Origin: Dimorphilus gyrociliatus
Taxonomy: Eukaryota; Animalia; Annelida
Length of the DNA: 64,000 bases
NCBI GenBank assembly: GCA_904063045.1
Contig: CAJFCJ010000005.1
Span: forward strand, 1,999,988-2,063,987
Direction of reading: 5' to 3'
Below, piece after piece: positions 1 through 64,000 of the stretch (position 1 is its first letter; every line of letters starts with the position of its first letter). Below the pieces are notes generated by a model. That model was not told where the DNA came from. It saw only the letters and a list, made by a program, of their open reading frames with translations, and made no database searches. The position numbers and the translations under genes were made by a program.

Positions 1-491
1 ACACACTTTGACTAAGACAGTAAAACAAGCAAAATAAAAAACAATAAGATTTTGAACAGTGCGAAAAAATTACCCTGGAGAAGAGGACATATAGGCATAT
101 TACACTTTATTTATAAATCTCTCTAATTAGTATGTAATGTCTCTCTCTCTCTCTCTCTTTCTATCTATCTATCTATCTTTCTCTACTAGTGCTAGAGGAG
201 GAAAAACATTAAATTAACAACAAAGAAAAAAAAAACAAAATAAAATGGCTGTTTAGTTAAATATTTTAAAAAAATGCACCAAAGGAATACGTTATTAGGC
301 TGCAGATTATAGCTTTTTCTTTTTGTATTTAATTTACTAATAGCAGAGAGATACAGCAAATAGGCATGTAATTTTAAAGATATAGACAGTGAGAGAAATT
401 TTGAAGTATTGATTAAGGCATAAGTTTTAGGGGACAGGAAGGAGAGATATTAGTAGTTTGGGTAGCTTTTAAGAAAAACTTGTTGATTTGA

Positions 492-3400
492 TCAAGCTGA
501 AACATTCCATTGGAGAATTGAGGTATCTTTACCACCAGTTGAGAGCAGTTTAGAATCATCATGAACAAATTGTACATTTGTTACATGAGAACTATGACCG
601 GAGAATGTGTGACAATTAGCCTATTTGAATGGATAATAGAAAGATTTGTTAAATGCTATTTCATATCTATAAGATTGAAAAAGAAAGATACTAACTCTTG
701 GCTGATAGCAGGGATATCTAAAAAGATTAACTTTTCCAAAATCATCGGCACTAGCTAATAAGTTATGAGCTCTTGGAGCTCTGCAACATGCATTGATGTC
801 AGTACCATCTGCTCCTTCGGGCCATATTCCTAAATAATTTGTTAATTACAATGTTGAATTATAACTGATTTAATAGAATACAAAAAAAATGATAATTACC
901 GCAAACATTGAAGGCTAATGTGCAATTATTCGTTGCCCATTCGACGTCACGTAATTGGGATACACTTGAAATTTGCTTGCAATTTGCGCCGTTCCCTAAT
1001 GAAAATATTACAATTTATTTTTAGGTGTTTAAAAAAAGAAAATGCCAACTAAATATTTCTACTAACAGTATAATATTTCATAGTCTCCTGAGTTGGATTG
1101 CAAATACTGACTATCAACTGACCAATCAATATGTGTCACGAAACTGGAATGACCCTAAGAAAATTGTCACGATAGTAATCAAGACAATTAATAATAATCA
1201 ATGTAGTACCGAATGTACTTACAATACAACGACCAACTCTTGAATATTTGCGACCTTCTTCTGTGATATTATAAACATAAATGATGTTATCTCTACTTCC
1301 AACTCCTAAGTAGGCGCCATCTGGTGAAAAGGATAAGCACTCAATCTGCTCATTTCCGTCAGTATGAGATGAAATAATCTGTTGTGACGCAATTTCAAAT
1401 ACTATCCAACGACCAGAATTTAGTCCAATAACAAAGAAATTTCCATTTGGGTGGAAAATTGCGGAGTGGGCACCTTCTGGAACGCATTTTTGCCAAACAA
1501 TTGAATGTTTATGAGCATCCCATAGGAAAACATTCTAAAAATGGAAAATTAAATTATACCATTATGGAGAAAGAAATTGTCAGTTGTATTTAAGATGTAT
1601 AAATAAATTACTTTGTCCTCTCCTGCCGTTAAAAACTGATGCTGAGTTGGATGAACAGCCAAACCCCATAATTCTTCAACGTGACCATAAACAACGGGAC
1701 TCCATTGTAAATCGAAGGAACCCATAAGAATATTATTCTTAGTTGTTCCCACAATAATTTGCGATCCTTTTTCACAACTCAACATTCTAATAGATCCATA
1801 AACTTCGTCTAACTTTGAAGAAGCAGTTTTCTTATAATTAGCATCCCATTTTATAATATTTCTATCCTTTCCACCAGACAAAAAGTTTCCATCAGGAAGA
1901 GAACAAATTGTAAACACGGTTCCATCATGAGCATTTAGTATGACATGTGAAATTTTATTCGTGCCTGAAAAAATTCGATAGAACTTTTATATTAAAAGGT
2001 ACGAAAAACAATCTTTCCAACATGGCAAAATTTGCAGTAGGAAATCCTTTCACACATTTATAAATAATAATGAGAAATAAATTGAATAAATAAGTGAAAA
2101 CTTTAATATACTTCAGATATATAGAAATGATGAAAATATCTTTTTCTTTTTTTATCTAACTTTAGATACTAACAATCATTAAAGTTGGTTATGTTAAAGA
2201 AAGTAAACAACCAAATATACATTTAACTATTCCTATATTATATAGTATATACAGTATATAATAAAATATATCTAAAAAATTGTCTCATTTTTTTAAGGAG
2301 TACGTTCTAGGCCTATTGTTTACAATAGTTCCCCCTCTGTCAACACGAAAAATAATACTCTTTTCACGTTATAACTATTATTCGATAAATATTTTCTACT
2401 AATACATAAATAGATTTAAGATTTTTGAGAATGTTAAATATCTAGGTCAAATTATCAATAGTTTATTCGGTTGTTTCATTTTGTTATGATTATATTTCTC
2501 TACTTCTGTTTTCTTTTTGCAAAAGTTTAAATATGTATACTAATATACAGTATATATATATATATATATTTATTTAGATTATTAGTTAGTTAGTTAATTA
2601 ATTAATTAGTAATAAATTGAATATGGAATATATTAATTCTTGTGCAATAAAGGTAATAATTGAATTGATAACACAAACACGCAAAAATCAAATGATAAAA
2701 AGGTAAAGTGAATAGTTTTGAAAATTTTTGTGCTTTGTCTTTCAAATGTAATTTGAATATTTTTTCCTAATAATCGTCTAAGAGATATAATATACCAGTT
2801 TATATATTAATTATATAAATATATAACTACAGAAACAAATAAGATAATCTACAACAAACATGTTGAAAAAATATTCCAACTAAACTGTTTTACATTCGTA
2901 ACAAAAAAAGGGGAGAAAAATGGAAACAAGCAAAAGGTAAGCCTACAAGACAAGCATTCTTACACCAGTATCCCTTACCTTGTTCTAATTGGGCTGAGAT
3001 ATAATTGAGGATATATATATATAAATTGTTTTGTTTTTTTTTTAAATATGGTCCAAGTTTAGTCTTTAATTAAACTTATTTTATGTGTTAAATATACAAA
3101 AAATATCTTATTTAATTTTGTATAGTTTAAGGTGTTTTTCTATTTTTATAAATGTTATTAAACATAGTTGTGGCATATAAAATAAATAGAAAAAATTATA
3201 TATACCTCGTCCCCATATTTGAATATTTCCATTAGAATCCCCCGACATAACATCACCATTCGAAGCGAAAGCAATACAATTGACAAATTTTGGCTTCTCG
3301 TGTTTCTATTTAGATGAAAGGTAATATTATATAATAAAGAAAAATAAGTCTTTTTCATGTAAACATACTTCGTAGATTCCTTGTTTTTTTGTTAAAATAT

Positions 3401-6400
3401 TATTTTCAAAATTCCAAAAGGAAATATGTCCTTTGCCGCAAGTCACAATAATATTTTTATCACCTGGATGAAAGTCACAAGCTAAAACTGGGTCGGCAGA
3501 TGTCTATATTTATAAAAAAATAGATATAAGTATGTGTATATTCAGTTATAATTGATGAAAATATATATTAATATAAATATTGTCGTCTACCTTGGACTCT
3601 ATTAATTTTGTTTCTTTTTGCCAATGCCATACTGACATAATATGTTCGTTTGCTTCGTCAACAGCACATAAATATTGGCCACCGTCGAATTTCGAAAAAG
3701 CAATACAAGATACTGCTCTATCAAAATGTCCAAGACCAAGTACATGCAATGTTTGTAAACTCAATGAATTCCAGATTCTAATATGGGGCTGTAAAAAGAA
3801 TATTAAATATATGTTGAAATATATTTCAAATTGATAATTCTAACTAATTCAATGGAGTATAGTATTAGTTAATTTGAAAATGTTATATAGTTAAATCCAA
3901 ATACTCTGAAATGACTACAACTCTAATACAAAAGGAAATAAATGAAAAAAAAACACCGGTTAAGCAATGAGATACATATAACAGATATAGTTATACTGTA
4001 CAATTAAAGTTTACGTTGTTATATAATATATTAGGTTTAATTTCCTTCTATAAAAATAATGTTACATCATCTCATTGCAATGTTTGTAATAAAAAGAAAA
4101 TAAATAAATAAAGAATTGAGAAGTGAAACTAACGAAAGAGTGGAAAAATCAGTTATAATTGTTTTTGCTTGTTTGTTTGCTTTATTTATTTTTTTAAAGA
4201 GTACTACTAATAGACCCTTTCTCACCCAATTATCTCCAGGTTCTATCAGGTCATTATTGGACCTTCGTTTGTGGTAAATTGGGAATTGAGGCTGTGTAAA
4301 TAGTATATAAAAAAGGGAAAGGAAAAAAATAATATAAAGAATATTATATAGTGCACCTAATCCAAAAAAACAACTAAAATTTTGAATGATAATTTTGAAG
4401 GTTTGGATTGTTTGATTGAATTAAAAATAATAAATTATTATAACAAGAATAAAAAAAATGAAAACAAGAATAAAAAGGAAAACCTTATAGTTCAGGGGTT
4501 GTTGAATATCTTCTAAGGACAAACAATAAGGGTAAACAAAACGATAAAAATTTCGTGTTTTTACACGCATTTATCACGTTCACGAACGTATACTTTGGGT
4601 GTGAGTTTACCAAAAAAAAAAAATAATTTGAATAGTACTAACTTTGCCCTCCTTTTTGTCATGTCCAGCAACTTGCCCGCTCGCTATTGTAATTTTATCG
4701 GGATGAACACTTAGGGATTTTACATCATCGTTATGACCAGTATAGTGTCGCTGAATTTGCTCATCTACATTGTACAAAACAATAACTGCGGCTATGAAAT
4801 ATATCATTTCCCCAGTTGGTAATAAGTAAAGATTGTTCCTGCCATCGCGGCCTCGATAGCCGTAAGCCCATTCTAATTTTAACTTTTCTACAGGTGATGC
4901 AACAGGCTTAGAAGGATTAAAATCCGTCATCGTCGTAGGAGCATACATATTTACAGCTCTGCCTCTTAAATATATACGTAGGATTCGCTCATCTGTATAA
5001 ACAAACAAAACCCATAAACAATTTGTACATTATTAATCCTTCAGAAACTAATTACAAAATTACTTTTGAATAAGCAATGAATAAGATATAATCAAAAATA
5101 TTTTGCGGGGGAAATTAACATTTATCTTCCTTAAGATCTTATTCTTACCTCTCTTTCTATCGTAAATTAAACGATGTTGAACTAAAATAAAGAGAGAAAT
5201 GGGAGCAAAAACAAAAAAAAAAAAAAAACAGAAAGTAGGACAAAATTCTATATATACTATTTAGATGATGTATAAATTTATAAGAAAAAGTACGATTTTC
5301 TTACCTGTATTATAAGTGGCCTCTCTTAAGCTGTTCAAAAAGAAAACATACGAAAAAGAATATAGAAGCTGCTTTATCAATAGGAAAATATATATAATTT
5401 TTAGCCGTTATAAATTTTACAATTCAAATTATCTAAGAGAATAAAAAAGAAGTTGGATAGAAGAAAATAAATCACCATATAGATTATTCAAGATATGAGA
5501 AAAATTATGAAATATTATAGAATATACAAGATATTATATATCTTATATATGAATATTAACAAAAAATGCCCAAAAGAAGGTGTTAATTAAGCATAAAATT
5601 AAAAGATTTAATAAATCTGAAGCTTGTTTTTATTTTGTTTTTTTTTTTGTAAATTTGGGTTTTTACTATTTTATTCATTTGATTTTTGCTTTACCCTCGT
5701 TTTGGTGTTGATATTCTTCCAGTAGAATAAGGTATTATTAAATTTCCTAACGATTCACTAAGCCTGCATTATATAATACAAAATACAGTTTTATATATAT
5801 ATAGATATATATATATATATATACAAGGTTACATCATACAATCTATTCTTTATAATTGTATACTTATACAAAAAAATTTTGGTATTTAGTTAGAAATTAA
5901 TTGTTCTTTTTATGTTTTTCTAATACTTTAATAAAATTTATAATGCACTTTTGGAAAAACAAAAACACAGGAAGAAGTTATTGAATTCGTCGATTTAACG
6001 TTACTTTTATAGTTTCCTAATACTCTTTATTATAAAATATATTTATAAAAAAATTCTATTCTGTCTTTTATATATCAAGTATTTAATCACAGCTTTCTAT
6101 TTATCTAAAAAAGAAAAGTAAAAGAGAGTAAAGGTTGTGATTGTATGAATGAGAGAAAGGGAAAACGAACATATATATATATCTAATTTATACAGGAAAC
6201 GTTTAAAAGCGTATACAGAAGGGGGCAAAAGAAAATAATATTTCTCGATATAAATAAACAGTCTTTCTATAGAGATTTTCTATTTTGTCACTGTGCTTTT
6301 TTTTCTATAGAAAACTTTGATTGGTAATAAACCTGTTTCTAATTCTATAATAAATACTATTACTATTACAGCTACTACTACTACTACTACAACTACTACA

Positions 6401-8497
6401 ACAACTACTGTGACAACGGGATTTCTCATGGGATTTTTTCTCTTGTGTATATATATATATGTATTTAGAGTAAAGGTTATACGACTTCTGGCAAATATTT
6501 TTTATTCTAAATAAGAAAGAAACGTGATAAGTTTATTAATGGAAGAAATAAATTTACGATATTCCATTCTATACAAAAGAATAAAATTCTCTTTTAGTAA
6601 ATATATTATATACTAAACTTATATTTTGTGAATAAATATTAGTAGGCCTAGCTGGATAAAACATAAGTAATAAATTTATAGAGTATACAGATAAACATTC
6701 CACTAACTAATGTGATGATAAAAGATTAACTTAATAATTCTTATTAAGATAAGGAAAGTAATACAAAACACAAAAATAAAAAGGATCTAATCTTTAAAAT
6801 TAGTCTATTAAATATTTAATTGTTTATTAATATATTTAAATCTATTTATACTATTTGTACAACTACGCGAAAGTTTTACTATACTATATACAGTATATAT
6901 AATTTATATGTAAGCAAATGTCATAAATTATTTGTAAAATATCAATTATAAAAGAAAATTTAAGGAGTAGAGTATAAAGCTTAATGCCGGATTATCAAGA
7001 GAGAAAGATTTCTTTCTCTCAGCTCTTCTTTCTTTTATTTAAAGTAGGAAATAGATTTATTTTTCTTTAGCTTATTTCTAATAAAAAGTAAAAAGAAATA
7101 ATATGGAAAAAAAAAAAGTGAAAGTCTTGTGGGAAAATGTTCACCTGTTTTAAATATATTTTTTTTATTAAGTACCTCTTTACTTTGGAGAAAAAACTTT
7201 CGCTTTTAACCTCTTTTTCCGTTGATTACGTAGTTACAATGGCGGATAAACGAAGAAACCCTGCTACTTGTTGAATTAACCCCCTTTCATTGCACGTAAC
7301 GGTTACGCGTAAGAATTCTTGTTTTTTTTTATTTAACTAGCAATCTGAATGGAGACCCATTAGAGGCGCCAGTAGGTTAATTGTCATTTAGGAACAAACG
7401 AATTCATATGACTATGGTACTTAAAGATTGAATATCCACTTAAAAAGTACATACTTCAGTCGTAATCATTAGACATATAACAAACCTAGAATTTGATAAT
7501 CCGTTAGCATTGTGTGCTTGCTCTCCATGAGGAACTGATGGCCACTTTCTCATATTTAACGATTTTCCAAACATACCTTTACTGGGCGTTGGTGACGGAG
7601 TTGTCCTGTGTATACCGTCTGTACTAACTGTCCTCTTAGACAATCTTGGTTCAGCTTTTCTCGTCATTTTAACAGGAGTAGAGGTTCGACTAGACATCAT
7701 CATTTGGCTAGAGGAGGATATACTTGTCGGATGATGTTCAACATTAGCCAATCGTCTAAGGGCGTCAGCCAGCGAACTTTTTAATACTTGTATTTCATCA
7801 GCTTGTTGTTGGACTTTTCGTTCGACAGTTAACAATCGGTCCATCATACCCTCTCGGGTTTCGGCTACGAGCTCTTCTGTAAGAGGAATAAAGTATGAAT
7901 AAAAACGTAGCTGTGGATTAGCCAAAAGCAAACAACGTGCTGACGGAATTAAGCGTGAAAGGCTTGAAAATAAAGTGCTTTATTAAATACACAGACTGAC
8001 AAAAAGTGCCTAAACTAAACACAACTTGATCGAGTGTCAAGTTGGTCTTCAAATTCCCAAAGACATTAATGAGATGTCAGTACATCTGCTTAAATCTTTT
8101 CTTAAACAATATATACAGTATATACATATGTATATATAAATATTCATTAAGCTGGTCAACAATTCAAAAGGCTTAACTAGGTGTTATTAATTTAGAATAT
8201 TAACCCTTATTTACACCTAATTTATATAAGTAAAAAAACACATCAATTACGAAGAAAGAAAAAAACGAAACAATAATCAGGTTAAAAACTTGTTGTAATA
8301 CAGAGATAAGTAAATCAAATAGTATATTATCTACGAAGATAAGCCTAAGTAATTTTCTTTTTTTGTCTTTCTCACCTTTATTATCACTACTATCACAAAA
8401 CAAAATAACATAAAACACATACGGTTTGAATATGTAACAGAATTTTAGTTAAACTATCAACTGCTTCTACTACTTTAATTGAACAATAAAGTTTTAT

Positions 8498-8533
<36 letters not shown>

Positions 8534-9870
8534 CGGAGGGACAAAAAAAAAGGAAACAGAAGAAGAAAATAAATGCAATGTTTAACAATCTTGTCTACCT
8601 TTAAACCGATGTAAATATTTGAATTTAGTATATTCAAGAGAGAGAAAAATTACAGAGTTATTAAATCTACATAGTCTTTTTTTATACAAGTTCAAATATA
8701 TGATTATATTTGATTAAATATACAATTATTTTTAACAATAATATAATAATTGATATTAAAATAATAAAAGAAATTGATTTTATTTTTATTCTAAAAGGAT
8801 GGAAAAATATAGAAATAAATAAAACAGTCAATAGAAAACATTTTTCCACAACCTTTTTTTTTACTATAAATAAATAAGCGTGGGAAATTTTATAAATATA
8901 TCACTATATATTGTAATAATAATTACCTACCTACCATTCTGGTTTTGACCCCTAAGAATGATAAACGTATGATAGTCTTATGCTTTATCTCTCACGATCT
9001 CTCGCATACTCATTCACTCTTTCTCTTTGCTCGCCTCTCTGCTAATTTTAATCCATATATATGTATACAGTATATATATAGGGAGCGAGTGAGAGAGAGA
9101 GAGAGAGAGAGAAATATTTAGTTATGTTTATTAGTAGATTATACGTATAAACGTGTTACTTTAGTCAGATAAGAAAAAATCTTGCAAATTTACACATTAT
9201 TATCTGTTAAGCTAATTATTGTGGGATGGGCTAATTACATCAGTTTTTATTATTGATAACTTACCATTGCTAATTATCTCCGATTCTAAACTGTCTTTTG
9301 TATTATTGTGTAAATCTTCTTTATCTAAAAAATCAAAAGAACAGAACGTGCAGGGGTTTGAAATAAAAAAAAAATTAAAAATTAAAGGAAATATCGTGCG
9401 GGTGAAGTTTTACATTTTTATAAAGAGCTCTGCAGCCAACGCCTATAGATACGATTTAAGGCTTACATGGAACATGTATATATATATAATTTTATATGTA
9501 CATATCTGACATATTTATGTATCATTACTGCCGCCCTAAGCCGATAAAAAAGACTTGGCAAAGTGCTGCAAAGCTTATGGCACATATTTGCAATTACTTC
9601 ATTGCTAATTTTGCAGCTTAATATTGCATATTACACATTAAGCAATTATTTAAACTATCATTTCACAACATTCGATTGCAATATTAAAACTTTTAAAGAA
9701 ATTTTATCAATCTTGCATAAATTTAGAGATTGCTAAAAATTTACAGAAGGTAGGCTGGAAATATTTACATAATTTTAAGTGTTAAAATCAATTTTTTTCA
9801 TATGTTATAAGCGTTGGCTGTTTCAGATCGTTAAAATAGTAGAAATAACAATATTACCTATTCCGTCCAT
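492..9870 (-). CDS. EML: Echinoderm microtubule-associated protein-like (EML1-4/EMAP type): N-terminal coiled coil, HELP motif, WD40/TAPE domain; ~797 aa, 14 core exons
   Basis: Phase-consistent GT-AG exons (minus): 9870-9858 (tentative first exon MDGI; alternative 8937-8931), 7876-7486 (DRLLTVERKVQQQADEIQVLKSSLADALRRL), 5763-5695, 5330-5305, 4992-4643 (YLRGRAVNMYAP; LKLEWAYGYRGRDGRNNLYLLPTGEMIYFIAAV = HELP), 3788-3591, 3503-3369, 3305-3206, 1964-1612, 1534-1223, 1154-1067, 995-900, 829-696 (GIWPEGADGTDIN..ADDFGKVNLFRYP), 620-492 (GHSSHVTNVQF..GGKDTSILQW, TGA). Total 2394 nt. Start exon uncertain. Confidence 0.93.
6372..6409 (+). repeat. (CTA/CAA)n trinucleotide microsatellite in an EML intron
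   Basis: ctactactactactactacaactactacaacaactact; explains the poly-Thr run in ORF 6317..6514. Confidence 0.85.
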
Positions 9871-10509
9871 CTCATTTGCTGTGACGCCACCAAATTATGT
9901 GTACATAAAATGTATTTCGTAAAAAATTGTTAGAATAAATTTTAACTAACAGGTTTCCGGTACAGAATCCGAAACAATGCCCAAAAAATGTCAGGCATGT
10001 TGAAAAATGTAAAAAGTACGAAGATTCCTATGGAATCATGTGACTTCAATTTTGGCGGGAAAGCTAAAGGGGAGGGGTTCTCATCAATAGCGCTTCAAGC
10101 TATTTCAATTTATTATATTCTTATAAGTTATTGTAAATAACAATTATCCATTTCAATTTTTTTTCTATGGCAATTCTTTGATTTTTTTTTCGCTAGGCTA
10201 TTTATACTTATACCTTTTGACCAACGCCAACATTCTTTACGACTAATGTCAACAAAATCCGATTACAAGAACATGATATAAAAGAGAATTTTGAGCCTAA
10301 CCCATCAAGCGAATGTTATCCATATTTATATAAAAAGGAAGTATTTCAACACGTTGTAAAATTTAAGATTTATCACCTTTCTTAGTATTTTATTTGCCTG
10401 TTTTTTAAACAAAAAAAAATGAAAAGAGAAGCATCAGGGAATATTTTATATTTAAAAATAGAATATCATCTGCAGTTGAGAGATATCGTGGACGGTGGAA
10501 AATCCTCCA

Positions 10510-13500
10510 TTAACAAACTAAATCGTCGCGAATCTTCCACATTTTCACGGTTAAATCACTAAAATGATAAATATTGTTTTATAAGAAAAAGAAAATAATA
10601 GTTAATGATATAATTACTTGGAAGCAGTGAAGACTAGCTGGGAATTGGTCGACAGCGCATTTGCATTATTTGCATGGGCGTTAACTTGACCGATTGACTT
10701 GCATTTATCAATATCCCACAACTTAATAACCCCAGATCGACTGGCGCTTATTAAGATATTCGCCGTCTGTAATAGGTCAACTCCGATAACCCAATCCTTG
10801 TGGGCATTATTGATTGAATGAATCAGTTTACGTTCGGCTAAATCCCACATTTTGATGCAAGTATCTCGACTACCAGAGAAGAGTAAATCGCCCTTGACGC
10901 ACAAAGACTGAACGCCATCGTAATGTGGTGGTTCCAGGGTTGCCTTTGCTTGGACAACGCCCACGGAATCTTCATCCAATTCGAAAACTTTTATATAATG
11001 ATCCTTAGAACCTGATACAATACAAATACTGCCATCGGCTGTATCGGTATCATCAAGGGCAAGGACCATAACGGCCGCTTGGTGACCTCCAATTAACTTT
11101 CCTACAGGCTTCCACTCGCGAGCATCCCACAAGCGAATAGAATTTCCGGCCGCTGTCAATAGCATCAATCCATTTGAGTTGACCATCAGTGCATTAATAT
11201 GCGTCTCCCCTTGTGGACATGTGACTAAATGAGAGGACTGGGGAACTTCAACATCATCGTCTGGAATTAATCCACTAGAAAACAGTGTTTTTATAGGTCG
11301 ATCTCCACTCATACGAGCATCGTAAACATTCACGAGGTATGTTGAAACAGTATATGCCAAATGAGTTTGTTCACTATATCTGACATCGGTCACGCTATTT
11401 GGATGATTACGTAACGTTAACAATTCATTTCCGGTTTCGAGGTCCCATATTTTAGCTGTTCTATCCTTCGATCCTGATATAAGGATACTGTCTGTTGAGC
11501 ATATGGATAGAACAGGACGAGAGTGACCTCTTGCTGTACAAACGTGGTGTAAAGGACTAGATATTAAAGATCTTCCGGACGATGCAACTTCCATGACACC
11601 TCTGGGATTATAAGAAAACGTTCTATTATTTCAAAGAAAACATTTTTTATATATAGTAAATTACTCTTTTGGATCAGGCATTTCTGGCATGGTTGCTAAT
11701 CTCTGGAAAACATTTGTCGAGGTTGAAGATTTATTTTCATCGCTCATTCGCCTACTGTAATGAAAAAGAATGATATTCAAAACGCTCGTATCTTATCCCA
11801 TTAATGGTATAAAATTGCGCTGATAAAGTAAAACTTTATCCAACCTCGTGGGAGAAGGGACTAGTGTTGCTTTCATCATGTCAGCGTCCGCGGATTTGGT
11901 CATTCGAACGGGTATGGTCGATTTCTGTTGAGCTTCTGAGTCTGATTTCCCCTCATCTATTTTCCCATTTTCTTTAGTCTTACTAGGAAAAAGTAAATCA
12001 CTTGGTGTGGCCATCTTCCTTCGTGCTTTCAAGTTCTTAGTTGTAGCTGATTTTGACCCTACGGAATCAGACGAACTGATTGGAGATGGAGGGCTAACCA
12101 AACCACCCGCACTATCGGATAAATTGTTTTAGTTGCTTTAGAATTAATCAAAAGAAATAAATAGAAATGATATACCTTGGTGTCTTTGGTATCCCACCTT
12201 TTTCGTGAGTTGTGATATTTCCATTTGCAGCAGTTGAAGAGCTTCCTTCGCTTTCGCTCTCTGAATCCGAATCTTCCAAAACATCAGCTAACTGTATCTT
12301 ATACATATCAGTCGCTTTGACATGATCTTTCATTAAAAATTGCAGCATCTCGTTTCTTGCCAATGCTTGGCTCTTTACGTGATCCAGCAGAATTTCCATT
12401 TGTTTACTTTCAGCATCTTTTTGAGCGGCTAAAACGCCGTTAGACATTGCCATATTGACGCAATGCTCTAGTAAGTATTGAGCTTCTTGCTCATTACATG
12501 TGGAGACTAGGGTTTTGGGCTCAAATTCAGTTTCTTCTGAGTTTATATCTACCATTTGTGACTGAATATCTTTTATTTTCTCATGAATATGTTCAATATC
12601 CAATTGATTATTTTGAATTTGTTCATCAATTTGGATTTGCTCTTGAGAATCATTAGTAAGATTTTTGGCTTTTCTTAACTTTTCACATTTTCTGGATAGT
12701 TTACCACGTTGTTTTACCCAAATTGCCATATCTTTCTCTAAAAGCATCATGGTCCGCCTCTTGGATGTAATAGATGAGATAGCGTTCTCTAACTTGACCC
12801 ATTTTCTGTTAAGTAACTTGTCGCGGTCCGCTGATTTAGCTTTTGATTTATTACCACCGCTTTCACTCCTTCTCACGCTACTAGGTGTAGACGATCGATT
12901 CCGCTTACGCAGGGCTTCTACTTCTTCGGTTTTCCTCTTAAGTATCAAATCTTTCTTTCTCTTCTCTGTTTCTAAACTCTTAATTTTGGTCGCTTGCAAT
13001 CTTTGATCTTTCTTCAGCTGAGCTAACTGTCGATTGTATTTAACATCTTTCTCTCGATATTTGGCAGAATTTTCCTTCATTTGATTGATTAATCGAACCT
13101 TAATTTTCTTCATTTCAGAAATATCTCTATTAAGAACCATAAGCTGCCTCTCATCTTCTTTCGACTTCCTTAACAATCTTGCATGTTCTTTAGCATCTTT
13201 ATGTAGATATTGTAATTTCCCTCGTAGATCTCTAAGCTTCTTTTCATAAGTTTCTCGAACAGTTTTAACTTTTTCATCATTATTTCTATGCTCTTTAACA
13301 GCTACGGACATAGATATAATATTAGCATGTTATGCTTCTTTCTTTTTTAATTAGATAACATTATTTAATTATTTAAACTTACGAATTGAATTAAGAGCTT
13401 GATCGCGTTCTTTTTCGGTTTCTTTGATCTTTTGCTCCAAATTACTAAGCTTGGCTTCATACTGACTCCTAACCGCCTTAAGGCGTTTCTGATTTAATTC

Positions 13501-16500
13501 TAATTCGTCAATGAGTTGCTGTTTCAAAGATATTTCTGAAGTCAGGTCAGCAAGTTCTTCATTCATTTTACTCTCTTCAGTTGCTTCATAATCGTCATCT
13601 ATAAATAGATTAGAAAAAAAATCCTTTCAATAATTTCTTTGTTCAATTGACGTAACCTTGGTAGATAAATAAAATTATTCTATGAAAACTATAAGAAAAA
13701 GAAATTATTCAATATCGAGACCAACAGGCTGTTGTTGTTCACTGAATAATTCGTTAGTCTTGGAACTCTCGTTATTAAAACTATAAAAAAAACAAACCCT
13801 AGAAAAAAAATAATGGCAAAAGAAAAAAAACTAAAGACAAATTCAAGCCTACACTACCTACAAAGTCAATGTTTAAAGAAAAGGAAAAAAAAGAATAGAA
13901 GGAAAACTCTTTTTCGTTTCTATTTCCAATCAAAATATTAGGCGAGAGTCCCAAATTAATATTATGTTTAAAAATAAAAAAAAAGAAATGAATTTCTATT
14001 TCAACAAATAGAAATGCAGTTCACTGCAGTAAAAAATTTCCCACCGAATGAAAATAGTATAAGACTATAGTTTTTCTCGCTATCTTACATCTTCTTCGAA
14101 TAACTTTTATCTCCTATCTCCCTAATCCTATCTCATATATACATAAATTCAATATAAATATATAACTTTTTCCGAACAGTATAAACAGAAGAGACCGATA
14201 ATAATAAAAAAAATAGTTTACTTCAACTTAAGAATTACATATACGTTTACATAAAGATTTAATAGGCCTGTTTAAAATGAATAGAAGGCTGTCGAACTGT
14301 AAATAGCTCTTACCTGAATTGGAATCTAAGTCTTCGTTTAGGGCACTTTCCTGGAAGGAAGGCGTGAAATCGTTAATACCAATTTAAGACAGAAAGGTTA
14401 AAGTTTATCTTTAAGAATTTTTCCGGTTAATAAATCAAATGATGAACGAGAAAGAAGAATGAAGGTTGATCGTAGCGTACGATAAGGTTAACTGAACTTT
14501 AATAACTTACCATCTCTTCAGAAAGTTCATCCTCAATATCTAAGTTTTCTTCTAACTCCTCTCCATCGCTGATAAAATTGTTAAATATATTTATGTTTGT
14601 ATATGCAGGTAAAAATAAATATTTCGTTATCAGTGATACAAATAAAAATATAATAAAGGCTAATCCAAATTAAAAAGAACAATCAGAGGTATAAAAAGGA
14701 GAATAGGGGGTAAGATGTACAATCTTTTTTAGCGTTGGAAAACAACGCGAGGCTATTGTAAACGATATTCCACAGCTGTTTCCTATAAGAAAAATATCTC
14801 TTCATAAAATCTCGCCAATTTCGGTTTGCGGCAGTGAATTGGCTTCGTAATAAAATTAGCAGACTAAGTCAACACATCGTAAACTTAAAACCGATAGATA
14901 AAACGAATAAAGCTCTCTCTTACTATTGTCAAGCACTTAACAAAAAAGTGGGTCGCTTCTATGAAAACATAATGACAAGAGTATCACACTGAATCAATTG
15001 GGTATAAAAGATGATTGAGTATGGTCTTTTTATAAAGTTAAAAATGACATTTAAAGTTACGTCAAACATAGTTGATTTTTCTACTTGATTACAGCTTCAA
15101 GCTGAGCGAAAAATCCCATCGACAGACATAGAAAACAACAAAGTACTTACGTTGAACCGCTATTCGTTCTGTTTTCTTTATATTTGATTTCCCCTTTCAA
15201 TTGATTAACTTCTTTCTTCGCCATTTCGATAAGAGACTGCGTATCTGTATCATTAATCGGTGTCATTACTTTGGAGGAACGCAATTTACTTGTAGATGGT
15301 TGTTGAAGCTCTTTAATTAAATTATCTTTTTCTAATAAATGCTGCCTCATTTTCTCATTTTCTTTAATGTAATCAGATAGTTTTTTACCAACATCACCGT
15401 TTGATTCTTGCGAGTCAGTTAAAGCTAAATCCCTTTCCAGAATTACTTCTGCATTTCTGTCGGTTAAATTGTTAATAGTCACTTGTAGAGCCTTAATTCT
15501 AATACGAAGTCGATTATTTTCCTCTTGAAGCATAGTGTTTTCACTAAACATATCGTTTATAGATTCAACACCATAGGCGTCAACGGTCTTATGGCCCAGT
15601 TTATATTCATTCAATTCAGTTGTTAGTTGAGAGATTTGCTGGCGCAATGCCATAATTTGGCGACTACTCTTATCTTGATTAACGACTACCTTGTTCTTTA
15701 TATTTCGAGCCCTGTTAGCGTATTGCAGAGTATTCAAGGTTTCCATAAAGTCTCTATCGCAAGGTGATATGCATGCAATCATCACCGTCCTACTGTTACC
15801 CCCGAGTGAGTCTTGTAAAAGCCGAGTTAATCTCGAATCCCTGTAAGGTACGTGACTACCTCTTTTTGTTTTATCTCCCAGGGCTGATATGACATTACCT
15901 AAAGCAAGTAACCCACAATTTATAGATATGCCTTCTTCTGCCCGATTACCCGTCGAGCCAGTTCGATTTAATCTTTCTGAACCTGCTAGATCCACAAAAT
16001 GAAATTTGGCTGAAAGAGTCTCCATTTCCTCAACATCATCAATGGTCATGGTTCTCTCTTGCCTGATATGTAGCGTAAATATGGCGTGTGATCTGGAAGA
16101 TTGAGCGTTCATATTGGTACTAGCTGTAACTCTATTTAATGCGCCTGTTTTTAAGCAGCGAATAGTTTCATCGACACTTGAGACACTGTGCATGCTAACA
16201 CCCACTGTATAAATATTACCCGAGGCGTCCTCATGTATTTTAACCTGAGACTTTTTATCTTTGTCTATTACGCATCTGGTCGTGTCTAACAAATCAAAAA
16301 TTTGTTCCTTATAAAGCTCCATAAATTGGGCATCAACAGTAAATTTTGGCGGAGTTTTTCCATTTTCACTAGCTTCTTTTCGTCTTTTGTCTATCCCATC
16401 AAACAGGTGATTAACCGCTCGGGGAATAATTCCGAGTAAGTCATCATCGGTGTTGACGTCAAAGGCCGTACCCATTGTATAAGTTTTTCCTGACCCCGTC

Positions 16501-16982
16501 TGACCATAGGCCATAATAGTTGCATTGTATCCATCAAAAACACCTTCAATTAGAGAGCTACCACATAAATCATAAACCTTTGACTGAGGGCTATCCGAAT
16601 CTAAGAGGAAATCGAATGTAAAGGGTCGATCTTTTCCAATAATTATTTGAGGTTCGCCCGGTATACATGTCGTACATGTTTGGCATAAATCTAGTTGTTC
16701 CCTCACCAAAAGTGGTCTGATTCTGCAATTGAGTCAATGAACAGAGAAATTGAGAAAATTATTAGAAAATAATCTTTTTTTTTTTACGCGTATAAAGCGC
16801 CTACTGATTACATATCATAGGCTTGATACGCTTAGTCAAATAGGGTGTGGAAAGAAGACTTATTGTGGCGAAACGAATGGAACAATTCAAAGTCAATGAA
16901 AAGGCCTTAACGCTTATTTTGGTAAAAAAAAAAAGCTTTACCTTACTGCTACCCTAACAGTTGTTTCATCGTCAACTGCCAT
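10510..16982 (-). CDS. KIF21: Kinesin-4 family KIF21A/B-like motor: N-terminal motor, coiled-coil stalk, C-terminal WD40; 1479 aa, 10 exons
   Basis: Exons (minus): 16982-16942 (MAVDDETTVRVAVR), 16722-15151 (P-loop GQTGSGKT, NAQSSRSH, FVDLAGSER, HVPYRDSRLTRLLQDSLGG), 14568-14511, 14350-14314, 13598-13383, 13301-12176, 12111-11845, 11754-11665 (NAGNAG acceptor, alternative start 11751; NVFQRL motif), 11601-10618 (WD40, PPHYDGVQSL), 10558-10510 (TVKMWK..TAA). Total 4440 nt with all phases consistent. Confidence 0.95.
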
Positions 16983-17916
16983 TGCTGTTCTCCAACGATT
17001 AAATGTATAGATTACCTCCCTTATTCTTTACGGAGGCCTGGTACGAACAAAAAATTCAGTGGTAACACTCCTTTTCACATATTTCCACTTTTAACGATTC
17101 TTTCTCAATTACCAGTATCGTCTGCCTCGAGTGCTAAATTAAAGCTGAAGACGGCGCTTTAGTCGGTATTATTAACTGGTATGTTCGTAAAGTATATGTA
17201 TATTTCGTCTCATATTTCTAATAGGGTATAAAGGTGTGCAATTTGAATATTCAAATTATAAAAAATGTATCATACTTTTCAATTTGTGACCTATATTTTG
17301 TCTGCTATTACCTAATATTTATAATTAATTAATCATTCGAATTTTGTTATAAAACTTATCTCCTATTAGGTTCAAAATGCGCAAAAACCTACCTTGATTA
17401 AATATTTCTCTAAGGAAGTTTACTTTTACTAAATTCTTTGAAAGAACCAAGGTTATTTTCTCGCACATAACCTTTCGTGTAGGAATACATTTTGTTTACA
17501 ATCAGACCAATACAAATTTCGTTCAATAAAGCATTAATCTAAAGCTTTTAACATAGAATGGAATTTACGAAAGAGAAATATTCGTTAATTTATTACAAAA
17601 TGCAACTTCCCGCAGTTCTTACAAGCAAAAAACCTGTTATTTAACATATAAACATTAAATATTTTGCAATTAAGATAAAAAAAAAGCGCTAATTTGAACT
17701 CTTTTATTTTGTTTCTTTGATTTAAGCTTAGTAATTCGAAGCGGAAATGTGACGATTTTATTGAACGTAAACCGAAACAGCTCGTGGGTTATGTGAGAAG
17801 ACAAGTAGGTAAACTATTAAAAATGAAACCTATTAAATATTTTATTTATTTTATGTTCTTTTATAAATAAAAAGAATAAACAGTGCAGAGGAAGTTTTCG
17901 ATAATTTCCCCCTTTT

Positions 17917-17931
17917 CCGTCAGATGGCGAC
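17917..17931 (+). promoter_or_regulatory. CTCF-type motif CCGTCAGATGGCGAC between the divergent KIF21 and iGluR-like starts
   Basis: Matches the CTCF core YAGRKGGCR; one of 11 copies in the window; binding not shown. Confidence 0.55.
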
Positions 17932-18069
17932 TGAAGAAGGTAAATAACGAATTTTAGATAGGCCTATGAAAAAATGTAAACAAATAAATCTTCTGACAAA
18001 AAAATATTATAATTCGTTGAAAAAAAATAATTGAAAAGAAGAATTATTTAAAAGAATTATAAAAATAGA

Positions 18070-21000
18070 ATGTTTTACTATAAACAACCTATTTTAAGCC
18101 TATCAGTTTGTTTATACATTACCCAGGCTAAATTATACATAGGTATGTTTTTAGTTATTTCCGGCTACCGTATTCGTTATATCATCAATCTTGCATAAAA
18201 ATCTCTTTTATTTTTAAATAAAAGCAATTGAGAAAGAGACAAGGTTAAACAAGGGCCACTTAAACGATATGTTAGATTTCTTATCTAAAAAGTATAAGCT
18301 TACGGAGGAAGTTTCTTTGATGTTTACCGATATCGGTAATGCGTTGCAACATTCTAAAAGTACGTATTCAATTAGAAAGAATAATTATAATTTGATTTAT
18401 ACCGCTCTAGATTTGGATAAGGGCATAACCGCTTTTATCAATACAAGATACGACTCTCAAACAACTATACGTGAATTCTCAAGGTCCATTCCCTTCCCTG
18501 TGTTTACAATTACACGTAACGTTGACGAAACAAGACCGTGTTCTTTTTTCGAATGTTCTTTTTTATTGCAAGTAAATAATCTTGAGTAAAAAGACTAACA
18601 AAAGCAAAAGACAATAATTCAAACTGCTATCGAATTCGTTTTTGTTATCATTATCATGTTTATTTATTTATAGACAATTAGAAGTGCGAAAGAAGAGCTA
18701 GAGTATTATATACATTTCATAAATTATCATAAATGGAACAAAGTTGCTCTATTAACTGGTAGGGAATTTTATCCAAAAAGAACAATAATTAATAAAAGTG
18801 TTCTTTTTCGTTAAGTTTATATTCTTATTCTTTTTTTATTATTACTATTTAAACGTATTCATTTGAAAGATAAACGGAACGATCTTTTGGACTTTATCGT
18901 TGGTTTAAAGTCTCATGGAGTAGTTGTTAAGCTTTGTTTAATAACAAACGACCAACATTCGATAGTGAATTGTTTAAAGAAGATAGAAAACCAGGGTAAT
19001 TTATAGACTTTAATAGTTTTATTCTGATAGCAGTAATTACAATTATTTTTAAAATATTACTATCCGAAATGGACGTAAAACATAAAAATTTATATCTTTT
19101 CGTATTTTTACACATTATAGATTTTAGGATAATACTATGCCGAATACGATCTGACAATTTGGTTAATGTCTTAAGGAAAGCTTTTGACCTTGGATTGTTT
19201 GGGGAAGGGTGGGCTTGGTTATTAATGGGTGATTTTCTTTCCTATAGGGTTGGTTGAAAATAATAATAATAATACTAAAACTCGTTATTTCTGCTTTATC
19301 TCCTTTAAAAAATCTTCATAGAATGTTATTGAAGATTATAAGAGAGAATTACAAGGTTTATTAGGATTTACTCAATACAGTTTAGATTCTAGTGATAGAA
19401 GAAGAAAATTTAATCAGATATATCCTTACCTTATCAATTCGACAGAATTGTGTTTCGATCTCACCTATAAATGTGTAATTTATTTTAATATTCTACTAAT
19501 ATAATGTTTTTTACTTTCTTTACAACTTTTAAATTACTTTATTATAAATCAGTTCCTACAAATGGGCGTTGCTGAATTATTAAATATACTAATCAGATCA
19601 TTAAGTAACAATCAACTTATTAAATATCGGAATACAAACAAGTTTAGGATGAAATTTGTTGAAGAAGTTAGTAAAGTTAGTTGTTTAATTGGAAGAGATA
19701 ATTGGAGAAAGATAATTATTTGCTATCCTTCTTAAATAGTTTCAGTTTGGGGGCATCTTAAATAAACAAATTAGACTAAAGGCCTCTAAATTAGCTAATT
19801 TACAAAACGAAATGTTCATCCTTAATTGGCAAGATGGAAAAATTAAAACGGTTTTGTCAATTAATATTATATATTGTCTAATAAAAACTTAACGGATAAG
19901 TTAATGTTTTTCCAGATAGGAAAAATTGAGTTAGACTCCAATACACAAAAATACAGAATGACTATTACGGACTTTTTACGCTTTCCTGGTAACGCGAAAA
20001 GTGTATCGTCCAATCAGGGGAGACTTATAGAAGAGTTACGTAATAGCGTCATAAAAATTGGCTTCGTTCAGGTATAAAAAGAAAATACGCATAAGAAAAA
20101 ATTCCTTTTTTATACAAGTAGATAAATTAACCTAATTTATTCGTTTATTTTACAAATAGCAACCTGGTAAGATAAAAAGAGATATATTAGGAAACTTCTA
20201 TGGTTCCCTCTTAGAGTATACATTTTATGTATTTATTATAAAATATACATATATATATATATAAAGTCTATTGAAAACAAAGAAATTTTCATAATGTTTA
20301 TATTTTTTCTAATAATAAAAACAACAACAAAACTAGATGAAAAAGAAATTCAAATTCGATACAAAGTTTACATTGTATCAATACTTCGGACAAGTTGATT
20401 TGTATGGTAGATGGACAGGATATCAAGGTGGTGTTGACACTGGCGTAAGCAATAATTAGTTATATATTATAACAAAAAGATGTGAATTAAATAAATTAGG
20501 AAATTGATATTGGAGCTGCAAATGCAATAATTACTAGGAAATCTAATAATATCCGTGAAATAAAACCCTTCACTTTGCACTATTACGCAATCCTCATCCC
20601 GTCAAATTGGTACATAAGGATTAATAGGATTGAGTAAGATTGTGTAAAAAGAATAATAAAATTTCCTCATTTGTTTTTCTTCTAGTCCAGCCATACTTCC
20701 GTTTCAAGGTGCATGGGTTTACATTCTCATCGCAATCCTACTATTAACAATTAGCACAGTTTGGGTAAACAGCATTTGCTACGATCTTAACCGGGTCAAT
20801 TCCAGCAAATCTCTTGACTCTTTAGACGCCTCTTCGATTGTCGATTTAATCCCTCTAGAGAATAATAAATGTCCAACATGTCATTCCTCATCGAATATCT
20901 TCTGGCTCTGTTACGGTTCCTTAGTTGGACAGGTAAAATTATTTATTACTCTTCCTGATTGTTACTATAAGCTGCTTTGAACCGTATTTAGACATCTAAT

Positions 21001-21939
21001 CTATATCCTAGCTGTAAATTGGCAAGAGCTATTATGACAATGTGGTATATTTCGGTTTTTCTATTCCAAGGCCTGTATATAGCAGCGATAGTTACCCAAT
21101 TTAGTTTGGAAAGCAGTCGCGGGGATGAAAAATTAATAAATACTATTGAGAGATTAATAGAGCATAAACACTTAAATATTTGTTGGCACACGAATAGCGT
21201 TGTAACGGAACTTATGAGAGAGTCTTACCCGAATAGAACAGCCTTTATTAGGCTATTAGAAAAAATTGAACAAACATCTGGAAATAGATCTCTCACTGAA
21301 TGCGCTGAGCTTGTGGCCAATTCATTCGATACAGAACCAACTGTATTAATGATAACCGATTATGAAGAGGCAATGGAAATACGTAGAAAGTATACATGTA
21401 GCGAGATGAATATTATTGAGTTGAAAGGATTTATTCTACTAGCTGGACTTCCTTATTCAGCGTCTTTTAAATACGCCGATATTTTTACTCAGGAAATGAA
21501 TAAAATGAAAAGAGATGGAATTTATAAAATGTATGAACCCAGAGAAGCTTGCCCTGCCCAAATAAGATTAAATTATTCAGTTTCAATCGGTCTCACAGCA
21601 ATTCGTCACTTCTTAACATTAGCAGTGTTAACGGTTTTCTTATTGCCATTAATAGGCGGTATTTTAAAGGTTTTTTATAATGCCTATATTCTGAAATGGA
21701 GATTATCGAGTACGGATTTAAAACGATTGAACTTTTTTTATATCGTTAAGATTATTAGTTCCGTTAAGCTGTTACAAGGGTTATACACGCTAACCCATGG
21801 AAGATTGTCCAAAATGATAGAAAGGAGATTACAAGAAAAGAATGGCATATTAAATTTTTTATTAAGAGTTGCTTTATTCAATCAAGAGAATGAAATCAAT
21901 CCGTCAGATGCCGTTAAACTGAACCCCCTCCCCCTATAG
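18070..21939 (+). CDS. Divergent ionotropic glutamate receptor / ionotropic receptor (IR)-like channel with amino-terminal domain; 927 aa, 14 exons
   Basis: Exons: 18070-18142 (signal peptide), 18225-18571, 18674-18758 (HKWNKVALL), 18870-18995, 19121-19248 (RIILC..KAFDLGLFGEGWAWLL), 19322-19474, 19553-19675, 19740-19850, 19916-20071, 20160-20228, 20337-20444 (GRWTGYQG), 20500-20609 (EIDIGAANAIIT..KPF = S1), 20686-20932 (M1; FWLCYGSLVGQ pore loop), 20992-21939 (M3 WYISVFLFQGLYIAAIVTQF, S2, M4). Total 2784 nt, in frame throughout. A few junctions have plausible alternatives. Confidence 0.85.
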
Positions 21940-22684
21940 GCCACCTACCGGTCCGAATTTTCATAAACTCTTAGAAGAAACCCGTTAAAAGAGAAGAATT
22001 GAAAAAAAAAATCGGGAAAACTACATAAGCTCTTTCGACTGGTAAAAAAAAGGGAGATCAACCGCTTTTTAACTAGACTATCGCTTTAGACGAGAAAAAA
22101 AAAGAAAGAAAAAAAAATGTTCTCTTTTTTTTTTTATTTTTCTTCTACTTTTTACATTCTCCATGTCCGCTGTTCTTAATGCAACTAGGAGATTTATGAA
22201 AGAACTCGTAGTCCGTGGAACGTTTGTCTTTTCGTTAATTGTATAAATACGTGCGTATACGTAAGATTTTCCTCTCAATTCTCTCAGTTTTCTATAGTGC
22301 ACGTAAACATTTCCCTTTATGTCCCTTTTGTGTATTTTTCCCCTTGTTTCTTTTTTTATCATCTTCTTGTATTTTTTTTGTCAATTTTGCTAAACAATGA
22401 TAATAAATTTATTTAAATATAAATAAACTCAAAAGTCAATTGAAAGAAAATTCCTTGTTATGTTATTAATGGGGGTGTGTCATAGATATATACGTGGATA
22501 ATTCGTCTACAAACATAGTTTGTATAGTTTACAGCGCTACGGAGCTGAATAAAAAGAATGGGATAAATTATGGGCCTTTTTTTTTGGCGGGCCGCTACAT
22601 TTCGAGTCAGTCTGGTTACATTGTAGCAAACCGTCGCCTGGTCTCCATTCCTTTCTGGAAAACTTGGTTATTAGGGAGTGGAGA

Positions 22685-22758
22685 ATGTCGACAGCCGCTT
22701 CCAACAATTCGACACTAAATCGTATGACTTTACCATTCAAAAAGAACTTTTTCTACAG
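22685..22758 (+). CDS. Candidate distal first coding exon of hunchback (MSTAASNNSTLNRMTLPFKKNFFY-R)
   Basis: ATG-initiated 74-nt exon ending AG|GTTAGT in phase 2, the phase required by the hb acceptor at 31384; Inr-like TCAGTC at 22607-22612. Confidence 0.5.
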
Positions 22759-24245
22759 GTTAGTTGTTCTTTTAATTATAACAAAGTTTTGTTTGTTTTG
22801 TTTGTCTTAATCTTCGTTCCATTAAGGAAAGTACGCCATATTCTTTCTGTTATAATTCTGTTCATGTTTGTCTTATTGTTTTATTTTTCTGATTTTTCTT
22901 TCTTTCATTTCTTCCATAGTTTCTATCTATTTATGTCTTTCTTCATTTTTATTTCTCATTCTTTTACTCTCTAATTTTCTTTCCGTCGTTCTTTTAATTC
23001 TATTCTGGTTTACTCCACTCTTCAGTCTCTCTCTCTCTTTCATTTCTTTTTTCGACTTTTGATATATTTCTGTTTAAAGAAAAAAAATGTACCTAATCAA
23101 CTTTTTACGAGAGAAAAAAATGAAAAAGAAACTAAAAAAATGCAACGAATAATTCGACATTTGAATTATGCAAAGGACGTTTTTTTAGTCATTATTACCT
23201 CACCGTTTAATTAGCGTTGTAGAATTATACATAATTCAGTAACTTTTTTCCTCTTTATTTTTCTATTGCCAATTAATTCAAACAGCGAATAATATGGATA
23301 TTTCTTCTCCCTCCTTTTTTTTGTTTCTTTCTCTATCTCTGTATCAATTTAACTTTTTCTTTCTATATTCATTTTTTTTATCATCAGTTAATCGATAATA
23401 GATGAAAATTAACCGGTTTAACTAAATATAAAAAGAAAATTACCCTTACAAAGTATCGCATATCTTATTAATTTATTTCTGGTTTGGATTATAATAAATT
23501 TATTTCCCTTTTCTTCCTGTTCTAATTGCTTTTTTTCCTTGTTTTGCATCTTTTATCACCTTCTTCAATTTCAATTCTTATCTGGAAAGAATTTCTCTCA
23601 CTTACCCTCAAAAGGGACGTCCTCTGGCGTTTCCTTCCCACCCACCTACCCAATAAAAAAGTCGACTAAAATGTTACAACGTAACAAAGTTAACACTTAC
23701 AATTTCTAAAAAGTGTCGTCATATAAAAAAAGAGGATGACAGGAAAAAAGAGAAGAGAGAAAGAGAGAGACAGAGAATAGGTAAAAAGAAAGAGCTTATG
23801 GAAAAAGTAGAAGAGGGAAGGGAGGGGGTGGGAAGGTTAGAAGAATAAAAAAAAATAAAAAAGGGATAGGAAGAAAAAAAGTTGCACTGCAAAAACAGCA
23901 ATGCGCAAATTGCATGCATCGTACGTAGTCAGGATAAAAAAACTAGCGAAGCTTCATAAAAAGTCTGTTTTCAACTAAAAATCGGCGCCAGAATAATTTA
24001 CAATATACTTTTTAGCCGCCCAAGGGCTTAAGGTTCGATCTGTCTCCTTTCAATAGTCCTACAATCGGGATAATAAACTGTTCGTGTTATAAAAAAGAAA
24101 CTAAGAAGTGTTAGAGGGAAAAGATTTATTTGTTTGTTTGTTTATTTGTTTATGTTTTTGTGAGTAAAAACAAAAAGAATTTTGGATATAGATTAGTCTT
24201 TTTTTGTCCTTTTGGTATATATGTTATTGTATATTTGTGCATACT

Positions 24246-24248
<3 letters not shown>

Positions 24249-24289
<41 letters not shown>

Positions 24290-24425
24290 ATACGCAGTTT
24301 ATATATATATATATATAAATTTATATATATATATAGTATAATACATGCCTCCGTGTGTCTGTATTTGTATGTGTATGTCTGTGTGTATGTATATATATAT
24401 GTGTGTGTGTGTATGTGTGTGTGCT
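24249..24425 (+). repeat. Compound (TA)n/(TG)n microsatellite
   Basis: Long TA runs at 24249-24286 and ~24300-24334, then TG-rich repeats; source of spurious ORFs 24130..24318, 24244..24645, 24345..24527. Confidence 0.9.
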
Positions 24426-25074
24426 TACGCGTGTCTACGTAAACTGTGTGGGTGGGAAAGAAAATTTGGGTGGGTAAAAAATAGGTATGAGAAAATGGAA
24501 GGGCAAGTCTGGATACTTTGGGGATAGTTTGGGCGGGGTAGAGGGGAGGTAGAAAAAAATAGTCTGTAGGCGACCAATAAAGATACAATGGAGGGGGAGG
24601 CGGCTGTGGGAAGTCAAAAAAAGAAAAAAAAACTTGTAGAAACACAAAGGAAGACGAAAAAAAAGGTGAAAAAAGGGTGAAAAAGGGGTAGGGTATTTTT
24701 GTTGTTTGTAGTGTTTTTGCCTTGTTTGTAAGAATGTAACAAACTCGTTTCTTATCAGTGATTTATAGTGTTTTGCGTAATTAAACGTATACGCAGGCAC
24801 GCTGTATGAAAAATACACTAAAAGTGAAAAATAATACTCTGTAAGCAGAATTTATCATCGTAAAACTATTTTTCCACCAGCGTTACGTAACAAGCGTTTT
24901 TTTGTTTCTGAAATCGTTGCCTACGTCGTTTTTTATGAATTGTGTACTTTCCGTTGATTTATATAGGCGAATAGGAAACGCTTATTTTTTATTATTGTAT
25001 TCCCAGAAGTAAAATAAGAGAAAAGAGGGGAAAGGAAAAGGAATGGGGATAGGAAAAAAGGCATATAATAGTAG

Positions 25075-25089
25075 GCGATAGATGGCGCA
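25075..25089 (+). promoter_or_regulatory. CTCF-type motif GCGATAGATGGCGCA
   Basis: Core match; ~120 nt upstream of a candidate non-coding hb first exon. Confidence 0.5.
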
Positions 25090-25207
25090 GTTTGTAGTTT
25101 GTAACCGCATTTTTCATTGAGAGTGAATAGGAGAAAGAGAAAGGAGAAGCAAAAGAATATCTCTTTTTTTTTCATACAATTAACTATTTACATTCACTCT
25201 CCCTATA

Positions 25208-25301
25208 TCATTCAATTAATTACCAAATAATTAAATATTTTTGGTTTTGGGCGTGTAAAGAAGACATCTGTTCACGCTCTAATTGTAAATCGTATAAATA
25301 G
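25208..25301 (+). other. Candidate non-coding alternative first exon of hunchback
   Basis: Inr-like TCATTC at 25208-25213, no ATG, consensus donor AG|GTAAGT at 25301/25302. Confidence 0.35.
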
Positions 25302-27607
25302 GTAAGTAATTTATTTTTTTCTATTATTACAATTATTAATATTATTATTAATATAGTTTGCATAGAAAACTTGCTTTTTAATCGTTTTTACGAAGCTAAG
25401 ACCTATTCGATTCTAAAATTATTCGATTGTGATACTTTTATTAAATCTTATCTTCTTTCTTAATTACATTTTTCCACTTACTTTTTATTTCAATAAAAAT
25501 TAGAAAAAGTCTCACGAAAAGAGAAATTCTTTTGTTTTTTTTTTTCTTTTTCCCTTCTTTTATTGATAGTAAAACAGATTGAATTTATAGAATATATAGA
25601 ATGTCTACGTAATACATATGTATATACTGTATATACTGTATGTATATTAATATATATTGTATAAATATGTATAAATATATATTGTATATGCGTATGTATA
25701 TGTATAGAATTTATCTAGTTGTTGTCCTATCTCTATCTATCTAACTATCTATCTATTTATTTCTCTCTTTCTCTCTTTTCAATCTTTCTTTCTTTCTTCA
25801 TTTCTTTCTTTCTTTTCCTTCTTCGTTCTTTTTTTATATTCTTTCATTAGATGACCATATGCAGTATAGCCGCCAGATATAGCCCCATAGCCACGCCTCT
25901 GTTATGCAATCGCCCCGGACTGTTACGTAAAATTTCAAAACCAACCGTTCCAATTTAAATCTGAGGAAATAAAAAAAAGCAAAGAAAAACAAAAAAATGA
26001 ATGAATGAAAGAAGAAAACTAAAGTGCCGATTTTTTAATTGAAATGTAAAATTACGTTCATAAAAAAAAAACAACGCCGCCCGCATAATATCGACGTTTC
26101 CGGCGATAAGCGATCGGTTTGCGGTCGATCTGTGCACAGCAATGCGCTTGTATGGCGTCACCGCCGATTGACCCCGAGACGTCATTTTTGCCCGTCCGAA
26201 ATCTATAAAGCATCGGACGCCCGAATACGTCATTAACGTAGCCAATCCTAGAAATTACGTAACACTCTCCTCCCATATAAATAGGCCTATATAGGAAAAT
26301 TTTTCCCTTTTCCGTATACGGAATCCCTATTTTGCTATTATCTTGCTTTGCCTCCTTAATTTTTTCTATATATCATTTCTTCTCTTCCTAATTCTATCTA
26401 TTCCTTTCCTCTTATTCTTCTAGCTGGCTCACTTCTATTTATGTCTTTCTATCTATCTTTCCTTTTTTCTATCTCTCCGTCTGTCCGTCTGTGTGTGTAT
26501 CGTTCTCTTTCAACTACTCATTTTTCGTCCGGCGCAGGGTCGCCGTAACGGTCAACGATTACGTAAGCGGCGTTGAGTAACGCTCCCTATTTACGGCGTT
26601 ACTTCTTTGTTGTGTTTGTTTTCGACGGCATAATAAACGTAGGCCGTTGAAGATTATTGACTAATCGGCTTAGAAAAGAGGATGAGCAAGTGTACGTATA
26701 CTCTTTCAGTGTGTTTTAAACATATTTAGCAATGCAATGGATAAATACTTATCCACGTAGACAATAATATAGAATTTACTTTTACATGTATATACACTAT
26801 ACGAATATATATCTCTCTCTATGTATATATAAATATATATAGACATAAATAGATATATTGTGTATGAATACATATTCATGAATAAATATATTCATGAATA
26901 AACATAATCAGTATATATGTATACTTTTTATATACATATCTGGCTCATGGTATTTATGTATCTATTGTTTTTATTAATAGCAAACGCAAATGAATGTATA
27001 TAGTTTTCCTTTGAGAAAACTGCTAAATACCTAAACGAAATTTTGCATGATCTGGCGACGTCATTTGTTGTCATGTAGGCCTTAATTATATCTGTTCTTT
27101 TTTTTCGGCAAACTAGGCCTAGTTGAGAAAAGTCGACCCTCATTGGTTGATCGCCCAACTAAATGTCTTTCATAGCAGATTGAACTAACAAACACTTTCT
27201 GTAATTAAACGCTTACGTTTGAAACGCTCTGTAAGCTCACTTCATCTAAGGTTTTCCTTCTCATTCGTCCGGTTCTATTCGGCCGATATTCTCCTCACGA
27301 AAAATTTGAAAAAAAAAGTAGATTGTTAATTTTAGTTTTATTTAAAAAAGAAAGAAAGACAAGGAAACATCTTAAATATAAAAAAAGGAAGAGAAGAGAG
27401 AGAGAAACAATCATCGTTTTCTATAAACCTGATGCTTTTTTTTAAAAGATAAATATAAAATAACAACAATGTATTGAAAAAAAAAAACTCCTTCAACTAT
27501 AATAAAAACAATTAAGTGGACTCGTCTTCGACTACTATTTTTCTTTCTCTCTCTATCAGTCTCTTTTCGTTTGCTTGCTCATTCTCTATTTCTTCCTCCC
27601 TCTTCAG

Positions 27608-27650
27608 GATTTTCCATCATCTAATCAGATTAAAATCCAAGTTTTAAAAG
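27608..27650 (+). other. Candidate 43-nt 5'UTR exon of hunchback
   Basis: Long polypyrimidine tract ending TTCAG at 27607; donor AAG|GTTAGT at 27650/27651; not frame-preserving, so compatible only with a non-coding leader. Confidence 0.3.
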
Positions 27651-29395
27651 GTTAGTAAAAATACTACAAATCATAATAAAATAGATACTAAATGATAAGT
27701 AACAGCTGTATTAATTCGCTTTATAATAAAATACATATAAAAACAATATGCTTACGCTTAAATTTTTTTTCTTTTTGTTTGCCCGAAACATAAAACTATA
27801 TTGTTTTTATTCTCTTTTTACCGTTTTTAGAAAATCTAGATTTTTCTTGTCCTTTTTATACAAGGTTCACTATCTCTATTCAGTATATCTTTATATATCC
27901 CACTCCGGCGCTCTTCTCCTACTGCTCTTCTCCTATTTTCTATCTATTTATCTATTTGTATTAATATTTTATTTAAATATCTAATCAATTTGGACCGGGG
28001 TATTTTTTTTTTCTTTCTTTTTCTTTTCTTTGTATTAAAGGAAGGAATTGGTTAGAGAAGGAGAAAGAAAATAAGGGAATAACTATACAAACAAGCGTTA
28101 GTCTCGGACAGTAGATTGTAAATTATTCAGGAACTAAAAATGGAAAAAAGGAAAAAAAAACAGTAAAATTGTAACGTCTAAGGCAGAACGGGTATAACTT
28201 TACTAGTCATTAATCAAACTTGTTTTACACGGAGCACAAAAAACGAGCTCGGTCTGTTATACATTATAGCCGACTGTTAGTTTGTCTAGGGGGTGAGGTA
28301 GGGGGCTGGAAATTCTTTTTTTCTAGCCTTTTTTTAACTTTCTAACCCCTCCTCTGATTTTTTTTAGTTATTCTAACAGTAGGATAAAAAAATTCCTTAC
28401 TTTTCTTTTCTTTTTCTTTTCATTTTTTATACAAAAGTAAATGATGTACAGTACTTTTATCATCTTCTGTTTCTCAGTCTCCGTCTGCGTCTCTTTCTCT
28501 CTTCTCCTACCCCCTCCTTTTCTCCTCATTCTAACCGTCTAATCTATAGATTTGTATACATTGTAAAAATGTAAAAAGAAAAATAAAAGGAAAATAAAAA
28601 GCGTACTGAGACTTTAATTAGAAATAATCGTTTAAAAAACGTTTAATAAAAAGATTTAGGATAACTTTCCTTCCGCTTAATCGTAGTTTATTTACTTTAA
28701 TATTGTTTGCCATATAAATGAAATTTATAAAAAGAAGAAGGGAAAGTAATAATTAATTGGTTGAGGCAAAGAAGATGAAAAGTATACCCAAACTCGGACA
28801 GCTAGTGGTCAGTTCATTTAGGAAACAATCGATAAAAAAAGGCTCTAAAGAAGTCGATATATTTTCTACAAGTCGATTGTTTTTTTTTCTCCTACGGATC
28901 CCATTTTTTATTGTAGCCAATTGATAGATTTACGCTTTTCAAAGGTCTTACATATTGTATACCATTTCTATCGTAATATTGATGACCCTTTCGATTGTCG
29001 TTCTGTACATTTGTTGCATTCGAAACAAAAACAAAACAAAAAAAAAAGAAGGGAGAGAGAGAGAGAGAGAAGGAGAGAGAGGAAGAAGAATATCGAACAA
29101 TCTCTTTCTTTACTTTATTTGTTTTTTAGTATTAGTATTATTTTACTCCAAAAGTATTTTTAGATTGCCTAAATGATAACAATAACAATAAAAAAAAATA
29201 GAAAAAGAATAACGAGAGAAAAAGAAATTAAAAAGAAAGAGATAAAAAAATAGTGGGGAAATGTAAGGAAAAACTAGTTCTCAGCCACTTCGATCAAGGA
29301 TAGAAAAAAAAGATTTCCGCTAGCCGTATTATTTTTTTTGTTTTCCTTCTTCGCAGGCCTATTATGTTTACTCTTATTTTAACAAAAAAAAATAA

Positions 29396-29410
29396 AGCGC
29401 CATCTGCCGA
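29396..29410 (-). promoter_or_regulatory. CTCF-type motif TCGGCAGATGGCGCT (minus)
   Basis: Strong core match upstream of the main hb exons. Confidence 0.55.
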
Positions 29411-31383
29411 TAGGAGTTAATTGGAAAAAGTTCATAGTAGTATTTTAGTAGTATAATCGATAGTAGAACATAGTAAAAGTAGTAACAGTAAAAAAATAAA
29501 AGTCGTAACTATAGTGGTAATTTTAGATAGGAGAGTGATGGGAGAAGGAGGTGGAAGGAGGTGAAGAAAAGAAAGAAGTGAATGTGATTTAGTTGAGGCA
29601 GGAAATATAATAAATCTGCAGAGCTTTCGAACTATTACATAATACATTGTAGAGAAAAAGCGAAAGACAGGTGCGCTTTAGTTACGTCATTGTCCAGGTG
29701 TGCCTGTTACCGAAAAAATTCATTCAAAAACCTTGTTTGTACACGCTTTTGGTCGAAGGAAGAAGTTGGGCGAGAAACTTGTCAATAAGGCTTACGTAAC
29801 ATATGCAAAAAAAGTAATTTACATTTGCATAATCTGGGGACGGCAGATGCGTCTTACGTAACCGTTGGACGAAAGAAAGAAACGTTTCGCTAGAGATTTT
29901 ACCCCTTATATGCTACTTTTATGTCTTAATTACCTCGTTAATTTTAACGGAGTTATCAATTCCTTAATGAGTATAGCTAGTTTTTAATATAAAATTAATT
30001 ATTCTTATTTACAACTGTACATCTATAAATTCCATATATTATCCACCTATCAAACTATTGAGCATATAATATAAACAGTGTATAAATTTATACGCGAGCG
30101 GCGTCGCCGTCTCATGTTCACAATTACACATGTAGACGTCAGATTCTACTCTTTTGATTAACAATGTTCATAAAAGAGTTGGAATCCTTTCTACGGTTGC
30201 TTAACTGTCATTTTTATCATTTTACCCTTTCGTATTTTTACTTCATTTTGAGAAAAGACGCCCACGTTTATTTCATTATTTCATCTGTTATTTTATAAAG
30301 TACACGTGTAGCGTTTCCATTGTATTAATAATAGAATTAAATAGGACTATTAAAGTATGTACAATATATATACATGGTGTTATGCAGTAGATAAGTTTTT
30401 TTTGTATATTATGTTGTACTTTTACATATCAATTAACAAAAAAATAACACATTGAAATGTCTATTTTTAAAAATAAGTGTTTTTTTTCCGCAAAAATCTA
30501 CCGTATTTAGAAATCTATTGATGATCAGTAACATATTTAAAAAATTAAAAAGTATGTTACTATAGATATGAACTTGTAATAAGCTTAATTAGGAATTAAT
30601 AAAAAGTTGGTGTTTTTAACGGGGGTAAAGCTGAGTTCAGCGTAATATTTTTACGTTAGGCAGCGATAATTATTTTTTTCCTATTATAAAAAGTGCAACA
30701 GCAGAAGCTTAGTATTCGACGCTCATAGGCCGCCTAATTAGCATAAAACAGAAGTACACCAATAATAATCATTTTTCATTCCGTCTCCGTTGAAGGGAGA
30801 TGAATAGCTGGTATTGCAACTGTCTTACAAGGGAAATGTTAATGTTTTGTAGGAGGTATTGTCTAATTAAAATACTTTTTTAATTAAATGATTAATTTTT
30901 TTTAATTATTATTTATCATCGTAAGAATCCAAAATTTCTTATAAAGGATCGTAAAGTGTTCATTTGTATGCATAAACTTTATATATATATTACTATATTA
31001 ACTTCTTGTCTATAACTCGTTCTTGTCTTATTTTGAATCCTCTATCTTTTTGTTTTCTCTTTCTTTATTCCTTTGTTTGTTTCTTTTTCTTTCTTTCTTT
31101 CTTTTTCTTAGCTTGAACTATTCTAAAATTTTGCTTTTCTTTCTTATTTCCTTATTCTTTATACAAACACCCACATACGTACAATTCCCACCTTATATCT
31201 TTCTAACTTTCATCCATCCCTTTTCCTGGCCCCTTCCTTCCTCTCATCTACATTTCCCAACTCCCACCCTGATACTTTCAATCACCGCATTTTTATTTCT
31301 CTTTTGTCTTTTCGTCTTTCTTCTTTTCTTTTCCAGACGATAATTTTCTCTAATCAAAACATTCTCCCCCTTTTTACTTACAG

Positions 31384-34300
31384 AGATGAAAGGCAGACTA
31401 GAGAGGCAGCATATCTAAATCGTCAAATGGAAACGGCAATCGGTAGCGGAAGAGACGCCTTTTACGGTCCGCACCTCTTCGGTAGCCAATTCCGACCGCC
31501 ATTCTGCAATGTCACATCTTCCCTTTATCCTTCACATCCACTAAAGCAGCTACAAAAGGCTGTTCAGAATGGATTACAACATCAGCTGCCTAAATTAACC
31601 CCACCAATTGTAAAAGAAGAGGAGGAAAGAGAGGAAAACTTTGACGCAAACTCTACTTGTTCCTATGTCGCGTCTACGTCCGGTGAAAGTTGTACAAGTG
31701 ACACCCCGCCCACTCCTCCACTTTCTAGTCAGGACAAGGACATATTCTTTTGCCACCTTTGCACTTGGTCAGGTAAGTTTGTCCCCTTTTTATCAAATTC
31801 GATCCATTGAACAGACGGCGCCACTAACTCATAAGAATGGTATTATCTCATAAAAGAATTCTAGAATAACAGACGGCTAACACTCTCTCCCATGGGACAC
31901 AGTCCACATTTTAATCCGACCCGGATAAGACTATGACACCGCAGCGTCTATTAGACGTCATATATTTTTCTGCGTGCGTCGCGTGTCCGTATCCTTTTAG
32001 TTTTCGACGCCGCAACCCGAGGCGTTCTTTTTACGACGTATAGACAATCGCTTTATATTTTTCTTAAGGTAAAAATATCGTTTTCCCCCTCCACACCTTC
32101 ATGTTAAAATCTTCTTCTCTTTGTTTTTCCACTAACCGTTTATGGACATTCTTATACCCTAAGGGGAATAATTCCGATATAATAAAAAAAAATAATATTA
32201 ATGAAATGAATAATAATAATAATAATAATAAAAGAATTCGCTTTTATCGCTTTTTTCTATACTGTCTCTCTCTCCTCCTACTTTTTCTAAGCTTGTCTTA
32301 TATATAGTATATAATCTATATATATATATATATTCTATCGGTATTGGAATTCAAAACAAGCCCACCTCTTATAGGGTAGTACTAGCAAAAAAACACAGTT
32401 AACAAAAGCAATTGTATTCTCGCTTTAAAAATACCGATCGAATATCTCGGTTAATACATTTCGATCCAAAAAAAAGAGAGAGAAGAAAAAAAAATTTTTA
32501 TAGGCCTAGTTTAAAAAAAGGCGATTCAGATCTACTCTATTCAAGTTGCCATTGTGGTAGGATTCTGGGCCCTTCGCTTATGCAGAACGATTTAACTTCC
32601 AATCAAATTTAACCAGCCGTTAGGGCTGTTTAACTGAGCTGCCCGGTTAAAGAATGTTTTGTAAAGTGAAGGTCTGACGTTTTTTTATTTTTTTTTTAAT
32701 TTTTTATTTCGTAAACGGAATCGGATAGAGGAAAAGAAATAGAGAGTAAATAGGATAAGAAAGAGCGAGAAGATAAAATTCATTGGAGAAAGTGAATCTT
32801 GATGAACATATTATATGAACATATGTGCTTAAAGACTTTATATAGTACTCTGATATAAAATAACGAATACGCATTTGTGTTGTAAAGAGGATAACACGAG
32901 ATATCGAGAGATAGAAAAGGAGAACAATTTTTAGGCCAAAGTTTTTTTTAAGGCTGTGCGCATATGTGTATTACTAAAGTATAAAGTTCGAAAACTAAAC
33001 CTTCTTTCACTAGTTCGATGAAGGAAGATGTAACGAGTTTATTAAACAACCGAAAGACGCCTTTAGGTGAGGTAAGATGCTAACTTAACAAGAATATCTT
33101 AACTTAAAGACGGCTTTTCCCGCCTTTTTATATTTTCTAACTCTCGTCTCTTTTATAAAATAAGATATTTATCAAAAAAAAATTTTCTATCAATTTCTTT
33201 AAACCTTTAACACCGATGAAATGGAAAATATTTCCTTCTCATTTTACTAGTCCACCTTTCCCCTCCACCCTTTTTTTACGCCATAGAAAAATTCACTCTT
33301 TTTTTAGATATAAAAAAATTTTGATCACGGCGCCCTCTGTCGGAATGGAAAGTTTTTTTATAGCTTTATAATAGATTTTAAACTCACTCTTTCCGAAGTA
33401 ACCTAGAGAATAAACATACTTTTACAGGCAGTTCGAAAGACTCATTCGATGAGCACATGACGTCGCATTTTGAACATAAATGCCCTCAATGCGACTATAC
33501 GTCGAGGACAGAGGGTCGTTTAAAGAGGCATATTAAGGACTTTCATAGTGAGGACCCAGCCTCTAATCCAAAAGTCAGTTGTCGACCAAAAATTTACAAG
33601 TGTAAACAATGCGACTTTCAAACGGCTATCAAAGTGGATTTTTGGGACCATTCAAAAGCTCATATAAAATCAGAAAAGATGTTACAATGTCCGAGATGTC
33701 CTTTTGTGACCGAGTACAAACATCATTTAGAATATCACCTGCGGAATCATTTCGGTTCGAAGCCGTTCAAGTGCGAAAAATGTAATTATTCGTGCGTCAA
33801 CAAATCGATGCTAAATTCCCATATGAAATCGCATACGAACGTCTACCAATATAGATGCTCAGATTGCCATTATGCCACAAAGTACTGCCACTCTCTGAAA
33901 CTTCATTTGAAGAAATACGATCACAAACCGGCTACTGTATTAAACCCGGATGGTTCACTTCCTACCGATGGTTCAGGAGATTTTGAGTTAGTATCGAAAC
34001 GGGGGCCACCAAGAGGACCCAGAACGACTGGAAGATCATCAGCCAACGGCATTCATCATCAAAGTCCATATCCTCCTCCCCAACAAAATAATCAACAACA
34101 ACATCATCAGCAACAACCAACGCAACAACCGCCACAAACCCCCACATCGTTGTCCCTACCACCACCACCCACTCCAACAACTGTACACCAACAGCAGCCG
34201 GTCACCTCAAAACCAATCCCTACCTCTCTTCCTTTACCAGTTTTACCTCCTTCTGCTCTGGGCCTACCACCGTCTTATTGGGGTCTATTAGGAGCGGCCG

Positions 34301-34902
34301 CTTCTCCATTCCAACCGCCTCCACCGTTAGTGCCGGCGGTCTCACTCGTCCAACAGTCGCTGCCAACGGGATCCATCCTAGGCTCGAGCTCGCCGAAGAG
34401 ATTCGTAGCTGTGGATTTGGCTGCTCAAATTGAATCTGAAAGTGATTCTAAGAAAAAGGAGACGCCACCTCTCAAGTTAGAGAGTATATCACCGCCCAAT
34501 AGTCGTCCGACTTCTCCGCTCGATCTTTCCAAATCGCCAAGTTTACCTCCATTGGCAACCCCTACCGGCGCTCGTAAGCGAAAAGGTAAGGCCTACAAAT
34601 TGGACACTCAAGTGTTAAACGCTCATCCACAAGAGTCAGAGGTAGTTGCCTCTCCAAAACGCAAGAGCGTTAAACAAGAATGTCCAAAAGAGGGAGAAGG
34701 CGTAGCTGATGAAAACATTGAAGATTGGGATACCAAATTTGAGTGCGCTCATTGCGCCATAACGTTCATTGATTGCATCCTCTATACAATGCACATGGGC
34801 TATCACAGTCAAAACGAACCTTTCAAGTGCAATATGTGCGGTCAAATAGCCGCCAATAAAGTCGAATTCAACTTGCATATTGCCAGAGCATCGCATGTTT
34901 GA
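31384..34902 (+). CDS. hb: Hunchback C2H2 zinc-finger transcription factor (2 N-terminal + 4 middle + 2 C-terminal fingers)
   Basis: Exon 31384-31772 (first in-exon ATG at 31427; ends CHLCTWSG|GTAAGT) joins in phase 1 to exon 33428-34902. Diagnostic: [62 protein letters not shown], basic box [27 protein letters not shown]. The N-terminus may extend to 22685. Confidence 0.97.
33329..33343 (-). promoter_or_regulatory. CTCF-type motif CCGACAGAGGGCGCC (minus) in the hb intron
   Basis: Close to the canonical CCASYAGRKGGCRS; ~85 nt upstream of the acceptor at 33427. Confidence 0.6.
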
Positions 34903-35245
34903 ATAAATGTTCTTTATTCTTTTCTTTATTCTTAATTTTGTTTTTTCAACTTTAAAAAAAAGGTGTAAAATTTTATGCAAAGTCAGAAAAAAACAAATAA
35001 TTCTTCTTGTTGTTGTTATGTTCTAAATGTTCTTTTTTTTCGTATACTTGTTTTTTCATCGTCTTGTATAACGAAACAAAAAAAAGAGAAAAGAAGTTAT
35101 AAAAGAAAAAAGAAAGAAATCTTCTCTTGCCCTATCTTTACAAATGCTCAACAGATGACAATAAAGTTGTAACGGATACATACACATAATGATAGTTGAC
35201 TAACTTTTAAGTATGCGTATGTATTCAAGAAAGTTACATATATAC

Positions 35246-35277
<32 letters not shown>

Positions 35278-35452
35278 CTTGTATGTGAATTGCAGTTTGT
35301 GTATGTTCTTCGTATCATATATATTCTAATAGCAAGCTAATGTTACCTATTTTTTATTTGTTGTTTATTTCTTTTTCGTGTATGCCATATATGTTTTATT
35401 AATCCCAAGTCATTATTATCAACAAAAAAAAAACAGAATAGGCAATGTAGTC

Positions 35453-35459
35453 CTACCTC
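35453..35459 (+). promoter_or_regulatory. let-7 7mer-m8 seed match (CTACCTC) in the putative hb 3'UTR
   Basis: Exact complement of let-7 nt 2-8, 550 nt after the stop; inclusion in the mRNA depends on which AATAAA is used (35160 vs ~35603). Confidence 0.5.
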
Positions 35460-36171
35460 GATGTGCTTAAACACTATCTATTGCCTTTTTTAAATGTAAA
35501 TTAGCTTATTCATTCCCTTTTTGTCAGTACCAATAAGTTAAAGAAGGAACGAGAATTTTTCTCTGTGAAATTATATAAAATATATAAACTTTAGTAATAT
35601 TTAATAAAGTAAATAACTATCAAAAATAAATTAACTACCAAAAGATAAAGAAAAACTCAGGAAAAGAGCATTTTTTGTTCTTCTTTTATTTTTGTTTCCT
35701 TTTCACCATTTCAGGGTTTTTATTCTTGTTTTAGCTCATTTTCACACTTAGTAAACAAATAAATAAATATTATGTATGTGTGTCTGTATACTCTCTATAT
35801 GTTCATTAAATGCCAGAACCATGTATGTAAAATATTGTACATGTGCCTATGCGGTATGCTTGTCATTTAAAACAGGGAGAAAAAGATGTCTATTCTCTTC
35901 CTTCTGTTATTTTATTCTTTTATCAGTAAATTTTCTCTTTAAGCTTTTATCAGATTGTATGAAACCTTTTTCCGCTCGTTTTATTCCTTTTTCTATGCGT
36001 TAATAAATAATATAAAATTATTGAGCTGAGGTATATGTATTGATCAGATCTAGTCTATTAGGCCAAAAAAACATACCAAGTTCCTTATTCAAGCAATTTA
36101 GATTTCTTAACCTTACACTTGTTTAATGTTCCTGGTAGAGTGTGGAATTGATTATTTATCAAGTGAATTTC

Positions 36172-36204
36172 TATAAATGCTATATGACGAATAGCTATTC
36201 AGTG
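36172..36204 (+). promoter_or_regulatory. TATA + Inr core promoter of the 140-aa membrane protein gene
   Basis: TATAAA at 36172, TCAGTG at 36199-36204 (A at 36201, TATA at -29), ATG at 36212. Confidence 0.5.
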
Positions 36205-36211
36205 TAAAATA

Positions 36212-36634
36212 ATGAGAAATTGGATCTTATCAGTAGTTATCTCAAGTATATTTATTTCTACAATATATGGAAATTGTAATGGAATAACCAGTTGCTCAGT
36301 TTCAACAAAGAAGCCAAAAAGAGTTACCAAAATAATTCAAATTCATAACGAAAGTAGCTCTTCATCAATTTCGATATATTTCATCCCGATACCAATAGTA
36401 ATTATAGGAGCTGGAGTTGCAGCTGTCTGTTGTATAAGGAAGAGGTCGAGACATAATTTTTGTACTACAACTGAAAATGAAAGTCAGGAAGTTAATATGA
36501 ATAATTCAGTTAGAACGCTCCCGGACGTACCAGAAGAAGACCATGTGAGTCGTCACATCTACATCGAAATAGAGGAAGGACCTGACAGAACTCCAATTGA
36601 AACCAATCGAACTAATTGTGAAGTTGAGACTTAG
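36212..36634 (+). CDS. Intronless single-pass type I membrane protein (140 aa), paralog of 40046..40702; family not recognised
   Basis: Signal peptide (MRNWILSVVISSIFISTIYG), short Cys/Ser/Thr ectodomain, TM ISIYFIPIPIVIIGAGVAAV, juxtamembrane CCIRKR, tail with LPDVP and HIYIEI; paralog in the window. Confidence 0.8.
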   Translation: MRNWILSVVISSIFISTIYGNCNGITSCSVSTKKPKRVTKIIQIHNESSSSSISIYFIPIPIVIIGAGVAAVCCIRKRSRHNFCTTTENESQEVNMNNSVRTLPDVPEEDHVSRHIYIEIEEGPDRTPIETNRTNCEVET

Positions 36635-36955
36635 AATTTTGTTGATAAAAAGAAGAACAAACGATCATCATTCATCATAGTGTTTCGGAAAGACTACAAG
36701 TTTTCGCCTTGTTTATAAAAACTACAAATTTTACATTAATCATCTGTCTCAAAGTAGGTACATAAGACATATAGTATATTATCTTCTCGAATGCTATAAA
36801 AAAACAGCTACAATATGGCTTATCAGGCTGATGGAGACAATGAAGATGCTGTGTTAAGTTAATGTATTCTGAATTTAAATATCGTAAATATGTTTATGTG
36901 TTATATAGTTTTCTAAGCTTGTCTTACTTGAAGTTTCTTGTTGTACGTGTACGTA

Positions 36956-36970
36956 TCAGCAGATGGCGCT
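36956..36970 (+). promoter_or_regulatory. CTCF-type motif TCAGCAGATGGCGCT
   Basis: Near-perfect match to the canonical CTCF motif, ~320 nt downstream of the 140-aa gene. Confidence 0.65.
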
Positions 36971-37870
36971 CTATGTCAAGCAGGATTTCCAAAACTTCGT
37001 TACAACTAATAGAAAAATGTGGTCAATATCCATAATAACCTAATTTCTAGTCTGTAAATACAAATCAAGTAAATGAATATTTATGAGATATTGTGTTTAA
37101 AATAAGAGAAAAAGCTATTTTAACCAATCGCATACTTGAAACAATATCAAATTACGCTAAAAAACTATGATAAAAAAGTGTGTAACACATTGACACATCT
37201 TCTTAACATTTTTAAAATACTATGAAGAAATCGTAAGTTATTGACACGTGGCAATAACTTCGAGTGACTCTTATCAATGAACAAGATTCAAAAATCGGCT
37301 AATTTGCTTTTCTACTCAACATCAGTTCTAGATGAACGACGCCCCTATCGTTCTATTGTAAAATATCATTCCTAATTTTGGTGGTACAATGGACGCTTGA
37401 ACGCATAAATAGTTTCTTTTTTTTTTTCAAGCAAATAAAAAAAAAGAGAAAAAAAAGGAAATGGAATTTAAGAGGAACTGGGGAATACTTTTGAAGTATC
37501 AACGACTTTCATTGTCCAATTATAGAAATTCCATCTTGTTGTAAAAGTTCATAAAAAAGTAACAATTTTCTTAATTATAAGAAAAGGAAACACAGACATA
37601 AAATAAGATAGAAAACTAATGATAGGAGTTAATTAAAACAAAAATAGGAGAGTTATATATAGAATTAATCTTCTATTATCGCCACTAATAATAAAAAAGT
37701 TCTTTGGGATTATTATTGTTATTATCTACTCCTATTCTAATATAAATTGAAGCTTTTCGTGCTTTTTAATTTTATCAATCGAAATAGGAAATTACCTGAA
37801 ATTCGCTTTTTCATTCTTCTATGTAATTAAATATACAAAAGGCGGATAAATAAAAGAACAATAATTATAT

Positions 37871-37885
37871 CCTACAGATGGCGCT
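37871..37885 (+). promoter_or_regulatory. CTCF-type motif CCTACAGATGGCGCT
   Basis: Strong core match, same orientation as 36956. Confidence 0.6.
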
Positions 37886-38210
37886 AGATATCAACAGAAT
37901 TAATAAAGACATTCGATATAAGAACAGAGCGTTATACCATAGAATAGAAAGAGGAATAAAGACACGCCGAGCGAGAGGAAGAAAGATCTATTTAAAAAAA
38001 GAACAGATAAAATCTTATAAATCATTATTTTTTATGTTTTGCTCCCATTGAAAGACTTTAAACTAGTGCAATAAACTGACTGATTTAGCAATAGATGGAA
38101 AAAAGCGAGTAATATAATAATATTCCATAAGTCTATCTGAAGTTAAAAGGAGAAAGAAATGAATAAAGAAAACAAGAAGGAAACGGCGGCAACGTAATAT
38201 CAATATATAA

Positions 38211-38700
38211 CTAGTCGAATCCGCTTTTTATGGATATACAAACGTTGGAATTTTTCTTTACACTTGAGAAGAATATATATGATTGCGGACGTTCTTCAAT
38301 AGCTTGCCCACTCGACCCTTGCAAAAATACTCTTTTCAAGCGATCATGTAAAATACACAAACGATTATGACACCATTCTCTTCTATTCAATTCGTCGTTA
38401 ATATTCCTAATTGTACTTTATAAACATAAATATGTATATACAAGTATATATATGGTTTAATTATATAAATAGTCATATTTCTATTATTGATATAAAACTT
38501 CTTTCGAAATTCTTAAATCAATATGAAAAGGAGAAAGAGAAAAGCCCGAAATTTTGATGAATGCCAGTTATTTTTTTTATAGCTTTGAAAATAGTTCTAT
38601 TGAATATATTCAATCGGCATAAAAGATTACTCCATCTAACCATCTTTTCTTACATACGCTTCGACGAACTAGAGTTCTTGCTCCAGCTCATTTCCGTCAT
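38211..38700 (-). CDS. Possible small two-exon gene (80 aa) of unknown function
   Basis: AAA-ATG exon 38700-38654 ending AT|GTAAGA (phase 2); acceptor TTAG, exon 38406-38211 open for 64 codons to TAG; no family recognised, could be chance. Confidence 0.25.
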
Positions 38701-40045
38701 TTTAATTCGTACGTTTATTGACATAGTAATAATGGGGATTTTTTTAATTTTCCCGCAAAAAACCGATCACGTACGGCGAATGGATAAATTCGTTGAATGC
38801 TAATAAAACGCTAAAAAGTTTAGCCTTATTGCAAACAGTATATATTACACCTATCCGAATTAGTTGGAATTAAACCGTCCTCGTGCACTCGCTTTCTCTT
38901 GCCGTTCATATATGGCTATAAACTATATATACTGTATAAATTATATATAAATTTATATATATATACTATCTATTCATTCAACTGTTTAGTTGAGAATTGA
39001 TCGCTTCGGAGAGCAGATAACATAACCCCTAGTGAAAACGGTTCGCTGCTGGTTGCCTACTTGACAAACAATCGGCCGGCTAACGAGCTAAACGCCTTTG
39101 AAAACGATCTTTCGGAGACTTCAATACCAGAAAGGTCCTGACACCAGGATAATTGCCCACTCGAGGTACTAGACGGATTCTCCCGTTTCGCTCGGTTATT
39201 TCTTCAAAAAAGGAAAGGACTTTATTATATAGATACTGTTTATATAAAGAAAAAGAAAGAATGAAAGAAAAAAGGAAAGGGACTGGAGAAAATATTTTGT
39301 TTGCTTATTTCTCTATCCCTTTAAGCTGAAAAGTTAGACGTTCCTTTCCTGTTTATGAAAGCAACACCGAACAACACCTGACTCTCTACGGATTATGTTT
39401 GTAGTTATTTACCTTCCATTCGGATATGTCAATAATCCGCTGACCTTGTACCTTCCCTACCGCTTAAAATCCTCTCACGCCCTCTTCTCTATTAGCTTCT
39501 CTCCATCATCTTCTTAATGCACAGCAGCGTAGAAAGAATTTTTATTTCATAATAGTGGCGTAAGACCACCACCTGGGACCATCCTGTTTTAATTAAACGT
39601 CATTAATCATTGTCAGTCTCTGACCAACGCTTATCGTAAAGGCATTAGGCTGCGAAACGCTTATGTAATCCGTCTAATGAAGCGATGATTCCCCTTCGTG
39701 TTTTGCCTTAGGCCTAAATACCCTATTCTAATATGCATATACAAGCTTTTGAGCATTAAAGAGAATATAAGGGCCAGTGTCTCAGTTCAATACTAATATA
39801 TCGTAAAACGGACACACTATTCCAAGTATACTGTCTGACGATATATTTATTAAATAGTACAATAATGTGTGTTTTTGCAAACTGAACAGGAGACCATATT
39901 TCGAATTTCCCTTCCAAATGACTAAGGTATATTACCCCCAAAACATATCTTGAAAAAATGACTCACTCATAACAATATATATCCTTGTCACGATACAAGA
40001 ATAAGTCGTGTAAATTTCATATCATATCGATTAAGAGAGACGAAA

Positions 40046-40702
40046 ATGATTTATTCCAAATTGGATACATTTAAAGTCATTCTGATTGTTCTAGTCGTCA
40101 TAAATTTTACAGAACAATGTACTGATTGTTCTAATACAACAGCTACAACAACAGTAAAGGATACATCAAAAGGATCGTCCTCATTTGAATTCAAGTTTTA
40201 TTTTATACCTATACCAATAGTACTTCTGGGAGCTGGAATATCCGGTTTGTTCTGTTGTGCAAGATGTCGAAATGAAAAATACGGAGAAAACAAGACTCCG
40301 GATGATTATACTATGGAAAGATATAATGGACCCGATCGAAAAAACAATAAATACTCCATTCACGATGTAAAGAGGAAACAGAAGCCACCTGTTCCGCCTC
40401 CACTAACGACAACAAGAACTTCAGACTATGAAACAGTTTATGAGACAATAAATGAAAATCAACAAGAAATCAACTCAGTATCGGGATATTTGTCTCTTGA
40501 ATCATCTACTTATCTATACCCATCGAATTCGTACGATCGTCTACAGGCTACCGGAGATATTGATAAAGAGAAAAAGACCAATGAAAATAGTGACAGTATA
40601 AGAGATGCATCGGGTATCAGAAGTTTTGCTGAAGTAACCCTTTCAAAGCCACTGTCTACCAAACAACACAACTTTTCTGATTCTAATTCTTATAAGAATT
40701 GA
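40046..40702 (+). CDS. Intronless single-pass type I membrane protein (218 aa) with a Tyr-rich cytoplasmic tail; paralog of 36212..36634
   Basis: Signal peptide, CTDC + Thr/Ser stalk, TM FYFIPIPIVLLGAGISGLF, CCARC, PPVPPP, 11 tail tyrosines (DYETV, VYETI, GYLSL, SYDRL); two AATAAA within ~40 nt after the stop. Confidence 0.85.
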   Translation: MIYSKLDTFKVILIVLVVINFTEQCTDCSNTTATTTVKDTSKGSSSFEFKFYFIPIPIVLLGAGISGLFCCARCRNEKYGENKTPDDYTMERYNGPDRKNNKYSIHDVKRKQKPPVPPPLTTTRTSDYETVYETINENQQEINSVSGYLSLESSTYLYPSNSYDRLQATGDIDKEKKTNENSDSIRDASGIRSFAEVTLSKPLSTKQHNFSDSNSYKN

Positions 40703-43700
40703 AAGGAATTTCACATGTAATAAAACTGTATAATAAAAGCATTGGTATGATAGTGCCAAATTTTCCAGTTAATTTTTCATCTTCCTCGGCTCCTCGCTTA
40801 CGTTCCGTAGGCTATTTGTGCTCAAATCATTTCGGTCGAACAAACAATCATAAAAACCGTTGAAAATGCGTACACGGGGTAAAAAAGGGAAGCAAGGAGG
40901 GGGTTGTTGAAGGAAAGAAAGGGAGAAAAAAGTAGGTTACGTACCAAATATTTCTTCCAGTTATTTCACGCTTTTCGAAAATAGATTTTTTTTTATACAT
41001 TGACTAGCGTATTCCGTGCGACTCGATAGGGGACTTCAACACCACCTAATCAGGGTTTTGTAGTGAAATTACAACGTTTGAAACAGTAACGGCAACCTCC
41101 TCACAAAAGGTCAAACATCTCCTCCCTTATCCCGTTATAACGGCCGTGGGGCGTTCTCTGTGATGGGGGTGCCCAAAAGAGCGTAAAAATGGGAACAGAA
41201 AAGGGATAGTGAAAAGAAAAGAAAAGAGGGCAAGAGTAAGAAAGAGTGTTTCTTATAAAATTTTCTCGCGATGATTGAAGATAAGAGAGAACGCCTGCCA
41301 AGAAGAAACACAAAACAACGCGAAACTGATATCTTCTCAATTTCCGACGCCTCGGAGACGTGCAGGGAGCGATCGGAGTTCGTTAAATAAAGAAAACTAA
41401 GGGACATGGAAAAGGGGAGTTTTTTTAGATATAGGTAAAAAGGTTTATAAAACTATTTCCATTCTATTCTTTCTCTATCCCTTTTGTAACACGACTATGC
41501 GGTTTTATATGCGTTATATATACAATTTTTTCTTTTAAATCTCGAAGCGTCGAGAAGAGTTCAAAGGGCGGCATGAAAATTGCCCGAAGACACGCTATAC
41601 ATGCACCATTATATATATATAGTTTATATACAGTATATATCTGAGCCCTAAAAAAAAAGTGGATGTAAGAAGTTTGCCCGAAAGCTAGAAAAACAGTGGA
41701 TTATATAAAAGAAACCAAAGCTAGGGTGAAAGGGACGACGCCTACATAAAGAGTACGAGAGAGAGAGAGGAGCCAAGGAGGGGGGAAGTGTGGGAGTCGG
41801 TGGGAGGAGTAGGTAAAAAGAGAAAAAAAGAACGGACAATTGAAGATAAAGTAAGAAAATAATAACTAGGCAGCGACTTCAATGACGAAAGTTGCCTTTG
41901 TATAAATATATATTTTATATAATTATAGACATTATCGAATAAAAATATAATGAATGTAATGGAAATTCTTTAAAGAATAAAGAAACTACTTCCAGTAAGG
42001 CGAATCGTTTTTAAATTAGCACCAATTGGGGGATGGAAACGTTTACGTTTTCCTTATTTGTTGAAAGGAAATTTTAGCGCAATTAAGCTAATTAACGGGA
42101 CATTTTGATCAAGGCGGAAGATAGCTAATTTCAAACGACAACCCCGCATTTTAATTAGTCTTGTCGAAACATTATTTCTACGAGAATTGATTAGTTTGGC
42201 CAAAAGCTATATATTTTACATTTTACGCCTTAGTTGTGCGACCTACTTTTTTTTGCCACCCTCCTTTTGTCATAGTCCTAAGAGAGAAAATGGAAGGGGT
42301 GGGTTTTGGGAAAAGAGAATATAAAGAGAAAAATGAACGTCCTTTCTATATAGACTTAAGTACGTTTAATGCTCGAACGAAGAATATTAAGGGACTAACA
42401 CCTCGAGCGCGTTCTAATCTCAGCTTATAGGCCTTTTAAACGGGCGGACGCCTCCTTTTTCCTATTTTTCCTCTTTTTCCGCCTTTTCCCTCTTCACAAT
42501 CCTTTGTAGACGATTATCGAAGCGTTGGTCAATCGACATCTGGAAAGAAAATTACGAACATACCGTAAAGAATGATCCTTTCAAAGAAAAAGAGTGGAAA
42601 AAAAAAGAAAAGTTACCCTTATCCCACCTATTCTCGTTCCTTTTTTATCTTAGCACATCATAATATCCGTTTACGGGCGGTCAGTCATTAGAAACTGATC
42701 GTTTATCGCTTTTCCTTTTTTATCTCATCTATTCTTAATGACGGCGTAAAGGACACTGAATGTCACGAAATTGCCCGATTTTTTTTCTCTATTGACCATG
42801 ATTAATTACCTATATTAAATTATTCCCTTAATATTTCGCCGTCATAGTTTGCGTTTCCTGAACATCGCACCTGTTGAAAATTTAAAGACTATAGCTTCGG
42901 TATATAAAGTTTATATACTTACGTCAATATACCCATTCTCTTTCCATATTAAAGCTTATATATATATAATACCGGATTGACCCCCCGCAAACTTAAAAAA
43001 TGCGCATTCTTTTCTTTTTTCTCTCTCTCAGTCCCGTACTATACGTCGTTGAACTCGCTTAAGAAGGTGAGGATGAATGGATAGAGAAAATAGTTTGTGG
43101 CTCTGTTATAAAAAAGTCTTGTCTCGTCTTACATAACAATTGACGAAATGGTTAAACATACGTCAAAAAGTCATTAATAAAAGAAAGAAAGAGGGGTTAA
43201 TACGCCTAGAGCTAATTCGACTGATAAACTTATATCCTTATAAACATATTTAACAATATTGTAAGAATGTACAACAGGAAAAACATTCCAAACTTTCCAA
43301 TGAAGTATTACATAACGTCTTTTAACGCTCTAAAGTTTGAGTATAACTTTGGAAAATGCATTAGAAATTAAATTAACCTTGACGCCCTTCTTGCCTATTT
43401 TGGCAAAGGGTTAAATAAACTGGAAAGGTTATACTAAAAAACTATATATTGGCAATATTTATACGGAATATATATCTATGCCCCTTTCGAACTTGCCACC
43501 TAGTACCTCTTGTACTTTTTCCACCCACAAACTTCCCCTCTCCCTGCCCCCTCTCTTTCTCTCTTCAACTCTATTCTCCTGCAATTAAACGAACCGTAAA
43601 ATTGGCATTTTTATGCGATACTTTTTGAAAATAATATAAAACGACCAGCATTTGCAATTTTGTTTTACATGTCAAAAACATAGGGCAGCCGTCTTTAGCC

Positions 43701-44259
43701 TTACTCGCGTACAATAGCGAGTGACAAGTTTATTAGGTAATTAGATGAAAGGTAGCAAGATAATAAGTAGTATTAGCAGAAAACCGATATCGCTAACTGA
43801 CGAACGGAACCATCTGCTACCATCCTTAACGATGTTTTATTTTAACTGGTAACGCTTTGTAAATATTGAATTATATACTTTTAGTATAAAATTGTTATGC
43901 ACGTCAGGCGTCAAAACGGAGAAGGGAACCTATTGTTCGTTCTATGGCTGAAGAGTTTACATTGCTTGTTAGATGATCGTGATAGTGCATGTATTAACGG
44001 TATATGGATATAAAAAAATATATAAATAAACAACGGCCCCACGCGCGACAACGGGAGTAAGATCCTCCTTCAAATATGACATTAAGACGTCGGAGACAAT
44101 TACATCATAACATAGTTCCGAAACGGTATTGGATGACGGTGTAATTAAAGAAGCATTACGACCGATCGTCTTTAATCGAAACGTGGTCGGATGACGGACA
44201 GGTGAAACTTTTATTATAAAATAATGTAAGGGCACGTTGTCTTTCAATTCCGTTTTATT

Positions 44260-44290
<31 letters not shown>

Positions 44291-45570
44291 CCATAGCCTC
44301 CATGCCCCTTTTTCCTAATCTTAACACGCAAGCCCCCTCCCAACGGCCCGCAAGGTATGGACGTATATGTATATTTATATATCTAGGTAGAAATATGCAA
44401 GAAAAAGAAAATATACCGCCTAAGGGTTTGTACATTGGGACACGCGTACACGAACGCGTCTGTAGCTTGTTATCGTCGCCATTAATGAACGATGTAAAAA
44501 CGGCGGGAGTTCTGCAATCATCCCAGCCCTCGATTACGACCGTTTGATCGTCCGTTGGGGCAGCTGGCGCAAAAATCCTTCTCTTTCGGTGACTCGCGAC
44601 CACCTCCTAAATCCAATTATATTTTAGGGTTCATTGCTCGAATCTATAAGCTCTTAGGCATCCAAGCGCACCTGACACGTTCGAAAACTACTCTAATAAC
44701 TATTCTTTTATTTAGTATTCTTTTTTCTCCCTTGCTTGGTCTTAATCTTATGTAATAGAGCTTCTATTCTTTCATACCGCCAATTTGTTTCGCGCCTAGA
44801 TCTTCGGTAGCGATCAGACCGCCCCGCAATTACGTAATTTTCCAACATGCCATCTGTTTGTAGGCGCCCGGCGTTAATTTTACGAAATCCATTTGTAAGA
44901 ATGGCTTGAAAGAGACCGACGAACCGACTGGAGGCTCATAAAATGTCTCCTTAGAGACTCTTTCGAATTCTCCAACACTCTACCGCCAAAGGGCCTATAT
45001 TTCGAATAATTAATTAGACGGGCGCTATATATTTGCCTGTGGAGAGCGCCGACAGTCGATTTCCTCTATCCATAGATGGGAGGGGTCTTCTTTGAAGACC
45101 ATACATAAACCTAGTTGGAGGGTAGAATGGTAAAAGAAGTATATAGTGCCCCTGTCATTCAAAACTATAGAAAAACACAATCGGCCAATCATCGCTCTCC
45201 CTTTCACAGTCACGTGACCCCCGGCGTTTTTCAATCATCAGTAAGGTAGAAAGCGGCGAAGACAGACGATCGTTGATCGACCAGCTAGCCATTTTTTGTG
45301 TTCTTTTCTACAAAGTGTTATTTTTATACGAATATATTTTTTGTATATAAAACGATAACTTTTTAACAACTGAGTGGAAAATAACCTTAAAAAAAGGAAA
45401 TTAAGAAGGAGAAGAGGACAAAAAGTGTATTTAATATACATCACTTTAGTGAAAAAAGTACTCAACTATTTACCTTTGCACTTCGTCGTCAATATAAATT
45501 GAACCAAGTTGCATCTCTACTCTCTGCTTTAGAAATCTCTTAATTACCATTGTTTTTCTCTTTTTGGTAG

Positions 45571-45596
45571 CTTCTAATTAATATTCCGTTGATCAG
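45571..45596 (+). other. Candidate 26-nt 5'UTR micro-exon of protocadherin 1
   Basis: Polypyrimidine + TAG acceptor at 45570, donor CAG|GTAAGC at 45596/45597; a matching acceptor precedes the large exon at 46675/46676. Confidence 0.4.
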
Positions 45597-46713
45597 GTAA
45601 GCGATATCGAATTTTTTTTTCTTTCAAACAGAATTAATACGTAAAGTATAGGTTAACATAAAACATTTTTTGCATCGAAGTAAGGTAGAATAGATAAAAA
45701 GGGATAAAACGGTTTGTCCAAGAAAGGGGGTGGACAGTAAGGCTGAATGATATAGGAGGTGTTTATAGTATATATATAAAAAAGAATGTGTATATATGTC
45801 TGTACCAATTTGTATGAATTGTATAAAGTAATAGAAAAATTAGGAAAGAGGCGTAAAGGGTGTGAATAAGGGGAGAAAGAGAATGGGAGACAGATAGAGA
45901 GAGAGAGAGAGACAGAGAAAAAGAGAGTGATTAATCAATGTCGTTTATATTCTTTAATCCTTTTAGTTAATCGCAAATAAACTTTTTGGGCCTTGTATAT
46001 ACATAATGTAAGTTATGTTTTAACGGAAACGCGTTATAAAGTCATTATATACCATATGTGACGGTGCACCACGTTGCTGTTTCGTCATAGAGAACATTTA
46101 CCGAATGATATCAGGCTTCTGATAAATATTCATTTATTTGTTCCTTTTAGATCAGCTATATTTGTGTTGGTTGTAATTAACCAATTAGCATATTATATAT
46201 ATATATAATAGTACATATATAATAATAAAGTAGTATATAACGTTCTATATAACTATTTATATATCGTAGCCTAGACTAGTTTATTTTGATCAACCACAGC
46301 TTTATAAGTAGATGTTTTGATAAGCTGGGCTTTTTGAATAAAGAAATAATTGTCGTGAAGCGCCTTACTACCCTCTGTTTTTCTTCTATCTTCTCCTTTG
46401 CGTTCATATAGAACTTCTATACAAATATCAGATAGATTTTATATGTATATTTATTCTTAAGTCAGTGAAAATTATTCTCAAAACAGACGGGAGAAGGTTC
46501 TGAGCGGGAAAAAAGTCATAATTCAAACGGAACGTCATCCAATGGCATTGAATTGAAGGAGGAGGTGGACAGGTGTAGGGAGTCTTCTATACCCATTCAA
46601 AGTGTATTCTCAGCGGCGAACGGTCCGTTAATTGATCAATTAGCGAGACACTAAGAAAATATATATTTATAATAGTGGCAGGAATCACAACCAACGAAAA
46701 AAAGAAGAATAGA

Positions 46714-49700
46714 ATGCGTATACTAATCGTTTATTTCGTTCTTACTCTAATCGTTTCGGCCGCCGACGAAGTTCAACAAATTTATTTACACTTTACGATT
46801 GTCGAAAATCGACCGAACAATAGCCAAGTAGGGGATATTCGGTCGAAAATTGACGACCTTCGTCTATCCGACCAACTCCGATTTAACGGTCAGCCCTATT
46901 CGGATGTTATTTATGACTTGGTTCGTGTTGAGCCGACGACGGGTATTATTAGGACAAAGAAAAAGATTGATAGGGAATCTTTGCCCGGTTGTCGTAGATC
47001 AGCCATCTGTAATACGGGTATATTCGAGGTGCTAATCAAAGATATACGCAATGTCAACTTATATAATGTAAAGGTGAATATTACAATTTCGGACGAGAAC
47101 GATGAGGCACCGGAATTTCCTCAGGATAGATTAGAATTGAAAGTTAGTGAAGAATTGCCTTCGAAGGATGTGGCAACATTGCCTACGGCTGTCGATAACG
47201 ACAGTCCTACATTCGGCGTACGAAATTACACACTACTTCATCAATCAACTTCCCAATCCAAACCATTCAAGCTGTCAAGCGTAAGTCAGACGTCAGATTT
47301 AAAATTGATGCTCAAGGACGATTTCAATCTGGATAGGGAAACTGCTCCTTTTTATAAATTGACTTTATGGGCTGACGACGGCCTACATCGAAACAAAATG
47401 GATATTAACATTGAAGTTACGGATTTTAATGATAATGCACCAGTTTTTGATGCAATACCGTCGGCTATAAAAGTAAAAGAGAGTGTAGAACAAAATTCCG
47501 TTATCTACAAAGTTCGGGCTCAAGATAAAGATACCGGAGATAATCGTCGGATAACTTATGCGTTCGACAGCGAGACTAGACAACAGTACGGCCATCTGTT
47601 CCACATAGATGATAACACAGGAGAAATAACGAACAAGAAGGAAATAGATAAGGAGAAGCCGTATTATACCATTCGGTTAGGAATTATCGCCACAGATAAT
47701 GGTCAACCAGCTTTATCCTCTACAACAGCTGTTTTTCTCGAGATAATGGATGTAGATGATAACAAACCGGATATAATCGGAGAAAGGTCCTTCTCAATAC
47801 TCGAAGAGGAGTTAGATCAATCAATAGAGTTCACAATACAAGATCAGGATTTAACAGCATTCACTAATTTTACCTGTCTAGTCGAAAAGTCATCGTCGTC
47901 ATACGACAAAGTAATTTTAGAAGAAACCTTTCGAAATTCAGGACGTAATTCGGTTAATTATAAGCTAACATTTACAGAGAAAGTAGATAGAGAAGAAAGG
48001 CCTGAACTAGCAATTAGAATAACATGTATTGAGAATAATGCCGATAGAACAAGAAACACGATATCGTTGAAGGTTAAAATAGAGGATAAGAATGACCACG
48101 AACCGAAATTTTCTAAGAATTATTATTCAACAACGTTATTTGAGAACGAAAACCCAGGGAATTTGATCACAGTTACTGCCACTGATTTGGATACTGGAAG
48201 TAATCGCAAAATTACCTACTCTATTGTGGAAGATGATGCTCAATTTTGGTTCCAAATTGATCCATTTACCGGTGTCATAGGCGTACGATACGCTTTCGAT
48301 TACGAAGCTATTAGTGATCGCAATAAAAAATTTACTGTAATGGCTAAAGATGGGGGACAGGAGCCTCGTAGTTCAACCGCGACTGTTCAAATTACCATTA
48401 AGGATAAAGATGACAACGACGTGCAATTTATCACTGATACTTTTCATTTAAAAGTTTATGAAAATAGGCCTAATGGTACAATAGTCGGCAGTATTATAGC
48501 AACGGATGCAGACTCGGACGAGTATAACAAATTTTTCTATTCGCTAAATAATAGGAACTTCCTTATCAATTCTGTGACGGGAGAGATCGTTACAAGGCAA
48601 ACGTTAGACAGGGAAAGTAACGAACGCTACGTGCTTGAAGCGTTTGCAGAGTCGAAAGATCGAAATTTTCGAACGACTTGCTCAGTAATAGTAACAGTAG
48701 GAGACGAAAATGATAACAACCCTATGTGGACGTTTCCTGTTCCAGGAAATAATACATTACGTATCAGTACCGATATCAAGCCCGATACGGCTTTCGGGAA
48801 AGTAGAGGCAAAGGATTTAGATAAAGATGTCAACGGGACCGTATCATATAGGATTAAATCTGAACAGTATAAAGGATATATAAGGATTAACGAATCATCC
48901 GGATATTTATACGTTGTCGATGATCTAACCGCTTTCTCCAATAAATTATTGAAATTGTCAATCGAAGCTAAAGATGAGGGCCAACAATCGAATGTTAACG
49001 AAACTACACTGGAAATCGCCGTTAATCGATCAACCGTTAAAAAGGATAGCAAGAATCTGGTAATCGTTATAATCGTTGCAGTAATATCGGCTCTGCTTGC
49101 ATTTGCATTGACTATAGCAATAATCTTTTTATGTCGAACGTCACCCCGAACGGATAATATCAAGACGCCGAAATCTAACGTTCTAACAATCGATTCAGCG
49201 CATTTTGACGGAAGTTATGACAAACGACAGGCGGTAAGTTCTTTCTTCTTTTATTCTTTACCTATTAGCAATTTGAAAAGAGCACCTTTTTGGTATTAAA
49301 AAATAGCCTGTATGCAGATTAATTCTTTATTTACAATTTACGATTTCTATTTATATAAATATTTATAAATTATTTATATATTTAATAATATTTATCGCAA
49401 AGTTAAACTTTGTTACATTTTACAACTAAACAAAAAGATAAAACAAGTCAACTTGGTACAGATTTTACGAGTTTTATCCATTGAAAAAAAACCCATTAAG
49501 ACTTATGTTACATTGGTTGAAAAAACATTCCATTCGAACTAGTTTTCAAGAAAGAATATCCTGTTCTTTCGCTAACAAACATATATCTATGTATTGTGTA
49601 AAGGTAATTTCAACGCGGTCAACCAGTGCAATAATTTTTGTACGAACACCCGCTCTCCCTTTAGAAATATATTTTCAACTAGTTCGACCCATTGTGGTAG

Positions 49701-52212
49701 GGCCAACCGACGCTAGTTTAATTATCAGAATTGAGCTAATAGCCTTCTCCTCCCTTCCCTCCCCCCCCCTAACTAAAATTCTATAGTTAAAAAATCCCAG
49801 GGATGCAAAAGATAGGTTATAAAGAACGAGGATAACGAACTGTTTTCCCTTTTTAAATCATTTTTACCCATAATGCCGTTCGGTTACAAGTAGTAAATAA
49901 ATAAATAAATATTGGTTAGGTTATTCAGTAAAGAATAAGTTATTTCTATATTGTGGGCGGGAATGGGTGGTGTCGAGTGTAAATTCCTTACAGTTACTTT
50001 ATCATTATTAGTTACAAGTAAGATTGAAAATTAGATAAAAATTTTGAAGAGCGCGGATATTTTCAGCCATAAAAGAACTTATAATTTACACGTTGAGACA
50101 AATTTTTTTTATTGACACGGGTTGTAAAACACCGATATAAAAGTTTTTCAACCAACCACGTACGACAAACAGCCGCTTAAGGCTACTCGTATTATCGCCA
50201 TTGACCGTTGTCCACTCATGTGCTGTCGTCCGTAAATGTTTTAGGAATGAAAGAAAAAAAAGGTGATATAAGCCTAACAAATGGGGGAGGAAACGGGGTC
50301 AAAGTAATTAATCACTTTTATAGGTAACTTTTAAAGGGCTTTAACTTGTCGGTTTAAGGGTGTGAGAGAGCGAAGAGGAGAGAGGGAGAGAGGTATTGGA
50401 ATGAAAGAAAATAGAGGTTATGTGAAGGCAGGCGGTCTTTCCCTGTTAAAAGAGCTGTAATAAGTTTCGATCGTAAGAAGAGAAAAAAACATAAGGCTAA
50501 AGGAAAAAATAATGCTTTCGCACTAATTGATAATTAAGAGAAAGCGGGAGGAAGCTTCTCGAATTTTTTTCACCTTAATCCTCTTAAGCAGGACGACGTT
50601 CTGTCAGGGTTAATTAGACGTTGTTTGAGAGTTTTGGTCAGCGAGCGTTTAAAACACTCATTTCCCATCAACGATTAATCGATACTTAGTTAAATTCGAG
50701 CAATCGTCTTACTAATGGAAAGGTGAATGAGAGGAGAGGAGGGGAGAGAGAGAGGGAGAGGGAAGGAGAGAGAGGGCAGAAAGGTGAGAAAAAGAACGAC
50801 AGAAGAATGAGTGAACGAAACGGCTACCTGTATAAATTACCTGCGTTGCCAGGGCAACCGTGCCGATTGATGCAGCACCTCGAACATCTGTATATCGCGC
50901 CTTTTGCTTTGTTTGTTTGTTGAATGAGCCGCCATCGTCCTTTCCCTCTTGAAAACACAAAATGAGGTACATAAGGTTATTTTTAAATACCAGCGTAAGA
51001 CATCAATCGGGCGTCTCCCTTTTAAAAAATAATGTAATTTATCCGGTCAAATTTAGTATGCAGCGTCCTCATTAAATGAGTACGAGTTTGACCCTTATAA
51101 ACATCGTACAGAAACGTATGTCTCTTCCAGCTCGACGGATATCCGTGAATGGTATAATTAAAACGTTAGTAACACTATTCTGGCGTTGAATAGGGTGTGA
51201 TGAACATTGTTATTTTTACTCGTACTCTTCTATTCAATAATGTTTTAGAGCTAAAAGACATTATTAAGACAACTAAGAGCATAATCCCATCCCGTTCGAC
51301 AGTTCATCTACTGCCTACGCCTCAGTGCATATTAGCTAATCATGCTATCTATTATATAATCGACGCGTCCTTTAAATATCTATCTTTAGGTTACGCACCG
51401 ACCAGACGTCGCGATCGTGCGTTTCCGAAGGCGTCTCGTGAAAACAATTACGTAATTATTAGAAACCCTATTACATGTCCCATCGTATGTAGATAGCAAA
51501 AATAGTATTGGACTACCATTAGTGTTCTATACAAAGTAAAGAAAAATAGTCGGAGAATTGTACTAAGAAGAAAGTCACATATAGAATTAGGATCTTATTT
51601 CAGTTGGCTTACAGATATTCCTTTAAACCGCTTCTCACTGATCCATGCTTGCATTTCACACCGAACTTTTGTTTTTTATTTAAACAGCCGAACTATCCTG
51701 GAGACGACATCTCGTTCAACTCGATATCTAACGCGTCAGACAGCGGAAGAGGCTCAAACGATGATCCAGATGCCGTTCAAAACTCACCTGTAAAACTATC
51801 ATCGGTTAAGGAACAATCGGCAATTGACAATCCTGGCTATACAATTTTCCCTGAGAAATTAGTTAGAGGTCGGCTGTATTCAAATTCACCAATTCTAAAT
51901 GCCTCGGGGGATTCGTCAATGAGGAAATATAACGTTAGAATTCCAATCGCACCACCCGTTTCTAATTCACCGATTTTAACCGAGTCAGAAGAATCATCAA
52001 TTAGGAAGTTTAACATCAGAGTTCCTGTTTATCGGACCGATTCAAATGACGAGAGAAGCCACTCGCCATCGTCTGTTCGAGCTCACCGAACCGAATCAAA
52101 TTCATCTAAGCATTCAGTTCATCCTCATCCTCATGCATTGGCTATACATTACACACCGGCCATTACAAACGAAAAGTTTACCGAAGACCCTATAGTTCAA
52201 AGCATCGTTTAA
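46714..52212 (+). CDS. Protocadherin 1 of a tandem pair: 7 cadherin repeats, TM, cytoplasmic tail with DSGRGS motif and C-terminal QSIV
   Basis: Large exon from ATG 46714 (MRILIVYFVLTLIVSA) to 49233 (GCG|GTAAGT, phase 0) with DENDEAPEF, DFNDNAPVF, DVDDNKP, DKNDHEPKF, DKDDND, DENDNNP linkers and TM LVIVIIVAVISALLAFALTIAIIFL; terminal exon 51688-52212 (CAG acceptor, phase 0; SNASDSGRGSNDD resembles protocadherin CM1). Extra small exons are not excluded. Confidence 0.92.
50845..50858. promoter_or_regulatory. RFX X-box GTTGCCAGGGCAAC in the protocadherin 1 intron
   Basis: 13/14 match to the palindromic X-box GTTGCCATGGCAAC. Confidence 0.5.
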
Positions 52213-53504
52213 AAAGCTTCAATCGACAGTATTCAAAAAACAAACAACTCAATTTTCACTGTTTTTCGCAAGTTTCTGTGTATTCTGTGTTTTTTCTCCT
52301 CCTTCTCCTCCTCCCCTAATTGTACAGTTGTTAAAAATGACAGTTCTTTTTTTTTTACCCAGTTTTTTTTACGTTTACCCTGATTATGTATTACAAGATA
52401 CTTTATACCGTTTTTTTTATATATAGTTATTTATTTTATTCTTTAGTCATAATGCGATACGGGTATATAAAGGAACGTCTTTATAAGAGAAGCTACTCTC
52501 GATCTATGTAGAGGCAAGCAGGCGTTTGACAGACCGCTGAATGCGGCGACCCGCTCCCATTGTAAAGAAACATTCTTCAACCGCCAATTTCGCCTTCGAA
52601 ACTCTTTTAATCGGCATCCAGGCGCCACGCTGAGTGCGGCTTGTTCGACGAGAAAACACTCGGTGCTAAAGAGGTTTAGGTAAAAAGTTAGCGATTGAAT
52701 ATTTCTCTAGAGAGAAAGGAGACTTAAAGAGGTGAATCCTCTTCGTTTAAGAGATGATTAAAAGAAGAGAATAATTAGATAATAATGCTGGAATAAAATA
52801 ATCGTGTTATAAACTATAAAATTCCTCTTGTTCATGGAACAGCTGCCAAGCTCTATTGTTCTTCGCCTGATTAGCGCACGGTACTTAGAAAAGCGAGGGG
52901 TGGTAAATTGCTATAAAGGGGGGGACGGGAAGTGGGAGGGAGAGACGTTGTACGCGACGCCATTAGCGATAGACGCCTTGTCAGATTTCAAGAAAGATAC
53001 GGGCGAGAACTTTCGTGTCATTGTCACTCATGTCAAGTTTTCTTAAAAAATAAGTAAACTATATGTTTTTCCCTTTTCATAAAGTCAGTAATAACTAAAA
53101 AGAAGAAAGAAAGGGAAGAAATGACAGATCAAAGCCCATAAATAATTATCTTATAAAAATCTTTATAAAATATGTAATGTTGTGTAAGGTTTGAATAGTA
53201 TTCCGGACTGATATGTCGCGTACGGGTAAATTGATATGGTATATTGGTACGTTATTGCTTAGATGAACTTTTTCTACAGTTGTAAAAAAACTTTAATAGC
53301 TCCAAATATTGATTAGAGTTTGTGTTTTTACTGTTTTTAATAGCTTTATAACATCAGCCATACGGTTTGTAATTAGGTTAGAGGACTTATGCGTGTGTAA
53401 TATAAGTACGAAATAGATGCGTGAGGTCAGGAGACGACGACGATTTCAGGCACGCGATACTACAGAAAGGAAATATTAATATAAATCTATATAATACCCA
53501 TATA

Positions 53505-54971
53505 AAATCTTTTAATATTTCTTCTTTCCATTCTTATAGTTTAGAAATGAGATTTTCCCAATTGTAAAAGAGAACTTTGGCAACACATTAAAAAAAGAGA
53601 ATCTTTTTAAAGGGTGCAAATGCGGAACGCGTGGCTTTCAAATCTGTCTCCCCCTCTCACTGTCTCTCTATCTATCTATCTCCTTGTCACACTCGCTTTC
53701 CGTGCGCTTCCTACGATACACCTTTACAATTTTTGATTTTTTTCTCCAATAGATGTCCTCATGTCGCTTGCTTTCTTGAGTAGATGGCGCTTGACAAAAG
53801 TAAATAGAGATCCTTTTCACCCTCAATGTTTTTAAAAGCTCTTTAATAGCTTGAACACTATTGTATAGATAAAAGATAAGTAGTGCATTAGTAAGACTAA
53901 TTTGTGATTTCTGGTGTTTCACGTGAATCATACAAGTTATTTGCTATCTTTTTTTTCCTCCATAACGAAAGAATTCATCTATTATACATTAAAATTTATG
54001 ACAAAATTCCATATTAAAATTGCAAAAAAGCTCGGTAATTTCCTCCCCAGTGAGTAGGTGGGAGTAGGAAGGAAAAAGTAGAATTAAAAACACACGATTC
54101 CCCCCTTCTTCATACTTGCTCTTCTCCTCGAGATGAGTAATAGACTAGCTTGGAAAAAAAGAAAGCTGGTAACGTGTAAGATGATTCCTTGACACGACGT
54201 CATACGAAAGATTTCGCATAACGATATCTCAAGAGACAGAACTCTGCAGATTTGCCTAATAGGATAATTATCTATAGTGAAAGGAATGCCTGAAGTAAAG
54301 CGATTGTACAGAATATAATCGTGGAGGAAACCTTGAGAAAGTTGCACGCAACATTATACCATCCAGTTGAATAATTAGTGTTTCTCTTTGATTTACATAT
54401 ATTGCTAATAGTAATTAATCATTTTTAACAAGATTCTAATCAAATAAGTCATTTGTAAAAAAATCCCTCTTTTCCATATAAGTAATCTTTCTCTCTGATA
54501 ATTTGCATCTTTCCGCTTCTCTGCCTCTCTCTCTCTCTCTCTCTGTGTATTCAGAGATTTTTGATAAAAGTTGGAATATACTTTTATATTCTACAATTAT
54601 AAAAATTCCATCAATAAAAACAGATTCTTTTTTAATAAGTCCATTGTGGTAACCTTTTTTCTGCTATTTTATTGCGAATTATTGTACTTTTTTACTCATT
54701 TTATAAACTAATTTACCCCATTATTTATATTTTATTAATGATTAACCTTTAACAATAGCGATTATTCATTGTACTATTAAATTAGATGTGACACTGAGAA
54801 GAAAAGATGAGATATATAACTGGTATATATAAATGCCTGGAGGTAGAAGAAGAAAAAGAAGAAAAATAGATTCTTTTTTTAAATCTTTCTTTTTATTTTC
54901 CATTCTTATAAAAGTAATAATAAAAGATATTTTCCAATTGTCAAATAAGAACTTTGCCAACACATTAAAAA
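53505..54971 (+). repeat. Diverged direct duplication of ~91 nt (53505-53595 and 54881-54971), each copy followed by a CTCF-type motif
   Basis: Shared aaatcttt..ttccattcttata..gat(a)ttttcc(c)aattgt..agaactttg(g/c)caacacattaaaaa; repeat offset 1376 nt vs motif offset 1387 nt. Confidence 0.65.
53777..53791 (+). promoter_or_regulatory. CTCF-type motif TGAGTAGATGGCGCT
   Basis: Core match between the two protocadherins. Confidence 0.5.
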
Positions 54972-55163
54972 TAGATTTTCTTTTACTTTATATATATATT
55001 ATATATATTAATATACGATCGTTAAGTGAATTTGTGCATTCATTCATCCATCTATTCTTTCTTTCTATCCATTTAAAACTTATTACCCGTATTTTTTTTT
55101 GAAAGACTAAATAAGTATGAAAATGATAGGTAAAAGTAAACAAATAAATAGATTTTTGTATTA

Positions 55164-55178
55164 ACGATAGATGGCGCT
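55164..55178 (+). promoter_or_regulatory. CTCF-type motif ACGATAGATGGCGCT
   Basis: Core match between the two protocadherins. Confidence 0.5.
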
Positions 55179-55696
55179 TTTTATTGTAGAAATCTTGTTT
55201 TAGTAAGTTATTGAGTTGTCTCATCCTTTAGTTTTTCACCTTCCCGTGTGAAAACTATTTATAAGGTTATTTTATATCTTATCGCTATAACTTTTTCCTA
55301 CGAGTTAATCGTTTCAATAGTTTAACACTAGGGTGGGAAAATCGAAAGGTCTACTTTTAATAGGCCTCTTGTATATGAAAATTTTTTTTCCCACCGCCTA
55401 CTGGGGCTGCTTTGTTTAATCTCCCAAAAATAAAGTTAATTTATCCATTATTGAATTTATAAAGCGGTTTTTTTTAACAGCCATTAATAGCCTAATACGG
55501 CGGGTGATGTATAAATGCCGCAAGGGTAATTGACGTTCAGTTAATCTTGCAATTGAGTGGTCCCTGTGTAAATATTGTAATTACGGTAAATAAAGGAGAC
55601 AATAGCCGGGGGGCTGAAAAGGAGAAAGAGAGACAGAAAAGTGAATATAATGAAAAATAAACTAGGTGTCTCCACCCCTGTTCAGTTTCTTTGTGA

Positions 55697-55711
55697 GACG
55701 CCATCTGTTGG
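55697..55711 (-). promoter_or_regulatory. CTCF-type motif CCAACAGATGGCGTC (minus)
   Basis: Strong match, opposite orientation to 55164 and 58235. Confidence 0.6.
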
Positions 55712-57384
55712 TTTGAACACTGATGGAACGCTTCTCGTGTAAACGCCGCTGCGGGCAAATTAACCGTAGCGGAAAATTCATCAATGAAGTATTCATGTTA
55801 CGAAGATTTCAATACAGCTGGCACTAATTTATTTACCGTATATCACAAATACCTTTGTAAAACTTAATCGGTCCCTAGACGCCCTTCAACGTACGCTTAT
55901 GTTTGAATTGCAAAATAAAAGACGCTCGATAAACTAAACTAACTTTACGTTATTACTTATAATGTACTCACGCCGGTAGACTAACAACTTCTCATTAGGC
56001 AAAGTCATTAGACGCTTAGCTAGAGACAAAAGAGGCAGCAAAATATAGTTCATATATTAGGTGTCGACTACAACGATTTTTATAATAAAAAAAAAAAGAG
56101 GGAAGACGACTAGAAAACGAGCGGTGGAATGAAGAAAAGAAAAGAAAGTGGGAAAAAGGGTCTATTGGGAAGGATAAGAAAATCTAATAAATACGGTATT
56201 AAAATTTTGAGGGTTACAGTGAAATAGAGTTGACGTAAGGTTCAAAGGATTTCGGACGATGGTCGGCATACAATTTAGGGCTTAAAAATTTTTAAATAGA
56301 CTCAACCATTTAGTCAATCTATATAAGTTTATATAAAGTAGAAGCTACAGAAACGAATAAACGAGTTTATTAAAGTCATTAGATGGAAATATATTTTTTA
56401 TTGGGTTTTTATTGTGGTATGAAAATGAGAAGAGACCTAGTTTATAAAAAAAAGTTAAACCGTGCCACGAATTACTAAACGCTCGTCCGTCACGCGTCTA
56501 TATCGATGAGCAGAGGGGAAAATAGGAAATAATTCGAGTAGTCACTCTACCGTGAAATGTGCCTGTTACGCAACAAGCGGATTTTCGTTAATGAATACAT
56601 TTAGCGGATTATCGACAAAGATATATGATAATAATAATATATAGTTCCGTATATATCTGTATTTATAGAATCTCTTCAGATATGTAAAGACGAATATATA
56701 TATGTTTTAGTATTTAACTTTAAATACATATATAAAACTACTGTGTATAATACAAACTGTATCTCTTACAAGTAAAAAGTATACACTATCTACAGCCTAT
56801 TCGGAAGTACTCAGTTAGAAATTCTCTTTTTTAAGGAATAATAGGCAAAAACAAATCAAATATATCAAGCAAATAGTCGTCTATATTAGCCGAATTAATA
56901 CCTTAGATAGATATCGACGTTTTTACAGCCCCAGCAAACAGTCGTTAAAGGCGAAGGAATTCCTTGAGCTGTATGAAAATTAAATAGCAGTGGGCGTTCA
57001 TAAAACGCAAATCACCCCGACTTAATTAGTTTAAAATAACCCTGCTCGGCGATTACTCGAATACTAATACGTTTGGATAAAGTTTGTGAGAATGATTAAA
57101 GGCTATAATTAGTTATATATACCCCTCCTTTTACTATTTACGAGGAATGCCAAATACCGGCAAACGCAATCCGTCAATAATACTTGTATAAACATATCGG
57201 GAATTGAGATGGAGTTTGTTAGGAGGAGCGGCACGTTTAAAGCAGTCTGTAATCAACTCCGATATTGATCGTTCTCGTTCCTACAAGTAAATCACTTTTC
57301 CTTTCTCTTATCCCTATCAAGATGAGAAAAATCGTGAATAGAAGAAAGAAATAGAGCGAGAGATCGAGAGAAAGAAAGAATAAA

Positions 57385-57416
<32 letters not shown>

Positions 57417-58234
57417 CAAAAAAAAGGGAAAAGAAGAAAGGAGAGAGGATAGTGTATTCTGAGACAAAAAAAAGAGCAAAAGAGTTTTTTGGAAGAGAGA
57501 GAGAGAAATGAAAATGGGAAAAAGTATAAAAAAAAAACAAATAAAAATTCGCCGACCTATTGTTTTGGATTTGATAGAAAGTGGCATGTGCGGGGAGCGT
57601 GTTGTTGAATAGAACTAGTTGCTATCAAAAGAATGGTTTGTCACGCTCCATTGCGCCATTATTCGACGCCAATGTATTTCAACATCTTTTATTCATTTTA
57701 GCTCGAGGCGCGTGACTTTTTCGCTTAACGCACCTGTACAAGAGGTCGCCTCTTGATTACCCTATGATACTATGATAGGATAAGGATGTTAGTCACTGAT
57801 ATTCTTGTTTGTTTGGGAACTTGAATGAGTTCAACCAATCTCAAATGAAATGAACCGTACACGAACAAATAAGATTCCATTAGAGGCCCGTCCACCGAAT
57901 GGCAGTTTAGACAACAATAACAATCATTCACAGTCTATATCCTCTTAGTTAAGTATCACCTGAAATTCATCATTTTCACAGTCAACTTTATGGACCCACA
58001 ACTGAGATTGATTGTAATCGCATTTGATTATCGCTCAATCGCATTGGACAAATCTTACAATTTACTACGGAGATAACGCCGATTAGACGTTTTAAATATC
58101 ATTCTCGACACATTACCCATCTAACTGCGCTATGGAACGCTTCGCTTAACAGATGGACAATCTTGAGTCTTCGTAAATTTTTCAAATCATCACCTCCGCA
58201 TTGTTTCATTTTCAAACGCTTGACCAATCAGCAA

Positions 58235-58249
58235 TGTGTAGGTGGCGCT
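58235..58249 (+). promoter_or_regulatory. CTCF-type motif TGTGTAGGTGGCGCT
   Basis: TAGGTGGCGC variant of the core, ~2.5 kb upstream of the protocadherin 2 ATG. Confidence 0.45.
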
Positions 58250-59393
58250 ACAATCGCCGTCAAAGTTGGATTCAAAACTCTATCTTCCGCTGGAGCGGAC
58301 AACTGTGTAACAGAGAATACTGTCGCTCTAAATAATCGTTTCATTTATGACTGATTTTGTTACAAACGGATTAATTAAATAAAAGAAAGTAATTTGTCAG
58401 AGGTGAGCTAAGCCTTCTTCTTTTATACTAGTAAAAAATAGAGAAAAAGGACCTTTGAGAGTATGTAACGTGCTCTTGTTAGAACGAGTTCCTTCGAATG
58501 CCCACCGAACCATTAGGCTCTACTCTAGGGATTCGCTTAGACGTTTCTCTATCGTTCTACAGTTAAACGATGCGTTCGACCATTGATAAACTTATTCTTA
58601 TGTCGACCAGTGGCTAACTTAAAGATAAAAATCTGTGCGCTAGCGTCAGATTTCATGTACAGGCCTAAAAAGCGTTTGCTTTACATGCTCTCCAACAAAG
58701 AGAGCATCCCTAGAAAAAAAAAGTATCGCTTTCAATCACTTAAGAAAGTGTTTGGTAAAAGGCGCAAAAATAAACGTCCCTCCCGCGGAGACGCAAATGA
58801 TAAAAGGCTGCCGAATATCTTGCATTATAGCACTCTTCAACGAAAGAAGCAGCAGCTTTAGCGCATCTGTTCAGCACTTCTTGTACACACCTTTTTGTAC
58901 CACATATATATAGTCAAACACTATAAACGCTCTAGTCAGTGTACAGATTTGCACAAGATAAGTAAGAGAATAAAAGAGAAAAAAGAATCTGAGCGATTTT
59001 TATTGTCCCGAATCCTCTTCAGCTCACTCTCTCTTTTTCTCATGGGTTCCGGGAAAAAAAAAGAACGTCCGTGAGCGTCACATGTTTTTAGGCAGAACGC
59101 TCAAAGAATAGTTTGCATGTATTTGTGATGGATGACTGTAAAAACAGCTAGACGTCTCTTTTTATAGATCTCTCGTAATAACTTAATAAGCTTATATAGC
59201 TTTTTATTTTTGCACAAGGCGGGTTTATAGAAAGTGAAGCGAATGCATCATGCACGAATTGAACAATAAGATGATGAATGTTGTAGTAAGATGACTATAT
59301 CGATATTCACCTACGATTCTACGGTTCAATTGTTGTGCGATCTTAGAGCTTGTGCATTTTTTAGAGCACTCCTTCTAAAGTGGGGGCACGTGT

Positions 59394-59411
59394 TGACGTC
59401 TAGTGACGTCA
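59394..59411. promoter_or_regulatory. Tandem CRE (ATF/CREB) sites TGACGTC-TAG-TGACGTCA
   Basis: One full palindromic CRE at 59404-59411 and a 7/8 copy 10 nt upstream. Confidence 0.35.
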
Positions 59412-60791
59412 GAATTATCGGGCTTGTGTGAAAATTGAACCACCAGCAGCTGGCAAAAACTATGTCCTTCATTATTTACTCTCTTTTTCTAATTCTTTAT
59501 GTACTTCACCATTGTTCAATTTATTGGCTTACGTAATTAGAGATGTTATCGGACACAAGAGCAATAAAGATAAAGAAGAGACGCGGGTGAGATGCTTCAT
59601 TAAACCTATTGTGGTTGTATGGAGATACGGGATATTTATGTACGTCGTGTTCATCGATCTCCGCAGGCGTTTACATTTAAATTAACCTATTGTTAAGATG
59701 TCTACAACCTCATAACTTTTATTGTATACATATCCAACTAATTTGTGTCTTGTATTTGTGTCTAGTTTATCGACTTGTGTCTAGTTATTCTCCCCTTCCC
59801 ACCCACCCCCCTTCCCTATATCCCCCACTCTTACGCATTCTAACCCCTTGCTTAACCCCAAAAAGGAAAAAATTTACCTACCGTAAATGGAGACGAGACA
59901 AAAACTGAGGATAATTGATTTTATGCGTTTAAACTGAAACAATAGACATTCCTCAAGATCAATAAAATACATAAAAGTTTGCATAAGATACCGTTTGATC
60001 AACCAGTTGATGTTGTAAATATAATAGTACTTAAGTCGATAAAAACGCCTTCTACCTGGAGGGCTCCCGTACAGTTTTCTTTACATATCCCCGCCAGAAT
60101 AAACTGCTGGAAAATCATTCTTGCGATTAATTAATTAATTGCCCATATTGGTTGTCGATAAACAGAAACTTTTTATTCTCTTCCATATCGTTTGTCAATT
60201 GACAGAGAGAGTGTCGATTTGTAGAGTGAATATTAGAGGAATGAGGAACGTCAAATATATGATGAATAAAACGAAGAGAGATAGTTAGTTAGCGAGTGAG
60301 AGAGAGAGAGAGAGAGAGAACGACAGCGACAGACATAGACAAAGGACTAATAGACACGAGATAAATGGGATAAATTACTCTTGAGGGGTAAGGTGTGTTT
60401 TATGTGAAGTGATAATTTTGGCAAAGTACATTGAAACTGTATATAAAACCATATAAAAGACACCAATTAAATATATTTCTGCTTCAATTATACTTACACT
60501 CAATATGACACTCCCTGTTTATTTCAACCTTCTTAATTTAGAAATTCATCTACTGCGAACGAAAAATTCATTGAATTAATTAATTGGTGTATTGAAACAA
60601 ATAAAAGTGTTATCAATATAAAGTTAAGCACGTTCTTCATACAATTGCACCTTTCAATTCGTCGCAGTAAGATTGTTCAAACATTCCGTAAGCGAAGGTC
60701 TTTCGCTAAAAGCTTGTAATGTTGTCGTTTTTAGTAATCTTTGTTTCCGCAGGGCGGAAGGCGAAAGAACAACATTTTTTTGAAGGAAAAT

Positions 60792-63374
60792 ATGCGAAGC
60801 AGCTTAAAGGTTGCCGGCTTCCTCGTTACGTTTGCCGTTGGCGTACTATCCAACGTCTTGAGATATAAGGTGACGGAAAATGCGACAGCCGGTTACCTAC
60901 TAACGAAAGACCTTAGAAAAGATCTGGATTTGCCAAGTAAACTGGTACGATTTATCCTGCATAATAGCCAAGAACACGACGACTTGTACATAGACAACGT
61001 CGAACTTAGATTAAAGGAGCCGATTGATAGAGACAAGAGATGCCCTAATAAGGCTAATTGCAAACTAAGTTCTCTTTTAAGTTATTCCGAAATAGATCCA
61101 AGCAGGAATATTGCTAACGGGAAGGAAGAATGGAGCCAGATAGAAGTCGAATTGTTAGACATTAATGACAATCGACCGGAATTCAATAAATCACTCTTAA
61201 AGCTTAATATAAGTGAGAATATATCCATTAATTCCAGTATTGAACTAATCGAGGCTAAAGATAATGACTCGCCGCAATTTTCAATAAGGTCATATAATAT
61301 GACTCCAAGCTATAGTGAATACTTTGATTTAATATACGAAAATGGAAAGATACCGCAATTAAGGGTGAAGAAGATTTTGGATAGGGATAACTCGAATATT
61401 GTCTGGAATTTCACCTTTTACCTTACGGCTACGGATGGCCGCAACTGGGCTAGATGTAAAGTTAATATCATAGTTCAGGATGAAAATGATGAGAAGCCAG
61501 TATTTGAACAAAGCTCCTATACCGTAGAAGTTCGAGAAGAGACGAGCGTCAACTCTAGTATTTATCGTGTCAAGGCGTTTGACAATGACGCCGGACCTTT
61601 AAACTCGCTGATTACCTATAGTCTGCACGGAGATTCGGATTCTACATTTGATATTGACAAGAAGAGTGGTAAGATTAGTTTGAAGAAGAAACTAGATTTT
61701 GAAGTGAAAGAGAAGTACGAGTTAATTATTGCAGCTTCAGATTCGGGCGAAAAGAGAAAAACAGCAAAATCTAATTTACTTGTTAAAGTTTTAAATGTTG
61801 ATGACGAACCGCCGGAAATATACGTGAATCGTGAATCTCTTAGGCCTATTGTTGAGGGTGTTCAAAAAAGGACTTTCGTCTTTTATATACGCTTAGATGA
61901 TGTTGATTCACCAAAAAATTCAAGTAGTCGCTGCCGCGTAAACGATACGCGTTTGGAAGTTTCTAAAGTGCCCGAATATCCTTATCTTCATCAAGTTGAC
62001 TCCGTGGCCGAGTTTGACAGGGAGGCCACACCCTTCGTTAGCTTGTCACTCATTTGCAGCGACGTCGCAAATAACAAGGCGACGCATGCAATTAGCGTCG
62101 ATGTGCTCGACGTCAACGATTGTTCTCCGAAATTCGAGAAAGATTTCTATAAGAAAACTATCGACGAATCTATTCCGATTGGAATGACCATTCTAACCGT
62201 CAAAGCAATTGATAAGGACGAGGGAGAAAATGGTACTGTAAACTACCGACTAACTGGCGAGGGCTCGCATTACTTTTCGATCGATAAGAGCGGACGAATA
62301 ATGACTAGAGAAAAATTTGACGTCGATCACGCTAATCAGCGTAATTTAGGTGTTGATCCGTCATCAAATTCTCTGACATTGAGTATTGTAGCGGCCGATA
62401 ATGGAAAACCGTCAAGAAATTCAAGTGTCGACCTACATATTCGAATTATCGACGTAGACGACAATCCAGTCGTATTCGATTCCAGTTCTTACGTGTTTCG
62501 AATTCAAGAAAATTTCCTTCCTAATAAAGTTCCTCTTGGCCAAGTTAAAGCTAGCGATGCCGATCAAACGTTTAATAAATTTAAGTACACAATGAAGACA
62601 AGAGAACTAGAAAACTTATTCTTTGTCGATAGCAAAAGTGGAGAAATAGAGTTGATTAAGAAATTGGATAGAGAAAAATCTGAGAGTTACGTTTTAGTTA
62701 TTCTGGCTGAATCATTAGACGGTCCGTCAACAGCTACAACGACCGTAACTGTGAAAGTGTTGGATACTAATGACAATGCTCCAGAGTTTCTTTTTCCTCC
62801 AATTGATCATTATAGAATGAAAGTTTTTTCAAGCACCGAGATAGGAACAAAGATAACTAGATTGGAAGCGGAAGATATTGACGGAGAAGAAAACTTCCCA
62901 TTAATATTCGAGGCTGTTAGCCAATCCCCCTTTTTCGAAATCACTCACGACGGCTACATAACTGTTAAGGAATCATTAAGCAACCTGATAAACGAAACTG
63001 TAGAATTAAGACTGACGGTTAGAGATTCCGGCACCCCACGACTCCGGTCGAATAGGACGCTGGAACTATCGATAATCGAACGTAACGCTCTACCGTCTCA
63101 ACTCGATCAAAGCTCGAAAAGGAATTTAATAATAGTCATTTGCGTCGCCTCTCTGTCAACAGTCGTCATCATCTTCCTTCTCGCAGCCATACTCAACTTA
63201 CTTAAAAGACGCCGTCATCGCGGAACGCCTAAATTCGATGCGGTACTCAGCATACGTGATAACGACGAGAATAGAGGATTAGGATCGTGTATAATCCATC
63301 AATATCCTAATAGACTGAATCACGATTCATTCTCTACGGATAGTCATCATTCCAACGATGGATTCTTATCGAAG
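60792..63374 (+). CDS. Protocadherin 2 of the tandem pair: large exon with 7 cadherin repeats and TM; 3' exon(s) not found in the window (partial)
   Basis: Acceptor TTTCCGCAG at 60752, ATG 60792 (MRSSLKVAGFLVTFAVGVLS), linkers DINDNRPEF, DENDEKPVF, NVDDEPP, DVNDCSPKF, DVDDNP, DTNDNAPEF, TM LIIVICVASLSTVVIIFLLAAILNLL, donor AAG|GTAAGA at 63374/63375 (phase 0). Confidence 0.93.
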
Positions 63375-64000
63375 GTAAGACTTAAATTCCTGTGAGACAC
63401 ACACAGCTGTGTGCGTATACTAGTATGTTGAAATCCTTCCAAAGAGGGTAGGCGAGAGGGGTTTTATGTAGAACATGTCCGATTGATCCGATAATATCCT
63501 GTGCCCTATCGAACGCCTGTTTTAACAAAAAACTCCGTTCATCAATCCCCGATAAAGAAACGTTTCCGATCGGAAATAGAAGTCAGATTAGATGATGAGC
63601 CTGACTTTTGTCTTATTAAATCTATAACTTCGGCGTTGCTTTGTTCTTTCAAAAGAGTTAGGAGAGAATTGGATATCGCGTACTTTTTTCTTTCTGTATG
63701 AAAAATGCTTTAGGCCAATAACATAAAAGGGCAACAAGGAGAGAGATCTGCTGTGTCAATATTTCTAAGCCTATATACGGCAGCTTAATGAGCTCTTTTA
63801 ACGCAACTAGCGTGTCAAATAGGCTGACGTCATCCGTTGCGTAACTTCTAAAACGTTCAAGCTGATTGACAACTAGTAGGAGTGAAGTAAAATCAAAAAA
63901 ACGAAGAAAAACCGGCAGGGGAAAAAGAGTTGAACGCGTGCTGGTAATTAATCGAAGTCGATTGTAACAAAGCCCCCCTCCTAATACGTCTGTTTGAAGA

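Follow-up and report, generated by a model that had tools for sequence, protein, structure and literature searches.

CTCF-type motifs in the hunchback and protocadherin region of Dimorphilus gyrociliatus are frequent and oriented as expected by chance

It is a matter of continuing debate whether an orientation-dependent architectural role of CTCF goes back to the bilaterian ancestor or was invented in vertebrates, and no group has been sampled less for it than the spiralians (PMC13317027, PMC10658182). The question is taken up here for the region of the tiny marine annelid Dimorphilus gyrociliatus that carries hunchback (hb, DgyrCDS3594) and two protocadherin genes. A sequence-only reading of the 64,000-nucleotide stretch analysed here (the window; assembly GCA_904063045.1, contig CAJFCJ010000005.1) had proposed that eleven CTCF-type sites form an oriented array which partitions the locus. 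Are these sites the anchors of vertebrate-like domains or ordinary instances of a common motif?

The published genome analysis of this species provides the background (Martin-Duran et al. 2021, Nat Ecol Evol; PMC7854359). A CTCF orthologue is reported there (Suppl. Fig. 8), and across 10,241 ATAC peaks no motif was more abundant than that of CTCF. Its copies stand singly, mostly close to transcription start sites, and show no clear arrangement by direction; the authors favour a role in gene expression.

Abundance of the word in the window

The exact 8-mer AGATGGCG occurs nine times, both strands counted, against 0.53 expected and a maximum of two in 100 dinucleotide shuffles. These nine copies, and all eleven sites of the sequence-only reading, were recovered at their positions (Table 1); as that reading had also claimed, ten of the eleven are non-coding, with a coding overlap at 1315 only. 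The form AGRKGGCGC likewise has nine occurrences (0.36 expected) and brings in 33330- (AGAGGGCGC) and 58240+ (AGGTGGCGC). When all 9-mers were ranked under an order-2 Markov model, AGATGGCGC was the top word that is not of low complexity (seven copies versus 0.13 expected). The CTCF-type word is some 20 times commoner in the window than expected, and abundance of the CTCF motif is an already published genome-wide trait of D. gyrociliatus.

Chance, base composition or a dispersed repeat as the source of this excess is refuted for practical purposes: low-complexity words do top the k-mer ranking of this AT-rich window, but none of the 100 shuffles gives even three copies of AGATGGCG, positions flanking the word hold independent information, two sites are kept in other species, and comparison of the site flanks revealed no mutual similarity, so that the sites represent a motif and not copies of a repeat.

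Within ±100 nt of the sites no further motif recurred at a fixed offset, Rfam and tRNA scans of the whole window gave no matches, and a literature search for the literal word AGATGGCGC returned primer sequences only. Site density is uneven: the 36.5 kb around a protocadherin elsewhere in the D. gyrociliatus genome contain no site, and past the window end (12.3 kb) there is one near-match to the CTCF-type motif. This unevenness weighs against the reading favoured below.

Table 1. CTCF-type sites and weaker near-matches in the window; sites are numbered in the text by the 8-mer position (e.g. 17922) or by the start of the 15-nt motif window (e.g. 17917)
Feature	15-nt window	Strand	Exact AGATGGCG	Context
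CTCF-type site TCACCAGATGGCGCC	1313..1327	-	1315	Best fit to vertebrate consensus, 1 mismatch
CTCF-type site CCGTCAGATGGCGAC	17917..17931	+	17922	Gap of ~1.1 kb between KIF21-like kinesin and 680-aa gene
CTCF-type site GCGATAGATGGCGCA	25075..25089	+	25080	Gene-free interval of 9.5 kb, 6.3 kb upstream of hb ATG
CTCF-type site TCGGCAGATGGCGCT	29396..29410	-	29398	Highest PWM score; 2.0 kb upstream of hb ATG (31427)
CTCF-type site CCGACAGAGGGCGCC	33329..33343	-		hb intron 1
CTCF-type site TCAGCAGATGGCGCT	36956..36970	+	36961	327 nt downstream of unannotated 140-aa ORF (36212-36634)
CTCF-type site CCTACAGATGGCGCT	37871..37885	+	37876	2.2 kb upstream of 218-aa gene (40046-40702)
CTCF-type site TGAGTAGATGGCGCT	53777..53791	+	53782	1.6 kb downstream of protocadherin-1 stop (52212), inside the 8.6-kb gene-free interval between the two protocadherins
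CTCF-type site ACGATAGATGGCGCT	55164..55178	+	55169	Intergenic, 5.6 kb upstream of protocadherin-2 ATG
CTCF-type site CCAACAGATGGCGTC	55697..55711	-	55699	Intergenic, 530 nt from 55164 site
CTCF-type site TGTGTAGGTGGCGCT	58235..58249	+		CCAAT box GACCAATCAG (58222-58231) before the site
Weaker near-match TGAACAGACGGCGCC	31808..31822	+		About 35 nt into hb intron 1; absent from the list of the sequence-only reading
Weaker near-match GGGGCAGCTGGCGCA	44557..44571	+		2.1 kb upstream of protocadherin-1 ATG (46714); sole CTCF-like candidate upstream of that gene

Gene searches were run exon by exon. A minus-strand EML-like exon, whose first codons read D-G-A-Y-L-G-V-G-S-R-D-N, is overlapped by the 1313 site at its 3′ splice site and at the D-G-A codons; EML Pfam matches lie on the neighbouring exons. 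The 218-aa gene would be DgyrCDS3595, judging by the numbers of the neighbouring coding sequences.

Orientation of the sites and the protocadherin pair

In the oriented array, the sites would be loop-extrusion anchors: convergent pairs would enclose domains, here the hb upstream region, and divergent pairs would be boundaries, here between hb and its neighbours and between protocadherin-1 and protocadherin-2. The motif is of CTCF type and CTCF is reported in the species (PMC7854359), several sites stand in unusually long intergenic stretches (9.5 kb, 8.6 kb) beside developmental or neuronal genes, and what CTCF motif orientation does in spiralians is described as unsettled (PMC13317027, PMC10658182). 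Against this, the orientations of neighbours are exactly at chance. The 11 sites form two convergent, three divergent and five tandem pairs, where 2.5, 2.5 and 5 are expected; at least one convergent together with at least two divergent pairs arises in ~89% of random orientation assignments, three or more divergent pairs have a probability of 0.5, and the strand split (7+/4-) gives p=0.55. The pattern was, in addition, chosen after the data had been seen.

The individual pairs differ in their relation to genes. The pair 33330-/36961+, put forward as a boundary between hb and the membrane-protein pair, has hb exon 2 and the 3′ end of hb inside it rather than an intergenic border; the divergent pair 1315-/17922+ spans the whole kinesin gene, and 55699-/58240+ is intergenic. 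Distances between sites (0.5-16 kb) are far under vertebrate loop sizes. The claimed resemblance to vertebrate insulated domains runs against both these random orientations and the published analysis of the species, which found no directional arrangement (PMC7854359), while in echinoderms and flies there is no orientation dependence and the vertebrate mechanism has been argued to be derived (PMC13317027). We consider an oriented, vertebrate-like array very improbable. Even less credence goes to its miniature version, in which the hb upstream region and the inter-protocadherin interval would be insulated loops between oriented anchors a few kilobases apart. If true, this would take orientation-dependent loop extrusion back to the protostome-deuterostome ancestor; since the orientation pattern is that of chance, the data neither require nor favour it, and the hb/protocadherin locus gives no evidence for an ancestral orientation-dependent role of CTCF.

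An analogy with vertebrate protocadherin promoter choice had also been drawn. In the annotation, protocadherin-1 (46714-52212) and protocadherin-2 (60792-66352) have their own 3′ exons, and their cytoplasmic tails are unrelated (best BLASTP E=0.02). Variable first exons with shared constant exons were not found at this locus; the two genes are self-contained, so that the analogy lacks its substrate. As for a CTCF-type site at each protocadherin promoter, 58235+ lies at the putative protocadherin-2 promoter and protocadherin-1 has the degenerate match at 44557 only.

Identity of the motif

The human genome-wide CTCF consensus, quoted as CCASYAGRKGGCRS in PMC6746451, is matched 12 times at up to two mismatches (1.55 expected), and the pattern AGRKGGCRS 11 times (1.75 expected). 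Positions outside the seed word agree with CCASYAGRKGGCRS: C stands at -4 in nine of 11 sites (p=4e-6), a pyrimidine at -1 in all 11 (the claim that C or T precedes each of the nine exact AGATGGCG copies, giving YAG, is correct), C at +8 in nine and a pyrimidine at +9 in ten. From the sites a 15-nt species consensus of about YCRRYAGATGGCGCY is obtained, with a nearly fixed central AT.

Assignment of this motif to CTCF is made by similarity. An alternative is another factor (YY1/Pho or a different C2H2 protein) with a coincidental likeness to CTCF, or a composite of a 3′ splice site (YAG) and an ATG-GCG start context. The YY1 core ATGGCG is indeed contained in AGATGGCG and common to both motifs, and acceptor-like pyrimidine tracts precede the sites at 1315 and 17922. 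However, the A at -1 and the G after GGCG (+8) that YY1 (AAGATGGCGGC) needs are both missing from all 11 sites, C at -4, Y at -1 and C-Y at +8/+9 are CTCF features, and most sites have no open reading frame after the ATG. Neither is YY1 enriched in the window, where AANATGGCG is at background (two versus 1.9 expected) and the full consensus AAGATGGCGGC at up to one mismatch has one match against 0.28 expected. The earlier preference for CTCF over YY1 is upheld, and we regard another factor or a composite as improbable.

Context, conservation and comparison with known systems

Promoter-like context is seen at four sites (17922, 25080, 33330 and 58240), and this is new here. The 17917 site is promoter-proximal, 148 nt upstream of the ATG (18070) of the 680-aa gene; the KIF21-like kinesin on the minus strand has its ATG at 16983. 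At 25075, the sequence TATAAT precedes the site by 12 nt, CAGTT comes immediately after it and a GTAAGT donor is present at 25302; this region may be a distal first exon of hb. A 39-nt match of transcripts from a relative to 25311-25349 is AT-rich and of low complexity and was dismissed as chance. The 33329 site precedes the hb exon 2 acceptor by ~90 nt and, by 127 nt, the ATG of a 481-aa hb isoform that starts in exon 2 and is present in NCBI; an internal hb promoter is a candidate here. Downstream of 58235 there is a donor (CAGAG/GTGAGC) at 58403, and a strong acceptor at 60752 stands 40 nt ahead of the protocadherin-2 ATG; the 58235 region would be the promoter of that gene, with a non-coding exon 1. 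By annotated coding sequence, no start codon lies within 1.5 kb of seven of the 11 sites, so that the term promoter-proximal depends on predicted 5′ non-coding exons and fits some sites only.

Two of the 11 sites, 33330 and 36961, could be compared with related species, and both are kept, a new observation and a first hint of individual site retention between dinophilid species. The core of the 33329 site, GGCGCCCTCT, is kept in one relative and adjoins a 110-nt block that is nearly identical there, together with a conserved TATAATAG; the surroundings of 33330 are in any case 73-90% identical to the relative. At 36961, AGATGGCG and the C at -4 are found at the same offset in a second relative, in which the flanks are only 57-59% identical. 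The first 200 nt of the contig with the 33330 counterpart proved to be GA-repeat and not hb exon 1, and one further relative contig begins inside hb exon 2 and spans no site. Searches in relatives found no close orthologue of the protocadherin-2 exon and no close fragment for the N-terminal part of hb exon 2.

We favour, with a probability of roughly 0.7, the view that the 11 sites are ordinary CTCF-type motif instances in regulatory DNA that act locally and singly rather than as oriented anchors. Their motif, close to YCRRYAGATGGCGCY, would be one scattered across the regulatory DNA of D. gyrociliatus. Most likely the CTCF orthologue of the worm binds them one by one, within small elements of open chromatin that would serve as promoters (also alternative or internal ones) or as regulatory elements close by. 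Genes served in this way may include hb, the two small membrane-protein genes, the 680-aa gene and protocadherin-2. Their effect would probably be a local one on transcription, or that of boundary or tethering elements which work in either orientation, and not that of paired, oriented loop-extrusion anchors.

The strongest alternative, though still unlikely, is that the sites are fly-type boundary elements which keep the regulatory landscapes of adjacent genes apart, perhaps together with partner proteins, irrespective of orientation and without loop extrusion. Five plus-strand genes (the 680-aa gene, hb, the 218-aa gene, protocadherin-1 and protocadherin-2) do each have at least one strong site or near-match in their upstream interval, and in Drosophila the boundaries at which CTCF acts are limited in number, with the Hox cluster as an example (PMC10658182). 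Against it stand the upstream interval of protocadherin-1, which has a degenerate match only, the several sites that look embedded in promoters and not placed between domains, and the gene-expression role favoured by the genome paper (PMC7854359).

Drosophila CTCF sites are orientation-independent, often promoter-proximal and seldom true boundaries, and share with those described here the invertebrate setting and the lack of an orientation rule. The Drosophila CTCF logo has A/G and then T at its centre, like the present sites; partner proteins of fly CTCF include CP190, BEAF-32 and others.

The vertebrate CTCF core CCASYAGRKGGCRS has the C at -4, Y at -1 and GGCGC-Y in common with the D. gyrociliatus sites but mostly GG as its central dinucleotide, where AT is found in ten of 11 sites here. 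Unlike vertebrate loop anchors, which are spaced by hundreds of kilobases, the sites lie kilobases apart, and neither convergent nor divergent pairs are in excess. As in vertebrate clustered protocadherins, the two genes lie in tandem on the same strand and have their ectodomains in large single exons, with a CTCF-type site at the putative protocadherin-2 promoter. In vertebrates, however, CTCF is at each variable-exon promoter, looping to a distal enhancer, whereas here there are two genes and not an array, with no shared constant exons, unrelated tail exons, a degenerate match upstream of protocadherin-1 and no sites at another protocadherin locus of the same genome.

A last comparison is with the pattern already described for D. 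gyrociliatus (PMC7854359), in the same species and assembly and for the same motif class. As there, the sites are single, scattered at about one per gene, without orientation pattern and in several cases promoter-like. That study showed the genome-wide pattern and the Hox cluster and not the hb/protocadherin locus, and in the present locus the annotated coding sequence places the majority of sites over 1.5 kb away from a start codon. To that pattern, in which numerous CTCF-type motifs stand singly near genes and follow no rule of orientation, the locus adds a further example, along with small gains: the 15-nt consensus, the hints of site retention, and candidate promoters (one internal to hb, and those of non-coding first exons of hb and protocadherin-2).

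Enrichment and identity of the motif

Counting both strands, the window contains 9 copies of the 8-mer AGATGGCG; 0.53 are expected from 100 dinucleotide shuffles, in which the maximum was 2. The degenerate form AGRKGGCGC is likewise found 9 times (0.36 expected); its matches include two further sites, AGAGGGCGC at 33330(-) and AGGTGGCGC at 58240(+). When all k-mers were ranked under an order-2 Markov model, AGATGGCGC was the top 9-mer outside simple repeats (7 copies vs 0.13 expected). The enrichment of the motif in the window is real, and a rescan returned the coordinates and strands which the sequence-only reading had given for all sites. The 11 sites share no similarity with one another over 100 nt on either side; the copies therefore represent a short motif, and a dispersed repeat as their source is ruled out.

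To describe the motif, the 11 sites were aligned on their core, the informative columns being those outside the search word. Relative to this core, C occupies position -4 in 9 of the 11 sites (background C 0.167, p=4e-6) and position +8 in 9, while a pyrimidine is found at -1 in all 11 and at +9 in 10. Their consensus, YCRRYAGATGGCGCY, can be aligned, each column with its counterpart, to CCASYAGRKGGCRS, the genome-wide consensus for human CTCF quoted in PMC6746451. With at most two mismatches, the human consensus has 12 matches in the window vs 1.55 expected. YY1 can be rejected as the identity of the motif: the A at -1 and the G after GGCG which it requires are missing from all 11 sites and YY1-type patterns are not enriched in the window (AANATGGCG, 2 vs 1.9 expected). 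Since both the flanking columns and the consensus fit CTCF and YY1 patterns are unenriched, the earlier assignment of the sites to the CTCF type rather than the YY1 type stands. CTCF occupancy, accessibility and transcription starts at the 11 sites are inferred.

The D. gyrociliatus genome encodes a CTCF orthologue, and the CTCF DNA-binding motif is the commonest motif among 10,241 ATAC-seq peaks of this species (PMC7854359). The enrichment in the window is an instance of this genome-wide property, which is already published.

Other words also recur. The palindrome TAGGCCTA, a candidate second regulatory word, occurs 9 times (about 0.65 expected) in mostly non-coding positions, and half-sites of it lie ~40 nt downstream of sites 17922 and 29398. 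Palindromic, AT-rich words resembling TATACAGTATATA number 18 vs about 3.8 expected and are located mostly in the EML and kinesin introns; they may be microsatellite-like or mark the termini of a small mobile element.

Site positions and promoter-like context

Features of the window; gene positions are from the locus annotation and Pfam scans, gene models having been searched one exon at a time
Feature	Position	Strand	Remarks
EML-like gene	up to about 5 kb	-	annotation/Pfam
KIF21-like kinesin	ATG at 16983	-	annotation/Pfam
680-aa gene	about 18070-21939	+	annotation/Pfam
hunchback (hb)	31427-34902	+	intron 1 about 31773-33427; annotation/Pfam
140-aa ORF	36212-36634	+	unannotated
218-aa gene	40046-40702	+	DgyrCDS3595, inferred from neighbouring CDS numbers
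Protocadherin-1	46714-52212	+	annotation/Pfam
Protocadherin-2	60792-66352	+	annotation/Pfam
CTCF-type site	1315	-	on 3' splice site and D-G-A codons of EML exon; sole coding overlap of the 11
CTCF-type site	17922	+	148 nt upstream of ATG of 680-aa gene
CTCF-type sites	25080, 29398	+, -	within 9.5-kb hb upstream interval
CTCF-type site	33330	-	inside hb intron 1
CTCF-type sites	36961, 37876	+, +	hb to 218-aa gene interval
CTCF-type sites	53782, 55169, 55699, 58240	+, +, -, +	interval separating protocadherin-1 and protocadherin-2
Palindrome TAGGCCTA	2308, 6643, 17959, 26282, 27114, 32501, 39709, 48465, 61841		
TATACAGTATATA-type words	2251, 2547, 6890, 8115, 9067, 25623, 38835, 41630 and others		

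By exact protein match, the window maps to contig CAJFCJ010000005.1 of GCA_904063045.1, at about 1,999,988-2,063,987. The intervals 21940-31426 and 52213-60791 are without any annotated gene. Between hb, whose 606-aa product is DgyrCDS3594, and the 218-aa gene lies a 140-aa ORF which is missing from the public annotation and looks like a real gene. It has a transmembrane segment in common with the neighbouring 218-aa gene (BLASTP E=3e-10). In one relative the ORF has polyadenylated transcript contigs (L008-L010), and L007, from another, carries a genomic orthologue.

Four sites have surroundings reminiscent of promoters, among them 17922, which lies close to the ATG of the 680-aa gene. A canonical CCAAT box (GACCAATCAG, at 58222) is located just upstream of site 58240, a CAGAG/GTGAGC splice donor follows 160 nt downstream of the site, at 58403, and a strong acceptor is present at 60752, 40 nt before the protocadherin-2 ATG. 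Together, these signals (58222-58403 and 60740-60792) suggest that protocadherin-2 has an unannotated non-coding first exon and a 2.35-kb 5'-UTR intron. Site 25080 has TATAAT upstream, CAGTT after the motif and a GTAAGT donor at 25302, and a textbook acceptor also precedes the hb ATG; this context would be promoter-like. Within hb intron 1, at 33230-33427, a block of ~110 nt nearly identical in one relative comes first; after it lie site 33330, roughly 90 nt ahead of exon 2, then TATAATAG, also conserved, and finally the acceptor of exon 2. This arrangement, and the 481-aa hb isoform in NCBI whose start is in exon 2, at 33457, suggest an internal, second hb promoter. These putative promoters fit the published pattern for D. 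gyrociliatus, in which CTCF motifs are "close to TSS" (PMC7854359).

Retention in related species

Retention was checked at two of the 11 sites, 33330 and 36961, using short Logan contigs of two related species. In the first (L003, run SRR23372229), which is about 81% identical, site 33330 retains its core GGCGCCCTCT at an unchanged distance from exon 2; as the surroundings are themselves 73-90% identical, this is weak evidence. In the second (L007, run ERR14224706), a copy of AGATGGCG occupies the position equivalent to site 36961 and again has C at -4 and a pyrimidine at -1. The flanks there are only 57-59% identical and include indels, and this retention is a modest sign of constraint.

Orientation and comparison with vertebrate loci

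The sequence-only reading had further proposed that the sites form an oriented array partitioning the hb/protocadherin locus in a vertebrate-like manner, a proposal which orientation statistics, gene structures and the literature all fail to support. Of the 10 neighbouring pairs, 2 are convergent (2.5 expected for random strands), 3 divergent (2.5) and 5 tandem (5). With random strands, the probability of at least 3 divergent pairs is 0.5, and 89% of assignments contain one or more convergent and two or more divergent pairs. Neither the strand split (7+/4-, p=0.55) nor the agreement of site orientation with local gene direction (8 of 11, p=0.23) is unusual. The divergent pair 33330-/36961+, taken as a boundary between hb and the membrane-protein pair, spans no gene boundary: it encloses hb exon 2 and the hb 3' end.

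Upstream of protocadherin-1 there is only a degenerate match, at 44557. In the 36.5 kb of another D. gyrociliatus protocadherin locus (CAJFCJ010000002.1:3647114-3683587), no CTCF-type site occurs, and motif density therefore differs strongly among loci. The protocadherin there, DgyrCDS1729, extends over 16.5 kb and has 10 kb free of genes on either side.

In vertebrate clustered protocadherins, variable exons are joined to shared constant exons. In contrast, protocadherin-1 and protocadherin-2 are independent genes; each encodes its tail in exons of its own, and the two tails are not related to one another. The architecture served by CTCF-directed promoter choice is therefore absent, and with it the basis of the proposed analogy to vertebrate promoter choice. 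The authors of PMC7854359, who describe single motifs in this species, mostly near TSSs and with no clear directionality, propose a role for CTCF in gene expression, not in architecture. From recent work on echinoderms, CTCF looping that depends on orientation has been argued to be a feature derived in vertebrates (PMC13317027).
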